DNA of 64,000 bases from contig OZ260663.1 of NCBI GenBank assembly GCA_965285935.1, positions 81,220,001 through 81,284,000 of the forward strand, in the 5' to 3' direction. Positions 1 to 64,000 of this stretch are shown here, one piece after another (within the stretch, counting starts at the first letter, position 1; each line of letters starts with the position of its first letter). The position numbers and the translations under genes are program-made. Below the pieces are notes generated by a model. The model worked only from the letters and a program-made list of their open reading frames with translations. It had not been told where the DNA came from and searched no databases. This DNA comes from Ophelia neglecta (lineage: Eukaryota).

Positions 1-1830
1 TTTACTAAATGGATAAACTGAAAGCTATGCGGAAGAGGCCTCACAAAGGAACCAGGCAGATTGCACGGCGAGCAGCTCCCAAGCCGGATGACTTGACTTC
101 TAAGCGGGAATTCGCACAATGACAGAAATAATCCTTAATTGAATTAAATTTGATTTTTGAGGACGTTCAAACATGAGATTTGAATGTTAAATGGGCCAAT
201 AGAATGATCTTGGCGAGTGTTTAAGCCCGGAGGTAACGCTTAGAATTTCAATTTCTACGCTGGTTTTCTATTCAGAGACCCGAGGAAGTGCTTCTTTTGC
301 AGTCTGTACTTTAACACTTGTAGCAACTAGCTAAATTCTGTGCAAATGGATTTAAGAAGGCAAGTATATTTGAACTGGCTGAACCGAACAATAGCTGCAT
401 GCGACATAGTTGGCTGTCGTGCTTTGCACAGCAGTCCTATGACTGGGTCCGATTTCAATTCAACTCTTAATATTTGCCAATGTATTTTGGCAAACGGAGA
501 TAGTCAGGAAAATATCAGGAGCCCAAAGTGCCGGCGACCATTTATCGGGCCGTTTATGTTTATTTTCAACTTGGTGATAATTGCACGACGGGTGGCTCTC
601 GGAGATGACGAGGAAGAGATGCCTCCTTCCTCCCCCCTCCTCTCATAATACACAATTGAGAGCTTCCCGGAGTCAATATTGAATCTGCTTGCGTAAAATT
701 TCCTGAGTTTTAGTGGGAGGGAAATTCTAGCGTGGCTCGGAGTAGTGTCGTCTGCAAAAGGCATTCATGACGGGCAAAAACCAACAGAATTTCACAATGG
801 CAGTGACATGTCCTACAGCACTCCCGGAAATTAACGGGACCATCGGACGAACTTCATTTCTCCTGTCAAACATCGCCAAATGAATTTAATACCAAAACTG
901 AAATTTGCTCAACACAAAGTCGATTTCAATTAGCACCGCGAAGAGTTCGGGCCATATTGTGAAGAGGCCTAATATCTTGCCGCTGGTTATAAGTGTCAGA
1001 CTCAGTCTATTGTCCTGTTCGAAGCTGCCTTCGACTGCGGAGATGTCGTCAGGCCATCTCAGATCATCATCTCAGCGATAAGCCTAGTCAAGACTGTCTT
1101 ACCCAGCACCCACCGACCAAACTCGAGGGTATTGGTCAAATACACCTTACCATCCGACCCATCTAACACATTATAGCACAATGCCTATATTTATATAGGC
1201 CTATCGTTACTAGGCCTATAGTATACGGGCATGAAAAACTATGGTTCCATATTAATTTCTCCGTTTCTTCAGTTAATAGATAAAACCATTTGTTTAGCCC
1301 CCTAGCCTAGGGGGTTAGCTTCAAGACTCAAGGTATGCCAGAAGTATACAAGTGATTACCCGAGACCGAAGGCTGAGAGTAATAAATAGATTATTGTATG
1401 CTGAAGGTTAACATCTTCAACAATGCTTCCCTATATAGAACAATATGACACGTGTGTATTGTCTTCAAAATTTTGGTTCATTTCCGCACCGACGAGAAAA
1501 AGGCATTAGGACTTTGGCTGCGGTCCTGCTGGGACGACCAAAATTCCATGATAAGTTAATGACCTTGAGCATTAATGACCTTGACCCTTGTGTCATCCCA
1601 TGATATATTTTACGGCACGTGACTGATCGATGTTTGACCAATCATCGACCCTATCATTCTTCATAGGCCTTTATAAATATGTTATGGATCGTAACATCTG
1701 AAATATGCTAGTTGGCCAATGGACGAATCAACTAATAGGCCTACTTTACAACTACTAGTCATTAATATAATAAATCAATGAATTTGTTCTCACCATGTTT
1801 GTTCTATGATTTTGAACCCTGCCCGCCTTA

Positions 1831-2342
1831 TCAATGTGTCGTCGAACTGGCTGTACTTGACGATGACGACGCCAGGGTCATTGCTGAGGAAGGTGACGTC
1901 ATTGGTTTGGCTATGTGTTGGGGTATCACGTGACGAGGGTAGGGGAACATCATGGCAGAGCCCCATGCCCCAGGATACTGCCCTGACCCTCTCATTGGCG
2001 ACGACGTTAGCCCGGATGATGACGTCACATTTGCCTCGCTCCCACTAACCCTATCATGGCGACGTTTCTCCGGAGAATCTTTACTCGCAACATCAGCAAG
2101 GGACCAAATTTTCGGTTTTGTACTGGGCGCCTTTGTCGTATCTTCCCTCTTGCTAACGGGGTCGATATTGGTGGTGGGTCTCATGTTTTCTGACCAAAAT
2201 GGCGGGTTTGTTGTTTGACTGTGATTGGAGCCAGACTGCGTCGTTCGGTTTGGTTGTCTACATTGATGATCATCGGAGGAGTCCGGCGTGGGTGTGACTC
2301 GCGACCTGGAGTCAGTAGAGCCGAGAGATTCTTGGACGGGAT
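1831..2342 (-). CDS. Irx: Irx exon 5 with IRO box and stop codon
   Basis: Acceptor ctttcttacag|AT, IRO box [11 protein letters not shown], tandem stops TGA TAA at 1833-1828. Confidence 0.92.
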
Positions 2343-5300
2343 CTGTAAGAAAGCAGAAACAAGATAGGGGCTTAGTTCTCAAGTGAATAGATATCATTTG
2401 TTTCAGTCATTGATTTACATTTCTTGGTGTCAAATTGAAGAGCCCTTGAGAACGGTTTAAGGGTTTGCTCTCTCAGAGAATCAACAGTGTTCATGTATTA
2501 TGCATGAGCTACAGCAAAGACACAGGCCTGGCTTGACCTTTTTTTAATGTTTTGTGAGGACAGCATCAACAGTAATACGACGTACATCGTAACAGTCAAC
2601 AGACGGACACTGATTCCACCGTGGTACAGTGTGTGTGAATTGTCCAAGACAAAGCGATAAGAGGCGGCCTTATTGGATTAAACGCCGTGATTGATATGCA
2701 TGCCGGGGTAACTAAGCTCGACTGGGGATAAGCCGAGTTAAATCTGTTAGCTTGGCGCTTGTCTATACCCGCCGATGGCTTGTCACAGCGCAGCGGAAGC
2801 CTGTGATCTTTCTTTTTTCATTTGGCTGGCAAGTGAAGGGCTGGGAACGTCAGCTACTTTGAAGGAGTATGGCCGCCTCCACTGTTTGTCTCAGTCGCCC
2901 CTTAAAGCCCATTGAATATCGCAGCCATTTGCGATATATCTTGATCGTATTACCTGGATGTCATAATGCTGAGCGCTAACCGTATTTTTATTCAGTTTCC
3001 CATAGTAATACATCGCGGTGCTCATGTCAATCCGTTTCGGATTGCGCGCAGATCAATGAATGATACCCATGTTCAATAGATCGCTACATCAAGATGATTT
3101 AATCACATCTAATTGAGTTCGGTTATAACTGTTTTCTCTTCGCATGAATGTCAATGTATAGAGTTATGTAAAGAGTTCATAATGGCGATCGATAAAGCAA
3201 TCGGGCTCGCTTATTACCGGGTTCATGGGAAGCAAGTTCCCATAACGGACTCTCATACAATCTCTTCCTCAAAGCCTCGATTCTCTACAATGATATTCAT
3301 CGTTTAAAGCTCTTCAAATCGAGTAATTAGTTTGGTTGGGACAAAGCTTGTCACGGGCTTGGCTGTCGCATAATTGATTCAAGTGTCGGTCGGCCGCTTG
3401 TCAAGCCGTAAAACTTTCAATTTTGACTTTTCCCAATGATTTCATTGATCGATCGGCCTTTCAGAAGACGAAGAAACATCGCTAACATTTGTCAGGCGGG
3501 AAAATTTGCATTGAACATTTTCATTCTATCAAGGCTAGCCATTGGTTTTGCATTCTGAGTTAATTACAGGTCGATGGCTTACGAAAATAGTTTGGCTTTG
3601 AAAATTGGGAATGCTTTGTCGGGGATATTTGTCGCCATAAAAGTTAGTTGTGCACAATCACGCCGAAATGCACCGTGAAAATCTGCGTTAATGGATTCAC
3701 AAAATGCCATCGAGCTCTTTTTGTGCTGAATAATGTTATGGTTGTGCCGGGCATTGTCAAATTTGTTTATATTTTCTGAAATGCGGTAAAATGCAAATCG
3801 TGTTTCGTGAAGTGTTCATTGAAACGAGATGACATTTTATCAAAAGATTCAATAGTCACACACGCAAATAACAATGATGAACTCGTTTTTTACCAGAAGT
3901 GACATAATTCAGAAAGCGGACCGTGAGATGTTATCTCGCTGGTTATTAAAATCCAATTGATAAACTCCAACATTAAAGAACTCTAATATTTGTCCATCAC
4001 TTATATCTGTAAGTAGTTAGCAGTGATCTTCTGCGCGTTTCATGGCCTAGGCCTATATTTCTATTTCCTATGAGCTCTCGTTGCAAACATGGTATTTTAT
4101 GGGACTATGAATGTTATGATATATGAAAAATATCACTACCTGCAGAAAACAGTCTGAAATCAATAGCCTCGTGATCGTCGTCTGTCACACATATGTCCTC
4201 CTCCTGGTCCTGGTCGTCTTCTACGCCATTTTGAGATCCTCCAGACTTCCGGTGCGATGGACCGTCTTCGTCGCTGGACAGACAGCCCTCGTCATCGTCA
4301 TCGTCTGTGCCGCGTGTGGTCCACGTGACCTTATTGTCCTTCTTGAGGCGCCGCCTAGCGTTGGCGAACCACGTGCTCACTTGTGTTAAAGTCATCTTGG
4401 TTATGATCGCCAACATGATTTTCTCTCCCTTTGTGGGGTATGGGTTCTTTTTGTGTTCGTTTAACCAAGCTTTTAAGGTGTTCGTTCCTTCTCTGGTTGC
4501 ATTCTTTCTTCTCGCATTAGGATCCAACGCGAACCTAAAAAGTAGTAGTGTGAATTTTATGAAACCAATCAAAACAAAAAGAAAAGTGTCAAAATGTTTT
4601 TTTTTTTTAATAAAATTAACCCTATAATTAGGGAGATGGTCAATGGCCTCGTGATAAGAACCTCGTGATTATGTCTGTCAGCCAAAACTGTTTACATCCA
4701 AAAGGAAACTAATGCATCACTATTATTAAGTCTAATGAATTCGCTACCATTTACCACTTGGGAATTATCACGTTTAGTCGGAACAAATTACCATTCAATC
4801 ACTCTCAATTTACAGGCACACTCATATACTGTTTGTCGACATAACATCGTTTTTGTTTCAACTTAACACTTTCCTCTGAGAAAATACAGATATCAACAGC
4901 ACTTGTGGGAAAAAGTTCTGGGAATACTCACGCATTAGCATAAGGGTGAGCCATGATACCCTGCTCGTATGGGAAGTAGGGGGACTGGCGGAGCGCGGCC
5001 CAGAACTCGACGTTATCCTTGGGGTCAAAAGCACCACCCTGTAACAGAGAACGGTCAATCGTGAATATTCATAACCCTGCTTAGAATACTCCATTCTCAA
5101 AGAGAGCGAGGGTGTCAAGCGATGAGAACCAAACCATTATCCAGGGAACTCGTAATGACCAAGTAATGAATTAGTTGTTGAAAGGTCGAGTTTTCGTAAT
5201 CAGACGTGACTGCGGAGTGACTGCGACTAACTGTTTGTTTCGTTCTGGTGATGGGCGCTCTGTTTTGATTTCGCCACATTTTTCTGTTGATGTTCGGGTG

Positions 5301-7586
5301 TTAATTGATACCAAATATCCGCCTTTGTATCGTCCAGCCTTTGATGATGACTAATCGAGGAGACCATGTCACTTTAATATATTCATCATCAGAAATTGTA
5401 TTATTTTAAAGCTTGTATAATATTAAAGTGTTTTTTTGTGTCCAAACAGAGCCAGCTGCTAGTAAGAACATGCTTTTGAAATTTTGAATGTCATGATATT
5501 GTCGTGAATATTTGTGTTATTGTAACACTCATGCACTCAATGTATTTGCCAACATCGAAAGGTAAATGTAAGAAAGGGCGAAGAGGGTAGTTTTATTTGG
5601 CCTTACAAAACACCTTGATATTGGGCTTCTCACCGCCTGTATTGACATAACACTACGCGACAGAGTTCGCACAATGATGTGATTGAAAATCACAAAATTG
5701 TTACATTTATGCAAGACACTAAATTGTTATCATTACCAAGGTGTAAAAGTGTTGCCTTTTTGGGGCAAGTTGTAGAATTAGGCGCAGATTGACTCCGGTC
5801 AACAAGAGGGTTTAATTAGGTTCTTCCAAGTTTCTTGCCTGTATACATTTGCCCGGAGGCTTTTTCCATTAGTAAAATTACTTGTATTGTGAAGAAATCT
5901 ACTTTTTAGGTTACACTAAACAAGCCTGTCTACTCCTTTCAAGCCTTTTCATTAATTGCTACAATCTTTAGTTCGCGTTTACGTTCAAGATTTTACCGGT
6001 ATGTCGCCATCACATGAGCCCCTGATGTCAAAGGACACAATTTCTGTCTGGTATAGTTTTTTTTGAGAATATATTCATGTTCTAACACTTTTAGGCGTGT
6101 TACCAACGAAAAAATCAACTGTCATGACATATGTTCCACGCGTCACTGATTAAACCGTAAATACAGCAGCAGCAAGAAGGCCTATATATAACTAGAATCT
6201 TACTTATTTTCAATAATATTTAGGCCGATGTTCCAAATGTGCAATGAGAATTATCGAGAAAACTATATTCTAAATGCCCTAATCATAATAAAGCGAAAAG
6301 TGATTGTTGACAAGTTGTTAATTCATACAATAATGGCAAAACTATAATTGATGTTCCACTTATGCAAGACGTTTTACTTTCTTTCGCAAAGTTTGTGTAG
6401 TAATACAACAAGGAGGGTATACAATTTGTTGTAACGGGAAATAATGTAAACTGTAAAGTAGCCGACAAGACTGTCCATCCGTAATCAAGAGTATTGATAT
6501 ATTTAAGTGAAAAACACGCATACATGTGCAGGAATCTGTTTATGGAGAATCAAAGGCTTGTGGTCATGAGGGTAAAAAGTGCCCGGTACATCCTGGGAGT
6601 ATGACTACAACTTGTAGTTAATGGCCATGACTTTAGTAAATCAAGCTAAACAACATAGCAGATTTACCGAATAGACATGTATTACAATGAGTGTCAAAGT
6701 CTATACTATAATTATGACACATGAACGTGGTACTTACCAGTATGGGAGGGTACATCCCAGGGTTCTCGGGAGGGAAGGTAGATAGGCCTTGGACGGCCAG
6801 GTAGGGGTGGGCGGCCATGCCCTCCGGCAGACCTGGCAGGAGGCCGCCGGGGTAGCCCGCGGCCACTAGATTAGAGCCCGGTGGGCAGCAGCTACACAAC
6901 CCCCCTGAGCCTGGAGGACCGACTAGACACCCACCAGGTCGTGGAGGGGCGCCCGAGGAACCCCCCGACACAGGGGTACAACATGTTGGACTGGAACCTC
7001 CCTCCTGACTCCGTGGTACCGTCATCAGCAGCTGGAAGGCAAATACAACTATGAAATACATCTCAAAAAAGTCTATTACAATCTTACGTTTTCCAAATAA
7101 TCTTTGGATTAACAAAAGCTCACTCACTATAATATATAGTTAATTATAGGGAAATGTGGCCTAAAGTAACTTAGAAGTATCCTGTTCAAATCTCCTTGGC
7201 AGGAGAGGTAAAAGCTGAACATATACACGCTATACGTCCAATACTACGGTTAGTGTTAAGTGTTAAGTAAAAAGATAAGAAATTCAGGGGTGTAACTTCA
7301 CCCACCCTTAAACTATACAGATTTATATGTATTAAATCACAGGTGATGGTGTCATGGGCTTACTGCGATGTCAATGTTTGATGTTGAAAATCGCGTTAGA
7401 GTAAGTGCCTTAGACTACAAGCGGCAATACGGTGAAGTCGGACGGCCTGTAAGAATCGATACTCGAGAGGTATGGCTGCTCTAGGTAGAGGCACTCGGTT
7501 AAAGAGGGTGAAAATCGTCTTACCTGAGAAGGGGCTCTTCCCGGGGGGCAGGGGCCGCCCAACCTGGGAACGGGATAGGCCATCAT
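1831..7586 (-). CDS. Irx: Iroquois-class TALE homeobox transcription factor, whole gene (5 coding exons, 1371 nt, 456 aa)
   Basis: Exons of 63+294+107+395+512 nt join in frame through GT-AG introns. Contains the Irx homeodomain (RRKNATRE...[35 protein letters not shown]), an acidic tract and the IRO box [12 protein letters not shown]. Confidence 0.96.
4140..4534 (-). CDS. Irx: Irx exon 4: TALE homeodomain and acidic region
   Basis: Acceptor acttttag-type |GTTC and donor GCAG|gtagtg (phase 1, compatible with exon 5). Has the PYP TALE loop and the WFANARRR helix 3. Confidence 0.96.
4932..5038 (-). CDS. Irx: Irx exon 3 ([35 protein letters not shown])
   Basis: Acceptor tctctgttacag|GGT, donor GC|gtgagt, 107 nt, phase 0-2. 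Y/P-rich pre-homeodomain segment, in frame with exon 4. Confidence 0.9.
6738..7031 (-). CDS. Irx: Irx exon 2 (LLMTVPRSQ...TCC...CSCC...MYPPIL)
   Basis: Acceptor tttgccttccag|CTG, donor CTG|gtaagt, 294 nt, phase 0-0, inside ORF 6633..7127. Confidence 0.92.
7524..7586 (-). CDS. Irx: Irx exon 1 ([21 protein letters not shown])
   Basis: ATG at 7586, 21 codons ending CAG|gtaaga, phase 0. A short first exon ending in SQ is typical of Irx genes. Confidence 0.85.
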
Positions 7587-8130
7587 CTCGAACTCGCAGA
7601 AGATAATCCACTAAATCCTGATAGGGTGCGTTGTAATCTAGAGCAGTGTGTCCGTTAATCCGAGCGAGGCTGTATTTGGTCCGTGATCAGCGATGATGAA
7701 GAAGCCGTCTGCCGCTTAATGGCCGTCTTGACATGGACCGAGCGCGGATTGAAGCCCACACCGACTGTGTTGCGCCAACGTTAATTAAATCGAGCGAGAT
7801 GTCAACAAATTCGCCGACATCGCAATCTGTGGAGCGAGCGGTGGTAGCGGGCTGGACTACAACTAGTAGCGAGACTGGGGAGCAAAAGGGGAGCTTGTAG
7901 TACCAGCTTGGTCTTTGATGTTTGCCAAGTGCTAACACGACGGACAATGTCTGGCTGGGGATTGGTACACAGCGGGTCGACCGGCCAATGGTGGCGGTGG
8001 AGGGCGTCCCGGGTCCTCCGGGCTTTGTCCCGCAGGCCCCGCCCCAAGGTCCCCTGACTAGCCTTTTGACAGGCAGGGTCACTAGCCGGGTCACCTCCAT
8101 CACCCGGGCGCAGACTAACCATACTCAACT
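7587..8130 (-). promoter_or_regulatory. GC/CpG-rich 5' UTR and promoter region of Irx
   Basis: High GC and CpG immediately upstream of the ATG, GC-box GCCCCGCCCC at 8036-8045, CCAAT near 7985. The TSS cannot be placed from sequence. Confidence 0.55.
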
Positions 8131-10191
8131 ACCAACAACGCCAGATTTAACTTGTTTCAATTTCAAATGCACGCATGTTAACACAAGTAAACCTACTTGG
8201 CATTACTCTGAAGATCCCATGTATACAGTTTGGCTCTCGATGGGTCGAGAGAATGCTTTGATGCTTGACCATTACTTAATCTAGCTTTGAAATGTTCCAC
8301 TTGGACTAAATACCACTGGTCGGAACGATGCATATGTACATTCCCAATACCACGATTTATTGACATAAATGCTTTACAAATTGTTTGTTTATTTATGAAT
8401 TAAAAATGGCAGTAAATTTGCAAGTCCTTAAGATCGCTTTATCTCCTTGACGACTTGGAGAAACAGTCAGTAATTGGTTACAATATCATTCATTTTGTGT
8501 GATATAGGTAATTAAACACAAACCAACAGATGTGTAATTAGCTGATTGTTTCAAGTGGGAAGGAGTGGCCTAATTATACCAACAATTTAAAAACACCCCA
8601 TTGACAAAAATAATATGAATTTCCAGTATTTAGCTATTAGAATAGGATATTTAATGGAGACAATTTAGACTTCCAATGGCGGAAAACTAAAAGCCCCAAA
8701 ATACCTAGACAGAAATCCTGCCCCACCAAGCGTGTCAGGCAGTTCTTTACAAATGTCAAAATAATCTCTTAATCTTTGGACAAATCTAAAAGATTTTTGT
8801 ACGTAGGATGACCATCTACCTGTCTAGTGTTTATAAACAATTCAAATTGATATCCTAAACATTATTTATTCCTAAAAGCAGACGACCGTGTTTAATAATC
8901 ATTGAGATGGGATTGAGGCGAACCCTGCTGGGAGTTATGGCCAGCGCGCGGGAAAATCGTATAATCGTCTGTTTATTTGTCTCGCCCTATTATTGGGCTG
9001 TAAATCATCGGATTGTATCGAACGTCGATTGACTGGCTGTCTTCTGGTTAGCGATCATGCCGGCGGGGATTTCCTCGGAGACCCGGTGATTATCACATCA
9101 TGTTAATTTGTTAAGCACGCCAACAAAACTAGAAGGAAACCCCGCGGGGGTGGTTCCAGGTAAACAGTCATCGCCGAGAGCGGGGTATACAAGCGAGTAC
9201 CTGCCTACCGGAGTTAATTGTACCCCCGAGTGAGGGAGAATGACCCTTAGATAATAAGCAGACGACACAACGGCAGACAATATTCTAACTGGCATGACTT
9301 TTGTCCTCCTCGGAAGCTGTAAGTGAAAGCTTTACGAATCCAACCAGAAAGATTTCCATGCTGATTAAGCTCGAGTTCATTAGTTTCTTCACGTGTCTCA
9401 ATGTTTACTCTAAAGTATGCTTCATTATAGCTGAGAAACAAAAACCCAGGGGTTATGGTTTTGTTAGCATCATAATATCAACACAATGTTGATTTGACAG
9501 TATGGGGAATGCCCCAGGAGCTCAAAATGGATAAAAACGAGAAAGAAAATTTCGCAAACACAATCTTTGAGATATAGGACTACATGTATTGCAACTCCCA
9601 CGAATTATTAATTGAGAAGTCCTTATTATTATATACCTCCTTTCAGAATAACAAACATAACATAATTATATAGGTCTATAGATCCAGCAAAATATTAACG
9701 TTAGGCGATATGCTAATAATGTAGGAATTATATTTCATTCATTGCATATATAATTATTCAAGCCGATAATTGAAAAGAAGCAGTTTAAATGTAATCTGTG
9801 ATGAAACCTTTGTAAAAATATATTAGGAATTCGAAAAGAAATAATGGATGCAGCTTAACAGCTAACAAGAATTGCACTCGGAACAACCAGAATTGCTGGT
9901 CAAAAGCAGACGATCGTTTTTGATAGCGAAAATAATTTTTGTACATATAGTAGTCCAACATATAGGCTGTAGGGACTCTAGGCCAACAGTCACAACCGCG
10001 AGAACGGGCTGTCGAGATGCGTCGATACTGCGGCTTTCTGCCGGCCTGTACCGGTGTCTGAACCGCTGTTCCTGCCAGCGGGTCCATGGAACCCATGACG
10101 TCAGCTCGGCTTTCCGCCGACGTCCAGGAAAAGCTCCGGCGATATCGCGGTTCCTGCCAGCAGGTCCGTGGAAAACTGCAGCGAAAGGTCG

Positions 10192-11165
10192 GCTTTCTTG
10201 AGGCGGGTCAATGGAAAACGGCCGGCGGCGCGATAGCTCGACCTTCTTGAGGCGGGTCAATGGAAAACGGCCGGCGGCGCGATAGCTCGGCCTTCTTGAG
10301 TCGGGTCAATGGAAAAACGGCCGGCGGCGCGATAGCTCGACCTTCTTGAGGCGGGTCAATGGAAAAACAGTCGGCGGCGCGATAGCTCGACCTTCTTGAG
10401 GCGGGTCAATGGAAAAACGGCCGGCGGCGCGATAGCTCGGCTTTCTTGTGGCGGGTCAATGGAAAACGGTCGGCGGCGCGATAGCTCGACCTTCTTGAGG
10501 CGGGTCAAAGGAAAAACGGCCGGCGGCGCGATAGCTCAACCTTCTTGAGGCGGGTCAATGGAAAAACGGCCGGCGGCGCGATAGCTCGGCCTTCTTGAGG
10601 CGGGTCAATGGAAAAACGGCCGGCGGCGCGATAGCTCGGCCTTCTTGAGGCGGGTCAATGGAAAACGGCCGGCGGCGCGATAGCTCGACCTTCTTGAGGC
10701 GGGTCAATGGAAAAACGGCCGGCGGCGCGATAACTCGGCCTTCTTGAGGCGGGTCAATGGAAAAACGGCCGGCGGCGCGATAGCTCGGCCTTCTTGAGGC
10801 GGGTCAATGGAAAAACGGCCGGCGGCGCGATAGCTCGGCCTTCTTGAGGCGGGTCAATGGAAAAACGGCCGGCGGCGCGATAGCTCGGCCTTCTTGAGGC
10901 GGGTCAATGGAAAAACGGCCGGCGGCGCGATAGCTCGGCCTTCTTGAGGCGGGTCAATGGAAAAACGGTCGGCGGCGCGATAGCTCGACCTTCTTGAGGC
11001 GGGTCAATGGAAAAACGGCCGGCGACGCGATAGCACGGCCTACTTGAGGCGGGTCAAAGGAAAAACGGCCGGCGACGCGATAGCACGGCCTTCTTGAGGT
11101 GGGTCAAAGGAAAGCCTCAGCGATAGCTGGGCCTTCTTCTGGAGGGTCAAAGGAAAGCCGCGGCG
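10192..11165. repeat. GC/CpG-rich minisatellite, 49-50 bp unit, about 19-20 copies
   Basis: Unit CCTTCTTGAGGCGGGTCAATGGAAAAACGGCCGGCGGCGCGATAGCTCGG, near-identical centrally and degenerate at the right end. Confidence 0.97.
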
Positions 11166-12985
11166 ATGCGCGGCCTTCTGCCGGCAGGCCGCGGTGGAGC
11201 AGGGCCGTCGCGGCAGAAATAACATTGGGGGATCGGTTGGTACCATCGTGCGAGGTATTGCGTTACCTTATATTACATAGGACTATGTAATATAGATTCG
11301 TAAACGTTCGAATAATAATCCTGTTTTGTGTAAGAATATTACATAGGCCTATATATTTATTTGTTGGCGCAAATAATTTAAGAAAAATGAGAATCTATTG
11401 GGAGATAGGCCTTTATAGGTCTATATAGCCTTACATTCCTATATATATATAGACGTTCTTCAACTTTCATATAGAGGCCTATATATTTTAAATTGGCAGA
11501 AAGCAATCACAATCAAGTCGAATTCAAAATTTATCTTCCGAGGGCGTATTTTGATAATGGGCATCTTAAAGGAGGATTTTGTATAACGTATTAAAAGTGC
11601 TCCTTCTTATTTCGAACCAGTGTTATCGTTTCATTTTACCGTACTTAGATACACCGAGTAATCGTCTGCCACCTCGCCAGACGCAGCCTATAGTTTCTCG
11701 ACCTTTTACTGATGAGCGGTACTGGTCGGAGGGTGATGTCTACGCGGATGTGGGGTATAGCTCGCGGCCCAGCACGATGGCGCCATTTCCTGTTTGCAAG
11801 CTGCTCCCACCATTTCGGGGGGTTACAAGACATTTATGGCCGCGGATTAATTGCGCTTCGCCGAACTCGTCCAAAACTAATGTCTTCTTGTAAACAAAAG
11901 GAGAATTAACTCGGAGTAGGAGCAGGAAATTGAGCTAAAACATCAATGGCCTGGCTGACAGGGATTGGGGCGAGGGGCCGGGGAAGCGCTGATGCCCTTA
12001 GCAATATACGAGCGCGCACAGGTGTAACGGAAGACGGGGGCCAGATTTATGCTCGCCCGGCCTCCGGAGTCGGGCAGAAGCGATGTTAGACAGATAATGT
12101 CCTTGTCATAGAGACCAGGAATCATGTCTCGACTGATTCACTCCGGAACCTCGCCTTGTCCGGGCTTAACCAACGTGTAGCTGGCAGCAATTTGTAGGCA
12201 GCCATCCAAGCTTTTACATTTTTTACTTCACTTGTTTAAGACAATATATTCTTGACTCTAGACATTTAAATCTGTTCGATGATGGTCAAGTTATTACCGG
12301 GAGAGTTGAGTCAAATTGTGAAGATTTAGTTGTTTGAATGAAATGAAAGTATAAAAAACCTTCTTACTTACCTTCTTGGTCAAATGACATGACCTATATA
12401 ATGTTTTGATTTTCGTACAATGCTCAGAACAGACAGACACCTTTTTTTGCGTGTTTTCAAACCTATTGGGTAAAATTTCTGTCGAAAGCTTTTCACCTTG
12501 TAGATTTGAATAATCACTGGACAAAATGTGTTTGGCAAGAAACGGTATCATGTGCCTAACATTTTTTGCATTTTCTTGTAATTTACCACAAGAGTAATAA
12601 TTTCTCTGTATTAGAGGTGGTCCAAGTCTTAACAGGCCTAAATGTGCCAATTAAGTGCACTGACACGAGAATTGGCATGAAAGGTTGAGGGCTCTTGTAA
12701 GCAGATTATTACTAATGCTTGAAACATCTGTAAGGTTATATCTACAAAAAAAAAATCCTGGTGTGAAATGGTCATGGAAATGACGACCCCCCCCCCCCCT
12801 CTCTTTCCAGGGTCAATCATTCCTGACTACATACATGTATATACATATATGGCAACTCTGGCTGACCATCAATGGCGCCCTTTCCTCTGCAGTCGACCAG
12901 AACCTAAGAAAAAGTGTAGACAGGAGAGGCAGGGGCGCTAGTAGTGTTTTCGAACGTGAGGTCAGGTGAGGGATGATCTCCCAGT

Positions 12986-13005
12986 GAGAGAGAGAGAGAG
13001 AGAGA

Positions 13006-13056
<51 letters not shown>

Positions 13057-13070
13057 GGGGGGGAGGGGGG
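12986..13070. repeat. (GA)n microsatellite fused to a poly-G run
   Basis: About 60 nt of GA dinucleotide followed by over 20 G. Confidence 0.95.
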
Positions 13071-14164
13071 ATAAAGGCTGTACTTATCTTGTTATAAGAG
13101 CGGCAAGCAATAAAATATGATGAACAGGTTATTCAACATTGAAATTATATATGACGGTCTTTAAGGCAGGTTTTACTCTATTCAATTATTGTTACCAAAA
13201 TGCCAATAACATTTAATTCATTCCCTGATTTGTTTACAAACTGAGAGGCCTATATTTTCGCACATTTTATAAGTTTCTGTTGTTATCTTTCTAACTATTT
13301 TAAGGCAGTTGTTTTTACGAATACCAAACAAACCTAATTTGATAAATATTTAACACTTAATAAAACTACGTAGAGACATTAAACTAGTCTGTTTATCATA
13401 TGTCTTTACATGTTTCGGTCGTTTGGTACTAATTTTTCATTACAAAACACATTAGCAGAAAGGGCTAGCTAGCGTGTAGAATTTAAAAGCACGATTTTGA
13501 CACAGCATTGTACCAATTTTGAGTAAAGACATCTGATCTCTTTTCATTTCACAGCTTAGCCCCATGAAATCTGGCTAAACTATTTCTTTTTATTTAATCA
13601 TTTTGACCATTTTTACCGATAGATAAAGGCTATATGCCTAGTCTTTGACTTCTGAAGATTATTTTTTACGTGATACTAATTAATCTATGCCATCCCGTCT
13701 ATCAGACACCATACTTATTGGAGTCAGTTTAAACCAACGGCTTGTTGAGCGATTTAGGCTTGTAGATCTAGGCTTTTTAATGTGCAAATAACTATTTGGC
13801 CGGCGGCCATATAACTAGAAATATGAATCAGATGGCTTTTTTTATTTGGTGTTTTTATATTTACACGTGATTTCCGAAGAAGTATCTTCAATGGTCTAAT
13901 ACAAATTATTATTCATTGTGAAAGCCACTTTTAAACATAACAAATAATAAATTTGTACGATGGCCACATTTTCCTTCATCGATCACGTACAGGCGTATAT
14001 AATCGAGGCGCCTTACGTGCTGACGAGCATGACTATGTCTGGGATAGGTAAGCAATTACCTGCCAATATATATGGCATTGTCTGTCTTCACGTCTCCACT
14101 CCCCCCTGGCCTCTTCCATGCCCCTTGAGGTCTAAGAAAGGGTGGCTGGGGCGGGGCTGGCTGG

Positions 14165-14305
14165 GGTGGGGGATATGTCACGGCCTTTATAGCTCTTTAG
14201 AAGCAGAAAGTTATAGGCCCTATACATTGTATATATAAAGAGTGGCCGGGGGGGGGGGGGGGTATCTCACGACCTTTATAGCTTTTTAGAAGCAGGAAGT
14301 TATAT
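14165..14305. repeat. imperfect ~45-bp direct repeat, 2 copies, each preceded by G runs
   Basis: gggatatgtcacggcctttatagctctttagaagcagaaagttata versus gggtatctcacgacctttatagctttttagaagcaggaagttata. Confidence 0.85.
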
Positions 14306-14899
14306 ACATATATATAAGTGTGAAAATTAAGTGGCCTTATTTTTAGGAGACCCAGTCTACCTGTTGCACGTTAGTTTTTAAAGGCTGATATGTATATATA
14401 CATAATATCCTATTATGCTAGTAAAGTTGAACCAAGGTTCTCATTGAGGCTTAATAATACGCAATCCACTCTCTCTAAACATTACCGGCTGCTCGGGGTC
14501 ACCCACCTGTCATCAGCAGAGCATTGTCAAAATAATTGAGCCTTTTTCTCAGAAGAACATTGTACACTGAGAAATCACTTTTCTGTCCTACTCATTATCA
14601 AATTAGCCGTCATGTTTAATCAACAGTGTTAAAGCCGATTATTTCTCTTCTTAAATAGTGATAACCCGTCCTTCTAACTTAAGTAGGCCTAGAGCAATGC
14701 CTTCCATAAGGCGGGTGGGTGCGTAACAATGCACTTTTAATTAAATTAGGAAATTCTGGCGTAATGTTTTTCATTTGAATATATACGCATACATTTGTTA
14801 CATACTTTATTTTAAATAGAAGTAGAATTATTCTTTACTTAAGAAGCTTTAGGCAGTTTTAGGCTGAAACTCATCAAGTCCATTGGGAAAACTTGCCAA

Positions 14900-14952
14900 C
14901 TTCGCACGCCTGCGCACTGACGACTTTCCTTCCGGAAGAACAGAAAGTAAAC
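14900..14952 (+). promoter_or_regulatory. sowah proximal promoter with NRF1-like and ETS motifs
   Basis: CGCACGCCTGCGCA (14903-14916) and palindromic CTTCCGGAAG (14929-14938) directly upstream of the ATG. Confidence 0.6.
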
Positions 14953-15079
14953 ATGGACGACGATCCGCTATTCAATCTGGACACTGTCAGGGATTTTATC
15001 ATCTCTCGTGGTGGGAAAATCAGCAACCATCACCTAGTCACTCATTTCAAAACCTTCCTCAATGACCCAAGGAAGAAAG
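14953..15079 (+). CDS. sowah: sowah exon 1 (MDDDPLFNLDTVRDFIISRGGKISNHHLVTHFKTFLNDPRKK)
   Basis: aaacATGG start, donor G|gtgggt phase 1, SOWAH N-terminal domain motif. Confidence 0.9.
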
Positions 15080-18000
15080 GTGGGTTAAATATATGTAGCC
15101 GTCGAGAAATAACTAAATTCAGCCAGTAAATCTTGGTCGCGCCCAATTTATCGGTTTGTTGGTAGTTGAACTGATCGAGTCTTAATTTTAATATTTCCTT
15201 GAGCCATATAAGAAATTTGTATTGAGAAACCTGCAAAGCCTTCTTCCTTGTTTGCACCAACGCTATAATCATGCTTTTCTACTGTGTATTAAGTGAAATT
15301 TTAGTGGTTTATCAATGAAATACCTCATTATCGCCCATGATTTTGTCAACAAAGAAGCAGTGCACGTACATTGTTATGACTAATAACAGGAAACTGGTTA
15401 TCTTGAAATATACTGAATCCTTTCACATTAAATTATAAAACAGTACATTACATCACAGGTATACCATCTCATTTGATCCATAGCTGTCATAAAGGTGCTT
15501 CCAACTATATATCATTTCATGTAAAAGTGTATTCCTGTTCTCTCCTGCATTTATTTTGTAAGAACTGAACTGTCAAATTAGCCATAGGTACACCAAGGCT
15601 GAAATCTCTGACTTAACTGGATATGTGGAAACAAAATAAAAAAGTCATAGTAGTTATTATGGCCAGACGGCCTGTGCCCTTTATCTTCTGCTCACTGTCT
15701 TCTTACCATTGTCCACACATTTATGGAACATATAGGCGAAAGTACGCTATTAATGTGCCCTATATATCGTATACAGTACCTTGCATACGAGGGTTGGCTA
15801 GTGATGGATACCAGTATTCGATATACTTATTGTACTGGGCCAGCGAGGTATATTGTGATACGATATATTTATAAATGCTGTTTATTGGCATTTCTTACTC
15901 ATACATACTACACCCTTGTGGTAAATCTGGGTTAGAATCCCGATAGCATCAAACCAAAGACGTAAAGATAGGAACTGATAATTCCCCTGCCAGGCGCCCG
16001 GGTTTTCACAATTGATGCGGCATAGAAAGTGACTAATATGGAAAGAGTCAAGTACTGCCGTTCAAGTACTATGGTACATAGTAGATTGTTGAACATATCC
16101 GATATGTCTATATGGACAATATGTTTTATTAATATATCATGTCTTTCGCAAAACGTAGGTGTTGTATCTAAGGCTACATGATATCCATCAATACTGTTGA
16201 CTTACTTTTTGATTAGCTTGGGCCAAGTTGACCAGTGCCAGTTGGTATCCTGGAAAATGGAAATATTTACTAAATTATGCCATATTTAAATGAGGTCAAA
16301 ACAATCATTTTTTGTTTTCTCCAATCTTGTTAAAACAAGGCAACAATTGTGGTAATTTTGCTAAGAATGTTTAGGGATGTATGGTAAATAGTCCGAAAGA
16401 ATACCTCTTCACAAAATTCCAGTTATTTCATCAATAGAAACTTATTGATGCATAGGTAAATTGATTGCCATGTTCCTCTTTTCAGACCGGATGTATGTCG
16501 GTATCAGAGCTAGGACTCTGACCCTGTATCAAAACCAGGAGTCCATTCATCATCTTTAGCTCTGCCATGATATCGATTTATGATCGGTTATTTCATAGGA
16601 ATTTAATCATTAATCTTTTCACTCAATGCCATGTTTTGCTTCTTATCTTTAACTAGTAAAAACTTGCACCAATTGCCCATTTGTCTCCCATAAAAAAGGT
16701 GTATGCTGAAGCAAGATATACTTGTAAGGAGACTAAAACAAAGTAACCCGAGACAAACTGTTTGCAGTCAAATAAAGTTGAATATTTCTTGCATGTAAAC
16801 ATGATTGTATAGCTGTTCATTGTCCTGTGGGTCATATTTATAGATTCTCATAAATGACAAAAGGACTTTTTAGGTTTACGTGGTGTGCTTTGATGGAAAG
16901 ATCTATTATTGGCCTGACCCAATTGATTATTAATATGACAGCCTTGAAAAACTGAATTTTGACACCCACTTTTTTCAAAGAAAGAATGGGCTGATATGTA
17001 TTAGGGTCTGTCCTCTGCTGCTGATAAGGCCACAGTGAATATATATTTGGTACATCATGTACATATGTTTTATTAACTTTAATTACTTTAAATTTTGACT
17101 GCATAAACAATTACAGTTATGCAAGTCTTAAGCTAGCACTGCCTTGATAAATGATGGGCCAATCAATTGCAACAAGTGTCTGCTTCAAACATTGAAGATG
17201 TAGAAAACTCTCATCTTAACATGACAGCTATTACTCATTGAAACATAGAAATAGCAACATGTGTACCATTGCTAAAATACCTGTAGACTCAATTTTTTTA
17301 AATTCAATTTTTTTTTCAGATACCAATAGGCAGAAGTTTAAGACATATGTGAACACTCTGTCCACTGTGAAACTAGACACGGTATGTTACTATTAATATG
17401 TTTATTAAATGGATTCATTTCTACGTATAACTTTAAGACTTACATTGCCAAGCCATTGATCAAAGTTTACACTTTTCCAGCTGAAGAAGCAGATTTTTAC
17501 CCAACTGGAAATTTATATATTATGTTAGTGGTCCTATTGATATGTTGAAATGTCAAAAATTTCCAAAATATTTCTTTTAAGATAATTATATAATCATCTA
17601 TCTTCATTCAGAGTGGTGAAAAATTGTTAGTTCTGAAGAAAAAATACAGAGGGGATGCTCCGTGTGATGGCAGCACCCCCAAGAAACAGAAACACAAGGA
17701 GAAGCTGGAGGTGAAAAGGCAGAAAGTCAAAGATGACTCAGCCTGGATGGCCGAACCCCCAGGCCCTGATGAGCCTGCTGCTAGTAGTACCAGGAAGCAG
17801 GAGGCCGATGCTGGATTACTGGAGAGCTTTCTGGCAGCCACCGCAGCTTTCTCGGGGGAAATAGCCGATGAGCCTGACATGTCGGGTAGTCAACCCAGCC
17901 AGGAGGTCCTGGATGAAAATCTGCTGTCTATGGATGACTCTGAACCTCCTAGAGGCATCGAGATAGTCTCCGGTTCTGCTGATTTTAGATCAGAAGCTGT

Positions 18001-21000
18001 TGATAGTGTTTTGAATATCGATAATCCGTCTGCTTACGAGGCCTCCTCCACTGATACCCTAGAGAAAGTAGTACCTGATTCTCCGCCTGAGCTAGAACAA
18101 GTAGAGACTGCCGATATATCCCCCATCAGTGTAGAACAGCCGATGGATTCCTTTACGGATGATGTCCCCGAGGCTATACCAGAACCAGTCAAGGTGATAG
18201 CCCCAGAACCAGAGGAACCAGTTATACCTAAGCCGGTGTTCCTGGTAGATAGCCATGTAGAAGAACCTATGGAAGCTGAGGAGGCAGAGGTTCTCAGTCC
18301 AGTTGCTTCAGAACCGTCAGTAGATGCAGTAGATAATGATGTCACCCCTACCCTACCGGTGAGTTCTTTTTATTTTTATTGCACCTCACCTTTTTTGAAG
18401 AAAGATGTTTTGAAATATGAATTTGACCTCCCCAGAAATGCATTTTAGGAGTATACTTTGCATTTCAAATGATTTCCTATGTTTTCAGATTTTTTTTAGC
18501 TGATTTTCCATCAACACTTGCTTCAGGTTCAAAACGTATTGCCAGCCTTGAGATTCCATACATTGTGGGCCAATGGTGTTATGTAGTTTGATCTCTACCT
18601 GTCTTTTCATTGTCCAACCAAAAAAAAAGAAATGGAAACAATGGATTTTTTTTGCACACAACAGATGAATTCCACTATTTTCTTGAAGAATCAGTGTCCA
18701 CCTAACTTTTCTTGACCAGAATATTTCAGCCCATTTTACTCCAATATTTGTTTGACCTACTTTTAAACTAAGTAATTGGTAAGCTGGCTCATGGCTGGAG
18801 CAAGGGAAAAAATGTGGTTACAAGGGTGGCTGCACTATAATACATTGTCATTTTATAGTCTAAATACTTTACAAATAATAAATGTACTATAACTTAGTGG
18901 AAAAGGAACTATCATCTCCATTGGACTGATTGTGATATTCTAATATGGAGTCAGTACTTTAAATTTTCAATGGATAGTTTACAGAGAAAGAAATTTAAAT
19001 TGTTTGCAAAACAGTTAGACTAAGTGTGAAAAGTTGGCTGGACAAAAGTTTGGCCATCAAAGTGAGTGTACATACACTTAGAGTATATCTAGCTGACTAT
19101 ATCTAGCTGACTGTGTCCTAGTCTATACATGATAAAAATAACATTGAACATTTCAGGCACATACCTTAATAAACATTAAATTTCAGGTTTGTCCGGGGAG
19201 GTTCTCGCGCTCTGTATCGGTAATATTCAAAAACAGATTCGTTTGACCCACCTATTGATAATGCTGACATTGGTGTTGCATGTCGTTCATTTTAAAACAA
19301 GTCATTATTATATCCAGTTTATAATGCAATGTACTAGTGGTTTTTAGTGCGGTTCAATATTGAGATGTTGGCATGCAAAAAAACCCCTCCCACTTTCACC
19401 TATAAATTATTTTTTAGGATTGAACCATTCCGAGACTCCAAGGTATTTAGGCTCACAGAAGGACATTTCTGATACTTTTAAGGAACAATCTAGTCTGACC
19501 CTGACTCTAGAGCTCTCATTTCAAAGATCAAGGCCAAATGGCCCTAGTTGTCTAAACTAGGTCATATTTGTTTCCCTGTTATGTTCTAAATGTTTGCAGG
19601 GGTTTTTCTGTGTGAGACTGATGCCGAGACATACATGTTATGCCGATCCTTTTTCCTTGGTGTGGGGCATGTGTCTTTTGAAGTGTTTGCCGAGTCTTCA
19701 GCAGTTTGCATGGTGGTTTTGACACTGACACAGTCACATAGAAATGAAAAAACAAAAGTTCTATCCACCACTTTATTCCCAGCAACAGACTGCGCATTGG
19801 AATAGAAAGAAAACAAATATTGATAGTCAAAGGATTGATCTGAAGGTGTCATGGCTGGGAAGCCAACATCCTTATTAGCCGTCTTAATTAATCTTGCCAA
19901 TTATGTAGCTGGATTGCTGGTCACAGAAAATATCACAACATTTTTAACTTATCCTCTGCATTATAGTTTAGATTTCGTTCCACCATCACAAATTATGAAT
20001 GCTGTGGTCAAGTTAACAGAAGACATACATGTACTTCCATGAAGCAAACAGTTAACTGATTTGGAAAATTTGATTTAAGATAGGTTGCCAACCTAGAACC
20101 TATGCAACTTCCATTACACCAATAGGGAGGGAGGGGAGGGAGGGAGGGAGGGGAGAGAGGGACGGAGGTGTTTGTGGCGATCTGCAAAAGACAGGAACAT
20201 TTGTGTTGCTGCTTTTATTGTCAATTCAGGAAATTCCATGATTACTGTGTTTTCCCAAAAAGTGGAAGGGTAAGACTTAGGTGGAGGCAGGGGAGGGGGG
20301 GGGGGGTATTGACAATGGGGCATTGGGAATTGTTTGCTGAAAGACCACAATGTCACTAAATAATAGTAGAAGGTTTGTTATCCTTTTTCATGCATGAAAA
20401 AATGCTTGAGTAAGAACAAATTCTGAGCTATTCTGTTTTTGAATAACAAAAATAATAATGATGCACCTACTGGTTACCATGACAACTACACATCACTTGC
20501 CAAAATTACCTGCATACATTTCCTCATAGCTTGAAGGTCAATCATCATGTACAGTTGTCCCTGTGATGCAGGGACCCTCCGATGAAGAGACTCCCTCTGA
20601 GCGAAGGACATTTTTCAATTCCCATGACCTACCTTTTCTATGTTAATGTTCCTCTGATGAAGGGACACCTGCTATGTAGAGACACTTTTACGTGCATTTA
20701 GATGTGTCCCTTCATCGCAGGGACCACTCTACAAATATATAGTCTTCAATACTAGTAGTGTTGGAATTTAGAATAACTGTGGGTTACTCTTTGTAAGAGT
20801 AGTTCAAATTCAAACTGCCAGCTTAAGAACACATTTAATAATTTTTCAGGGAATTTCTGTCTGATATGGCTAAGCTGGTGTCTTGTATCACTGTAAACTT
20901 TTGTAGGAACAGTTTATTTAATTTTTTCCAGGTTCCATCAGGTGCCAAACAGGTTGTACCAGTGAGTGTGAAGGACAGGGCTAAACATCTTAACAAAATA

Positions 21001-24000
21001 ACATCTGAATCAGATCTGTCGGCTTCAATGATAGGAAAAAAGGTATTGAATGCTTAAAATATCAGGGAATGTCATGCACAGTAGTTGTAAAGGTGAAATT
21101 GTCTGTTTATAGTTGGCTGAACTGTTGTATATATGTTGTAAAAAATGTCAAAACTATAGAATTTATTATCATAAGGCTTGGCTTGTTAACCAGGCCAGAG
21201 GACCTTATATTATGTTTATTACTAACACAAGCCAAATAACTGATTAGGTCAGGATAAGAGAATATGTTGGACATTTAATACTACATTTAATGAAGTACAG
21301 GGTGGCATTACAGTTTATCCTGAAAACTTTTGCAATGCAAATAAAATAATATAGGTTGGAATAATAGTATAGAGGGGACGTGCTTAACCATTTTTAACTG
21401 AGTCTTTCTCAGTGCTCATTCACTACCAAGAACTGGGTCTTTCTCATTGCTCCTTCACTACCAAGGACTGAGACTTTCTCAATGCTTTTCTCAAAGCTTG
21501 TTCACTACCAATCTGACATTATACTTAAAAAGAAAGCTTTCTTAATATTCCACATCCAATATTACAGTTCTTCATTTGTATGTTTTTGAACACCAATGCA
21601 ATATTGAACAATGCAATGTTAACTTAACCAATTTATAAATGTACATATCTGTGTATATATTGTTTTTAATGCTTTAAATCTAATTTTGTTTCAAAAATAG
21701 CAAAGTAAATATTATTAATTTTTATATAATTGCCATAAATTATCAATTAAGACATGTATCATGATTGTTGATAATTTCCATAACTGTCTTTTGATCCTAA
21801 CTACTTAACATACATGTATGGCATGACTTTAAAATTAAGTTAATTCATATATATTAAGTATTTATTAACAATTGTACTAATATAACTATAAAATAAAGCA
21901 AACCCCAGGTAATAATCAAATTTTGCAGCACCAGGCAAGCCTGCCTTAAACAATTAACTTCTTTTTAACCCAAGACATATATGTTGATTTTAATAAAAGT
22001 ACTGATGATGGCAGGCTTACCTCACGAAAATTTGATTACTACCTTTTGGTTGTCTTATTTTATATTTCTTAATTTGTAAATAGCCAGAACAATTTTGATC
22101 CAATGGGTGTTAGTTAATTAACTAATTACTAATCAGGAAGAGCTTGAGGAGCCTGAGATGGAGATTGAGACAGGCCAGTTGATTTACCCAGTAGTATACC
22201 AGAGAACGTATCCTACGAGCCACAGCCACGAGGAGGTCTGCGCTGTAGGCTCTCTGTCTACTATCAATGAGGAAGTCATTGTCCATGAAAAGCCCCATGT
22301 ACAAAAATATGAACCCTCTGTGTTAGGCCACCATCAATTAACAGTCAAGGTAATCAGACAGGTTCCTCTGTAAGATGAGTGCAGAGCTTTATGCTAAGGT
22401 GCTTGAAAGTTACCCCAAGGCTGTGGAACTTTAATTTTACAGCAAGTGCATGCAAAACCTATCTTTTTGAATACATTATAGGAAATATAAGGGTGCATGG
22501 AATATATTCTTCACAGAGTATGATAAGACTTGGTTATAGTATGAGTCTTATTCTTGATAATTTTAGGGCAGCACTTTTCCAATTGAACAATCCCATGGAA
22601 TTCTAGTTCCCAGTTTTCTTGTTAAGGTAGCCGGGCTGCATCCTAACTTCATATTTTTCTAGTCATCAAAGGGGATTTCTCTTTAAGGGCACCTCTCTCT
22701 CCGATTATTTCCGAGACACCACCCCCAATGGCTCTCTGGCCTTTAAGTGCACCGCAGAGTCTTGACTCCTACGTTCACCGCCGCCACTGCCAACTCGCTA
22801 TTGACACTAGATTCATCACGTGGGGCAACACAAGTAAATTTGGTGGCAGTAATATCTCATCTCGCCAAAGCCATTATGACATCTAAATGCCTACAAAATC
22901 TCCACCTGCAGCCGTACTGATACGACAAGCTTGAACAAATCAATTACGACGGCCCCTATCACCCGTCTGCCCTAACAATACCACCCCACAATGGCAGGCC
23001 AGAGGAGTTGGGGGATTAGGCCAATAATTGTGCTTTGTGGATAATATTCCAAGCATGAGTGTCTGCAAGGTTGCTGATTTGTGCAGTCGGGTTGTTTTGC
23101 TGATTCAGAACATTTACCGAGTTGCTCAAGTAAAAATAGACGTAAGTGGTAGAACCGCCATTATGACGGAATGGTACAAAGTTAAATTCCTTGCATGTAT
23201 TATGTAATAATACAGAAGAACTGATGAAATGCCAATATAGTTAGAATAATACCTGCCAATCACATGTTTAGAACATAAAAAGGAATCATGACTGCCTGCT
23301 TAATGTACAATACAATGTACATTATTTAAAAAAAGAATCAATCATGCTTACACTGTTCCACTTTAACTTACTACTGGGCTTTGAAAAAATCTGTCATTCA
23401 CATATTTACAGTTAAAAAAACAACTCGGAAACCTGTCGATCCATTATTCTGTATAATAAGGAAAGTCAATCATGTTTTCATTCAAAGCATTTATGTTTCA
23501 ATTCAAAATTCTAGTTATTTATAGAGTTATGCTTTTTGAATGAGGCCATATTTGGAAGAGGAACCATTCTGGCTGGCGCTTGATACCATGTCATCAGGAG
23601 AGATATTAAAAAGCCAATCATCATCTAATGAAGGTCGCATTATGGGCCCGAGTGACTCGAGAAATGCTCATAAAGGTCCACAAAGAGGCCTCAGCGGTAA
23701 TGCCGCGAATCATGAGTCCATCATAAGAAAGATTAATGTATTAGCCCCGCCGAGGGGTAATGTCTAGTAATTGCTGCTACTGTATTACACTGTGTCACTC
23801 TTTGTCTGATAAGTTAATTTCCAGTCCTGACACGCTGGTCGGGGTGGCCATACCGATAAATATTTTCACTATCAAAAGGGCAAAAAAAGCCAGTTTATTA
23901 CTCTGGCTGAAAAGGATCTGACAATAAATTGGATATTGCAGCTAGATTTCTGTTAGTTCGCCCGGGGAGAAATATCTCTATATTTCATATTTTTGCTATT

Positions 24001-27000
24001 TTTATTTGCCCTTGATGTTTTCTCTTTTTGATTGATTCTGTCTCCCTTAAACTGCTATAAGGTCATAAGTATGATGGGAATAGGAGGAAGGAAAGTGTAT
24101 TTTGAATTCATCAACACTTCATGTACATCTATGTTTATTACATAAATTTGGAGACCAGTAAAAGTAATATTGTATTGTACATTTCTTGTTCATAAAATAT
24201 CAACATGAAAAAGTTATGATCATTGTTTGTACATAAAAAATACCACTGTAAAAAAGTACATAAAAATGATATACATTAGTGTTTAGTGTGAGCTTCGAGT
24301 TCTTCTGACTAACCCATTAACTAACCCATTAACTTCCTTTACAATTTACAAGCTTATTGTCTCGTAACCCATTGTTTATTGTTGTTTATTATTTAAAGGT
24401 ATGTTTTTTTATTTTTTCTACATTTTTTCAGCCATCACCCAGTAAAGACGACGATGACAATCATTCTCAATCCAGCGTGGCTATCACTGTAAGTGAATAC
24501 TACTAGGCAGCCGCATGTAGCGAAGAAATAAATTGAATATATATTAGTGGCTGGAATTTGAGATAAGGATATGCCGATCTACTTGTGCAATTATATTTTA
24601 TTCATAACTAGCTACATTGCTGAATAGTCTGTTTATATGAAATGTTCATTGCAGAAATCAATTTATCTTTTTTTTCTAGTATTTATTCTCAAAGTGTCAC
24701 TGCCTTTTATATATTAATATTTCGTTTAACTTTCTTCCAGCTGGATGAGACAGAACGTCAATGGATGCTGATCTCGGCTGCAGCTGACTACCAACCAATG
24801 GCTAAACTCCTGCTAACTCACCCGCACCTCATCAAAAGAAAGGTGTGATAATATGTTATAAAAAGCTATATATCGTAGACTCTCCACCACCTGCTCTATT
24901 CTGCACACATGTAGTATTCATTTAGTGACAAATTCACATTCCAAATCACCATTTTCGGGTATATATGTTTGCTAGCAAGTCTTTAAAATGCTCATTATCC
25001 TTATGAAACTCACCAGTTGCGTTGATGGTGTTGCCAGATCTTTGAAAGAAATAAAATTGCAATTCTGACCACTTTGAATGACATCAACAAGCTTTAGAGG
25101 GATATGTGGTCAACCTTCCATTGACATTGTCAGGTACAAATTGAATCTTTTTCACGGGGTGATAAGTGATTTCGACTAACGTTTAAGTCTTCTCACCTGC
25201 TGTCATTGTAGTACACCACAAATATGTGTGTAGCGGAAAATGTGGTCCCCATTATTAGATTTGGTAGCTATGGCCGTGTCGCTAGGTGTGGAGGATCTTT
25301 GTTTGGGGGGGGGACCCTTGGTGGTGTAAAATTAGTATATTTATGTCAGAGATTAGCTTACAATTGCCATAGATCATTGCAAGAGGTGTATTTGCATGTT
25401 TAGTACCTATGACATCCCTCGGAAGTCATTTTAGGTGGCTATAAACCAGATATCATTGGACACCTTAAGCTACGCCAGTCAATGCACCAACACGATTGGG
25501 GCATAATTCCCCATTGGTCGTCTGCCTTTGCCTGATCTAAGTTTAATTTATTTCCTCTCATAATTCAGCCATTTCAATCTTTCAGCATTATGGCAATTTT
25601 GTTTGACTTTTGAAATGGATACAGCCGTTTGTGTTGTGTTCAATAAGCGTGCTTGCTTTTCGCCAGAAACCTAATATGACTTTTATTCTCTTCGCCCCTT
25701 TCATGTGCCGCTGTACTCTTTGTGCCGATGTGCTGTCACATTCAACAGGATTTCATGTCGGTAAGTCGTACTCACCAAATCAATTGTAGCCATTTCATTT
25801 AGAGGTGTGAACTGATACAAGAGAATGACTCGAAGCCATGATGAGGATTTTGTGATTCACCCAAGTCACTTTGTGTTTGCTCGCTCGGCTAAGCTGCCCT
25901 ATTTATGCACGCACAGGCTACTGTTGGCAACACGAACTTTTAAATCAAAATTTAATTTACTATAGATAGCTTACAGCCTGTGGTCATGACTTCAAGCGGA
26001 TAAGGACATGTATGCCTTTAATAAATTATTTATGCTTTCTATGACTCGGAATTTGAAGTCATTGTAGGAGAGTTTTTCACTGAGGGAAACTATCAGACTA
26101 GCGTAGCCAAAGGCAGAGATTTAGTGTGTGAACTGTGCATGATAGCCAAGCAAAACCAATCATTGATTGATTAGGGACAATTAATAAAGACCGCTAATGA
26201 AGGATATTATTGACAAGGCTTAATTATCATTTGTTAACCAGAGAAGCATTATAGAAAGCACTTCTCCCAGGGACAGGTTAATTTTGTTTCACTTTAAAAG
26301 CTTAATAGAGTGTTTAATTCAGGCAGTAATTTGAGCTGTCAAGAGGCAGGCCTGCTATTTTCAGCTGCATAATAAGAGCTCAATTATGCATTTAACCAAG
26401 CTGCAGGCATTGCAAGCATTCCTCCCAGTTGTCTCATTCACCCTTTAACCAGAACAATGGCTAGGGCTTTTTGTTTGCTTATAATCATTGACCATTCCAA
26501 TGAACAATTTAACTACAAATACACACGCAAAGATATCTGCTTTGATTATGGCCAGTAATGTGATTTGACCATTGTTCTAATTGTTTTCTGTTTTCTTTCC
26601 TTGCCCCTCCTACTGTGCCGTTGTCCTGCCTGGGATTTGATGGCTTCCCTGCCCTACCATCGTCTGACCTGCCTCAATGAAGGGGGTAAGTCATAGCTCT
26701 GCTTAATTACCTCTAAGTGCTTAATTATAACTTATCCCTCAGAAGCATTGCCGGAGATTTGAATCGCTATCAATCATCGGCCGCCATTGTTTTGCCGCTG
26801 TGCCCTGTCAGTGATTTCATATCTGGTGAAAGGGGAGAAAATAATCACATAATTTCATGCTCGGAGCATGTTACCGAGCCGAGCCTGCAGACGGGAAAGT
26901 GGCGGGCTGAAATGTTAGCCAAGACGAGCATTGTCGCCCTGACACAGCTTATGTTTTTGATCAATGTAATTAAGGGGCGATTTTGTTGTGTGCCTTTTAA

Positions 27001-30000
27001 GAAGCACTCTCTTACAGATTGATTTTCAGCTGACGCGTCAATATTGGTGTGCTAATATTCTCTTTAATGGATGTAGAAATCAATGATACTTCCACCTCCC
27101 CACCTCATTTACATGTTCTAGGATTTGTCTGGCATAATTTTGACGGACTATAGGCTAGTGAATGTTGGTCAGTCTTTGTGCCGAGTACGGTATGATAATG
27201 AAAGAAACTGTTTCTATTCTCGATGTCTACTTTAACAAAGTGGGTGGCGTTCGAAAAGCAAAAGTGTCGCCGCGGTGGCCACAGACTTTACAATCGCCCG
27301 GCCGAAATCAATAATGTTTGAAAGCCTAGTTGTAAACATGTGTATTCAAATATGAAATACTGCTAGGAATAATATTCAATTAACTGCCTCACAACGGCAA
27401 TGGAGACTGATTACATTGGGAATCTGTGCTCTCCAAACAATACACGTGTCAGACCACGTCCGGAACACAACAATTTGGAGTCGATCCACCCCGGCCGTTT
27501 GCTTATTGATTGCCGAGTAATATCGCCGATCACTTTTCACGGGGAAAATACAATAATTTAGAGGCTTAGAGTAATATGCGCTCATCAATATGCATACAGT
27601 GTGTGCCTTTTATCATCGCAGATTGCATGCAGTGTCGGGGCGATTTGGACTATAACAGGATTACTCGGTAGATTTGGCCCGATATATTGTGCTAACACTT
27701 TGTGCTCTAGAAGCCGATGCCTGTCAGACTTGGTCAGAATACTACCTAGAGCTGTTCTGGCCTTGTTAAGCTTGGCTAAACCCCTCCCCAATGATATTTG
27801 AGAAATAAAACGTTGGTGTCAGAGGTGTCACTACCCAAGTGAGTTGACTGGATGAGTGGGGAGTTAAGATCCCCGATCTCCACTGCCACTAAGTCCACAT
27901 TATGATATATTGGGTCGCCCGTTAGGGCATTCTGAGGGTGACAGATCGCGCCCACAGATATGAAGGGGGATCTGGAGATTTGACAATAACCAATAAACCC
28001 TCCATATTGCTCAGCCACTGGAATGACAATCAGCTATCTAATTGATATCCATTCACTGCCCACCTGACCTCCGTCTGACAATACACGACAGACACCAGCT
28101 CAATCTGGGACTGATCAAACACATAACTCACTGACAGACACCAACTCGATCTTACACAAATCAACCAAACACCATCCTCCTTGAAGAAATCAAAATATCA
28201 CGTCTGCTGCTCTTTGTCTCAAAAGCCTATTAAATTCCTTTTGTTTGATTGAATATGTATTTTTGTAGTTATAAGTAGACCAATGGTATTTTAATAATGA
28301 AAAGATATGTTTGACAATAATATTTTGCATGAATATGTAGTTTCTTGATATATAAATGTTAATAGCTACTCTCATTGTGTCTATTACTTATTTCCCACCA
28401 TGTTGCTGCCTCTTGTGCCTGTGCTGTGATGTGCTGCCACCTGGTAACCTAACTGTGCATAACTTCTGTGGCCATTCACTCAACCTACAGTTTGTAAGTA
28501 TCTATCTCATTATTTGTCTAACAGCTAACAGTAGACTGGTAGTTGCAAATGGAAATATGTAATATTCCACACCAATATAATACTATGAGTTGGTATTTGG
28601 TTTTTATTCAGCATAGTAACATCTTATCATTAATAAAAAAAGCTCTTTCATGTCAGTTTTATATGAAGATAAGGTTTGAAAATCTAAACATGTCATATGA
28701 AGTTCTTAATGGTGGTATCGTTGTTGACATGTATATAAATCATGTAGAAGTAAGTATGAAGTGTATCTCCAGATGTTTCACACATCTTCACTGGTGTGTT
28801 GGACTGGAGGACAGGATTTTGACAAGGGTGGGTTTCTTTACATCACAGGAAGGGTATGAGATGGGTACCCCCTCCCTGAGGAGAGTCTGGTAGCCTAAGA
28901 CCCCCTCCTGGGACAGGGCACACATCCCTCTCCCTGGGGAAACCCGAGAGGCGGGAGGAATTTATAGAAAGAAAAAAGGGGCCCCTGACCTTCCTGTGTC
29001 TCTCTAAATTTGTCCTGACCCCCCTGCCCCCTCCTAAATGTGCCAGTATCAATATCCAAACCTTCAAGTGGAGGTTTAACTTGTTGGTGAACTTGTTAGA
29101 TAGCAGATGCCTTGTGTATGTCAGCACTAGCGTTTTATCCAAACGTAGATTGTCATGTTTGTGTCTAGGCATTCTGTCATCGCCATCTCTTAGCCCGCTC
29201 TCTTACACGGAATTACAAAATCTTCTCCGGATTTGATTTCCCAACAAATAGCTGACATTCTGCCCTCCACCGTCTCAAGTCAGCAAAACTGGCAACAATG
29301 GCAAAAGTGTCCGACAACAGCCCGGTGTATTGGCCCATCTTTTATCGCCATTGGAGTAAGGGCACTATCAGCGTGGATGTAGCAGTATATTCCCCCAGGG
29401 AGAGCCTTATCAGTTTTTCGATTTGTATTGTATAAGAAGTGCGGTGATCTTGAGAGAAAGGTGGTGTTTGGGGACATGAAGCAGACTGGATGATGTACAT
29501 GTAAGAAGCTGTTTAATGGCGGGGTAGTGGTGGTTGCTTGTAGTTTTGGGCTGTTGACATTGGTCTTCATGTCTGTCAGCTCCGCCGAGACACACTGTTT
29601 GTGTTTATACAGACAGTGTTTATCTAGTGGGTAATTAGAATAAACCCGCCAAGCCTCCAGTTTGAGATGGAGTTTGAGATGGGAGTCCTCGAGCCTGCCT
29701 CAAGCCTGCCTGGGCCGTGTGGCTGATATTACCCTCTTCCCCTAAGTGTTTTCCAACCCTAGGTGTTGGTTTATTTGGTGAAGACTTTACAGGTTTTCTT
29801 GCCATGTTTACTCGCCCTGTTTTATGGCTCCATCGGCAGTTTAGTTATCAGGCGGTTGGCACTAAAATGGAGAGCCTCCAACCTGCCGATTGCTAGTACC
29901 TGTTGAGTGAAATATGTGAGAAAACCTGAATGTTAATTGTAGAATGTGGCAGAGGAGTAAGATTAAACAAGCCAACCAAGAAAAAAATGAATTAAGATAA

Positions 30001-33000
30001 CACCATGAACCTATGACATTAAAATAGATATCTTTACTTGTTTGACATTTCATTCTGAAAGTTTTGACGCCTCAAAAAAAAGTACAGATGGATCTTATCC
30101 ATTTGTTGAATGGTCATAGATAGGAATAAACTGTATGTTTAGTTTTATAGTGAGTCATACAGATTGTATCATCCATTTGTTGAATGGTAATAGATAGGAA
30201 TAAACTGTATATTAAGTTTTAAAGTAAGTTATTGCCTATATCATCACCCTTTACCCCTGAAGGCAGATCTTAACTTGTGCTGGCCTATGTTATTCAACAG
30301 ATGACAGTGTGGATCGCCAGTGGTTCCAAGTGCCTTAGCTATTCAATCAATTATCAGGCTTAGTGTCCAAGTCCACAGATCTGCTTCATGGACGGGAATG
30401 TTGCCCGTGGGCCAGAATAGTTCCAGCCTTTGATGTTCGGTGGAGATTGATCCGGCCGATCATCACTCACTTTTATGTATGCGCAAATATATAACCGAAA
30501 TACTCTGGGTGGTTGCGGCTACATGCTAAATCCTGCTTATTGAGATTGAGGCTGGGCTTGTAGAATGCGACATCAAAGCAGGTTTAGCCATCAAACAAGC
30601 CCGGAGACATGTTTAGTTGGCACAAACTAGCATATCCTTCATGCTGCACATCTATACAGGCCGAACGATGTTTGGCGGCGGGATTAGGGAGGCGACCCCT
30701 ACGTTAAGTCCGTGTACGCTGTGTGCTCAGTGGCCGATAGCTAGCCGATGGCCACTCGCCGACGACATGGTCCGGACCTGATAAGCCATTTTGTCAGACA
30801 CCCATAATCTTGCGAGGCATTTTGACAGGTGAGAGGGGCGCAATCCTCTTAGGTAGGGCAGCTGAAGTGGAGCCAGCAATATGTGATCAGATAATTAAAA
30901 CATGGGTGATTGGCACCCCCACAGGACAGTGAGTCACCGGCCACAGTGTAGGCCCAAACTCCAACTGACCAAATACAGCTAAACAATATGAACACTAGCA
31001 AAAGCAATCTATCTGATGAGATTTGGACACGCCTTGTTTGGTTACAGCTGCATTGTCATCATTAACTGTGAGATAAATCAGCTTAGATCGGCAGTTTACA
31101 TGAAAGATGCATTTTTATGAAAATTTGTCATTTTTCACTGCAGTTGAATGTAGTTATCAGAGCCTGACTTGATTTCTGTCAGTGACAGTGTCGGTGATTG
31201 CTTTGAGATGATCTCTGATTCCATTAGAGAATGAAGGATGTGCTGCTCGTTTGACCTTTGCCGGCAGGTCGGTCAGTGTGAAGCTATGATGGCTGTCAAA
31301 TCACTGTCCAGCGTCCACCATTGTTCAGATAGTGCAGTCTATTGTTTCAGATAAATTCTGCAGATTGTAACTGTTTGGATTAGGATATTGAGTATTCTAG
31401 GCTGGCAGTTCATCTGAATGAGCAAATTTATACAACTGATTAGCCACATGTAACAACAGCATAAATACCGTAGAAACCAGATGAAGGTTTTCACATGACT
31501 TGCTCTGCGGTGTGTCCCCCTATTTACTTTTCAACCGGACACACATTTCTGCTGTTGTAGTTATGCATGAAATTGCTATATTGGGCAAGTATTTCTTGGG
31601 GAGGTCATGGTAAAATCACGATGTTAAGTTGAGCATGGGGTCTTGGCCGGTCCCCTGGGTGTCGGGGCTGTCAGTCAGAGACGCCACACCACTGACTGAC
31701 AACTGTCAGAGCATGCCATTTGCATATCACAAGTCAATCATCATCGCCATGGCAACGGGTCAGAGTCTCATGGCAATGTTTACCGGGTAGATATGAGTCT
31801 GGATGCTTGAGTTAACCTGGTGAAACCCGAAGCTGATATTGTGGGGTGCGATATGCCGTTCTGGGTGTCCTGTCCGTTCTGGGTGTCCTGCCCGGGGCTG
31901 AGGGGGTTTGTAATGGGGCTAATAACAAGTGGGTGGGAGTCAACTCCTAGACAGCGTCTAAATCTGGCTGCATGCAAAAACCATCAACATTGTAGCTAGC
32001 ATGTACCCTCGTCATGATATATTAGGCTAATTAGACTGATTGCCTTCCGCCTTTTGTAAATATATCAGTCGAGTTGAGATCATTAAATGTTCCCCTGTTA
32101 TGCGGTGATAAGCAGACCTGGGCTCGGCAAGAACATTTATATACTTGTATATTTATTTAATCTTGTTTATGAACTATTACAGAAGCAAGTGCAAAACATG
32201 GCTGTCAATTAATTAGAGTGACATATTAAGCCAATGCCCTGTAATCCAGGGCTGGCATTGTGTGCTAGTTGGAATTAATTTAATAGTGTCAGTCTCGTAG
32301 TCAGTCAAGCATTTTTTGCTGGCACCTGGAGTTTGTAATGTTCTACAGGGCTATGCATAACAAACTGCATGTTGCCATTACTCCCTGAGAGTTTATTTTT
32401 TATGAAATTCAGCCAGATACATGTATATACATGTATTCCTACTCTTAGCATTCATTGAGGTAATGAGGCCATATTTCAGGGAGTGATAGGTCCTGCTGTA
32501 TCCTGTTCTTTCTGATGTAGCATCCTCAGTTCCTGCCTGCTCCATTGTCTCATGTCAAAATGAGCCATTTTCATGTAAATCCACTTCAACTTCAAAGATA
32601 TTCATATTTGATTGATGAAATATCATATTTGTGATCTAGGCTGTTGCTTGGAACCCTCTGTCTATAGTGCTGGGAGTTTTTGCCAGGAGTCTTGGATGCC
32701 AGGATGTTACAGTTGGGAGTTTGTTGTTTGGGGGCTGATATTCAGGCCCTCCGCTGGGTGCTGATACCCGTTTGGGGCCGTCGGCTGGGGGTGGGTGCCG
32801 ACACCAGTGGATGGTGAGGCCTATTTACCGCGGTGTTTGTCCCCCTTGTCATCACCAATAGGAAGTGTAAATCAGTAACAGCCATCCCTAAGCCGTACTA
32901 CTTAGGCGGGGAGGGACGGCGGTGTGTTCCTGAGAATCAATAGGAGCTGGCGATTTAGGGGGACACATGGCGGGGATATTGGGCCAGCTTTTCTCAGGGA

Positions 33001-36000
33001 TTAGTCCCACACTTTGAGGGATTACTTTGTGTAGAGAGACAATTTGGAGGCGGCAATCGGGCCAAAAAGGCCCCTCGTCGTCAATTTGGTGGCCACGTTC
33101 TCCCAGATCCTGCCTAATCCTCAAAACACAGTTATGAAAACCAAATTTATTAAATCAGAGTTTAGCAGTGCGGGGGCCATGTGAGGGCACGCAAGAAATA
33201 AGCCGGGAGTCATTGAGCCCGGGTGTCGGGCCGGGCCAGAGCCCGAGTGTCAGGCACTGCCCGGGTCATCTCTTCCACTCCATTGGCCAGCTAATTAGTT
33301 GAATGATATCAAGGGAGGAGGAATATTCCACAGATTAGATTGTAATTTGCAGGCAGCCATGAGAATACTAATTTGCACATGCAATTCAACGGAGTGCTCA
33401 CAATTAACATTAAATCTGGTGTAGGTAGCGGGGGGGGGCAAGCTGCACATTGTTCATTTCGTTCATAATTTTGCAGACGCTTTGCATAATCAGATTTCGT
33501 GCCACTGATACTGCCGAGCAGGCCACATTAATAGGAGATCACATGGGTCGGTAATGGGACTTGAAGAAATGGATGGCTCCTTCTTGGGCCTCTTCACATG
33601 TTTGAACAGCTCTTCTCTGATTCATTAAACAAAACGAGGCAATTGGAACAATTGACTGACGTGTTCTCGGTCCCTAACTACTTACACGGAGGACAAGTCA
33701 TCACAGACGCTGATTTCGGTTCTCGGTGCTCGTTCACCAGAAACCAATCTCATTGCATTTCAATTTGCCAATACACAACAGATTGGTATTAATGCAAGTT
33801 TGTCTTCTAATTAATCCATAAAGAGGCTTTTGGTTTTGTTTAATGAAAAGTAAGCGAGAGTGGTGCTCGGGTAGCTTGGGTTTCCAGTTGATAAGACAAA
33901 TGAAGTTAATGGTGATAGAACAGGAGCCTGCTTCTAGATAAACATTTTGTTTGCCATTGTGCGCTCGGCTTCTGCCAAAGGGGTATTAATGACGCCTTGG
34001 TGGAGCTGCTCTTTTGTTGATTAAGTCTAAATGGCATTGAGAAGAGGCGTAGTTGTTCAAGACTGCCAGGCCATCACCCAGATTACTTGTTCCTGGCACA
34101 GCCATGAGAATCACGGAACGGATCTAATGTTGCAAAGTGGCATTGAGTGATGTCACCTAACCACCTAAGCAAATAAAGGAATCTAAGCGATGTCATTATC
34201 TTATTCACCCGGCATTGGCATTACCACTTCTCTGACTGATTCAATTGATGAACAAAGTAAATTGTGGAATAACTGGGTTAGGAGTGTGGCCTGATAGAAG
34301 CTAGAGTCGGCTGCAGAGGTGTGAGCCGCAAATTGATCACATCAGGAAATGAAAGGCTGTCGGCGATTCTGTTAAACAATATGATGTGCTCCCGGGCTAA
34401 TAGGGGGAGCATAAGTCCCTTGCTTGTATGGGAATCTCTTCCAATTGATAAAAAAATGACCGCTGACATTGAATTGGACAATGTCGATCATTGGACGGTA
34501 TGCTTGTCTTTATATGGTCGTGGTGGGCTGGGCTGGGGAGAAATTGAAAGTGAGGTTGTTTTTCGGATTGCAAGCCCAGAACCTCTGGGCTGATGTAAAT
34601 TCTGTACTACTTCAGTATCGCCCTTGGTCGATGTATGACCGCGCTAGCCATGGGCTATGTCATCTTAATCTAGACGATGGTCCACTAAATGGCTGTATGA
34701 ATAATCTGAGGCTGACCCCAGGTCTGAAGTTAACAACGTGTAAAAGTAGATATAGAGGTGATGTGTGGAATTTGGGCCTGATTGTGACTGGCAGCAGTCT
34801 GAATGTTTGGATACCGCAGAGCAGGCTTTCTGGGGTAACTTGGCCACCTGATGGCATTGTAAACATGACGTGGGAGCAGTCCAGGCTGGTAAAGTGTGCT
34901 GTCCAATAAGACTCAGGGGTGGGGGGACCCTCAACACCCTGGCCGGCTCATTGATCATGGTCAGGCCTCCTTTCACACCTTACTCACACCTCTATTACCT
35001 ATGTGGCTAGTGAAAAGAGATAGTCACACCAGCGATTTCATCTCTCTTCTAACATGACAGTAGTTTAATGCTAGAAGCTATCTCGTTCTTCATTGCCAAA
35101 TATGATTGATTTTTGCTGGTGGTAAAACATGAGAAATCGCGGTATTAATGAACGCTGAAGTTTTAAATAAGAAATGAGAGCACATCCTTGTCTTCAATTA
35201 ATATGCCACATAGATCTGTGTAGTTTTATCGAGAACATTAATCACAATGTCTTGAAAAATTAAAGCTTGTCAGTTGGTGTAGATGTTGGGATATTCGTAG
35301 CCCAGGGCCACTTACGAGTGGCAAGGGGACGGTCTTCCTAGCATGTAGCCATGTAAGATTTATGTCTGAACATGTATAACCCCCACTAGTCTGCTAACCT
35401 CTCCCCAACTCAGTCACACCTCCCCTGATGTGTTCTGACAGCCTCCCAATGAAGATGGAAGATGCTCGTTCTCTCTCTGCCCTTTTCCTTCCAGCCATGC
35501 CTGTTTTACACCAAAGATCAACATGCATCGACACCACCGTCCGAGATAAGTCCACTATACTCTCTCCGTGTCAAACTTGACAAATAAATGTGGTGATTTG
35601 CATTTAGAATTGGCGTTTTGATATTATTATTAGCCAGATAACAGTTGATGCCCTTTACGATGGCCTCTTGGAAATAAACACTTCTATGATGAAGAAGAGA
35701 AATGGGAGGGAGTTTCTCTCAAACTGTCAGTTTTACCTGAGGGCCGTTTGTAAAGGTGAACTGTTGATATTTACCGCTCTGTTGCAGCATGGCCGAAAAA
35801 TGTAACCAGAAGTAGTGAAGAGACAGAATTCTGGATTTATGGCGAAAGACAGTGGCAGTTTGAAATTAGCAGGGCAATGTATAGTAGAAGCATGTACATG
35901 GGGTGCAGGGTGATTTCTGTGGCCAGTGACTGGCGATAGTTGAGTGTGTGGAGTCTGACACATTGAGTGGCCCCCTCTGACAGGGACCGCCTGACAGGGA

Positions 36001-39000
36001 GGGGTGAATGGCACACAGGTGGTGCACTATTTACCTAAGTAATTGAATTCTGCCAGTACTGCCTGTATCAAGCTAAAGTCATAAGCTGTGACAGTTGTTA
36101 TGGATGAAGGGTTAGAAGATTGACCTTTGACCCAGGGGTCATGCCCCTGTTTCTGTTTGCCTGTCAAGATCAGCTGGTGGCAATTGTAGCCCTTGTGTGC
36201 CCACCCTCAAATGGCAAATTCATGGTGAACTTTAATCTGCAAACTTGATTGTGTCTGTGACATTCCACAACAATCACCATGATGTAGGGCAGCACGTATT
36301 GTCTTGTTCTCTGTTCAGTACCCTTTGGTACCTGAATGGGTGGGGACCAAGTCAGAGCCCTGATGCCAACAGGGGTCAGAGGTGACAGTTTTGAAAGTGG
36401 TTCACCAGAGTGTCGGCCTGTCGGCCGGGTAATCTGTTCAGATTTACTGGCCAACTGCTCAGATTCTCAGCAACCGCCAGCTTTCAATGTCGTAATTATC
36501 ACACAATTGACCTTTAAAGTTTTAGAAAGAGGCAAATTTGTCAACAGGGTAATCAGAAGGAATGAATTGTCTGAGAAGGTGACTGCAGCTGCCATGCAGT
36601 CCCTACCTTCCATTAGTCTTTTGCTGGCTTCTAGCTGACGACATTTGTCAACCGGTGTAACGGAAATTTGGCGGGAACGCAAAAGCTGTTCAATGATCAA
36701 GGTGTCTCTAAGGCTAATATGTTAAAGTGACATAAATAACTCCAAGCAACTCTAGTTGAAAGCGTTTAGGGCAATATTTCAACAAGCAGCGGGCAAGGAA
36801 AACAGTTGTGGGTTGAGCGCTTTGCACCAGTTTCACCTGTCCTTCCTGTGTGGGTTAGTCTTGGCAGACAATGTGTCAATGAGCCCGACTTGCTGACCAA
36901 GGCCCTACAATCTATAGTGCAGTTCCTCTGCTGAAGGGAAACACTTTCATTTGTCCTTTACAATTGATTTATACCTTGGCGGTTCTCGCCTCTTTGTTTT
37001 AGTTTTCTGAAGAATGTTCATCTTGGCCGATCTCATTAGCACTTAGATGGGTGACTTTGTGCTTGACACTTTTGTTCATCACCCTCAGCAGATTATCTAT
37101 GGTCGGCAGACCTTTTGATCTCCATGATATATTCGCCATAAACAGCCAAGCTCTTGGATTCTATTCAACTTCTCTTTAACCAGTCGCCAGTGTTTTAAGT
37201 TGGTGATTTCAAATTTGCATGTTGTGGAATGAGATTTGAGGATGAGATTGCCTTCTTTCTCATCAAATTAGCATCGGGTCTGTATCGTCCCTCAGTAGAT
37301 GGCGGACAGCCCAAAAGAATCTAATTAACTCAATAATTGATCTGAAAGTGGTTAATTGGTTTAGAGTTGATTTGCCTGTTAGATACTGTGTATCTGTGGG
37401 TGGTAGTAGTGGTGTGTTGGTGGCCGGTGCCGACTAGGACACTACTTTTTTCAACCTGTGGTCATTATCCTGCCTACACCTTCACATTACTTCAGTCCAC
37501 CCTCGTGCCGTCGGAGGAGGGGGGGTGGGGGGTGGGGGGTAGGTGGGTTATACAGGTCCCCCCCTGCCTGGGATCACAGAGAGAGGGGGGGGGGGAGGGT
37601 TGATCAGGGTCCTTGGCCCTGGTATCACCCTGTCTACCAGGCAGTCATAATGATCCTGGGGGGAGTGGGGGGGGGGGGGTGTGATCTGACATCAGCCCCC
37701 TCTATCAGGTAGTCTGGTGATTGACTGGTGTAGGAAGGGGCAGGGGTGTTTAGGTTCTCCCCTCCCCCTAGGAACATGGGGAGGTGGGGTGATCAGGATC
37801 CCCGGCCCTGACATAAGCCCCCTCTACCAGGTAGTTTGGTGGTTTACCGATGTAGAAAGGTGGGGGGGGGTACAAGGTTCCCCCTCCTAATAGCCAATGA
37901 CCAACTACATCAGCCCCCTCCACCAGGTAGAGTGGTGGTCTACCGGTGTGACTGGTGTTACCGAGGGCCTCCAAGCAGGACTGATTGTCATCACCCAGCC
38001 TTACAATCAGCCCCCTCCACCAGGTAGAGTGGTGGTCTACCAGTGTGACTGGTGTTACCGAGGGCCTCTGAGCAGGACTGATTGTCATCACCCAGCCTTA
38101 CAATCCATTAACAGATTTGACACATGGTGAGTCCTCAGTGCCCAGCTTGGCAGGGCAAGTTTGCAAAGTTTCAGTTGTATATCAACACCACCATCAATCA
38201 TTCTGCTACCTCCACCTCCCAGATCAGCCGCGGGCACCAGCCCGATCTGAACGGGCAGCCAGCTCAATCTGGACAGGCCTCATTAATTGATCCTAATCAT
38301 TGGCCAGGGTTCATCCATGGTCAATTTCAGATAGTTGTGCCTGCCTGGATGTTGACACCCTGCCCCGACCCAATTTATTAGCCCTGTCAGATTACAGAAC
38401 ACCAAATGTATGTGATGGTAACAGAATGATAAATAGTTTTTCTACACTTGTCTTTGAAAACATTATGGAACCAGACCAAATACTAGTTTTTAATGTATAA
38501 ATTGCAGATAAATTGTGATTTTTGCCATACTGTTGAAATAGAACTGTGTTAACATGATCATCTGTCGGTGTCGGTCGACGAGTACAGTCGACAGACTCCG
38601 GTTGTAGGAGTATAGCTTACTTAGGGTCTCCAAACCCCGCCGATATATGACATTCTTAGAACATTCAAAACGCCCAACCTGATTATTAAGGGAATATGAT
38701 AGGCCAGGTATTTCAAGTATCTCTGAGCTAGAAGCCCTGGTGGCTCAGTGTCATTCTTTGTTACTGGTAGTTTGGTGGGTGTATGTGGAGAAATCGTCAA
38801 GGATTTACTGTATGACATGTCTCTGGACAGCTCAGAGATCTGGTCGGTCACTAGGAAAAATAAACACTGTGTCAATACAAGGTGTGTGACATTCTGGAGA
38901 ATGTACAATATACATTGTATATACAGAGAAACCTGCCATAAAGACCACCTCTATATAAGGACCACCTGCCAATTCAGAGCACTAATGTAAATACCTTAAT

Positions 39001-42000
39001 ATACACTTTCAGTGTAAAATAACCATTTTTAATAAACCACCTCTATAACCAGACCAGCATTTTACCATCCCTGTGTGGTCTTAATTCACAGGTTTCACTG
39101 TATATCTGATACACATTGTACAGCAGGGACAGGGTGGAACAAAACACCAAATTTGCTTTCTGCCAATCTGACTGAAAAAGATTTGGCAGTTTGGCCTGCT
39201 TACTTGGGATATTAAATAGAAATCCCCTACTTATTATGAAAGATCAATGGCATATGCCCAACTCAAAAATATATTTGGCAGTTTTCAAATATTATGAGTG
39301 ATTTGCCAAGTCCCTGACTTTATCAATATCCCTGTTCAGTGTATATATAATGTATGTACATCTAAAAGCTGATCTCTTTGTCAACTAATTCTACATAGTT
39401 CCTACTGTTAAAAATCATTATCTGTTTAAACTGGGGTGATCTAAGAAGGAAAAGTATTCACCTTACTTGAGCGGCAGGTTTCTCGGTTCAAGGCAGAGGG
39501 TGGTGACTACTACTGATACTATACCGGGATGTTCGTATGTCATTTTGTTACAAGGTATCTGGTATTTCATTTTATCAGCCAGGGGCATCATGTTATTAAC
39601 TTATTCTAATAGTCACACATGTTATACGGCTGGGGGTATATGAGTTGACATCAGGTTTCTGTTCAGCTGTAACCAGCGATTTGACAAGCTATTAGTTTCC
39701 CCGCCAGGCTATTTTCCAGAAATTTGAAGAATTCTTGTCATATTGGTGTGTATTGCTGGTGATTTGAGTAGATTTGAGCATGTTTAGTTAGTTATGAGTA
39801 CTATCTGAGTCGGTTTCATTAGTGCAGCTAGAGTGCTGACATATTTGTAGGTGTTGAGCAGGTTGCAGTGCTAGGGGGTGGGGCTGTTTTCTCCATCCCA
39901 CCCCCCGGGGATTGTACCATCCTGACACTAGGCAGACATGTGCCAACCCCCCAATCCCTGCTGGCTTGGTTAATCTCTCTCCTGACCCGTGCAAATGGCA
40001 CACACTCAGGTGTTAGCCTCGGCGCATTGCTTTACCAGTAGTAGTCATAGTGGTATGCCCCTGTATCTAGTAAGACAATCAGCGTTACATTTGAGCAGTA
40101 TGGTTAAGTCGTTAGCCCTGCGGGAGTGGGGGTGTATGGGGTCCTAAGATTGGCAGCCTGCTGCCCCATATTGCAGCTAGTCCCAGGGTGAGGCAATATA
40201 CCAGAGTAGTGGTAGTCCACCGAGCACTAACTATGTTTTCTTGGCCCTTACAATGCCTGATTGGCAGAGTGTTCAATTTCCGTCCATTGCCGTCAAACTA
40301 TACCAGCTTATTGCTACATGATAGGGGTGAATTTCAATTTAGGTTGGGTCATGTTCAACTTAATGAGTTTTCCGGGCAGATTGTTTCTGCGCCACATTTT
40401 CTTAGCGTTTCTGCCAATGACAACTTGCGGATGAGCTCATAAAATCAAAAGCATCCGACGTTGTCTAAATCCATCCAGAATCCGGGTGTGAAATTGTGGC
40501 AGTTACAATTCTGAACATGTTTAATAGGTACCATAGTCTGTCCATTTGCTCTAGGGCCTTCTATCTCCTGTGAGTGACCCTTAAAGGAACACCGAGCTCC
40601 CACACAACATATTGACTGCTAGAGATCAATAGCACAGCTTTCACACAAGTAATAAATTCGCTGTAAATTTCTGAGGGAGAATCCTAAAATCTTGTGCTGA
40701 AAGACTTTATTCATTTGCCGCTTGTCGAGAAACATGGTGGTTGTGTGTGCCTGCAATAGGAAGCAGGGGTGAAAAACTTGTGCAAATTGTTTTGTAATGG
40801 AATGTGAAAGATTAGTTGTACTTAAGGGACAGCGGTGTTGACCCTCTGAGTGGATTTGATGTTAACACAGTGTACCAGTGTATACCCCGATTGGCTGTAA
40901 TACTCCTTGCCCGGGTTAAATGAGACAGGTTAAATGAGATGGGACTGGCTCGTCTTGTGCTGCTTCTTATTTCCCCGCCTTAATACCTCCGGAATCCTCG
41001 GCTGATTAGCAGCAATATCTGGGTTGTTATGGCGATGGCCACTTACACGTCTGCGGTATTAATGTTATGCGTTGTCTAGTGGCCGGGCTGGTACATTCTA
41101 TTAATAATAAAATTAATAACATATAAAATGTACATGTTAATTTATTGGTACAAGACTTTTTTTTGTAATAAAATTCTGTACATCTGTACATAAAATAGTG
41201 CTGTGTGTGTGTCAGGTACAATGTCACCGCCACAGAGAGGGTCACGGGTCCTTACACCATTCTCTGGGAGGACACCCCCCTCCCCTAACTCTTTTGCCCC
41301 CCCCCCTATTCTAGACCTGCCAATAACATGGCATCACCTTGGCCCCTGTACCGACTCTGTTTTGTAAATATCATATCGTTTGGAGGGTTCTGGATACATT
41401 CAATAATCTTGTTTGTCAGTTTGTAGTCGAGTTTAGTCTCTATTTGACCGCTGTGATCAAAGACACGCTGCTATTGAGAACCACTAATATCTATCACATT
41501 TCAGTCGGGAGAAAACTCAAGTGTAACCCAATTTGTAAAAGTTGGCAAATCTTTGTAAGTTTTTCGTCAATGCCAGTGAAGCTGAAATATTTTGAAATCA
41601 CCGAGGAAAGATGAGACTGGGGGCTGTGTCGTGGGAGTTAAGCAGTTTGCGAGAGACTAAAAGTGAAAATAAGATGGGAAATGGGCCGTGGACTTGTACC
41701 ACCCTGACCAATATGCCCTCTTCATTCAATCTGTGTCCATCCTTTCTCACAGCGCCACCCTAAACATTCCAGTTTTCTGTTTTTGTTAAGGCAGCGGCTT
41801 CATATCGGTTAATTGAATGCAGTGTGTTTATGCTGCATCCATCGTCGATTGGTGTGGTGGGGTATCCTATGAAGGGACGGGGGTAGAGGTACCAAGAGCC
41901 GTGTCACGGTAAAGTGCAATCGTTCTAACCTCGCTCTGAAACGACAAACCATACGAGGTGGACATGAGTATAACTTGATTAGAGTGCAAACCTCTCCACT

Positions 42001-45000
42001 TATAAGATACACAAGAATCTTCAGCCAGGCTATCTTTCATTACATTGCACTGGCTACCTGCCACTAGAAATATTGATTAAATGAGTGTACTAATTAATTA
42101 TATAATCATTAATGATGTGTATTTACATATTATTCATTTGTAATTTATGTGTATATTTTGTTTCTGGCAGTCAGCTAGAGCACGGCACAAGGCCTGACAT
42201 GGCCACTACTTGTAGCACATCTCACCAGATTTTGTTTTTGTGCCGTTTACTCTTACCCAAAGAAAAATATATCTCTCTCAGATACTGTAACCTTGAGAAA
42301 ACAAAAGTGTGACTTTGTCTATTTTGATTGGCCTACATCAAAGCCACGATCAAGAGGCGTACTTGATGATCTGATATCAGTGTTTAAAGATGCTCAATAC
42401 TCGGGAGATAGGAAACGGGTGGCGCTAAATTCTGATCCAGTTTACGTCTGGAAGAGCTTGGCATTCTTCATTATTGGTTGGATTTTCTCACATTCTGGGT
42501 CAGAGGTGAGGCTAGCGAGCTGAAGGAATTACCTGATTACAACCAGTCATGTGACTCATTATAACACCGACCCCCTCGCCGCTCCATCATTGTCCCTTCT
42601 TCTTGTTCAGCCAGTCTGTTCTCAGGGTTTTTAAGCCTCACACGATATTTTTAAGCCAGGTTTACACTGTATCAAATGAAATATATGCCTTGGTGTTTGG
42701 AGCCAGCTTTGTTTATTGTAGCTTCATAGTCCGACCAGGAAATTCAGCTCACCTTACAAGTATAGAGGTACCGACCATAATTTTGTTTTGATAATTCCAT
42801 CCAAGAGTTGTCACTGTAAAAGTAATCTAGTTCTCCGTCTGCTGTTTTTGCTGTGTGTAGCTCTCACTGTTGCCTTGTGGATGAAATGGACCCGGGCAAT
42901 TATCAAAGATACTCGTCTATTCTCTGCTCTGATTGTGATTGTTACAAGACATACACAGCTCGGGTTACTCTCCACTTGGTTTTGTGATCTTAGAACATAG
43001 TAACTTTAGCCAAGTTTCATCTCGGCTTGCTCGTTTTTGCCCTTGAGACATTTCTACCAACCACTTGGTATTTCTGACCTGCATAACTTCAACATCCGGA
43101 TAAATACTCGGAGAAATCAAACATTGGATTTTGTGCAAAACAATTCTTATCATTCCCCACTGACTGTATTTCTTTAGGTATAATTTGATGCAGGCAGGAG
43201 GAGCATGCTTTGTTTTGCTTCAGTGCTCATGCTTTCATCATGTTTACAAACAAGCTCGCAGAGAATTCTTTGTTCTGGGATGCTGTCAAAAACTGATCCT
43301 ACAAATTGCTAACTTGTTTTTCACACATGAATGTCTTTAGCCTGGAAAGAGGACACAAGTACAGCAGAGGTTGAGTTAGGATAACAGGAAAGTGTATCAC
43401 TGGAAATAGTCTCCACTCCCCTAGTTCAAAGAGGAGGTAGAAAAGTGAGCCAGCAGGAGTGATGATTTTCCTGGTCGGGGATCCTGCGATCAGAAACCTT
43501 ACCTGACATTTGAGTAAATTGTTGATTGTACTAAGACTGGGTTTATTTATTTTTCTGTGGCAAACTTCAGCATTTTGTGGCTGCTATTGGTATTAGACAA
43601 AAGTGCTCCCAGCTGGGTGCAATGCTTCAGTTTTCTCTAAATTTCAAGGCACCCCTATATTTTTATCGTAAATCTTTAAAGAAGTGGTAAGAAAGTAACA
43701 TGAACCATTATCAGCTGTACAAAAAACACCAAACAGTATTGTAATTCTACCCATTGCAGTTTTATTTCTAATAAAAATCATTTAATACTTATTCATAATA
43801 TGCTGCAAATAAAAACATCTTTGTTCTTCAAATCCTTTGATGATATGAACTTGAAAGCTACTCTTCTGCCAGTAAGATATTTAACATAGATCATGACTGT
43901 TGACATTGGGTTGTTAACTTGGCTCATATCAAATGTTCACCGGTTTGTTCTTAGTAAGATCAAACCTGATAGGTGGATATTAACTAAATCAACTGGTATA
44001 TTAACAATGAAGCTGCTCTGTTGCACAACAGGATAAAACCTGGTTACCCATGTCATATTTACTCAGAGTTTTCATGATGATGGTGTGAGAAGTTGTGTGC
44101 GAGGGGGGAATGCCCAGACAAAACAGGGAAGGCAAATCGTCTACAATTGTGGCTGAAATGATTAATGACCCATTGGCTGAGCTTTGACAGCGGATGGCTT
44201 CTGGTCCCCAAAGTTGTCAGCAGGCGATTCCTAGAGAAAGCAGTGATCTTTTGGGTACGATTCCTGCTGCATACTAATCAGCCCTAGGTGGGCCCGCCGA
44301 GGATCAGGCTCTTTGGGCGGCTCGGGCTGCCCTACATGCTGTCGGGCCGGAGCTGATGCAGTTTTAGGTTGTCGACTTTGGTGTCTGCGAGTGTAAGCCC
44401 TCTCTGAGCCGGGCCAGGGCGGAGGTTTACATGGCTTTATAAACCCCAGATTCTTGTCCACCATGTTTGCGTGGTGTGTAGTAGTGCCGTGTACGATGCC
44501 ATGTAGCCTGGTGATCTGGCGGCTGACAGATGATAAGTAATGGGCCTCTAGACGGTGTATGATAGCAGGCAGGTTGGGAGTCTCAATTGGCCGGCCACTT
44601 CTGGCTGGAGCAAGGTCAGACAGCAAGCTGACTGAATATGACAAGAGATATAGACTGGATTGAAACATGTCTGAAAGCCCCCCCCCCCCTCCACTCCACA
44701 ACACCTTTAAACATAATTGAAAAGAAAATGCTCCCCACAACTTTGAAAGGTGATAACTTCCTAACTGGAATTACATGACCTAATTTTAGATTTATGAAGC
44801 TAATTCTAGGTCCGTCATTAAAATGCTTCTTGTCAGTTCTTACTTTTTCCGACTTACTAGTTAGGGATAATGGCAAGGAATACATTGCACTTTCATAGGA
44901 ACTCCCAATAATGTGAGTTTTTTACCTTCCAGTAATGGAAAATCAACCATGGGGAATAAGCTAGACATTTGACTTTGACTTTCATGTTCAGGGTCAAATC

Positions 45001-48000
45001 CTAACCATGTTTCTAGCCATCTCCTGGATTGTATCTGGCAGATGGAGAGGAGAATGTGTGCTATGCATTCTGCATTTAATACCTTTGTCACATTGAATTC
45101 CCTTCATTATATCAAATCTCTTATAACATTTTGTTACTAGTATACTTTTAGAGGCTTGGGTCACATAAAAATTGTTATTTCACTACTTTAACAAGTATGG
45201 GCATATTTTGTGAAATATCTGTAGATATTAATTTATAATGTTAATATGAATTCTTGATGAAAATGAATGAAGTTTTATTAGGTAAATGATGTCTTTTATT
45301 GATGACAGGCCTGTATATATCTTTGACTTTCTTTCCTCCCTTGATGTAGTTCTTGTCCCATCTCTGTTGTAGAACTTTAGTGTTGGAAATTCACACCGGG
45401 TGGTTACAGTCCCGGCAATGTTAGGGAAAAATTCCACCGCTATATCCTGTTGATCTCATTCAACTAATATGATGTTAGCATTGAGCAAGCTGTCAAGCCG
45501 GGGTGTGCCTGTATATCTTAGATGTTAATTTAATTTGCAGAACTTAAAGACTTGCGTAGCCCTTTGACACCTTGATTAACTTCTTAATTCAGCTGGGTCT
45601 CGGTGCCAATCAGCTCGGCTTGTCAGAAAAAAACCTCGGCGGCAGCGACATTGATCAAGATATGAGGAACTCGGCGTGGCGTTGTAAAACACCGCCGCCG
45701 AATTCATTTGGTATTCATGATAGCCGTGCACAATCATCCATTTGAAAAGATGATGACTTAGTATGGCTTAGTTATGATTGACATTCTAATAAAAGGCATG
45801 TTGAAGCTGACTTGTGAAATTGTGGTTAATCCCGGTATTACAAGAGAGGGGTTCTTGGTACCCAGCGCAGGTTTGCCCAAATCCGTCTGGGGTTATTCAT
45901 GTTAATACCCATCTAACTCTTGGAGATGAAATTAATCAAATATTGGTTCTAATATGTCAATGTGTCAAATTGCATTATATAAGCCTGTTTGGGATTTCAT
46001 GTCAGCTGCGTTTTTAGTTGGGCCGGCGGTTTTTTCCTACTGTTTAATTTCTTTGAATTACGGTGGAATGGAGTCTCGGGTTAGTTGTAAAAAGTATCTT
46101 GATTTGAAAGTGACGGGTCTTAATCCAAACTGATCAAATTATTTCCAGCATTGATTATAGTTTAATTATCTGATATGAATGATTTCTTCTATTTCAGTTG
46201 GTCAATGAATCTTCCTCATTGTGCCACCAAGTATTGTTCTGACATTTAATGTAATCTCTCGGGCTGCTCCATTCAGAGTTTCTTCTGAGCCCCGCCTTAC
46301 AAACATCCGTTTTTAGAAGCATTGTGTACTGCTGGCTGCCAGTTAATATACCCCTTTAGTGGGATTAAATGGCGTCGGCTGTGGGGCCATTGAGAGAGAA
46401 AAAAGGCAGACATGTACACACCTATGGCTATGAAAGCAGCACATTTTTTCTCCATTTTTGTTTTGTACCCCTTCTCTGATGTCCCTGTTCAAATGCCTTG
46501 AATTTGAAAGGAATAGTAGAAAAGATAAAATGAAAATAATTTTTGTTTGTTTAAGGTTACAGTTTGGGATATGATAAAGTGATACTGCTGGTTAACATAA
46601 TTATATTTATTTTTTCAGACTGCACTCCACTGGGCAGCTAAGCATGGTAAACTGGAAGTGGTCAAACTGCTGTGTGGAACAACGGGGGCCGGAGTTAACG
46701 TGAGATCGGTGAGTAGTATGGGGACCAATGCCACTCCCTGGTCTGTTTTGTACCTCAGGTTTTATATGAACACAAATGTGCTGAAGTAGAATGATTCTCA
46801 GTGGTGCTGCCCGCTTTAACTGTTGTGATCTGTCAGTTGAATAAACCACACATATGAAATGAGACTGTGTCATTTGAAGCCGACCTCCTCCCCATCTCTG
46901 GCTAAAGAGTGCAAGCCATGAGGAGGGTCAACTTCAAGGGTCACAGAGTCAGATTATGACTCGTGGCCTCCTCAGAGGGCAGTCCCACTGATAAAAGTTC
47001 TAACCTATATTAAATGAAGACTCCAAACACGAGAAAAAGGTGACAGAAAACAGGGGGGCGATTCTTGGGTCTAGTAATTAGTTGTACTACGACTACTACG
47101 TACTATATCCATGGGGTTTTCTGTCCAATACCAAAGTGCAGATTGTTATATAACAATAGCACATTTACTATTGCTTTTGCAACATTTTAGACAAAACTAT
47201 TTTAACTCTTTGTAGAACCAGGTGTATTGAAGTTCTGTTGTTAAAGAATTGGTTGTAGGTTGGTTGTAAACAGTTTAATAGGTTGTTAATTAATAAGTTA
47301 TGATCTACCTAATAGTTATACAAGTTATTATTGACACAGTTATTATTATTAATGTTTTAGAAGTACTGTTTATATGACTGTTGGCTTGTAATAGGAGGTA
47401 CATCTTATATATGAAAGAATGAAAAATAAACACTGTTCTTCAGATTAGAAATTAACAATTAAATACTAGATGTATGGATATCATAATTATACATGTGCAT
47501 AATGGTATTCTATATTTTGTAAATATATTGAAATCTCAAGAATGGTTTATTCTCAAACTATATCCAGTAAAAAGGAAATACTAGAGTAAGTTATCAATGA
47601 GGAACCCTAATTATGTGTCTCTAGTCTTGTCCAGCTGACGGTGGATTAATCATAATCATATCAAATGTCCCAGAATTCATTACAAGCTCCAACACTTTTA
47701 AACAAAACAATTTGGTCAGGATAATAGTTGACCCATATTGGTAATTTTGTTGTGCATATCAATGCACAATAAATTATTCCTTGATTAAGATGCATATGGG
47801 CTGTTGTCAGTTTATGGGGCTGAATCACACAGGGATGAACACCAGTTTATCACAATAATTATCTTAAGGAGTTTGCAATCATGTAAGTGGACACATAGGA
47901 CAAATAAATCTAAAATGGACGCCCCGGACAGTTGACGGTGGAGATGAGCGTGGCGTTGCCTCCCACCATTGATCAAATCCATAAACATGTTCAGTCTGGG

Positions 48001-51000
48001 CTTCTAAAGGCTTATGATGTGCGGTGCACTCAGTCGAGAGGTCTACAATCATCAAAGCTACTCGGACAAGCTCAGATGCACATTCTACCAAAAGGAGATA
48101 GCGATTTCATTCCCCTTTTTGTGTCAGTACACAGCGAGTAAGCGGCATCAATAACATAATTATGTTGAGAAATCAGCTCGGAACGATGAAGTTTATTAAA
48201 TTCATGCTCGAGCAGGGGAAGTGTGGTCACGCGTTAACATTCATTTTGAGCTTCGGCCCCAATCGCTGCGCACTGCACTGCATATGGAAATTAAAAAGGA
48301 AGAGAGCCTCTTGCCGGCAATGGGAGAGGACCAAGCGTGAAATATGGAATGTCCGTCTCTTGTGAAGTGTGTCACATGGTGTGTACCCCAGTCAAATCCA
48401 GCGCATCCAAACTTAAAGATTAGACATTTTTCATTAAGGCTGATATGCTGGCGAAAGAATACAGAGTGACGTGGGCTGGTGAATTGGTTGTATGAATTGC
48501 GCAGCTATTACTAATCTTTCTTGTTTGGTTTCCAATGCGATCTGTCTTTGTTGCCTTTTTATCCACCCGGAACAAGCTTTCGGCTCAATGTCCGCAGGAT
48601 CGCACCAGTTTTTGTCACTGCGGCAAACTTTTGATGAGGTTCACTAGTCTGTGAGCTTTGCGTCTGCTAGCAAGATTAATGTAGATATCATATCTAATGT
48701 GTCCAGTCGTAATGGAGGGTGACTTACTGGAATTGACTTAATGGCTAAAAAACAGATATTGGGTAGGAAGCACGGTGGCCTATGAAATGGGTTTTTGCCT
48801 GTATGATCTAAGGGTGTATCATTACTCGGTTAAGGTTGAGCTCGCTTCATTCCCGATACAAGCCGGCTGGCTGTAATAGCCACTCGTAGTAGGCTTCTCA
48901 ATCAGTCTCACATGGGCACTCGATAGCCAAGAGCGGCAATCCCAGCCCTGCTTGTCAAAGATATTGAAAACCCTTGTCGAAATTGTAGGCATTGTCCTCT
49001 CTGCATTGCTGCCTTGTTAAATTGATTACTGGAGGAGACTTAGAAACAGCTTCGGCAATGTGTCTTGTTTTTGTGCAAGCTGAAAGTTACACTTGCCTAA
49101 ACATGTCTTTCGATCATTTACATTCGCAAATAGGGGTTCTTTTAGGTCTGCGACACAAGAACGATGTGTTTCATTTGGAAAAGTATCCATAAAACCAGTG
49201 TATGCCATTTTATCGTCAGCCAGGTGAATTCTAAATGCCCGGCTGGGAATAAAACCAGGATTTGGCATTAGGCAAAGAGCCGTGGAATGGAATAAAATGG
49301 AGATTTGGCATTAGGTAAAAGGCGGCCGATTGCATTGGGGGAGCAGAAGGTCTGCCCAGAATAATCATATAGTTAAGTCTGGCTTTGTATCTGCGAATCA
49401 GCACGTGGCCCCACTGAGGGACATAAGACAATTTGTGTCCTGACAATTGCACATCTCTGGGCCAGGCTCCAGTGACCAGAGTAATCCCATCAGTTATCAA
49501 CTCTCAAATACACTGCTCCTTCAATGCGAGCGAGTAATGAGTCGCAGCGATTCTGCTATAATCTAGCCTATTAAATTCCTCTAAGCAGGATGTCGGACAG
49601 AGAATTACATTGTCCGATGAAGAAAACTGCGGAAGTTATGTCTCCCAACTGCCATCAGTACATGGGACTGCAATTGGCAAGATAATATTCAAAGAATTAA
49701 CAAATGTTTAAGTGGCTTGGTATTGCCGATAGTTGGGCCCTGAATGGCGTCTTAATCTGAGGGGCCCAGATGCGCAGCGCTTGTGGCCTTTCACGTGTCA
49801 TTGATCATGTAGGGCTAATGGCTGTTACGGCCTCACCTTGAGCCACGGCTGAGGAAATGAACAGCCATGTTCGCTCGGCACAAACAAAGTCCCCATCACA
49901 TGTTCTGAGCCGCTATCAAAGTGGCCTCGACATTTGTCAGACGTTGAAAATAGTCCGGAAATGGAGCTTGGCTCCTACCACGCTAAAACCTGTCATTGTT
50001 GGTCTCCGCTGGAGAAAGTCTGCCACATCTCGGTAACTCAAGCAAATTTGTACAAAATGGCACAAAAAAAGTTATCGTTAGCCTACAGTGGATGTGTCTA
50101 GAGCAATCCACAAGGTTTATGATGTCTTAAAACAAAGAAAAAGCACCTCCATGAAATTACATGCCAGCCTCCCATTCTGATATTGTGGTTAATTCCCCAG
50201 TCCCTGGCAATGTCGAGATCGCAGATACCCAATCATGTAAATTACTGTCAGTTTTACCTCAGCACTATTCATTACTGTTATGTAAATTAAATTTGGATGT
50301 GTTTATAGGGCAGTTTATTTAGCAGTACAAATTTACATATCTATGAGGAGAAACAGTCGCGCGATGGGATTAAGTTCACTTAAGTTGCCAGCATGTTTAG
50401 TAAACTGATGTCTTCATAATTGTCAGGTGGCGTTTAAGATTGTCACTTTAAATGTGTTACATCAGAACGTGTCAGTCGAGCTGTCAACCCTGGCATTGCT
50501 CCATGACTCCAGCGACAAGTGATATGCAAAACCAGTCATTAACATCCCGCTGAATCAGGGATAAAATCACAATATGGTCCATCGGTGGGTGGACCTTGGC
50601 GGCCCCGGGGAAATTCCTTTGTGCCCAGATTGTCTCAGATATATTCATGATGAAAAATGGCTTGAAAAGTGAGCCGGTGTATTACACCATCATAACACAA
50701 GGGCCTCGGCAGATGGGAGTTTGTTAGGCTTGTTGTTGACAAATCTGACAAGGTAATGGTGAAACTAACCATGTACCTCTCGCCGAATGTCTCCAAAAAT
50801 CTTGTTTTGTCTGCGTGTTGGGGGAGGGGGGAAGATGCTACAGCTGATAAATAAAGCTAGGCATCTTCATAACAAAAGCATTTTCCATAGATAACAAGAG
50901 ATAGTCAGGGTTTTATTTTTGGAGGGCCACTAAGTGTATACAATTCAAATAAGAATATTGGCACTATTGTTCATTTAACACTGGTATTAGAGGGTCGTAA

Positions 51001-54000
51001 TCCACTTTTTATTTGCCCGGTTTGGCCATTTTCACGGAGGCAGCCTGGGTATTGAGACTCTAATAGGATATTCAACACACACTTGCCTGGCTCAGCGGGA
51101 CGAAATACAATGCTGAACGGTCAAGTTGATTATTCTACTTGATTTCACACAAATGAAAATATTTTGAGAGGCATTATTTGGCAGCAGTGGGTGAGAGGGC
51201 AGTTGGGTATTATCCTGGCCTACAATGGCTAAGGGTTTAATTGGAATCGTTTGGTGGAGTGGGGGACCCTGCTGGGAACCTGCCTCTCCTAATCATGCCA
51301 CCATCAGAATTAGCCAAACACTGTGTTGGTGCTCACTGGGCGGTGAACTGTTTGCAGATTTCTGAACCCTGGCTTGTTAGATTGCTTATTTAAGTAAATT
51401 GACTGTTGTAAACAATAGTGTATCCAGTAGAATCCACAACTTATGTCTGTCAGTGTAGCTACATGTATGTAAACATAGCAGAAATACTATTCAAGTCAAG
51501 GTCTAGACTGTTTCAATACCCTGTGTTTAGTTCTATTAAATTCTAATAAATATATATAATGATTTTTTTTTTTTTTCATGTTCTGCTGATATGTCTGGTT
51601 GTGCCTGACAGCATGTGAGTATTTAACCAGTAAACAGTTCATAAAGGTTTGCGAGCCAAGTGGAAATAGAGGAAAGGGGATGACTGCTTGGAGTTATACT
51701 GTTTAATACACATGTATAATATGTGCCTTGTTGATAAAGAATTTAATACTTTTATAATTACATAAATACTTATCATTTATATCTCTAATCTGACACTATA
51801 TATTATTTTTGATAGATATTATTTTCATATCAAAGTCAATAAAATATGTGTTTTTTTCCACTTATTCGGCAAGTGGCACTTATTTGACCGAAGTTACACC
51901 ATCAAAGACTATAACCTGCAGATGTAATTTAGCCAATCCATTTCATGCTATTGATTTTATATTACGCCATTTTGCACCAGTGCCGCTAGACGGGTAAACT
52001 CAATTGAACTACTATCTCAAAATCATGGTTTCATCCAAAAACCACTATTGTGAATCGAATCTCCTGATCTTTTTCTGAGAGCTTCAATTCAGCATTTTTC
52101 CGTTATGAGAATCATGAGGTCAGTGAGAAGAGAAGATATTGACATTTCTCGCCGTTGATTTCCAGGCAAATCTGCGAGTTTCTGTCCTAAATCCTATCAG
52201 TTCCAGTTGTCTGGCTTTCAAGTCTCCTGGAAGCATTCATCAGTGTTTTGTATTTGTAAATCAGGTTGGAAACCGGTGTCTTTCTCATAAAACCTCATCT
52301 CCTTCATGCTCAACAGAGATTGGGCACCGGGGCAGAATGTGCGATAGTCGCAACTAAAAATTACATGAAACTGCAATTATTACTGGTTGTAAACATTCCA
52401 CTCATAGAATGTGCTGTCTTGTATCTTTTTCATATTGTCGCCCATTGTGCTGGTTGCTGAAATGGATGGTTGCCTTAGGGGGTAAGTGAAATTTCATCTA
52501 TAGCTCCGTTGTCACGTTCCTAATGATATTATTGGCCGATAGAAATGACAGATCATCACAGCCAATTATTACAGATTTCTCATGCATATGAAACGGTGAT
52601 ACCCCGGGCCCCGGCCACATCGACCAGCCATCACCGAGGGATAAAAAAAGATATTGAATGTCACTCACTGTCGGGGGAGGTTGGGGCCAGCGATAATGTA
52701 AAGGGCTTGGTCACAGGGCACTCTACATTCACCCATTCTGGCAGCCATTGTCTGCCCTTGGGCATCTGGGGCGGAGACTGGGCTCGGGTCGTGGACTCCA
52801 CGGCCTCCGAGGAAGCCCAGGAAATGAAGGCTCTGTGCCCAACACCTTCGCTCGAGTCGCGGGCAAAATTCGTTTCCTGTAGAACATGTGTAGGGAACGG
52901 AGCAATTTGCATCTCAACAAATGAAACTCGGACTCATCAGCAATAATCATGATTTAATGAGAGCTCTGCTGGCAAGTCCAAGATGAATGGGACATTACTG
53001 CTCTGGAGGAGGTGTGAAAATCTTGCCATTTCACTGCAGAATATTTCCATTAATTACCCAACTGTTCTGGTAGGGGGAGCCATACATGTCTTAACAAGGC
53101 TGCGTAAATCAAGGTGAGAAGCGGAGTGTGAGTCACCTAGACCCAGGCCCCTTCACTTCCACCGGCATTCTCTCCCCGGTTTGATTCATAATGCCATTCC
53201 TCCACAAGAGCTCTCCAGACCTCAAGCCCCCCACCTTTGATGCCGGATTGGTTATTAATTAAAATTAAAATCTCCAATGCTTTGATGAAAAGCCTCTGCC
53301 GCTAATGGGATTGAAAACAGTCGATAAATAGATGTTGATTGTTTTGGAGATATTGGTGTGGGTGGCCAGTGTGATGTTAATGGCCCCGTTTAACATAGTA
53401 GTAGACTTGGATGGTAATCACGATGATCTCTGGATAAACAGAACCAGGGTGGTCCGTCTGCAATTCAATAAGCTCTAATACACTTGATCAAATCTCATTT
53501 CATTTATTATTTATTAATTATAACCGCACAGAAGCTGTTGTACCGTAATGCTTCTAATAATGAACAGAAGCTGTTGTACCGTAATGCATCTAATGATTGC
53601 ACCATGTATAAATTCATACACTTTAGATTCATATCATTTTAATTATTGTTTTACCTATATTAATTTAACCCATCTAGTTATCCAAGTAACAAACATTTCT
53701 AATCGACCAGTAATAATTAATTGTTATTAACCTTAGTAGGTAGGTAATAATTAGTGCTATGACTGAGCACTGTCTGGGTGAAGGCAGGATACCCCATTAC
53801 AGTCAAGTCTATTTTTATTTGAAGATAAAACATGTTATTATAGTATAGTGAAGAGATTAATATAAAAGAATAACTCAAGACATTGGGAACAGAAATCACC
53901 AATTTCCAATATTTGTCTGCTAATAGGATTTGATAGAATAAAGAGTAATGTTCAGTTGCCTGCAATTTAGTTGCTTGCCATGATTTCTAGCTGAAACTTT

Positions 54001-57000
54001 ATTCATTTAAGCAAATGGATGCGGCCTTGCCTGTTAATTTAAAGCCAGCCTGGCCTATTTGTTGTTATTTATAGGAGTGGGCACACGACTGTCCATGGAA
54101 ATGACTTCTTAAGCTTAGACATATTTGTGTCTGGCCCTGGCCCTATTTGTCAGTCACTTTGTTAGCGTCATAAGCTGCTGGTAAATCTAGGCTGATTAGC
54201 CCCACCACACCTTGCCAATAAGACAAATAGAACTTCACAGTTTGGCCCCGGACTCCATTTTACTGAGTTATATTTCGCCTGATGAAGGCCTGCATTTTCA
54301 ACTTGAGTAGTGTGAAAACAGAACATGTGAGTCTGAACCGGGATATTACTGGCAAGAAGGTGGTTGACATGCGACACATTAACAGCTCTACGCCAACAAC
54401 AAATGAACAAAAATGGCCAATTTCATTGTCACCACATTAGTTTGCTTTACGAGGTGTCCTCTCGGCTGCCTAGTTTTCTCCCATACTGCTCAGTTTAAAT
54501 GTTAATTCGGTGATTGAGTCATTGTACTCATCTGAGGAGCGTTTGAGTTTTGGAGCCATTGTCTGGGCTGCTGTAGGTATCACTTTACGCTGGATACAGG
54601 GCCTGTGCTGACTGATATGATTGGGCTAGCGACTTGTAGGGTAACTGCTCCGACATGTAGACATAACCATCACCGGCCAGTTGACAAGTTTGGTTTCATG
54701 TTGCCAAGTCATGTCTCCCAGCTCCTCTCAGTAAATTAGTTCATTTGATTGCATTCCACCATATTACTTTCAGTAATATTATTGCTCGTCTGTTGTTTTA
54801 GCACTCACTGATAATGGCCTCTGTAAAGACTATATCCGCCGCCTTGTTTGACGTCACATTGATTTTGCCCGAGTATTTGCTCATTTTGTTTGAGTCATGT
54901 GTATTGGACTCCGGGTGCCTGAGCGGGCCAAGCCCGGCTTTGTCGATCGTGGCTTTCCCCCATTGTCTTAGGTTCATTGATATTCCCCTTCTTATCTCCT
55001 CACATGGGTGTAAGACTGCATTATTTCCGATCCTCAAATCGAGGCCCTAATGGCCTGACATGCAATCTGCATGGGGGGTACTTTGTCCGACAAGCAGTGA
55101 CAAACAGGGAGCTGAATTTTGGAAGGGTGTGAACTCGCGGGACCCGGATCGATCAGGCATTGGGAGGCATTAGCTGCTTGCCCCATCTCAGCGGGATTCA
55201 TTGTCGACCAACGCCCGCTTATCGGGAGGTTAATTCTCTCGCTCTGACGGCACGGAATATTAAGTGAAAGCAGGCTGTACAGATGATTATTAACTGCAAA
55301 CAAAGCCTAGCAGGGGACTGTTGGGTTATTTCAGTTTAATTAAGTATTTGCCTATTGATATGAGGTTGGGGATTTTACAACACAGCCTAACATGACAAGC
55401 TGCATGTTGGCACACTGCTCTGACACTGATGTCTGGTCCGGGCGGACTCGGCTAATGAAGGATCCCGCTCTCGCTAACTAGCAGGCCGGTCTTAGAAGCG
55501 AGAAGCGCGTCTCGGGAGAAGGTTCTGCTTTCGAACCGATCATGCAATGCGTCGAGGTGCCAAAGTGGTATGATCCATTTCATTACAAGGCCAGCCAGGC
55601 CTAATGCACCCTCTAGTTGTTGCTTTGTGCGAAATTAGAATTGTAATTATGCCGCACAAAAAGGTTTTGGTAGTCTGGAAAACATGGCCAGCCCTGGTGG
55701 GCCCACCAGGCATCAAAGGCTTAGTCCGCACCCCAAAAGCTGTATCTGTGTCTGCACTGACTACTGACTACTGACTGACAGCCTCTTTCTGATTGTCGAC
55801 AAAAACTACTCTCCAACTTAATTTGTTCCATGCCATTGAGTTTGTACAATGACTGACATTCTATAGGACTGATATCATTGCATAAATTGAAAGCCTTTTT
55901 ACCGACACTGAATTGGAGATGGCTGATCGATGCTAATAGGCATTTAGGGTGATTGAGATTATTTCGTGGATTTCGTGACTTTTCTAAATGGCCATTTATG
56001 TTCTACAGCTAATTCTAGTATAACATTGGCAGTGATACAGCGACGGCAAATTAATTAGAGGATGCCATAACAAATCAGACATGTTTTCGGTCTTTTATCA
56101 ATTTACTTGTCGCTAGAATGGGTGAAATATGAACTGCATTTCCATATCCGCCTTATTGGATGCAATTAGCTCGCAAAGGTTTTGAAAAGATCTCGTGCCA
56201 AGTGTATCTGTAATACACCTTAGAATTTATATGAGGCCTGCATGTCAGGCGGCAGTTTGGCTGAATAAGCACATGGATGATGGAATTCATTATTTTTGTT
56301 AGGAAATTGAATGCTCGTAAATGGCAAGAATTTCTGAAATTACAATGTAGCGGTTCATTCTATTATGCGTTTTTGATTTAAGAGATTCTGAAGCATTTTG
56401 ACGAGTTCTTTCGCCCACTACTAGGCTGGTTATTTATCTGGTTTTCATTGTCTGTCGATGTGCTGCTCCACTGTTGTGGTATTTCTCCAGTGTGTGTCAA
56501 GTGGTGCCACCTGGTTTTATTGTAGTATACTAATGGCTTGGTGTTGTGTCAGCTGCTTGTGGTAGGCACACACTCTCTCACACACATTCACACACACACA
56601 TACAGGCTGGGTAGGGAGCCCACAAAGAAAGTGCCAACATACATTATCTTGTTTACAGGTAGTTTTTGCAGCAATTCTCATTGCTTGACAACCACTGTCA
56701 AAGAAATATGTGCTCCATCATAAATCCAAATGGCTGTGACCCGCTCCTGCCTGTACTTTACTGTCTCAACCCTAGAGATATTGCTGAACTGGGGGTAACA
56801 TCATCCCTGCCAATCCCATCTGTGAAGCATCTTTTGTGGCAGGCAAGAATGCACCCTGACATCTTTGGGCAAATATGACTCCGGTGTTTTCTGGGAGCAG
56901 CGAGCCAAGCATAGCTGAGTTTCACCCTGTCTTCATGCGAGGCCTAGACACAAATTGCCAACGACCAAGGGTCACCCCTCTCTCATCTCTGACACAAAGT

Positions 57001-60000
57001 GGCAAATTTGTCGGGAGAAAACTGATGTTTTACACGGGGGCCCTGGGCTTTGTGTCCATAGAGGGACCCCCCAGGTGCCCGGTACACACCCAAACCAATT
57101 TTGTTAATCTATCGGCCTCGTCGGCTGCCAGAATAAAACATTGTATTGACAATACACTCTGTTGTTTACGCCAAACGGAAACTAGAAACTTCTGTGTCAG
57201 AAACTTTTGTTCTTGACTTGTCATAACACATGCATATATATGATTTTGTGCTTGAAAGTATGCAAAACAAAACTTAAACTTGATTTCCCTGAGCAACCTT
57301 CGTTGTTATGGCTGCACCACGCAAACAGATAATGCCAGATGCGGAAAATGGATAATTAATGACTCTGTTAAACTTGATCATTAAATTCGCTAACTTTACA
57401 TTTTTTATACATAACTGATCACCTGTATTAAACGTAGGAAAAACAATGGGAGATGAAGTCATTAATTTTGATAAATTTTTATATTATTATTATTTTAAGA
57501 TGTGGCCTGTTCTCATAAATGTAGTATTCTTTTTGATCAGGCCAAACAGCCACTACCATGAAATAAAATGGCGCCTTGCTAAAATCAATTTTGTCAAATA
57601 TTTTGAAAAAAGTAAGGAAATGCAGGCATAATAATCAAATTAAGAACCTTAATTTCTTTCCCCATTTGTGGAAAGATAACTCAAATTTGAGAGGTATAGC
57701 CAAAATAGTTTAGGCCTGTAGGTGGAGGACAGGGCCTAACATTTGCCTAGGCTTGCCACGGCCTTGTCGTCTCAAGCTGTCAAAACTTGTGGTTTTCTTA
57801 CACTAGCTGCTAATCTGGGACAAGACAACCAAGTGTAGCCACTAAAAAGAAACTGGAGAGGTAAATGAATAGTCAGCCAACTGTAAAATAGTACGATGCA
57901 CACTTCAAAATAAGTGATTAGGCAATGGTTGGTTGCCATCAAGTAATTGTGTAACAACTGTGGTGGGACCACATACAAATTCAGATATGTTTACAAGACT
58001 GTTAGCAATACATCTCTCATGGTGTGTAACAAAACATAGCATGTTGGCGGAAAAAACCTGGTTTTGAATGATTCACGCTATATTTTATCGGTGTCTTTTG
58101 CCATATTATAACTTAGTTTTGTGGTTTAGTCATTTCCTAAACATTCTCTATGTGTCTATGCGTCTATACTTGCTCATGGCACATAAGTTCTATGCACAAT
58201 ATGTAGTTTGTCAGTTGGGAGTTTTATGAGATTTCCTGTGAGTATATCCCGAGCAGGGCCGTCGAACGATGATGCACAAGTTTGCCACACACATCCTGCC
58301 CGTTTACTCGTCGCAAACAACAAACAAGAACAACTGTTTTCTACTAATTTTACAAAATACCAAGTATCACAAGTATCACAACACAGATTAACAATCAAGT
58401 TGCCTGTAGATCAGACTCGGTTTAAACTGAAGACATTACACACCTTTAGCATGAGAAGGAAGTTAGTTTTAAACACCTCTGCCTTTTGCTTATTTCTAAA
58501 ACTGCAAGGAAGCGTAGCATGGAAAAAATGTTGGTCGTATAATTTTCTATGGTTTAAAATTGTATGTTGTTGATTTGACTTGGTGCCATTTAAAAAGGCA
58601 GAGCTCTCCACAAATGACCCACTGTTTATTTTTCTATAATAAATGACAAATTTTTAGGATTTATGTGAGAGTATTAGCACAACTTCTGCCAGAGTTTGTT
58701 AGGCCAGGGGCCAGGAACTGCTTGTTACCAATCTAGTGTACATGCTGTCTCTCCTATCTGTGGTCCCATCTTGCCTTTTTGACAAAAACCAGTGAAGGTA
58801 TGCATTATTGTCAGTAATAGGACAGGGTGTCAAACATGCTGCAGTCACTTAGCCCAAAATGAGGGGCATGCTGGACTGAAAAAGACAAATTATGGGGTGT
58901 AAAAATCAGACACATCAGCTACTGAATTGGAGAAGCCATAATTATTGGTTTGTCATTGTGTATTAGATTTTCGCCTGGGGTGGTGTCCTATTGTTGTCTT
59001 ACCACACCTGGGTATTAGGTAGGAGTTCACCACCAGGTTCTACCTGACAAACACACCCCTCTCAGGCATAGCTCGGCGCTGCCGTATTCATTTCACCGGT
59101 GATTACTGCGTTAAGGAGCTTTTTGTGTGTTCATTATCAGTAGGGCATTAATTCACATATGTGTTATTATGTCTTTCACAATGAAATTAGCAATCCCTTT
59201 ATTTAGATTTATTGCAGCAGATGGAGGCATACCCAATTAAGGGTCCCACTTTTTCCTGGATTTTTTCGCCAGGTTTTTTTCATTTTCACTCCTTGTTATT
59301 CTTCTTTTGTGGTCGTTAGATTCTTGATGAATTGCTACCCTCAGCAACCAGTGTGACCTAAACACTGTTTTTGCTGTACTCATTATTTAGCTATTCATCA
59401 CAGCAATAAAGAAGGTAAAATTAGCCTGATAGGGTAACCCTCCCACACTTGTCACCTCCATTATCATTCGCCACCACCAGGGAATTATTTGAAAATTAGC
59501 CAGAAGTTAAAGAACCTGACAGTGTATTTGCCAACAAATTTGACAGCTTTCTGAGTATTTGTAGCAACCCAGTCAAAGGGAATAAGCAAATTCAGGGACC
59601 CAGTCTAATTGACAGCTTGACACATCGACAAACGAATTAGGTCTAATTTGAATATTTTTTGATAAAGTTAAGATAGTCAATGTGCAGCAACTTCTGAAAG
59701 TCAGATTGGATGACAGACCTTGAAGGTGTCAAGTGCTATATTGGAAGAAAACGCATTCAGGTGCCCAGGCTTTGGCACCCTATCAATCAAGTTTGAAATT
59801 TTCAAAGGTCGCCTTTTTCACCGATTATCCAGCTACACATGAATTCGTTTAGAGATGCTTCTGATTAAAGTCAACAATTTCTTCTTACAGCTGTCTGCCA
59901 CTTAACAAGTTACCTGGCTACTGTTTAAAACCAAAACCAAGGCAAAATTACACCCAAGCAGCCAATCGCACGAGAAAAAATGTTAAGGGGCCGAACAGAC

Positions 60001-62519
60001 AGTTTAGAAATGATTCATTACTATTCAAAGCTTATTATGTTTTCTCCCAGATACAAATTGGTTTAAAGAATAAGTTGCTATGAGGTAACCAGGCCAGTTT
60101 CTTTCATCCGTAGGTGATATATTTGATTGGAGAATGTTAACATTTGTGGTTGCATTTTGTCCATCTGTTCAATGATCATAACCTTAATCAGGTTTGATTG
60201 AAATTCTAATCAGAATAAATGGCATTTTGATAACTGAATCATGCCAGTATTTTCTTTTTTGTTATATCTTCGGTTGTATTTAAATAATTGTTTTACCTTA
60301 ATATGAAATTTTAGCCAGAAAGCTTATAAAAATATTAGTTTTTTATTCCTGTTACTTTGGCAGCAATTGACTTTATTGTGATTGCGAGGTTGTTAAGCTG
60401 GTTTATCCAATAACTTATTGCAAGTTGCAAAAAGTGTCACCAGACAACAATATTATTACTGCGAGCATCTGTCTAGCATTACCAGTCTGACAAGGGTAGT
60501 CTTACTTTTTTCCCTGATTCCAACCACAAACAGTTTGCCTGCAACTATTGGAAAGATGTGGCTATTAGTTTGTCACCGAGAAAGACAAATGTTGTTGGGA
60601 CTCGGTTTAGAAGCTCGGATAGGGTAAACCCTAGGGGCATAGTGTCAAAAAGGCTTCCCCTCGGAGGGCCGCCAAACGGCATTGCAGTGCTGTGTTTTAA
60701 TTGAGTTGGACGGTGGTGGATGGCTACATTGTTTTTCACTTAGGTGTACACGGTTCCTATCAACACATTTGTGCACCGCCTGTTGTTTTTCTGTGAGTGA
60801 GAGCATTACGGTAGGAAATGGCGAAGCATCTGCCCTGAGTTGGCCTGTCAGTCATGGCATGTCAAAACATTAGTTACACACAAAAGCCATTACAGGGGAA
60901 TAGTCCTGCAGATGTATTGCCAGCTCCTTGTCAGCTGCAAAATGGCACAATGCCTCGCCATTGACACTACATAGATTGGCTTAATTGTAAGGAAATGAAG
61001 TGATTTTGTCTGCTGGTGGCTCTGAATTCATATTGCGAGATCTCTTCCTGATGTCTCCACTTTTCCTTCACCTGCAGACAATGGCTAGCAGGGTTCCCAA
61101 TAAAACTAGCTTGTATTGGAATTCTCTCCCATTCTCTGCTGCATCATGGGAAGTTTGTGAGAAAAGAAGTAATCTGTGATCAAATAAACTAGCTTAGACA
61201 TAAAAATAGAGCAGTTTCCATGGCAATCAGAAGTCAAAGCCTTGTTTTCCCTCCCAATTTTTTTCAGAATCAAAATGGGGGTGTTATGTAACCAGTTTCT
61301 AGGCAGGCTTAGACCAAGCCTTCTGCCACTTGTGTTTACACGTCTGCTCTGCCCCCATATGTCATTCCTGTGGAACCCTTGATAAAAGACCACTAAAAAA
61401 TGATCAAAATTGTGAAATAGGGTTTGCCATACATGCCATGTGTTTAGACCTCTGCTGAAAAGCCACTGCTCTTATGAGACCATTTATTTGGTGGTCTCTC
61501 TTGAGGGGTCCCACACTGTAGTGATAACTGACAGGGAGCTTGACCTACATGTTCAGGGTCAGATTTGTAATAATTATATATGTACTGAATTCTGCCTTAT
61601 TAATTTAGCAGCTGGAGGCTAGCAGTGTAACAGTAGCGTATAGATATGATTCCCATCTGACCTTACTTTTGACCTTGACCTACATTTTAATGGTTGAATC
61701 TCTAAATGATTACTTCTCTTGTTAATAGAAGCAAGAAATTCTTCATTTATGGGGTTGTTATTGTTGTTGTTTGGGGTTTTACGTTGCTTTCAACACTTAT
61801 CTGGTCATATCGCCATGGTGACTACTAGTGACAGTGGACTCAATGCCCTCTTTAGAGTGCTGCTTCACTAGAGTACCTGCCATAGACACCAGACAGGGAC
61901 CCCACCCAGTCACATTATACTGACACCGGGTTGATCAGTCTTCAGTCATTGGGAGCATATAGGAATCCATGTGCTGTGCATATTGTGGTGGTCTCAGAGT
62001 TGATCAGGACCTATCTTTAGTTTAGTGACCTTAGGTCTGACCTTGTTGGTAAAAATTCATTGGGTAAGGCACTGGTGACCTTAGGTCTGACCTTGTTGCC
62101 TAGAAAAACATTGGGTAGGGCAGTGTTGACCTTTGATCTGACCTTGTTTGACAGTGTTTACTATCACCTTCTACATGTTTGACCTTTTTTTCCAGAGTCA
62201 ATCAATGGGGTCCTTTCTCTTTTTCATTGTGGGGACAGGCACATTCATTTTTCTTCTTAGAATTGAATGAATTGAATCTACTCTAATCTAGGTTTTTTTT
62301 ATTGTAAAAACACAATTCCCCCTTTTGGGCATTGTCCTAATACGTAAAAAAAAACTTGTAAACCAAAGTTTTGTTCTAATGTCATTGATTTGTTAACAAA
62401 TTGACCTTTTTTCTGTTGCTAGTAATATTTTCCTGTCCTGTTTCAGGGTTATACACCACTACACTTGGCAGCAATGCAAGGTCATGAGGATGTGATTGAG
62501 ATCCTGGTCAATGCCTACA
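14953..62519 (+). CDS. sowah: Sowah (sosondowah) ankyrin-repeat protein, 5'-partial gene (13 exons in window including 5 microexons; continues past window end)
   Basis: N-terminal SOWAH motif (VRDFIISRGGKISNHHLVTHFKTFL...RQKFKTYVNTLSTVK...GEKLLVLKKKY), acidic/Pro linker, then LDETERQWM...[19 protein letters not shown]...[21 protein letters not shown] ankyrin repeats. All junctions are GT-AG and in frame. Adjacent to Irx, as is known for Sowah. Confidence 0.93.
15925..16010 (+). mobile_element. degenerate 5' fragment of a tRNA-derived SINE
   Basis: B-box-like gggttagaatccc followed by tcaaaccaaagac...ttcccctgccaggc, resembling marine-invertebrate SINE heads (recalled, not searched). Confidence 0.4.
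17320..17381 (+). CDS. sowah: sowah exon 2 (DTNRQKFKTYVNTLSTVKLDT)
   Basis: poly-T cag|AT acceptor, ACG|gtatgt donor, phase 1-0. Matches the family R..FK..VN....VK motif. Confidence 0.92.
17612..18358 (+). CDS. sowah: sowah exon 3 (SGEKLLVLKKKY plus acidic Pro/Glu-rich linker)
   Basis: cttcattcag|AGT acceptor, CCG|gtgagt donor, 747 nt, within ORF 17624..18448. Confidence 0.92.
20550..20731. mobile_element. MITE, Tc1/mariner-pogo-like, TA-flanked
   Basis: Imperfect TIRs tacagttgtccctgtgatg versus revcomp tagagtggtccctgcgatg, with internal gatgaagggacac-type subrepeats. Confidence 0.7.
20932..21042 (+). CDS. sowah: sowah exon 4 (VPSGAKQVVPVSVKDRAKHLNKITSESDLSASMIGKK)
   Basis: ttttttccag|GTT acceptor, AAG|gtattg donor, 111 nt, phase 0-0. 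Confidence 0.85.
21397..21510. repeat. 35-bp tandem repeat, about 3 copies
   Basis: actgagtctttctcagtgctcattcactaccaaga and variants. Confidence 0.85.
22137..22349 (+). CDS. sowah: candidate alternative (cassette or alternative first) sowah exon, 71 codons
   Basis: actaatcag|GAA...AAG|gtaatc, open and phase 0-0, coding-like composition in an AT-rich intron, but a weak polypyrimidine tract. Confidence 0.5.
24432..24488 (+). CDS. sowah: sowah exon 5 (PSPSKDDDDNHSQSSVAIT)
   Basis: ttttttcag|CCA acceptor, ACT|gtaagt donor, 57 nt, phase 0-0. Confidence 0.87.
24741..24842 (+). CDS. sowah: sowah exon 6 (LDETERQWMLISAAADYQPMAKLLLTHPHLIKRK)
   Basis: tttcttccag|CTG acceptor, AAG|gtgtga donor. Matches the SOWAH pre-ankyrin L...E..W motif. 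Confidence 0.92.
25749..25760 (+). CDS. sowah: sowah 12-nt microexon (DFMS)
   Basis: caacag|GATTTCATGTCG|gtaagt supplies the family motif DFMS. Confidence 0.92.
26683..26685 (+). CDS. sowah: sowah 3-nt microexon GGG (Gly)
   Basis: aatgaag|GGG|gtaagt after about 125 nt of AG-free pyrimidine/TGC-rich sequence. Supplies G of [10 protein letters not shown]. Confidence 0.85.
28491..28493 (+). CDS. sowah: sowah 3-nt microexon TTT (Phe)
   Basis: cctacag|TTT|gtaagt after about 120 nt AG-free with TGTGCY repeats and a CCTAAC branch-like site. Supplies F. Confidence 0.87.
30097..30232. repeat. local duplication, period 74 bp
   Basis: atccatttgttgaatggt(c/a)atagataggaataaactgtat occurs twice. Confidence 0.85.
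37500..38105. repeat. G-rich degenerate tandem array ending in two near-identical 97-bp units
   Basis: atcagccccctccaccaggtagagtggtggtctacc... at 37909 and 38006, related partial units at about 37691 and 37813, interspersed poly-G. Confidence 0.85.
38922..39102. mobile_element. MITE, Tc1/mariner-pogo-like, TA-flanked
   Basis: TIRs TA-CAGAGAAACCTG ... CAGGTTTCACTG-TA, internal repeated (G)ACCACCT. Confidence 0.8.
46619..46708 (+). CDS. sowah: sowah ankyrin exon ([30 protein letters not shown])
   Basis: tttttcag|ACT acceptor, TCG|gtgagt donor, 90 nt, classic ankyrin helices. Confidence 0.95.
51612..51614 (+). CDS. sowah: sowah 3-nt microexon CAT (His)
   Basis: poly-T...tgtgcctgacag|CAT|gtgagt supplies H of [10 protein letters not shown]. 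Confidence 0.87.
52479..52481 (+). CDS. sowah: sowah 3-nt microexon GGG (Gly)
   Basis: ttgccttag|GGG|gtaagt after about 70 nt AG-free with TGC motifs. Supplies the first G of HGGY. Confidence 0.85.
61367..61520. mobile_element. degenerate MITE of a related GACCAC-subrepeat family
   Basis: tgtggaacccttgataaaagaccac ... gtggtctctcttgaggggtcccacactgta imperfect inverted ends. Confidence 0.5.
61760..61940 (-). mobile_element. 5'-truncated SINE with conserved central domain (Meta/RUDI-like)
   Basis: Minus strand reads ccggtgtcagtataatgtgactgggtgg...agtgaagcagcactctaaa...gatatgaccagataagtgttgaaagcaacgtaaaacccc then a (CAA)n tail. Family assignment is from memory. Confidence 0.6.
62025..62150. repeat. 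51-bp tandem repeat, about 2.5 copies, TGACCT-rich
   Basis: gtgaccttaggtctgaccttgttg... repeated. Confidence 0.85.
62447..62519 (+). CDS. sowah: sowah ankyrin exon ([24 protein letters not shown])
   Basis: cctgtttcag|GGT acceptor, A|gtgagt donor phase 1, canonical GxTPLHLAA ankyrin consensus. Confidence 0.95.
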
Positions 62520-64000
62520 GTGAGTATTAACTGACAGTCTATACTCTAATAATCCTCTCCATGGCTCCTCTGTTTGCCAAAATATTGTGATTCAATGCCG
62601 AATTTCCCGTCGGAGCTGGGGTCAATATGGAAATAGGTTATGATTAAAAAGACAGGATTTGGAGATATCAATTTAATTTGGACAACAGATGTCTTTATCG
62701 GGCAAGCGTCCAGAGAAATACATGCCTTCTTTATTAGCTCCAGTCTGGAAATGTGAAGATGTTATGGGCTTCTACGACCCACAATGCATCACCTGCGACG
62801 GAGGGCAACTGCCGGCCATCATTTTCTTCTAGAAGCCATGGCCACAGCCAATCAAGCTAGTATCACTTATCCACTATTGTCAGTTGGCTGTCACCTCGGA
62901 TCCGTTACCGGGTTATTTATTATGCGATGAGTTCATTTCGCCGAGCTAATATTTTTGAAGGGCATCAGTGTTTGAAGTCTGCCCCCTTGCTCGGTTGCCT
63001 CTGACAAATCACCGCTGAGCATTATAGAATCACCCCGGCACATTAAAGATTGGAGCGATGTCATAACACTCGGAGAGCACAGGTCTAATCAGAACCGCTG
63101 CCCGCCGCATATGGTTCGCCCCCCTGTGACAATAAATTCACACCCGGAATGCCACATTTGAGCGCGGCCCGACTGCCAATAACAGGAATATTAGGCCAGT
63201 GTAAATCATTGGCGGTCAGAGTGTGACAGCCGGGGACCCCCGGAGCCTCCAGAGGCCCCTGACTGTCACTCAAACCGCCGCCGACTAAGTAGTGTGGCCT
63301 AAGAATACTGCTTACAGGGCCCCTGACCACGCTGTCTAATACCAGTGTCAGGGCCCCACCAGACCCTGAGCAATCAGGAAAGCCGGCCCAAGCACACTCC
63401 ACCAATGATTGACTACATCCTTTGATATTGTGAAAGAATGTCAGGCTCTGGTTTGACTCACACCGGCTTATTTCTACTCATATCTGGCTGAAATCAAATC
63501 GGCTATAACTTTTGCCATTGCCCATATCTCCATCATCCATTACAATCAAAATAATAGAAGAACCTACCATACAAATGTACTTCAGGCTAACCCTGTCGGA
63601 GGTTTATTACCATGTTAACCGTTTGTAGTCAAACGCCGGATTTCTTTAGGATAACTGATCAACCAGCTCGGCTGTGTTGTTGATATTCTCGCTAAAACCA
63701 CCGCAGCTGGTGTGTACTAGACAAGAGAAATAAATGTATGATGCAGGTTATAAATAACAGAACTCTTCAGTAAATACTGTTCTCTTTGACAATCTGTAAG
63801 AAGCTAATATTATAGCTAGGAAGCCAGGGGGGCACAGGGGCTGATTTGAGGACGGGAAGCTCAGGTTCAGAGCCCATCCTTTTCTTGCTCCATCTTGCTT
63901 CAGAAGGCACTTCATGGGTGTGAGACAAGTGTCCCCTCCCAGAGGTGGGTCAGCAAGCTAACCCATCGCTAGGAGGGGACACCTATCTAACCCACCCGTC

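Follow-up and report, generated by a model that had tools for sequence, protein, structure and literature searches.

The Sowah locus

The window analysed here, a stretch of 64,000 nucleotides from contig OZ260663.1 of Ophelia neglecta, contains the Irx-flanked ortholog of Sowah (CG10632). Its features, numbered within the window, are as follows.

4348..4467, minus strand: Iroquois-type TALE homeobox (Irx-type), head to head with Sowah
14953-15079, 17320-17381, 17612-18358, 20932-21042 and 24432-24488, plus strand: five 5′ exons of Sowah, the first coding for the N-terminal winged-helix region
24741..24842, plus strand: upstream exon, coding for the ankyrin domain's capping helices
25749..25760, plus strand: predicted 12-nt microexon, D-F-M-S, phase 0 (CAG acceptor, GTAAGT donor; fly counterpart ME119)
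26683..26685, plus strand: predicted 3-nt microexon GGG, Gly (AAG acceptor, GTAAGT donor; fly counterpart ME3, GGC)
28491..28493, plus strand: predicted 3-nt microexon TTT, Phe (CAG acceptor, GTAAGT donor; fly counterpart ME2, TAT)
46619..46708, plus strand: downstream exon, ankyrin repeat beginning T-A-L-H-W (Pfam Ank, E 5.5e-08)
51612..51614, plus strand: predicted 3-nt microexon CAT, His, of a second chain (79-nt AG-free zone)
52479..52481, plus strand: predicted 3-nt microexon GGG, Gly, of the second chain (69-nt AG-free zone)
62447..62519, plus strand: next ankyrin exon, beginning G-Y-T-P-L-H (Pfam Ank, E 6.1e-08)

Joined in order, 14 exons give an open frame of 491 aa. Exon 1 carries the SOWAH winged-helix region (80% match to P0001, PF25877), and residues 7-79 of the spliced model match named SOWAH-like proteins; a Pfam search with the 42-aa exon 1 alone gave no hit. 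The ankyrin domain, in which Pfam Ank was detected on two exons, is closest to SOWAH proteins; with Lingula SOWAH P0008 it aligns over 172 aa at 58% identity. Sowah is linked to three Irx-type homeoboxes (contig positions 81,224,348, 81,353,495 and 81,387,653), two of them ~69 and ~104 kb past the window end, which we take to be Irx genes from the Irx homeodomain sequence. The Irx-Sowah genomic regulatory block likewise has Sowah, with its long introns, amid Irx genes (PMC2674049, PMC12311624, PMC5803294). In the Capitella table, the order Irx(-), Sowah(+), Irx(-) is the same as in this genome, whereas the third Irx homeobox is forward there and on the minus strand here.

A chain of three microexons

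The earlier note had placed three consecutive microexons before introns of 922 nt, 1805 nt and 18.1 kb, and every coordinate and length held on checking (the last intron measures 18,125 nt, and one of 906 nt precedes the 12-nt exon), as did the AAG acceptor of the Gly exon. When pieces of 1-18 nt lying between an AG and a GTRAG donor were combined, up to four at a time, across 24843-46618, one ordered combination only encoded D-x-x-x-G-[FYML] in 18 nt, namely the 12+3+3 chain; this uniqueness applies to strict donors only, as any GT yields 78-98 pieces per length. AG-NNN-GTAAGT occurs three times on the plus strand against 0.68 expected, and at least three were seen in 2 of 100 Markov simulations, which is weak when taken alone. 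The 12|3|3 chain is confirmed at its coordinates as a predicted splicing pattern.

It is highly improbable that the pieces are instead chance motifs or zero-length recursive splice sites, with the mRNA joining 24842 straight to 46619. Such a reading could draw on the nine AG-NNN-GTRAG matches per strand in the window and on the absence of the loop from many database models, but it is opposed by there being just one solution, correct in order and frame, by extreme AG-free zones, by a Phe exon shared with two other genomes, and by fly annotation and RNA-seq. Recursive sites are zero-length AG|GT junctions from which nothing is kept in the mRNA; each AG and GT here is separated by 3 or 12 nt, whose encoded residues are present in homologous proteins.

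No second copy of 25500-28600 was found in the genome. An apparent joint of 26740 to 28373, considered as a deletion allele, was rejected, being matches of 28 and 18 bases within an unrelated contig. For the second chain, the 3-nt candidates at 48135 (CGA), 48648 and 51188 were likewise rejected (AG-free zones of 5, 7 and 1 nt), and swapping CGA into the spliced model lowered its profile score.

Displaced signals at the microexon acceptors

The acceptor regions of the first chain, all on the plus strand, contain the following features, in which the A of each branch-point-like motif match is numbered from the acceptor.

25667..25746, plus strand: 80-nt AG-free zone of the 12-nt exon; CTAAT with its A at -75, best pyrimidine tract -68 to -54
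26556..26680, plus strand: 125-nt AG-free zone of the Gly exon; CTAAT with its A at -103, abutting a U-rich tract at -99 to -85; more matches at -115, -43 and -16
28366..28488, plus strand: 123-nt AG-free zone of the Phe exon; best pyrimidine tract -111 to -97, CTAAC with its A at -39

AG-free zones spanned 69-125 nt at all five microexons of the two chains, compared with 17-44 nt at all eight ordinary acceptors (Mann-Whitney p = 0.0008). Among the 2793 AGs of the gene span, the Gly acceptor ranked second by the length of its AG-free stretch (125 nt) and the Phe acceptor joint third (123 nt); since the Gly exon has the longest zone of the five microexons, its AAG has no nearby competitor. The best pyrimidine tract was distal, 35-110 nt upstream, at 5/5 microexons and lay at -19 to -4 at 8/8 ordinary exons. 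This combination of a long AG-free zone with a displaced tract is that of distal-branch-point exons of the MPC1 type. A YTRAY directly precedes the distal tract at three of the five microexons, and none does so at the Phe exon or the second Gly exon. GTAAGT donors were found at four of the five microexons against one of the eight ordinary exons. The five 60-nt stretches upstream of the microexons together hold 14 UGC, an enrichment relative to random windows (p = 0.0002) and, less strongly, to AG-free windows (p = 0.03).

RNA structure prediction over seven acceptor regions revealed no shared fold (z -0.59 to +1.22). Three sequencing runs behaved as genomic DNA, with introns evenly covered, and no variant depletion was detected near the microexons in them (microexon cores 2/20 versus 2.2 expected). 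A search with exon 3 for the organism's own full-length protein yielded nothing among 3005 candidates, which is weak evidence.

The encoded loop in homologous proteins

The spliced path, a Sowah profile and the homologs all support the earlier proposal that the chain encodes a D-x-x-x-G-x hairpin ahead of TALH. The 491-aa model scored 399 bits with all pieces, and 386, 387, 376 and 366 bits when the Gly exon, the Phe exon, the 12-nt exon or all three were left out, a comparison that is partly circular because the profile was built from full-linker homologs. The loop occurs in 19/19 short-contig homologs, 20/20 named vertebrate proteins and 3/3 brachiopod isoforms, letter for letter as D-F-M-S-G-F in P0045, P0115 and P0127; S-H-G-G, at the site of the second chain, is present in 13 of the 19 short-contig homologs. 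Most of the named vertebrate proteins come from genes of tetrapods or fish that have been called retrocopies (for tetrapods, in PMC5803294). Gly and Asp are invariant in an alignment of 31 sequences, whose homologs were chosen for a full linker; Asp is not universal, as the fly 12-nt exon encodes C-P-A-T.

That this hairpin exceeds the canonical one by a residue was borne out by 52 non-Sowah ankyrin proteins, in which Asp precedes G-x-T-[PA]-L-H at -3 in 121 of 249 motifs, at -4 in 5 and at neither position in 123. The AlphaFold model of the Lingula homolog P0008 folds as ankyrin repeats; residues 51-150, which include both loops, have a block pLDDT of 96-98 and no strands by DSSP.

Database models frequently lack the loop. 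Among 11 mollusc NCBI models it is absent from eight and present in one, two without L-H-W being left unclassed. Part or all of it is absent from 11 of 18 arthropod models, and six of the 18 lack the aromatic residue. In hymenopteran RefSeq, six models have a loop that stops short of the aromatic residue, and five others keep all six positions. We read the loop-less mollusc and arthropod models as annotation misses, the alternative being real skipping. Maeso et al. 2012, on the Irx-Sowah block, may describe these microexons. In a 2009 alignment, the microexon-coded residues are absent from all 11 bilaterian models and present in the Nematostella model (PMC2674049).

Orthologous exons in other animals

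Fly sowah (CG10632, FBgn0036302) has FlyBase-annotated exons of 12, 3 (Gly) and 3 (Tyr) nt; PMC8042270 (Tables S4, S5) lists these, ME119, ME3 and ME2, as reliable and, together with ME19, as constitutive in RNA-seq, with PSI = 1 by the paper's definition. The order 12, 3 (Gly), 3 (aromatic) before the T-A-L-H-W exon is the same here, the fly placement relative to that exon being deduced from order, codons and alignment gaps, and in both animals another short piece, with Gly as its last residue, follows. The fly gene differs in encoding C-P-A-T rather than D-F-M-S and Tyr rather than Phe, in its introns (by calculation from the table, 3079 and 1081 nt versus 922 and 1805 nt) and in its second chain, a single 6-nt exon (ME19) where two 3-nt exons lie here. 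A main-text literature search with sowah and microexon terms returned no paper on these exons, which are listed in the PMC8042270 supplement.

In loci L020 and L021, from two other genomes, a CAG|TTT|GTAAGT exon (3648-3650 and 10456-10458, respectively) lies between orthologous flanking exons: a 102-nt counterpart of the upstream exon in both, and in L021 a 90-nt counterpart of the downstream exon (17465-17554). These Phe exons have AG-free zones of 94 and 105 nt and tracts at -73 and -66, respectively. The Gly codon in both loci sits within a 15-nt exon, whose first four codons are the counterpart of the 12-nt exon, and the fused exons have an ordinary layout (AG-free zones of 33 and 14 nt, adjacent tracts). 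The introns around the chain have no DNA similarity to L020 or L021. A third candidate, L022, was rejected as a Sowah locus.

Inclusion of the microexons

The earlier note had singled out the Gly exon as the likeliest to be skipped. Skipping of Gly alone was seen in 0/71 homologs, so this claim is not supported; in addition, the fly Gly exon is constitutive (PSI = 1), Gly is invariant in the 31-sequence alignment and fixed in the 15-nt exons of L020 and L021, the AAG acceptor lacks a nearby competitor, and it is the aromatic residue, not Gly, that is missing from 6/18 arthropod models.

The pieces might also be regulated cassettes, neural and dependent on eMIC/SRRM234 or another UGC/YGCY-binding factor, giving loop variants that differ by one to six residues; we consider this quite unlikely. 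All the microexons are in frame, UGC is enriched upstream, the proximal tracts are weak, and the split among hymenopteran models would fit. Neural microexons dependent on SRRM3/4 (eMIC) share the 3n length, the long branch-point-to-acceptor distance predicted here and, less clearly, the upstream UGC (PMC10250204, PMC13174390, PMC12871342, PMC8797185 Table S2). Those microexons are tissue-switched, however, whereas the four fly orthologs are all listed as constitutive and the sole sowah row of the fly eMIC table is a different, 46-nt exon. Against the cassette reading stand also the whole loop in 20/20 named vertebrate proteins, the 0/71 count and the L020 Phe exon, which has no UGC in the 60 nt before it.

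A model for splicing of the chain

The three pieces are likely constitutive coding exons of Sowah, inherited from early bilaterians and served by distal signals, with introns probably removed 5′ to 3′; together they likely encode the hairpin ahead of the first complete ankyrin repeat. From the observed anatomy and conservation, together with the published constitutive status in fly, we infer their splicing here, the branch-point positions and the intron order. A branch point and pyrimidine tract 35-110 nt upstream, in the AG-free zone, would let U2 and U2AF65 bind away from the U1 site. The first AG past the branch point would serve as acceptor, so that a weak AAG could be tolerated, and the consensus GTAAGT donor would compensate for exon sequence that matches U1 poorly. 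The three short introns upstream (906, 922 and 1805 nt) would be removed co-transcriptionally from 5′ to 3′, one piece being added per step, and there would be little chance of skipping because they go before the 18-kb-distant acceptor is transcribed.

The earlier note had argued that a 3-nt exon cannot easily hold U2AF and U1 together and hence suggested ordered splicing, which is plausible; it overlooked another solution to the steric problem, namely the placing of branch point and tract far upstream, and also the fly annotation. The 4-nt exon of human MPC1 offers a precedent with mapped distal branch points (PMC9929638), and resembles the present case as a constitutive tiny exon amid long introns with a distal tract and a consensus donor. 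It differs in that one exon stands alone there, shifts the frame and has branch points mapped from lariats, compared with three consecutive in-frame exons and predicted branch points here.

The exons could be real and constitutive and yet be spliced downstream-intron-first or in no fixed order, U1 at the donor defining the exon and the upstream intron leaving later, an arrangement that we consider unlikely. The microexons here have strong donors, 58% of SRRM4-dependent human microexons are spliced downstream-intron-first versus 26% upstream-first (PMC10250204), and an MPC1 minigene loses its downstream intron even with the acceptor destroyed (PMC9929638). Under such a scheme, however, the Phe exon would wait for 18 kb of transcription with three short introns unspliced meanwhile, and nascent-RNA data favour removal of the upstream intron first; the same study links a strong donor to constitutive inclusion (PMC13174390).

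More tentatively, and as a possibility that we would not yet favour, Sowah could be a bilaterian-wide codon-by-codon ratchet, in which consecutive constitutive exons of a single codon are joined on from 5′ to 3′. Each would be made possible by a branch point and pyrimidine tract displaced 35-110 nt upstream, and this distal signal would be dropped on exon fusion, as at the 15-nt exon of L020 and L021.

Significance

Since the layout is already annotated in fly, it does not represent a new type of system. The present analysis adds the AG-free zones and displaced pyrimidine tracts at all five microexons and the ordinary layout at the fused exon. It also fixes the gene model, restoring six plus two ankyrin-loop residues that are absent from most of the bilaterian Sowah annotations examined. 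Two consecutive constitutive exons of 3 nt, with splice sites three bases apart and both used, would form a compact test case, in which the displaced tracts are specific mutation targets for a minigene. If the model is true, lineages with split and fused exons would provide a natural series for the handling of 3-nt exons without a tissue-specific helper.

Microexon chains and their splice signals

Three microexons of Sowah lie between the exons at 24741-24842 and 46619-46708, followed by introns of 922, 1805 and 18,125 nt; a check of the sequence bore out the places, flanks and intron lengths given in the earlier note. A search of ordered sets of up to four AG/piece/GTRAG segments between these two exons returned this set as the sole solution of 18 nt coding for D-x-x-x-G-[FYML]. 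Two further 3-nt microexons, forming a second chain, were placed by analysis of AG-free zones and the spliced model.

25749-25760, + strand: 12-nt microexon (D-F-M-S), first chain
26683-26685, + strand: 3-nt microexon GGG (Gly), first chain
28491-28493, + strand: 3-nt microexon TTT (Phe), first chain
51612-51614, + strand: 3-nt microexon CAT (His), second chain
52479-52481, + strand: 3-nt microexon GGG (Gly), second chain

AG-NNN-GTRAG occurs 9 times per strand on both strands of the window, and AG-NNN-GTAAGT is present 3 times where 0.68 would be expected; such a bare motif is weak evidence for microexons, and the AG-free zone is the stronger signal. The zones ahead of the first chain measure 80 nt (12-nt exon), 125 nt (Gly) and 123 nt (Phe), lengths reached by 18, 2 and 4 of the 2793 AGs of the gene span, respectively. 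The second chain, which yields S-H-G-G ahead of Y-T-P-L-H, likewise has long zones. All five microexons have zones of 69-125 nt, compared with 17-44 nt at eight ordinary acceptors (p = 0.0008; for exon 5 the start used was one base too late). The best pyrimidine tract of 15 nt lies 35-111 nt upstream of each microexon, compared with -19 to -4 at the ordinary acceptors (exon 5 entered two bases late). T content beside the AG is low (0.25-0.44), and at three of the five CTAAT stands just ahead of the distal tract, its A at -75, -103 and -66 being a putative branch point by motif match. The donor is GTAAGT at 4/5 microexons versus 1/8 ordinary exons, and UGC is modestly enriched upstream of the five. 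No RNA fold stood out in the acceptor regions, and across three DNA runs, all from one study, variants were not depleted at the microexon cores.

The loop in homologous proteins

We retained 71 homologs that had the PF25877 domain, were named as SOWAH or matched with both high coverage and high identity, one source being the 120 best of 774 matches, and kept 52 other ankyrin proteins from the same searches apart as a control. The claim that the loop exceeds the canonical D-x-x-G-x-T by one residue held up, as 121 of 249 control motifs have the usual spacing versus 5 with the longer one. D-x-x-x-G-x was present in 19/19 homologs from short, transcript-like contigs, 20/20 named vertebrate homologs, 3/3 brachiopod isoforms, 7/18 arthropod models and 1/11 mollusc models (absent in 8, with 2 unclassed), the matches leaning to full loops because the query included the loop. 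The exact D-F-M-S-G-F occurs in three homologs (P0045, P0115 and P0127). The AlphaFold model of the Lingula homolog P0008 is confident over both loops and matches ankyrin-repeat structures.

Loss of Gly only was seen in none of the 71 homologs, and six hymenopteran models lack the aromatic residue alone. Several of the eight loopless mollusc models stop exactly at the upstream exon boundary. In NCBI models P0040, P0047, P0049, P0051, P0052, P0056, P0063, P0079 and others, from molluscs and some arthropods, the microexon residues are absent or the gap is filled by other sequence. Database models without the loop could be genuine skipped forms. In the 2009 alignment, the residues of both loops are absent from 11/11 bilaterian models and present in Nematostella (PMC2674049).

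Exon layout in other genomes

A metagenome was scanned once, which yielded 17 candidate stretches and three loci; two of these loci (L020 and L021) are true orthologs. Both have the upstream exon, then a 15-nt exon (N-F-M-N-G), then AG/TTT/GTAAGT, an order from which we read the predicted Phe exon as conserved and the Gly codon as fixed within a predicted fused exon; L021 further holds a 90-nt T-P-L-H-W exon with boundaries identical to those in the window. Their Phe exons show the long AG-free zone and distal tract, as in the window, and the 15-nt exons, preceded by short introns, have neither. Protein P0006, from an ENA contig, passes directly from the upstream exon to D-F-M-T-G followed by V-S, which is what a donor site would give when translated. 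This suggests a third state, in which the upstream exon includes the 12-nt and Gly pieces.

In Drosophila, sowah has FlyBase exons of 12 nt, 3 nt (GGC), 3 nt (TAT) and 6 nt. PMC8042270 lists each of them as reliable (Table S4) and counts each among its 128 coding microexons with constitutive splicing (Table S5); the single 6-nt exon stands in place of the two 3-nt exons of the second chain. In one supplement of PMC8797185 that was searched, sowah has just one row, for an exon of 46 nt.

Proposed splicing mechanism

The microexon anatomy is like that of the constitutive 4-nt exon of human MPC1, whose main branch points were mapped >60 nt upstream (PMC9929638), those of the window being motif matches only, and it resembles that of vertebrate neural microexons, in which the branch point is likewise far from the acceptor (PMC12871342). 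U2 and U2AF65 would bind far upstream of each microexon, the first AG downstream of the distal branch site would serve as acceptor, and U1 would depend on the intronic portion of the donor. Introns may be removed 5' to 3' through the chain. The literature is divided on this order: nascent RNA shows upstream-first removal, with strong donors leading to constitutive inclusion (PMC13174390), whereas 58% of SRRM4-dependent exons are downstream-first (PMC10250204). For the Sowah chain, 5' to 3' removal appears more likely than the other order because three introns of <2 kb precede the 18-kb intron.

Gene neighbourhood and other elements

The Sowah model has 14 exons, 13 inside the window and one just past its end, with a frame open for 491 residues to the last exon placed. 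It is 58% identical to Lingula SOWAH (P0008) over 172 residues, and its residues 7-79 match SOWAH-like N-termini. Three TALE homeoboxes, probably Irx by their Irx-type sequence, were identified.

4348-4467: TALE homeobox, Irx-type sequence
about 69 and 104 kb past the window end: two further TALE homeoboxes, Irx-type sequence

Together with Sowah they represent the known Irx-CG10632 linkage (PMC2674049), and the Sowah N-terminus and gene order resemble those of Capitella, which makes an annelid the likely source.

A 200-base non-coding stretch just 3' of the Phe microexon (L020 3752-3951, L021 10542-10741; 92.5% identical) is a candidate Irx enhancer; nothing in the window or within 60 kb past its end matched it. 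An AG/GT-flanked open frame at 22137-22349 (213 nt, 71 aa, acidic, phase 0), which lies between exons 4 and 5, is a possible extra or alternative Sowah exon without homolog support. A very high-copy repeat lies at about 20550-20730 (summed contig depth >30,000 versus about 30 around it). A 42-base match (86%) joins L021 576-617, 5' of the ankyrin exons, to about 81,292,146-81,292,187 of the source contig G000:C5, past the window end; it may be a repeat or a conserved element.

Overall reading

The Sowah microexon chain is real, ancient and ordinary in kind. Its layout was already known, being annotated in fly, and Maeso et al. 2012 may describe it. What is new is that each of the microexons has a displaced pyrimidine tract, and that this displacement is missing from the fused 15-nt state.

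What the first reader, a model, noticed from the sequence alone, without database searches (positions are those of the whole stretch)
24741..62519. Sowah ankyrin domain assembled through five microexons, four of them single codons
Seen: the ordinary exons end ...IKRK, resume TALHWAAKHG...VNVRS, then resume GYTPLHLAA, so residues are missing at both junctions. Between them, in the required order, lie cag|GATTTCATGTCG|gtaagt (25749), aag|GGG|gtaagt (26683), cag|TTT|gtaagt (28491), cag|CAT|gtgagt (51612) and tag|GGG|gtaagt (52479). Known: the spliced product KRK-DFMS-G-F-TALHWAAK and RS-H-G-GYTPLHLAA matches the SOWAH family ankyrin motifs (DFMSGFTALHWAAK, RSHGGYTPLHLAA). Consecutive 3-nt exons are near the lower limit of exon size and are usually missed by annotation pipelines. 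Inference: all five are phase 0, so any subset can be skipped in frame (up to 32 combinations), editing the ankyrin beta-hairpins one residue at a time. Caveat: Sowah microexons may already be noted in the Irx-Sowah comparative literature, so novelty needs checking.
Basis: partly seen in the sequence, partly recalled or inferred. Interest (0 to 1): 0.92.

Follow-up and report, generated by a model that had tools for sequence, protein, structure and literature searches.

The report
Four single-codon exons in Sowah
Two loops of the ankyrin domain of this animal's Sowah gene are encoded by five tiny exons, four of them a single codon long; the layout is real, is shared with bony fish and a sea slug, and is often mis-annotated, but nothing yet shows that cells mix and match them.

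Summary
The window holds an Irx homeobox gene on the minus strand and a Sowah gene on the plus strand. Between exon 3 (24741-24842), the first ankyrin exon (46619-46708) and the second (62447-62519) lie a 12-nt exon (DFMS) and four 3-nt exons (G, F, H, G). These four are the only AG-NNN-GTRAGT sites on the plus strand of all 64 kb. The chance of the whole ordered set is about 1e-11. The same 12+3+3 / 3+3 layout is present in two teleosts and in the mollusc Elysia, and the codons track each lineage's protein (Y for F, N for H). So the architecture predates the protostome-deuterostome split. Of 64 contiguous ORFs, from RNA assemblies or intronless copies, 63 carry all eight residues. Only 24 of 78 public gene models are complete at the first junction, and some errors are plain artefacts. 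The glycine of the second microexon is invariant. However, the five acceptors are UGC-rich with weak pyrimidine tracts, as in SRRM-dependent microexons, so regulated inclusion stays open. No RNA data for this species could be reached. I never searched a joined exon model.

The parts
1831..7127 (-). Neighbouring Irx (Iroquois/TALE) homeobox gene, coding pieces; context for the Irx-Sowah block
   Evidence: ORFs. The 4114-4572 ORF hits Homeobox_KN at 4e-18.
14953..15079 (+). Sowah exon 1 (ATG at 14953; phase 0 to 1), N-terminal winged-helix part
   Evidence: Sequence. tblastn to P0042 and P0027, 48-58% identity.
17320..17381 (+). Sowah exon 1b (phase 1 to 0), encodes the ..QKFKTYVN.. segment
   Evidence: cag acceptor and gtatgt donor.
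17612..18358 (+). Sowah exon 2 (249 codons, GEKLLVLKKKY then an acidic linker)
20932..21042 (+). Sowah exon 2b (VSVKDRAKHLNK motif)
24432..24488 (+). Sowah exon 2c (KDDDDNH..SSVAIT)
   Evidence: resembles Lingula P0007 just before exon 3.
24741..24842 (+). Sowah exon 3 (34 codons, ends IKRK); capping helices before the ankyrin repeats
25749..25760 (+). Microexon 1, 12 nt, DFMS, phase 0
   Evidence: Orthologous 12-nt DFTS exon in Austrofundulus, Coregonus and Elysia.
26683..26685 (+). Microexon 2, 3 nt GGG (Gly, Ank profile position 2, invariant)
   Evidence: Orthologous GGG islands.
28491..28493 (+). Microexon 3, 3 nt TTT (Phe, Ank profile position 3)
   Evidence: Orthologous TTT in L004, L006, L007, L008 and Coregonus; TAT in Elysia.
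46619..46708 (+). First ankyrin exon (30 codons, TALHWAAKHG...VNVRS), starts at Ank profile position 4
   Evidence: Ank, 5.5e-8.
51612..51614 (+). Microexon 4, 3 nt CAT (His)
   Evidence: CAC or CAT in the teleosts, AAT in Elysia.
52479..52481 (+). Microexon 5, 3 nt GGG (Gly, Ank profile position 1 of repeat 2)
   Evidence: GGG in the teleosts, GGA in Elysia.
62447..62519 (+). Second ankyrin exon (GYTPLHLAA..., phase 0 to 1); the gene continues beyond the window, with the next exon about 3.9 kb past its end
   Evidence: Ank, 6e-8. Next exon at G000:C5:81287928-81288080.

Best explanation
This is the single-copy, intron-containing Sowah gene of an unidentified animal, next to its Irx neighbour. 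Seven introns cut a run of only 38 codons. That leaves a 12-nt exon and four 3-nt exons, which encode the loop residues before helix 1 of ankyrin repeat 1 (DFMS, G, F) and of repeat 2 (H, G). They are genuine exons that enter the main mRNA. The layout was inherited from the common ancestor of protostomes and deuterostomes. Other lineages have simplified it by intron loss: a 15+3 form, exon 3 fused through the Gly, or fully intronless copies. The likely mechanism is inferred, not shown. A 3-nt exon cannot hold U2AF/U2 and U1 at the same time. Each microexon would therefore be recognised first through its very strong donor (GTRAGT, extended to +7/+8 where the codon offers no -1 G). It would be spliced to the exon downstream, and its weak, UGC-rich acceptor would be used only afterwards. 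The domain would thus be assembled from 3' to 5'.
For: Shown. The exact sites are unique in the window, with chance about 1e-11. The same 12+3+3 / 3+3 islands occur in order in Austrofundulus limnaeus SOWAHB, except that no strong-donor Phe exon was found there. Its RefSeq product contains the residues. They also occur in Coregonus suidteri and in the mollusc Elysia marginata. In Elysia the five islands are the only stop-free AG-(3..18 nt)-GTRAG candidates in a 6 kb interval, and the codons switch to Y and N as in mollusc proteins. Four unnamed taxa have 15+3 or fused+3 forms. 63 of 64 contiguous ORFs, from RNA assemblies or intronless genes, are complete at the first junction. Microexon 2's Gly is invariant and microexon 5's Gly is at least 90% conserved. 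The residues lie in confident loops, block pLDDT 86-94, at Ank profile positions 1-3. There is no second Sowah copy or retrogene in the genome. Supporting the inferred mechanism: all five window donors are GTRAGT, against 4 of 8 ordinary donors of the same gene. +7/+8 reads AT in 8 of 11 T-ending 3-nt exons against 1 of 8 G-ending ones, p=0.02. Window microexon acceptors have 2.2 versus 0.43 UGC and a pyrimidine fraction of 0.56 versus 0.75, p<0.01. Published work links short length, a weak 3'ss, UGC and a strong 5'ss with downstream-intron-first splicing, and proposes steric exclusion of U1 and U2 (PMC10250204).
Against: There is no transcript evidence from this species. In Austrofundulus the Phe exon was not found with a strong donor: there are two weak candidates, and the stretch contains N bases. 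Loci and taxa are few and related, so the donor and UGC statistics are not independent samples. For the non-window loci the strong donor was partly a search criterion. The splicing order is inference only.
Confidence: 0.82

Rival explanations
1. The microexons are real but regulated. Like SRRM3/4 (eMIC)-dependent microexons, they would be included in some tissues, such as neural or ciliated cells, and one or more would be skipped elsewhere, giving loop variants of the ankyrin domain.
For: Window acceptors show the published signature of such exons: UGC motifs near the 3'ss, weak pyrimidine tracts and strong donors (bioRxiv 10.1101/2024.09.17.613571; PMC10250204). Many RefSeq fish isoforms differ by exactly G, F, GF or all six residues at junction 1. 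An example is Micropterus salmoides X1/X2/X3 at 255/254/253 aa. All five exons are phase 0.
Against: Every contiguous RNA-derived or intronless ORF that covers the junctions is complete. Junction 2 is complete in 74 of 78 models although it also has two 3-nt exons. Some variant models are demonstrable artefacts (KSVS, DFTSVI). The skipped Gly is invariant in the family. UGC enrichment across all taxa is modest (p=0.09).
Confidence: 0.2
2. One reading: a combinatorial code in which any of the 32 subsets is produced and used.
For: Only the phase-0 arithmetic and the variety of predicted isoforms.
Against: As for the rival above. In addition, variation is concentrated at junction 1 and junction 2 is nearly fixed. 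Removing the invariant Gly or the aromatic residue from a conserved ankyrin loop is unlikely to be neutral.
Confidence: 0.03
3. Chance AG-NNN-GT matches: the protein of this species simply lacks these residues, or encodes them by shifted splice sites of the large exons.
For: 3-nt matches are individually cheap. About 2 AG-NNN-GTRAGT sites are expected per strand of the window.
Against: All four such sites carry the right codon in the right intron and order, with joint probability about 1e-11. The islands are conserved in fish, a mollusc and four other taxa. Extending exon 3 runs into a stop.
Confidence: 0.02
4. The locus is a decaying parental gene whose function has passed to a retrogene, as reported for tetrapod Sowah, so the tiny exons are relics.
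For: Retrogene replacement is documented for this family (recalled from Maeso et al. 2012, not read here). An intronless copy exists in another invertebrate (L003).
Against: Exon 3 is single-copy. No other locus matches the Sowah-specific parts of P0007. All 13 exons in the window are open, with canonical splice sites.
Confidence: 0.02

Closest known systems
Single 3-nt microexons in animals: mouse Ncam, Drosophila TnT and hth, cytohesin-1 GGG, MAP4K5, RPS24 (PMC8042270, PMC7392893, PMC6314551, PMC8632122, PMC11162997)
   Same: Same size (one codon), in frame, flanked by AG and a strong GT donor, conserved, and hard to map or annotate.
   Different: Those are single exons and mostly alternative. 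Here two back-to-back pairs, plus a 12-nt exon, sit inside one small domain. They appear to be part of the main mRNA and are conserved between protostomes and deuterostomes.
SRRM3/4 (eMIC)-dependent neural microexons
   Same: UGC motifs near a weak 3' splice site, a strong 5' splice site, very short length, and location in surface loops of a protein-interaction domain.
   Different: Tissue-specific inclusion and SRRM dependence were not tested. Available mRNA-derived sequences all include the exons. The encoded Gly is invariant, which fits constitutive use better.
Conserved, mis-annotated plant microexon clusters (PMC8831610)
   Same: Tiny constitutive coding exons, sometimes adjacent, conserved over hundreds of millions of years. 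They are lost by intron loss in some lineages and are pervasively missing from annotations.
   Different: Different kingdom and genes. The plant work covers 1-15 nt exons, with adjacent pairs such as 5+12 nt. Runs of single-codon exons were not among the passages I read.
Recursive splice sites (AG|GTRAGT ratchet points in long introns)
   Same: An acceptor is followed almost immediately by a consensus donor inside long introns of a developmental gene block.
   Different: Three coding nucleotides remain in the mRNA. The sites also do not divide the long introns evenly: introns of 18.1 kb and 10.0 kb remain.
Irx-Sowah conserved gene block (Maeso et al. 2012, cited in PMC5010895)
   Same: An Irx homeobox gene lies next to an intron-rich Sowah gene.
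   Different: That work concerns enhancers in Sowah introns and retrogene replacement. I found no description of the microexons, but I could not read that paper.

Membership tests
SOWAH (sosondowah ankyrin repeat) family | N-terminal SOWAH winged-helix domain (Pfam PF25877) | tested here: inconclusive
   Exons 1, 1b and the start of exon 2 align to the N-termini of P0042 and P0027, which carry PF25877. A Pfam scan of exon 1 alone gave no hit.
SOWAH (sosondowah ankyrin repeat) family | Two ankyrin repeats with the LHWAAKHG and GGYTPLH signatures, preceded by the ..W.....LL..P.L helix exon | tested here: met
   Both ankyrin exons hit Pfam Ank, at 5.5e-8 and 6e-8. Exon 3 retrieves only Sowah relatives from 1.8 billion proteins.
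SOWAH (sosondowah ankyrin repeat) family | Physical linkage to an Irx homeobox gene | tested here: met
   The Irx coding ORFs on the minus strand end at 7127, about 7.8 kb from the Sowah ATG at 14953.
Coding microexon (30 nt or less; here 3 nt) | AG acceptor and GT donor flanking an in-frame codon that supplies a conserved residue | tested here: met
Coding microexon (30 nt or less; here 3 nt) | The same exon at the same position in orthologous loci | tested here: met
   Two teleosts, one mollusc and four unnamed taxa.
Coding microexon (30 nt or less; here 3 nt) | Presence of the codons in mature mRNA of this species | not testable with these tools
   The only runs found are DNA. Indirect support comes from teleost RNA-derived ORFs and a RefSeq product that contain the residues, while the loci encode them only as islands.
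SRRM3/4 (eMIC)-dependent microexons | UGC motif(s) close to a weak 3' splice site, with a strong 5' splice site | tested here: met
   Window: 2.2 versus 0.43 UGC per 45 nt, pyrimidine fraction 0.56 versus 0.75, and 5 of 5 donors GTRAGT.
SRRM3/4 (eMIC)-dependent microexons | Inclusion restricted to SRRM-expressing tissues and lost without the factor | not testable with these tools
   No RNA data were reachable.
Recursive splice site | Acceptor AG directly abutting a donor GT, leaving no exon in the mRNA | tested here: not met
   Three coding nucleotides lie between AG and GT, and they are needed for the conserved protein.

The most novel reading that the evidence does not exclude
The seven-intron, 38-codon layout is a bilaterian-old splicing device rather than a frozen accident. 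Its UGC-rich, weak acceptors would make the single-codon exons depend on an SRRM/eMIC-type factor. Tissues lacking that factor would then produce Sowah proteins with ankyrin recognition loops shortened by one to six residues. This would be an ancient, residue-by-residue tuning of a binding surface.
Probability: 0.15. Interest if true: 0.85.

Novelty: new member of a known kind. Interest (0 to 1): 0.6.

Why it matters
Single-codon exons sit at the physical limit of what a spliceosome can define. Four of them in one small domain, kept in place since before molluscs and vertebrates diverged, form a natural test bed for how such exons are recognised and why their introns are never lost. There is also a practical point. 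About two thirds of public Sowah gene models in the sampled set are wrong or incomplete at exactly these codons. Some invent residues from intron sequence. Sowah could therefore serve as a stringent benchmark for microexon-aware annotation, and comparisons of Sowah proteins need care. If inclusion proves to be regulated, this would be one of the oldest known microexon switches.

Tried and rejected
RNA evidence. The look-up of sequencing runs on exon 2 returned three runs of unknown kind. Read laying on 46560-52540 showed that they cover introns, so they are DNA, with no joints.

Literature. I could not fetch Maeso et al. 2012 by DOI, PMC id or PubMed id.

Locus look-ups. The look-up of encoding contigs failed for Lingula, Callorhinchus, Saccoglossus, Pomacea and Perca proteins. 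One locus came back without DNA.

Search technicalities. The first alignment was too diverse for the search for related loci. Two calls had frame slips that I corrected.

Organism identity. A COX1 fragment from the mitochondrial contig found only unnamed hits, and a findings search gave nothing. The organism remains unidentified.

Earlier notes. There are none near the window. Microexon notes elsewhere in the genome did not bear on this finding.

Ideas considered and rejected.
- Stepping stones for long-intron splicing: the microexons do not subdivide the 18 kb and 10 kb introns.
- Recursive splice sites: three coding bases remain in the mRNA.
- A relic of retrogene replacement: there is no second copy.

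Step left out. For the fold I used an orthologue, P0033, instead.

Full report
**What is in the window**

The window is G000:C5:81220001-81284000, from a 762 Mb animal genome. An Irx-type TALE homeobox gene lies on the minus strand at about 1.8-7.1 kb (Homeobox_KN 4e-18).

A Sowah gene runs on the plus strand from an ATG at 14953. I rebuilt its exons by reading splice sites and by tblastn with orthologues, one exon at a time:
- 14953-15079
- 17320-17381
- 17612-18358
- 20932-21042
- 24432-24488
- 24741-24842
- the five microexons
- 46619-46708
- 62447-62519

The next exon lies about 3.9 kb beyond the window end. All searches used single exons by reference.

**Check of the observation**

The pattern AG-NNN-GTRAGT occurs four times on the plus strand of the whole 64 kb. 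Those four sites are exactly the claimed GGG, TTT, CAT and GGG exons, in the right introns and order. The minus strand has one such site.

Within each intron there is one strong-donor candidate per required residue and a single DFMS candidate. From base composition, the expected counts are 0.016-0.038 per 3-nt site and 2e-4 for the 12-nt exon. The joint ordered probability is about 1e-11. Seven introns (906, 922, 1805, 18125, 4903, 864 and 9965 nt) therefore interrupt only 38 codons.

**Are they real exons?**

I could not get RNA from this species. The three runs found with exon 2 turned out to be DNA, because their contigs cover the introns. The comparative evidence is strong.

A search with exon 3 against 1.8 billion proteins found only Sowah relatives, and Lingula SOWAHC led to 120 family members. 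The evidence from individual loci:
- **Austrofundulus limnaeus SOWAHB.** The RefSeq product contains DFTSGF and HG. In the 49 kb locus these residues are absent from the ordinary exons. A 12-nt DFTS exon, a GGG, a CAC and a GGG island lie in order between them. The Phe exon was not found with a strong donor there.
- **Coregonus suidteri.** All five islands are present with canonical sites. The deposited model keeps DFTS but lacks G, F, H and G.
- **Elysia marginata (mollusc).** The five islands are the only stop-free AG-(3..18 nt)-GTRAG candidates in the 6 kb between exon 3 and the GYT exon. They read DFTS, G, Y, N, G, which are the mollusc versions of the residues. The first ankyrin exon falls in an assembly gap, and the deposited model skips it.
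- **Four unnamed taxa.** Three show exon 3, a 15-nt NFMNG exon and a 3-nt TTT exon. One shows exon 3 fused through the Gly, followed by a 3-nt TTT exon.
- **One invertebrate contig.** It carries an intronless C-terminal half.

The simplest reading is that the 12+3+3 / 3+3 layout is ancestral to protostomes and deuterostomes and has been eroded by intron loss in some lines.

**Are they always included?**

Among the 120 relatives, 41 of 42 ORFs called on contiguous contigs have the full first junction, and 41 of 42 the full second. These contigs are RNA assemblies or intronless genes. For the teleost-type sequences they must be cDNA, because the loci have many kilobases of introns there.

Only 24 of 78 gene models are complete at junction 1. 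Of the rest, 15 lack G, 8 lack F, 9 lack both, 3 lack DFxS and G, and 3 lack all six. Junction 2 is complete in 74 of 78.

Inside ten clusters, all 22 further contig-derived members that cover the junction are complete. By contrast, the NCBI members include DFTSF, DFTSG, DFTS, KSVS and DFTSVI. The last two look like the translated first six bases of the intron, which would make them alignment artefacts. This is an inference; I did not read those loci.

The Gly of microexon 2 is invariant in a 28-sequence alignment, and the Gly of microexon 5 is at least 90% conserved. Pfam places the first ankyrin exon from profile position 4 and the second from position 2. So G and F are positions 2 and 3 of repeat 1, and the last microexon is position 1 of repeat 2. 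In an AlphaFold model of an orthologue, the eight residues lie in confident loops just before helix 1 of each repeat.

The proposed 32-way skipping has no positive evidence.

**How it probably works (inferred)**

All five window microexons have GTRAGT donors, against 4 of 8 ordinary exons of the same gene. Across taxa, 3-nt exons ending in T cannot pair their -1 base with U1. They carry A at +7 in 11 of 11 cases and AT at +7/+8 in 8 of 11. G-ending exons carry AT in only 1 of 8 (p=0.02). This extends complementarity to the 5' end of U1 snRNA (established knowledge). TTT rather than TTC is used in all six strong-donor Phe exons.

The window's microexon acceptors differ from its ordinary acceptors. 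They have 2.2 versus 0.43 UGC motifs in 45 nt, and a pyrimidine fraction of 0.56 versus 0.75 (p<0.01). Across all taxa the contrast is weaker.

Published work associates very short length, a weak 3' splice site, a nearby UGC and a strong 5' splice site with removal of the downstream intron first. It proposes that U1 and U2 cannot assemble together on such exons (PMC10250204; bioRxiv 10.1101/2024.09.17.613571).

I therefore propose that each single-codon exon is first joined to the exon downstream of it and only then receives the upstream exon. The loops would thus be assembled from 3' to 5'. The same features leave open an SRRM-type dependence, and hence tissue regulation. I rate that at about 0.2.

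**What it is not**
- Not chance.
- Not recursive splice sites, because three coding bases remain in the mRNA.
- Not a device for subdividing long introns, because 18 kb and 10 kb introns remain.
- Not a relic of retrogene replacement. Exon 3 is single-copy, and no other locus matches the Sowah-specific parts.

**Novelty**

Three-nucleotide exons are known as isolated cases, for example Ncam, TnT, hth, cytohesin-1, MAP4K5 and RPS24. Conserved, mis-annotated microexons are well described in plants. At least one RefSeq fish product already contains the Sowah codons, so databases partly hold the fact.

No paper among about 8.4 million full texts combines Sowah with microexon terms. I could not read the original Irx-Sowah paper.

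I class this as a new member of a known kind. It is notable for its extreme form: two back-to-back pairs of single-codon exons in one domain. It is also notable for its age. The organism itself could not be named.

Noticed in passing
window 10181-11113: A 50-bp tandem repeat, 18.7 copies at 95% identity, lies in the intergenic space between Irx and the Sowah start. It produces the repeated small ORFs seen on both strands there.
   Followed up: partly
L003:3001-4014: An unnamed invertebrate 5.2 Mb contig encodes the whole C-terminal half of Sowah (337 aa, including DFTSGH and TNGGYT) as one uninterrupted ORF. This is an intronless or retrogene-like copy outside tetrapods.
   Followed up: partly
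Public gene models P0116, P0113, P0042, P0118, P0247-P0249, P0036/P0037/P0075: Specific annotation errors at these codons. Coregonus suidteri lacks G, F, H and G. Elysia skips the first ankyrin exon, which lies in an assembly gap. Saccoglossus lacks DFxSG. Callorhinchus X2 lacks F and H. Epinephelus has VS in place of HG, and Poecilia and Siniperca have VI in place of GF; both look like translated intron starts.
   Followed up: yes
window 26683 and 62447 (Ank profile positions 1|2): The intron between Ank profile positions 1 and 2 sits at the same place in both repeats: S|G in repeat 1 and G|G in repeat 2. The other introns are offset. This may be a trace of the repeat duplication.
   Followed up: no
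L005:46935-46970 and L016:14620-14655: The two teleosts share flanking sequence around the last GGG microexon, approximately gggaaact..ag|GGG|gtaggta, including the unusual gtaggt donor.
   Followed up: no
window 46560-46759: read laying gave zero depth over the first ankyrin exon in all three DNA runs, while the flanking intron was covered.
   Followed up: no
G000 contigs C9, C1 and C2 (for example C1:19833471-19842920): Dozens of very long uninterrupted ankyrin-repeat ORFs, with open frames of 2000-4000 aa, cluster on a few chromosomes of this genome.
   Followed up: no
G000:C223:4697-6037: The mitochondrial contig is present in the assembly. COX1 reads through 8 TGA codons, as expected for an animal mitochondrial code.
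   Followed up: partly

What the first reader, a model, noticed from the sequence alone, without database searches (positions are those of the whole stretch)
25665..52478. Shared upstream splicing signature at all five microexons: long AG-free zone plus TGTGCY/TGC motifs
Seen: each microexon acceptor is preceded by about 70-125 nt with no AG, a distal pyrimidine tract, mostly a CTAAY branch-like site (about 25671, 26577, 28449, 51543) and TGTGC(C/T) copies (25704, 25721, 25729; 26614; 28414, 28420, 28430; 51600; 52410, 52446). The normal-sized exons have plain poly-T acceptors instead. Known: UGC motifs upstream of the 3' splice site are the enhancer for SRRM4/SRRM3 (eMIC domain)-dependent neural microexons. 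Inference: the full ankyrin fold may be made only in neurons or eMIC-expressing cells, making splicing a tissue switch for Sowah function.
Basis: partly seen in the sequence, partly recalled or inferred. Interest (0 to 1): 0.75.

Follow-up and report, generated by a model that had tools for sequence, protein, structure and literature searches.

The report
Sowah single-codon exons share splicing signature
Five tiny coding exons (one of 12 bases, four of only 3 bases) that complete the ankyrin repeats of a Sowah gene all carry the same unusual upstream intron layout known from neuron-type microexons, but nothing yet shows that they are used only in neurons.

Summary
Every coordinate fits. The AG-free zones upstream of the five microexons are 80, 125, 123, 79 and 69 nt, against 17-44 nt at 8 normal acceptors of the same gene. 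TGC is the most enriched of all 64 trinucleotides there (23 seen, 7.2 expected).

In a blind scan of 144 kb on both strands, 207 sites fit AG-N(1-30)-GTRAGT. The rule "AG-free zone of 60 nt or more plus at least 2 TGC" picks exactly these five.

The exons are real. cDNA-like SOWAH sequences of other animals carry the encoded residues (24 of 24, and 55 of 55 cluster members). Genome-derived models usually lack exactly two of them (13 of 15).

The layout (CTAAY, distal pyrimidine tract, UGC spacer, weak proximal tract, consensus donor) matches the published code of eMIC (SRRM3/4, Srrm234)-dependent exons. This genome has an SRRM_C match.

The neuron-only switch is untested. No RNA runs exist for this species. 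No skipped form was seen among the assembled cDNAs. Tetrapod retrogenes keep the residues. The TGC excess does not exceed dinucleotide-preserving shuffles.

My verdict: real, ancient microexons with an eMIC-type acceptor. Inclusion is probably near-obligatory. The same stretch was also noted elsewhere in this scan.

The parts
24741..24842 (+). Normal exon C (34 codons, ends ..HLIKRK, donor GTGTGA); the exon before the first microexon chain
   Evidence: Sequence. 56% identical to Owenia SOWAH P0070/P0241 in exon-wise blastp. Its acceptor has a 44-nt AG-free zone, 2 TGC and no TGTGCY.
25667..25746 (+). 80-nt AG-free zone upstream of microexon 1: CTAAT at 25671, a pyrimidine tract, then TGTGCY at 25704, 25721 and 25729; the last TGC ends 13 nt before the AG
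25749..25760 (+). Microexon 1, 12 nt, GATTTCATGTCG = D-F-M-S, phase 0, donor GTAAGT
   Evidence: Orthologs have D-F-x-x at this place.
26556..26680 (+). 125-nt AG-free zone upstream of microexon 2: CTAAT at 26577, a 12-nt pyrimidine run, 5 TGC; the last TGC ends 8 nt before the AG
26683..26685 (+). Microexon 2, 3 nt, GGG = Gly (ankyrin profile position 2), donor GTAAGT
   Evidence: This Gly is at least 90% conserved in alignment A1.
28366..28488 (+). 123-nt AG-free zone upstream of microexon 3: 7 TGC including TGTGCY at 28414, 28420 and 28430; CTAAC at 28449
28491..28493 (+). Microexon 3, 3 nt, TTT = Phe (an aromatic residue, Y or F, in orthologs), donor GTAAGT
46619..46708 (+). Normal exon D (30 codons, TALHWAAKHG...VNVRS), donor GTGAGT
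   Evidence: Sequence. Matches Pfam Ank at 33.1 bits, profile positions 4-31 of 33. Single copy in the genome.
51531..51609 (+). 79-nt AG-free zone upstream of microexon 4: CTAAT at 51543, a T15 tract, 2 TGC (TGTGCC at 51600); the last TGC ends 5 nt before the AG
51612..51614 (+). Microexon 4, 3 nt, CAT = His (a variable residue in orthologs: H, N, L, Y, F, R), donor GTGAGT
52408..52476 (+). 69-nt AG-free zone upstream of microexon 5: 4 TGC (TGTGCT at 52410 and 52446), no CTAAY; the last TGC ends 3 nt before the AG
52479..52481 (+). Microexon 5, 3 nt, GGG = Gly, donor GTAAGT
   Evidence: This Gly is at least 90% conserved in alignment A1.
62447..62519 (+). Normal exon E (GYTPLHLAAMQGHEDVIEILVNAY plus 1 nt), donor GTGAGT
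   Evidence: Sequence. Matches Pfam Ank at 33 bits, profile positions 2-23. Its AG-free zone is 22 nt.
14953..24488 (+). Upstream normal exons of the same gene, used as controls: A 14953-15079, A2 17321-17382, B 17612-18358, B2 20932-21042, B3 24432-24488
   Evidence: Sequences. phmmer with exon A finds SOWAH proteins. The acceptors of A2, B, B2 and B3 have AG-free zones of 32, 28, 17 and 31 nt.

Best explanation
The five sites are genuine, ancient coding microexons of a Sowah (SOWAH-family) gene. The shared upstream layout is the device by which the spliceosome finds them.

Shown:
- Each exon has a distal branch-site-like CTAAY (4 of 5) and a distal pyrimidine tract.
- A long AG-free spacer rich in UGC runs up to a weak proximal acceptor.
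- A consensus GTAAGT or GTGAGT donor follows directly after the 3 or 12 exon bases.

Inferred mechanism. With only 3 nt between acceptor and donor, factors at the two sites would clash. The branch site and pyrimidine tract are therefore pushed 30-100 nt upstream. A UGC-binding SR-related activator of the SRRM3/4 or Srrm234 eMIC type most likely recruits SF1 and U2AF to this weak acceptor, while the strong donor holds U1.

Inferred output. Inclusion is near-obligatory wherever Sowah mRNA is made, not an on/off neuron switch. The encoded Gly, aromatic and x-Gly residues are the conserved junctions of the ankyrin repeats, and they are present in every cDNA seen.
For: Signature. It is confirmed and is a strong outlier. 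The only four AG-NNN-GTRAGT sites on the + strand of the window are these four exons. They lie in the right introns, in the right order, and encode G, F, H and G.

Position in the repeat. Pfam Ank starts at profile position 4 in exon D and position 2 in exon E, so the microexons supply the repeat junctions.

Orthologs. 24 of 24 cDNA-like SOWAH sequences have G-Y/F before TALHW and 32 residues up to GYTPLH. 13 of 15 genome-derived or unnamed models have 30. Haliotis rubra has NFTNGY and RTHG where H. cracherodii has NFTN and RT. Read-through models show the donors (N then V-S in Mytilus).

Match to the eMIC code. PMC8797185 section 10 gives the code. Passages of bioRxiv 10.1101/2024.09.17.613571 report a UGC between branch point and AG in 57 of 73 and 51 of 71 dependent microexons.

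Regulator. SRRM_C matches in this genome at 31.9 and 32.9 bits, above the cut-off of 27.
Against: - No RNA of this species could be examined. The three runs found are DNA.
- The TGC excess is not beyond dinucleotide-preserving shuffles (mean 21.6 against 23 seen, P = 0.34).
- Microexon 4 has only 2 TGC, and microexon 5 has no CTAAY.
- The SRRM_C match covers profile positions 13-55 of 67 in one exon only. That this Pfam family equals the eMIC domain is recalled, not tested.
- A 6-nt microexon candidate elsewhere in this genome also has a 70-nt AG-free zone, so zone length may go with exon size and not with eMIC.
- No skipped isoform was seen, so there is no sign of regulation at all.
Confidence: 0.55

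Rival explanations
1. The microexons are strictly eMIC-dependent and are included only in neurons or other eMIC-expressing cells. Elsewhere the Sowah ankyrin domain lacks 6 + 2 residues, so splicing acts as a tissue switch.
For: The layout is the same as the published eMIC code, which the authors call largely unique to eMIC regulation. In nonvertebrate bilaterians the eMIC is restricted to neurons (abstract and passages). All five exons are multiples of 3 in phase 0, so skipping keeps the reading frame. RefSeq isoforms differ by single residues at the G and aromatic exons in 4 species.
Against: 55 of 55 cluster members with both anchors, and 24 of 24 cDNA-like sequences, include all the residues. 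No skipped form was seen, although contigs drop rare variants. Tetrapod intronless SOWAH proteins carry DFMSGF and HGG. A heritable retrocopy must come from germline or early-embryo mRNA, so inclusion was not neuron-only there (inference; retrogene status from the passage). The one-residue RefSeq isoforms may be aligner artefacts: Ciona has DFISG and DFISY but no DFISGY.
Confidence: 0.2
2. Constitutive microexons that do not depend on eMIC. The long AG-free zone and distal branch site are a purely steric and kinetic solution for ultra-short exons, read by general factors (U2AF, SF1, U1 partners such as PRP40 or RBM25). The TGC excess is a by-product of a G-poor, AG-free, pyrimidine-rich composition.
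For: Dinucleotide-preserving shuffles reproduce the TGC count. Another microexon candidate of 6 nt in this genome has a 70-nt AG-free zone, while a 39-nt candidate has 34 nt. Passages of bioRxiv 10.64898/2026.09.14.751627 describe microexon activation by PRP-40 and RBM-25 in an animal without an eMIC, and the steric problem of short exons. No skipped isoform was found.
Against: [quoted passage not shown] Constitutive microexons are reported to have stronger 3' splice sites (passage), whereas these have weak proximal tracts. TGC ranks first of 64 trinucleotides, and TGTGCY occurs 10 times against 0.65 expected.
Confidence: 0.23
3. The sites are not exons. They are chance AG...GT pairs, or recursive splice sites that leave nothing in the mRNA.
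For: No transcript of this species was seen. About 4 AG-NNN-GTRAGT sites are expected by chance in 128 kb of sequence (my arithmetic), and 5 were found.
Against: Four of the 5 sites are on the gene's strand, in the right introns and order, with the right codons and extreme AG-free zones. Orthologous cDNAs contain the residues. The AG and GT are 3 nt apart and not adjacent, so no donor is rebuilt at the joint as recursive splicing requires.
Confidence: 0.02

Closest known systems
eMIC-dependent (SRRM4/SRRM3, invertebrate Srrm234) neural microexons
   Same: Exon size of 27 nt or less and frame-preserving. Long AG exclusion zone. UGC close to the 3' splice site, between the pyrimidine tract and the AG. 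Weak proximal acceptor. CUAAY branch sites. Strong donor, as in mammals.
   Different: Neural or eMIC dependence is untested here. Four of the exons sit at the extreme 3-nt limit and come in tandem chains. The encoded residues are core conserved positions present in every cDNA seen, which suggests obligatory rather than switch-like use.
Recursive splice sites and RS-exons in long introns
   Same: An acceptor and a consensus GTAAGT donor sit almost on top of each other inside very long introns (18 kb and 10 kb). Stepwise removal of the introns is likely.
   Different: Three coding bases stay in the mRNA. The bases after the AG are GGG, TTT and CAT, so no donor is regenerated.
Conserved constitutive microexon clusters missed by annotation (described in plants; recalled, no call)
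   Same: Very short coding exons in chains inside a conserved domain, systematically lost from automatic gene models.
   Different: This is an animal gene with an SRRM-type intronic code.
The c-src N1-type steric problem of short exons (Black 1991, seen only as cited in the passage)
   Same: The exon is too short for simultaneous occupation of both splice sites, so intronic elements must compensate.
   Different: N1 is 18 nt and neuron-specific by known regulators. Here the exons are 3 nt and their regulation is unknown.

Membership tests
eMIC (SRRM3/4, Srrm234)-dependent microexon | Very short, frame-preserving cassette exon | tested here: met
   Lengths are 12, 3, 3, 3 and 3 nt, all in phase 0.
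eMIC (SRRM3/4, Srrm234)-dependent microexon | UGC motif close to the 3' splice site, downstream of the branch site and pyrimidine tract | tested here: met
   There are 2-7 TGC in each AG-free zone. The last one ends 13, 8, 30, 5 and 3 nt before the AG. TGC is the top-ranked of 64 trinucleotides. It does not exceed dinucleotide-preserving shuffles (P = 0.34).
eMIC (SRRM3/4, Srrm234)-dependent microexon | Long AG exclusion zone with a distal branch site (CUAAY) and a weak proximal acceptor | tested here: met
   AG-free zones are 69-125 nt against 17-44 nt at normal acceptors. CTAAY is present at 4 of 5. The proximal pyrimidine fraction is 0.50-0.65 against 0.70-0.85.
eMIC (SRRM3/4, Srrm234)-dependent microexon | An eMIC-bearing regulator is encoded in the genome | tested here: inconclusive
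   PF15230 SRRM_C matches one exon on another contig at 31.9 and 32.9 bits, above the cut-off of 27, over profile positions 13-55 of 67. The rest of the domain was not found in the 1.6 kb downstream. That SRRM_C equals the eMIC domain is recalled.
eMIC (SRRM3/4, Srrm234)-dependent microexon | Inclusion needs the eMIC domain and is enriched in neurons | not testable with these tools
   Only DNA runs exist for this species. The supplements listing eMIC targets are closed. Assembled cDNAs of other animals show inclusion only.
SOWAH (Sosondowah) ankyrin-repeat gene | N-terminal SOWAHA-C winged-helix domain | tested here: met
   Exon A alone gives no Pfam hit. phmmer with it finds 100 proteins, and the long ones carry PF25877 and SOWAH names.
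SOWAH (Sosondowah) ankyrin-repeat gene | Ankyrin repeats with the TALHWAAKHG and GYTPLH anchors, then RDYSGKKA.QYL | tested here: met
   Exons D and E match Pfam Ank. Exon F lies in L002. Alignment A1 shows the anchors.
SOWAH (Sosondowah) ankyrin-repeat gene | Linkage to an Iroquois-type homeobox gene | tested here: met
   A TALE homeobox ORF lies on the - strand at 4117-4572 (Homeobox_KN, 65.3 bits). Calling it Iroquois rests on recalled motifs and on the synteny described in the passage.
Recursive splice site | AG directly followed by GTAAGT, so that a donor is rebuilt and nothing is left in the mRNA | tested here: not met
   Three or 12 coding bases lie between the AG and the GT.

The most novel reading that the evidence does not exclude
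A bilaterian-old set of single-codon exons builds the repeat junctions of the Sowah ankyrin domain, and it is under Srrm234-eMIC control. The binding surface of Sowah would then be completed only in eMIC-expressing cells. The exons would have been kept apart for over 500 million years because the introns between them hold Iroquois enhancers. This would be the shortest and most clustered regulated exon set known, and a direct link between a regulatory block and a splicing switch.
Probability: 0.2. Interest if true: 0.8.

Novelty: new member of a known kind. Interest (0 to 1): 0.6.

Why it matters
Exons of 3 nt are at the physical limit of exon recognition. This gene has four of them, in two tandem chains. 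Each carries the full intronic code that has been described for eMIC-dependent microexons.

That makes it a compact natural test bed with one direct question: does the UGC and long AG-free architecture act through Srrm234, or is it a general answer to the steric problem of ultra-short exons?

There is also a practical point. Most genome-derived SOWAH models in public databases lack exactly the residues these exons encode (13 of 15 with both anchors). Annotation pipelines therefore lose single-codon exons systematically. The signature found here separated 5 true sites from 202 decoys in 144 kb, so it could be used to recover such exons.

Tried and rejected
RNA evidence. The look-up of sequencing runs with exon B gave 3 runs of one sample. 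Read laying on 46560-52550 showed even cover of the introns, so these are DNA runs. It showed no joints and nothing about splicing. The 31 polymorphic places listed include none inside the two AG-free zones of that stretch, but only about 0.8 would be expected, so this means nothing. The bin holding exon D had zero depth, most likely from the tool's silent filter. I do not count this as a finding.

Only protein-level traces were available.

The place of the residues in the repeat rests on Pfam profile coordinates and alignment A1.

Pfam on exons A, B, C and F gave no family.

The second half of the SRRM_C domain was not found in the 1.6 kb after the match.

Papers. No paper in the held library contains both 'sowah' and 'microexon'. 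None of the 12 listed contains 'sowah'. One search found nothing on tandem or consecutive microexons. Maeso et al. 2012 is not held. The supplements of PMC8797185, which may list sowah among eMIC targets, are closed.

Dropped rows. The row 'A?' used a wrong coordinate and was dropped. From, 5 of 23 models without the first anchor and 3 without the second anchor are left out of the 13-of-15 count. Five of those 23 (P0038, P0042, P0059, P0062, P0096) have no named source. Calling a sequence 'cDNA-like' is my inference from contig lengths of about 1.2-4 kb or transcriptome-type sources.

I did not scan the metagenome or genome collections for exon D patterns, because hits could be mammalian or human SOWAH retrogenes.

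The joined step was left out. Every search used single exons.

Full report
WHAT IS THERE

The window holds a TALE homeobox gene on the minus strand. Its ORF at 4117-4572 matches Homeobox_KN at 65.3 bits. On the plus strand lies a single-copy Sowah-type gene.

I defined the Sowah exons one by one from sequence and homology:

| Exon | Coordinates |
|---|---|
| A | 14953-15079 |
| A2 | 17321-17382 |
| B | 17612-18358 |
| B2 | 20932-21042 |
| B3 | 24432-24488 |
| C | 24741-24842 |
| D | 46619-46708 |
| E | 62447-62519 |
| F | just beyond the window, in L002 at 3956 onward |

phmmer with exon A found 100 proteins. A second search named the long ones as SOWAH proteins carrying PF25877. I never joined the exons into a spliced model.

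THE MICROEXONS

Between C and D lie GATTTCATGTCG (25749-25760), GGG (26683-26685) and TTT (28491-28493). Between D and E lie CAT (51612-51614) and GGG (52479-52481).

Each has an AG acceptor and a GTAAGT donor (GTGAGT once), and all are in phase 0. They encode D-F-M-S, G and F, then H and G.

Pfam's Ank profile begins at position 4 in exon D and at position 2 in exon E. The microexons therefore supply the repeat junctions.

ARE THEY REAL?

No RNA of this species was available. The only three runs found are DNA. Three indirect lines agree.

- Site count. AG-NNN-GTRAGT occurs five times in the 64 kb on both strands. The four on the plus strand are exactly these sites, in the right introns and order, with fitting codons. 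The fifth, on the minus strand, has a 17-nt AG-free zone and no TGC.
- cDNA against genome models. 24 of 24 cDNA-like SOWAH sequences of other animals have G followed by Y or F before TALHW, and 32 residues from that T to the G of GYTPLH. Of 15 genome-derived or unnamed models with both anchors, 13 have 30 residues. Eleven of the 13 with a named genome source have 30. Haliotis rubra has NFTNGY and RTHG where H. cracherodii has NFTN and RT. Among 101 listed members of ten clusters, 62 have the first anchor. 56 of these carry the G-aromatic pair, and 55 of 55 with both anchors have the 32 spacing. The six without the pair are all Mytilus genome models.
- Read-through models. These show the donors. 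Mytilus edulis reads ..TRS, N, then V-S, which is how GTnAGy translates.

The same pattern appears in gastropods, bivalves, a cephalopod, beetles, Ciona and teleosts. The chains are therefore old.

THE SIGNATURE

- AG-free zones are 80, 125, 123, 79 and 69 nt. At eight normal acceptors of the gene they are 32, 28, 17, 31, 44, 37, 22 and 36 nt (U = 40, p = 0.0008).
- Of 2,891 AGs on the gene's plus strand, 1.4% have 69 or more AG-free nt before them.
- TGC counts in the last 100 nt are 5, 5, 7, 2 and 4, against 1, 0, 0, 0, 2, 1, 1 and 1. The background is 1.52 per 100 nt.
- TGTGCY occurs 10 times, against 0.65 expected and 0 at the normal acceptors.
- In a test without a prior hypothesis, TGC is the most enriched of 64 trinucleotides (23 against 7.2, P = 2e-6), followed by CTG and CCT.
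- The last 20 nt before the AG are poor in pyrimidines (0.50-0.65, runs of 3-4 nt), against 0.70-0.85 with runs of 5-10 nt at normal exons. The longest pyrimidine run lies 32-92 nt upstream.
- Across 144 kb on both strands, 207 sites fit AG-N(1-30)-GTRAGT. Six have an AG-free zone of 60 nt or more, and the five with at least 2 TGC are the five microexons.

Results against the signature:

- Dinucleotide-preserving shuffles of the five stretches give 21.6 TGC on average (P = 0.34). Mononucleotide shuffles give 8.8, and 0 of 2000 reach 23. The TGC excess therefore cannot be separated from the TG- and GC-rich, AG-free composition.
- Microexon 4 has only 2 TGC.
- Microexon 5 has no CTAAY.

COMPARISON WITH WHAT IS KNOWN

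Section 10 of PMC8797185, read whole, lists for eMIC-dependent exons: long AG exclusion zones, UGC near the 3' splice site, longer pyrimidine tracts, strong CUAAY branch sites and very weak 3' splice regions. [quoted passage not shown]

Passages of bioRxiv 10.1101/2024.09.17.613571 place a UGC between branch point and AG in 57 of 73 and 51 of 71 dependent microexons. They add that the motif helps but is not strictly needed, and that donor strength matters.

Passages of PMC8797185 say the eMIC arose in bilaterian ancestors and is restricted to neurons in nonvertebrates by processing of Srrm234.

This genome has one exon matching Pfam SRRM_C above the cut-off (31.9 and 32.9 bits against 27). That this family covers the eMIC domain is my recollection.

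The layout is thus a point-by-point fit to the known code. I file the sites as working like eMIC-type microexons. The defining test, dependence on the eMIC, could not be run.

THE TISSUE SWITCH

- No skipped form appears among the assembled cDNA-like sequences, although contigs drop rare variants and their tissues are unknown.
- Tetrapod SOWAH genes are retrogenes (passage of PMC5803294, citing Maeso et al. 2012, which I could not read). Their proteins keep DFMSGF and HGG before YTPLH. The retro-copied mRNA therefore carried all five inserts, and it must have been made in germline or early-embryo cells. This is an inference.
- RefSeq isoforms that differ by one residue at the G and aromatic exons exist in Photinus, Belonocnema, Ciona and Bradysia. 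Ciona has DFISG and DFISY but no DFISGY, which points to an aligner artefact rather than regulated skipping.
- A 6-nt microexon candidate noted elsewhere in this genome also has a 70-nt AG-free zone, and a 39-nt candidate has 34 nt. Zone length may therefore go with exon size. Both are unverified notes, and there are only two of them.
- Passages of bioRxiv 10.64898/2026.09.14.751627 show that microexons can be activated without an eMIC, by PRP-40 and RBM-25. They also report that constitutive microexons have stronger splice sites. The weak acceptors here argue against a plain constitutive class.

VERDICT

- Odds that the five sites are real microexons: about 0.97.
- Odds that the upstream layout is their recognition device: about 0.85.
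- Odds that it acts through an eMIC-type activator: about 0.5.
- Odds that it makes a neuron-only switch: about 0.2.

The class is known. The Sowah case, with four single-codon exons in two chains, seems not to be in print in the held library. Supplements and subscription papers were not visible.

Noticed in passing
Proteins P0049, P0095, P0105, P0111, P0112, P0114-P0116, P0120, P0146 and others: Public genome-derived SOWAH models of molluscs and a beetle lack exactly the two plus two residues encoded by the 3-nt exons. This is a systematic annotation loss of single-codon exons. cDNA-like sequences and Haliotis rubra RefSeq have the residues.
   Followed up: yes
Proteins P0219, P0220, P0140 (Photinus); P0233, P0158 (Belonocnema); P0181, P0238 (Ciona); P0228, P0229 (Bradysia); RefSeq isoforms differ by one residue at the Gly or aromatic exon (for example DPFTAY, DPFTA, DPFTY). 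This is either true single-exon skipping or an artefact of aligning 3-nt exons. It was not resolved.
   Followed up: partly
Protein P0225 (Photinus, transcript-derived): A partly spliced transcript keeps the intron before the 'A' exon but has A, Y and TVLHW joined. The retained stretch translates with 4 Cys (TGY codons) in 27 codons. This hints that downstream introns are removed first, and that TGY-rich sequence precedes the exon in a beetle too.
   Followed up: no
Proteins P0070 and P0241 (Owenia fusiformis): Two models of one gene. One reads DFTSGY then TALHW. The other reads DFTSGF then GEKKGICKIDTE and ends. The second may be an alternative terminal exon that truncates the protein before the ankyrin repeats.
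   Followed up: no
window 1831-7127 (- strand) and L008 about 9300-9700: A TALE homeobox gene (Homeobox_KN, 65.3 bits) sits next to Sowah, and the mirror image of a second such homeobox ORF lies about 130 kb downstream. The arrangement is homeobox gene, Sowah, homeobox gene, as in the known Iroquois-Sowah block.
   Followed up: partly
window about 26000-27700 (the introns between microexons 1, 2 and 3): Dense AT-rich TAAT/ATTA-type motifs and long stop-free stretches in a non-coding intron. These could be conserved regulatory elements of the neighbouring homeobox gene. Not tested.
   Followed up: no
window 10000-11300: A GC-rich (0.545) stretch between the two genes, with repeated ORF-like units. 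Probably a tandem repeat or promoter island.
   Followed up: no
L004 1804-2850: A long minisatellite. A repeat unit of about 16 codons is readable in two frames over about 1 kb.
   Followed up: no
A 39-nt candidate has a 34-nt zone and no TGC.
   Followed up: partly
window 46560-46759: Zero contig depth over exon D in all three DNA runs, while the flanks are covered.
   Followed up: no
L012 1501-1629 (G000 contig 12): An exon matching SRRM_C ends in ..RRRITR followed by a stop that overlaps an AG|GTAA donor-like site. The rest of the domain must lie in a further exon, consistent with an alternatively processed Srrm234 3' end.
   Followed up: partly

Follow-up and report, generated by a model that had tools for sequence, protein, structure and literature searches.

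The Sowah gene of Ophelia neglecta contains, between two ankyrin exons, two consecutive exons of a single codon each, CAT (His) and GGG (Gly). Judged from the genomic sequence, both codons would be included in the mRNA, and we consider it very probable that this inclusion is constitutive and driven by core splice signals. The initial annotation of the window (the whole 64-kb stretch of DNA that was analysed) had proposed microexons of 3 + 3 nt at 51612 and 52479, lying 864 nt apart within 4.9-kb and 10-kb introns and rebuilding RS-H-G-GY. We find AG-CAT-GTGAGT and AG-GGG-GTAAGT at these positions, the three introns around them measure 4903, 864 and 9965 nt, and the joined exons read RS-H-G-GY. 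A first chain of short exons lies further upstream, and both clusters fall, as had also been claimed, in loops between ankyrin repeats. The features of the locus are the following.

4117..4668, minus strand: open frame with the homeobox of the adjacent Iroquois-type gene (Pfam Homeobox_KN, E 6e-18)
14953..15079, plus strand: Sowah coding exon 1, for the N-terminal domain (80% identity to P0001)
24741..24842, plus strand: 34-codon exon that encodes the first ankyrin unit, a degenerate one (matched by eye to Sowah orthologues; no Pfam match alone)
25749..25760, plus strand: 12-nt microexon D-F-M-S, first chain (AG-free zone 80 nt; fly equivalent the 12-nt ME119)
26683..26685, plus strand: 3-nt microexon Gly, first chain (AG-free zone 125 nt; fly equivalent ME3, GGC)
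28491..28493, plus strand: 3-nt microexon Phe, first chain (AG-free zone 123 nt; fly equivalent ME2, TAT)
46619..46708, plus strand: upstream ankyrin exon, 30 codons, T-A-L-H...V-R-S, phase 0 at both ends (Pfam Ank PF00023, E 5.5e-08)
51612..51614, plus strand: 3-nt microexon CAT (His), for the first of two turn residues in the inter-repeat ankyrin hairpin (gacag-CAT-gtgagt; AG-free zone 79 nt upstream)
52479..52481, plus strand: 3-nt microexon GGG (Gly), for the second of these residues (ccttag-GGG-gtaagt; AG-free zone 69 nt)
62447..62519, plus strand: downstream ankyrin exon, begins G-Y-T-P-L-H (Pfam Ank PF00023, E 6.1e-08; acceptor and donor present)

The Sowah locus and its one-codon exons

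Two genes stand head to head in the window, an Iroquois-type homeobox gene (minus strand) and Sowah (plus strand). The TALE homeobox lies about 10 kb upstream of Sowah, in physical linkage with it, and by its likeness by eye to published Irx homeodomains this neighbour would be Irx. Irx-Sowah linkage is described for most bilaterians (PMC2674049), and in fly Irx enhancers are reported to lie inside Sowah introns (PMC12311624, citing Maeso et al. 2012). We assign the gene to Sowah because the N-terminal exon (42 aa) finds 100 relatives at E<=0.001 and because named SOWAH proteins make up 12 of the 21 matches in the search with the ankyrin exon. In a Pfam search neither the 42-aa exon nor P0001 matched PF25877, the SOWAH winged-helix family; for P0001, PF25877 is listed as a precomputed match. 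The short ankyrin domain patterns D-x-x-x-G-[YF]-T-A-L-H-W-A-A-K and [ST]-x-G-G-Y-T-x-L-H are both present. Against a profile of 74 Sowah domains the joined gene model scores 141.6 bits with H and G and 128.0 without, a gap that is circular, as the profile was made from sequences that include both residues. The next Sowah exon starts beyond the window, near the window-equivalent position 67956 (contig L002).

Both exons that flank H and G score above the Pfam Ank PF00023 cut-off, and the borders of the upstream one recur in contigs of other animals. All exons are in phase 0 with canonical AG/GT sites, and the reading frame is kept. Three sequencing runs show even intron coverage and zero exon-exon joints, from which we take them to be DNA-type runs of one sample. 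The contigs of two of them, X1 and X3, span H and G, and no difference is listed at either site; this agreement supports the assembly there. The stretch 51719-52680 carries 11 substitutions and the part between 52373 and 52521 none, where about 1-2 would be expected, too few to test.

Several further elements were seen in the window. Repeated phrases in the six-frame translations at about 10000-11270 and at 37700-38130 indicate local tandem or direct repeats; the former sit between the Irx and Sowah starts, and the GC content of 10001-12000 is 0.545. A Glu-rich open frame of 83 codons (22122-22370, plus strand) lies between two Sowah exons and has a possible acceptor near 22136 and a possible donor near 22349; it could be an extra or alternative exon. 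A very high-copy repeat occupies 61760-61940 in the intron before the GYT exon, with a summed contig depth of more than 100,000 in its bin. Two other short candidates in the 18-kb intron, both on the plus strand, are likely chance matches, and the orthologues leave no room for them: 12 nt with GTGAGT at 38115-38126, and 14 nt with a 96-nt AG-free zone at 43858-43871.

Two turn residues in Sowah proteins

To describe what Sowah proteins carry at this place, 132 proteins were collected; eight of them, generic ankyrin proteins, were removed, as were three that lack the anchor motif. This left 121 scored proteins, 74 derived from assemblies and 47 from genome models, and the slot was defined as the residues between [ST] and G-[YFHQ]-T. 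The sample is biased, as the query carried H-G, the best 120 of 170 matches were used and the named ones are mostly arthropods; clustering at 90% also hides skip isoforms. Among the matches listed, 73 of the 74 assembly-derived proteins have two residues in the slot and the remaining one reads H-G by eye; the slot holds H-G in 43 of these proteins, N-G in 13, S-A in 9 and other residues in the rest. The genome models among the matches listed have two residues in 40 cases out of 47, H only in 3 and none in 4. Across orthologues the first turn residue is H, N, S or F, and the second is G in most. Lamprey P0009 and killifish P0240 (isoform X1) read RS-HG-GY, the same as our joined model, Exaiptasia P0238 reads KS-HG-GY, and Nematostella is given as KT-HG-GY (PMC2674049, supplementary file 5).

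The Centruroides vittatus RefSeq model P0212, which counts among the 40 two-residue models, reads RS-VS-GY. The V-S is likely a GTGAGT donor that was read through, so that the microexons would be mis-annotated in this model. Sowah gene models often lose these codons, as seen in 7 of the 47 genome models among the matches listed and in this one read-through, and annotation of the Ophelia neglecta genome should include the H and G exons.

In the close orthologue P0203 the segment with both residues aligns ungapped to hairpins of ankyrin-1 and ankyrin-2. In an ankyrin hairpin seven residues separate the conserved N from the T of TPLH, a spacing that is found with H and G and is two short without them. 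H and G are therefore likely the turn of an ordinary ankyrin hairpin and no special insert, and their loss would shorten the hairpin by two residues. The initial annotation had also called for structure models with and without H-G. Those of the killifish isoforms P0240 (with H-G) and P0241 (without) have alike folds, with mean pLDDT of 65.9 and 65.6 and of 95 and 94 in the loop block; H-G lies in a loop between two helices, and the models give no verdict on the need for it.

Layout in other animals and age of the introns

In Drosophila melanogaster, sowah (FBgn0036302, FlyBase) carries microexons of 12 nt (ME119), 3 nt (ME3), 3 nt (ME2) and 6 nt (ME19), of which ME19, AACGGG, codes for N-G (PMC8042270 Table S4). 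Part of the feature is thus already present in the fruit fly annotation, and the surprise is modest. Our literature searches found no paper devoted to Sowah microexons beyond these fly tables, and a search joining Sowah, microexons and ankyrin found none; Maeso et al. 2012, which lies outside the coverage of these searches, may describe them.

From metagenome contigs we retained 80 loci, 26 of which have an intron after the upstream ankyrin exon. Separate 3 + 3 exons occur in L069/L075 and L079 (K and G), in L080 (T and G) and in L084 (R and G, with the following exon off the contig). In L073/L076 only the K exon is seen, as the contig stops after it; L026 shows the H exon alone, and in L033 (2020-2140) H is separate and G is fused to the next exon. 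A fused 6-nt N-G exon is found in L032, L035, L036 and L040, which are closest to the springtail Folsomia. In 12 of the 26 intron-bearing contigs (L008, L010-L013, L015, L017, L019, L025, L027, L028 and L034) there is no convincing downstream microexon within the contig DNA, and their introns probably run past the contig ends. The first chain varies as well: it is fully fused in L080 (9850-10930), in which the second is split into T and G, and in L032 (4607) and L040 (338) a 9-nt exon replaces the 12-nt one.

An intronless Sowah ankyrin region was seen on nine contigs of 7-17 kb (L014, L022, L029, L031, L056, L063, L064, L067 and L071), all with two residues in the slot. These copies are likely retrocopies in several invertebrate lineages. 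Sowah retrocopies have been published for tetrapods.

In a tree, the loci with separate K and G exons fall outside the protostome rows, in an open non-protostome group with weak support (72/93). Their exon scores tie between Exaiptasia and killifish, so that neither the tree nor the scores show them to be cnidarian.

Predicted RefSeq isoforms also differ in these residues. Kryptolebias has HG in X1, H in X2 and none in X3; Sander has HG in X1 and H in X2 and X3; Perca flavescens has H in X1 and none in X2; and Octopus sinensis has FA versus F. The isoforms that lack G or both residues may reflect real low-level skipping or alignment artefacts.

The initial annotation had offered recurrent intron gain at these sites as one explanation and a comparison of intron positions across Sowah orthologues as a check. 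The same positions are found in distant animals, which argues for inheritance with losses and against recurrent gain. From the layouts compared here, an ancestral 3 + 3 split with later losses would be the simplest history, and the fused 6-nt N-G exon, the G fused downstream and the intronless copies would most simply be such losses.

Recognition, rival readings and known systems

Splicing at the matching predicted sites is seen in contigs from elsewhere among animals. L068, which matches the genomic contig L075 at 98.9-100%, carries S-AAG-GGG-GGA joined exactly at the predicted sites, and L081 shows the same joint against L079, stopping 4 nt past it. In L060 (695-850) the G exon is already spliced to the exon after it while the intron before it is still in place, and in L068 (567-904) the same holds for the F exon. 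Both appear to be partly spliced RNA, and these two contigs hint at a downstream-first order of intron removal.

Each of the five microexons of the window is followed by a GTRAGT donor, and the AG-free zones before them span 69-125 nt, compared with 22-44 nt at the three flanking exons; gaps of 60 nt or longer make up 2.3% of the intronic AG gaps. Among 19 microexon sites of other animals, 15 have an AG-free zone of at least 60 nt. TGC occurs 2-3 times in the last 60 nt before the window microexons versus 0.9 in the background; at the 19 sites in other animals it occurs 0-2 times, and the raised count is not conserved. Long AG-free zones together with UGC motifs are described as features of eMIC targets (PMC8797185), and donor strength as the strongest correlate of inclusion (10.1101/2024.09.17.613571). 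Recognition of the one-codon exons could rely on the perfect GTRAGT donor and the long AG-free zone, which would set the branch point far enough upstream. Removal of the intron downstream of a microexon may then precede that of the intron upstream, as suggested by the two contigs. The arrangement could have persisted if skipping shortens the hairpin and the exact loss of an intron is a rare, slow event; the losses that did happen would have fused the codons (the 6-nt N-G exon of insect-like loci) or removed all introns (the intronless copies). Single-codon exons in tandem, preserved in multi-kilobase introns over hundreds of millions of years, would allow a clean test of how the spliceosome recognises its smallest exons when no tissue regulator is involved. 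Conservation of the long AG-free zone in distant animals and the two partly spliced contigs make such recognition testable.

If the sites were chance matches, the mRNA would read S-G-Y without an insert, as do 4 of the 47 genome-derived models (among the matches listed) and arthropod models of 2009, which likewise miss both residues. The residues missing from the 2009 fly model are now annotated in FlyBase, however. On the plus strand of the 64 kb, AG-NNN-GTRAGT occurs exactly four times, and all four are predicted one-codon exons that encode the expected residues in the right order (G, F, H, G); on the minus strand it occurs once. In 300 first-order Markov resamples of the 15.7-kb interval between the ankyrin exons the mean site count is 0.42, at least two sites occur in 6.7%, and H or N followed by G occurs in 0 of 300. 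The interval itself holds 56 AG-NNN-GT sites, eight of them coding for H or G, and among these eight a GTRAGT donor with an AG-free zone of more than 55 nt is found only at 51612 and 52479; no alternative 6-nt H-G exon is present in the interval. We regard a chance origin as scarcely credible. Repeated independent gain of introns at the hairpin codons is almost as hard to accept. The lineages do differ, with 3 + 3 exons, a fused 6-nt exon or H alone with G fused downstream, and L080 combines a fused first chain with a split second one. The exact positions are nevertheless common to Ophelia neglecta and to the octopus and teleost isoform sets, and recur in contigs that a weakly supported tree places outside the protostome group; separate gains that each time hit the same three neighbouring codon borders would be far less parsimonious than losses.

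More weight, although still little, can be given to regulated cassette exons, in which tissue-specific skipping of G or of H and G would shorten the hairpin and tune partner binding, perhaps under eMIC/Srrm234. Phase 0 throughout means that skipping preserves the frame, fish and octopus RefSeq isoforms without G or H and G exist, and the long AG-free zones and TGC motifs fit the eMIC signature. Against such regulation, all four fly sowah microexons stand in the sheet of constitutively spliced microexons (PMC8042270 Table S5), data that for the second hairpin concern a fused 6-nt exon. Both residues are present in 73 of the 74 assembly-derived proteins (among the matches listed) and in all of the nine intronless contigs of 7-17 kb. 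Constitutive inclusion is favoured over regulated tuning, which we consider unlikely, because the TGC count is not conserved (in other animals, 0-2 at each of 19 sites) and because the only sowah row in the fly eMIC table (PMC8797185 Table S2) is a different exon of 46 nt. Selection for hairpin length, the other explanation of the initial annotation, is thus mostly not borne out, given also the ungapped alignment to ankyrin-1 and ankyrin-2; what may survive of it is a minor role of skipping, as suggested by the fish and octopus isoforms. A joint reading, which we rate as rather unlikely, would have the one-codon exons predate both bilaterians and the eMIC neural program, with downstream-first splicing for which a perfect donor and a long AG-free zone suffice; in some lineages, namely fish, octopus and perhaps Ophelia neglecta, skipping of G or of H and G would then have been co-opted to tune the ankyrin hairpin residue by residue.

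Four known systems come closest. The locus resembles the Iroquois-Sowah (CG10632) genomic regulatory block (PMC2674049, PMC5803294, PMC12311624) in that a Sowah gene with huge introns adjoins an Iroquois-type homeobox gene; microexons are absent from the descriptions of the block in the passages of these papers that were covered. With fly sowah our gene shares the family, the first chain of 12 + 3 + 3 nt and a two-residue slot in the second hairpin, whereas the two 3-nt exons of Ophelia neglecta, with introns of 4.9, 0.86 and 10 kb, correspond to a single fused 6-nt N-G exon in fly, preceded by about 3 kb of intron. The isoform sets of teleost SOWAHC-like (XP_017295333.2, XP_024858212.1, XP_024858213.1) and Octopus sinensis SOWAHB (XP_029635954.1, XP_036359359.1) are similar in that the residues act as separate units, as a 3 + 3 split predicts, and differ in being predicted isoforms compared by protein only. 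The neural microexons that depend on eMIC (Srrm234, SRRM3/4) are likewise tiny frame-keeping exons with long AG-free zones; they have UGC near the acceptor, where TGC is raised in the window but not in other animals, and are described as tissue-regulated and, in fly, as having weak donors (PMC8797185). In contrast, the Sowah microexons have perfect donors, stand in tandem and have constitutive equivalents in fly.
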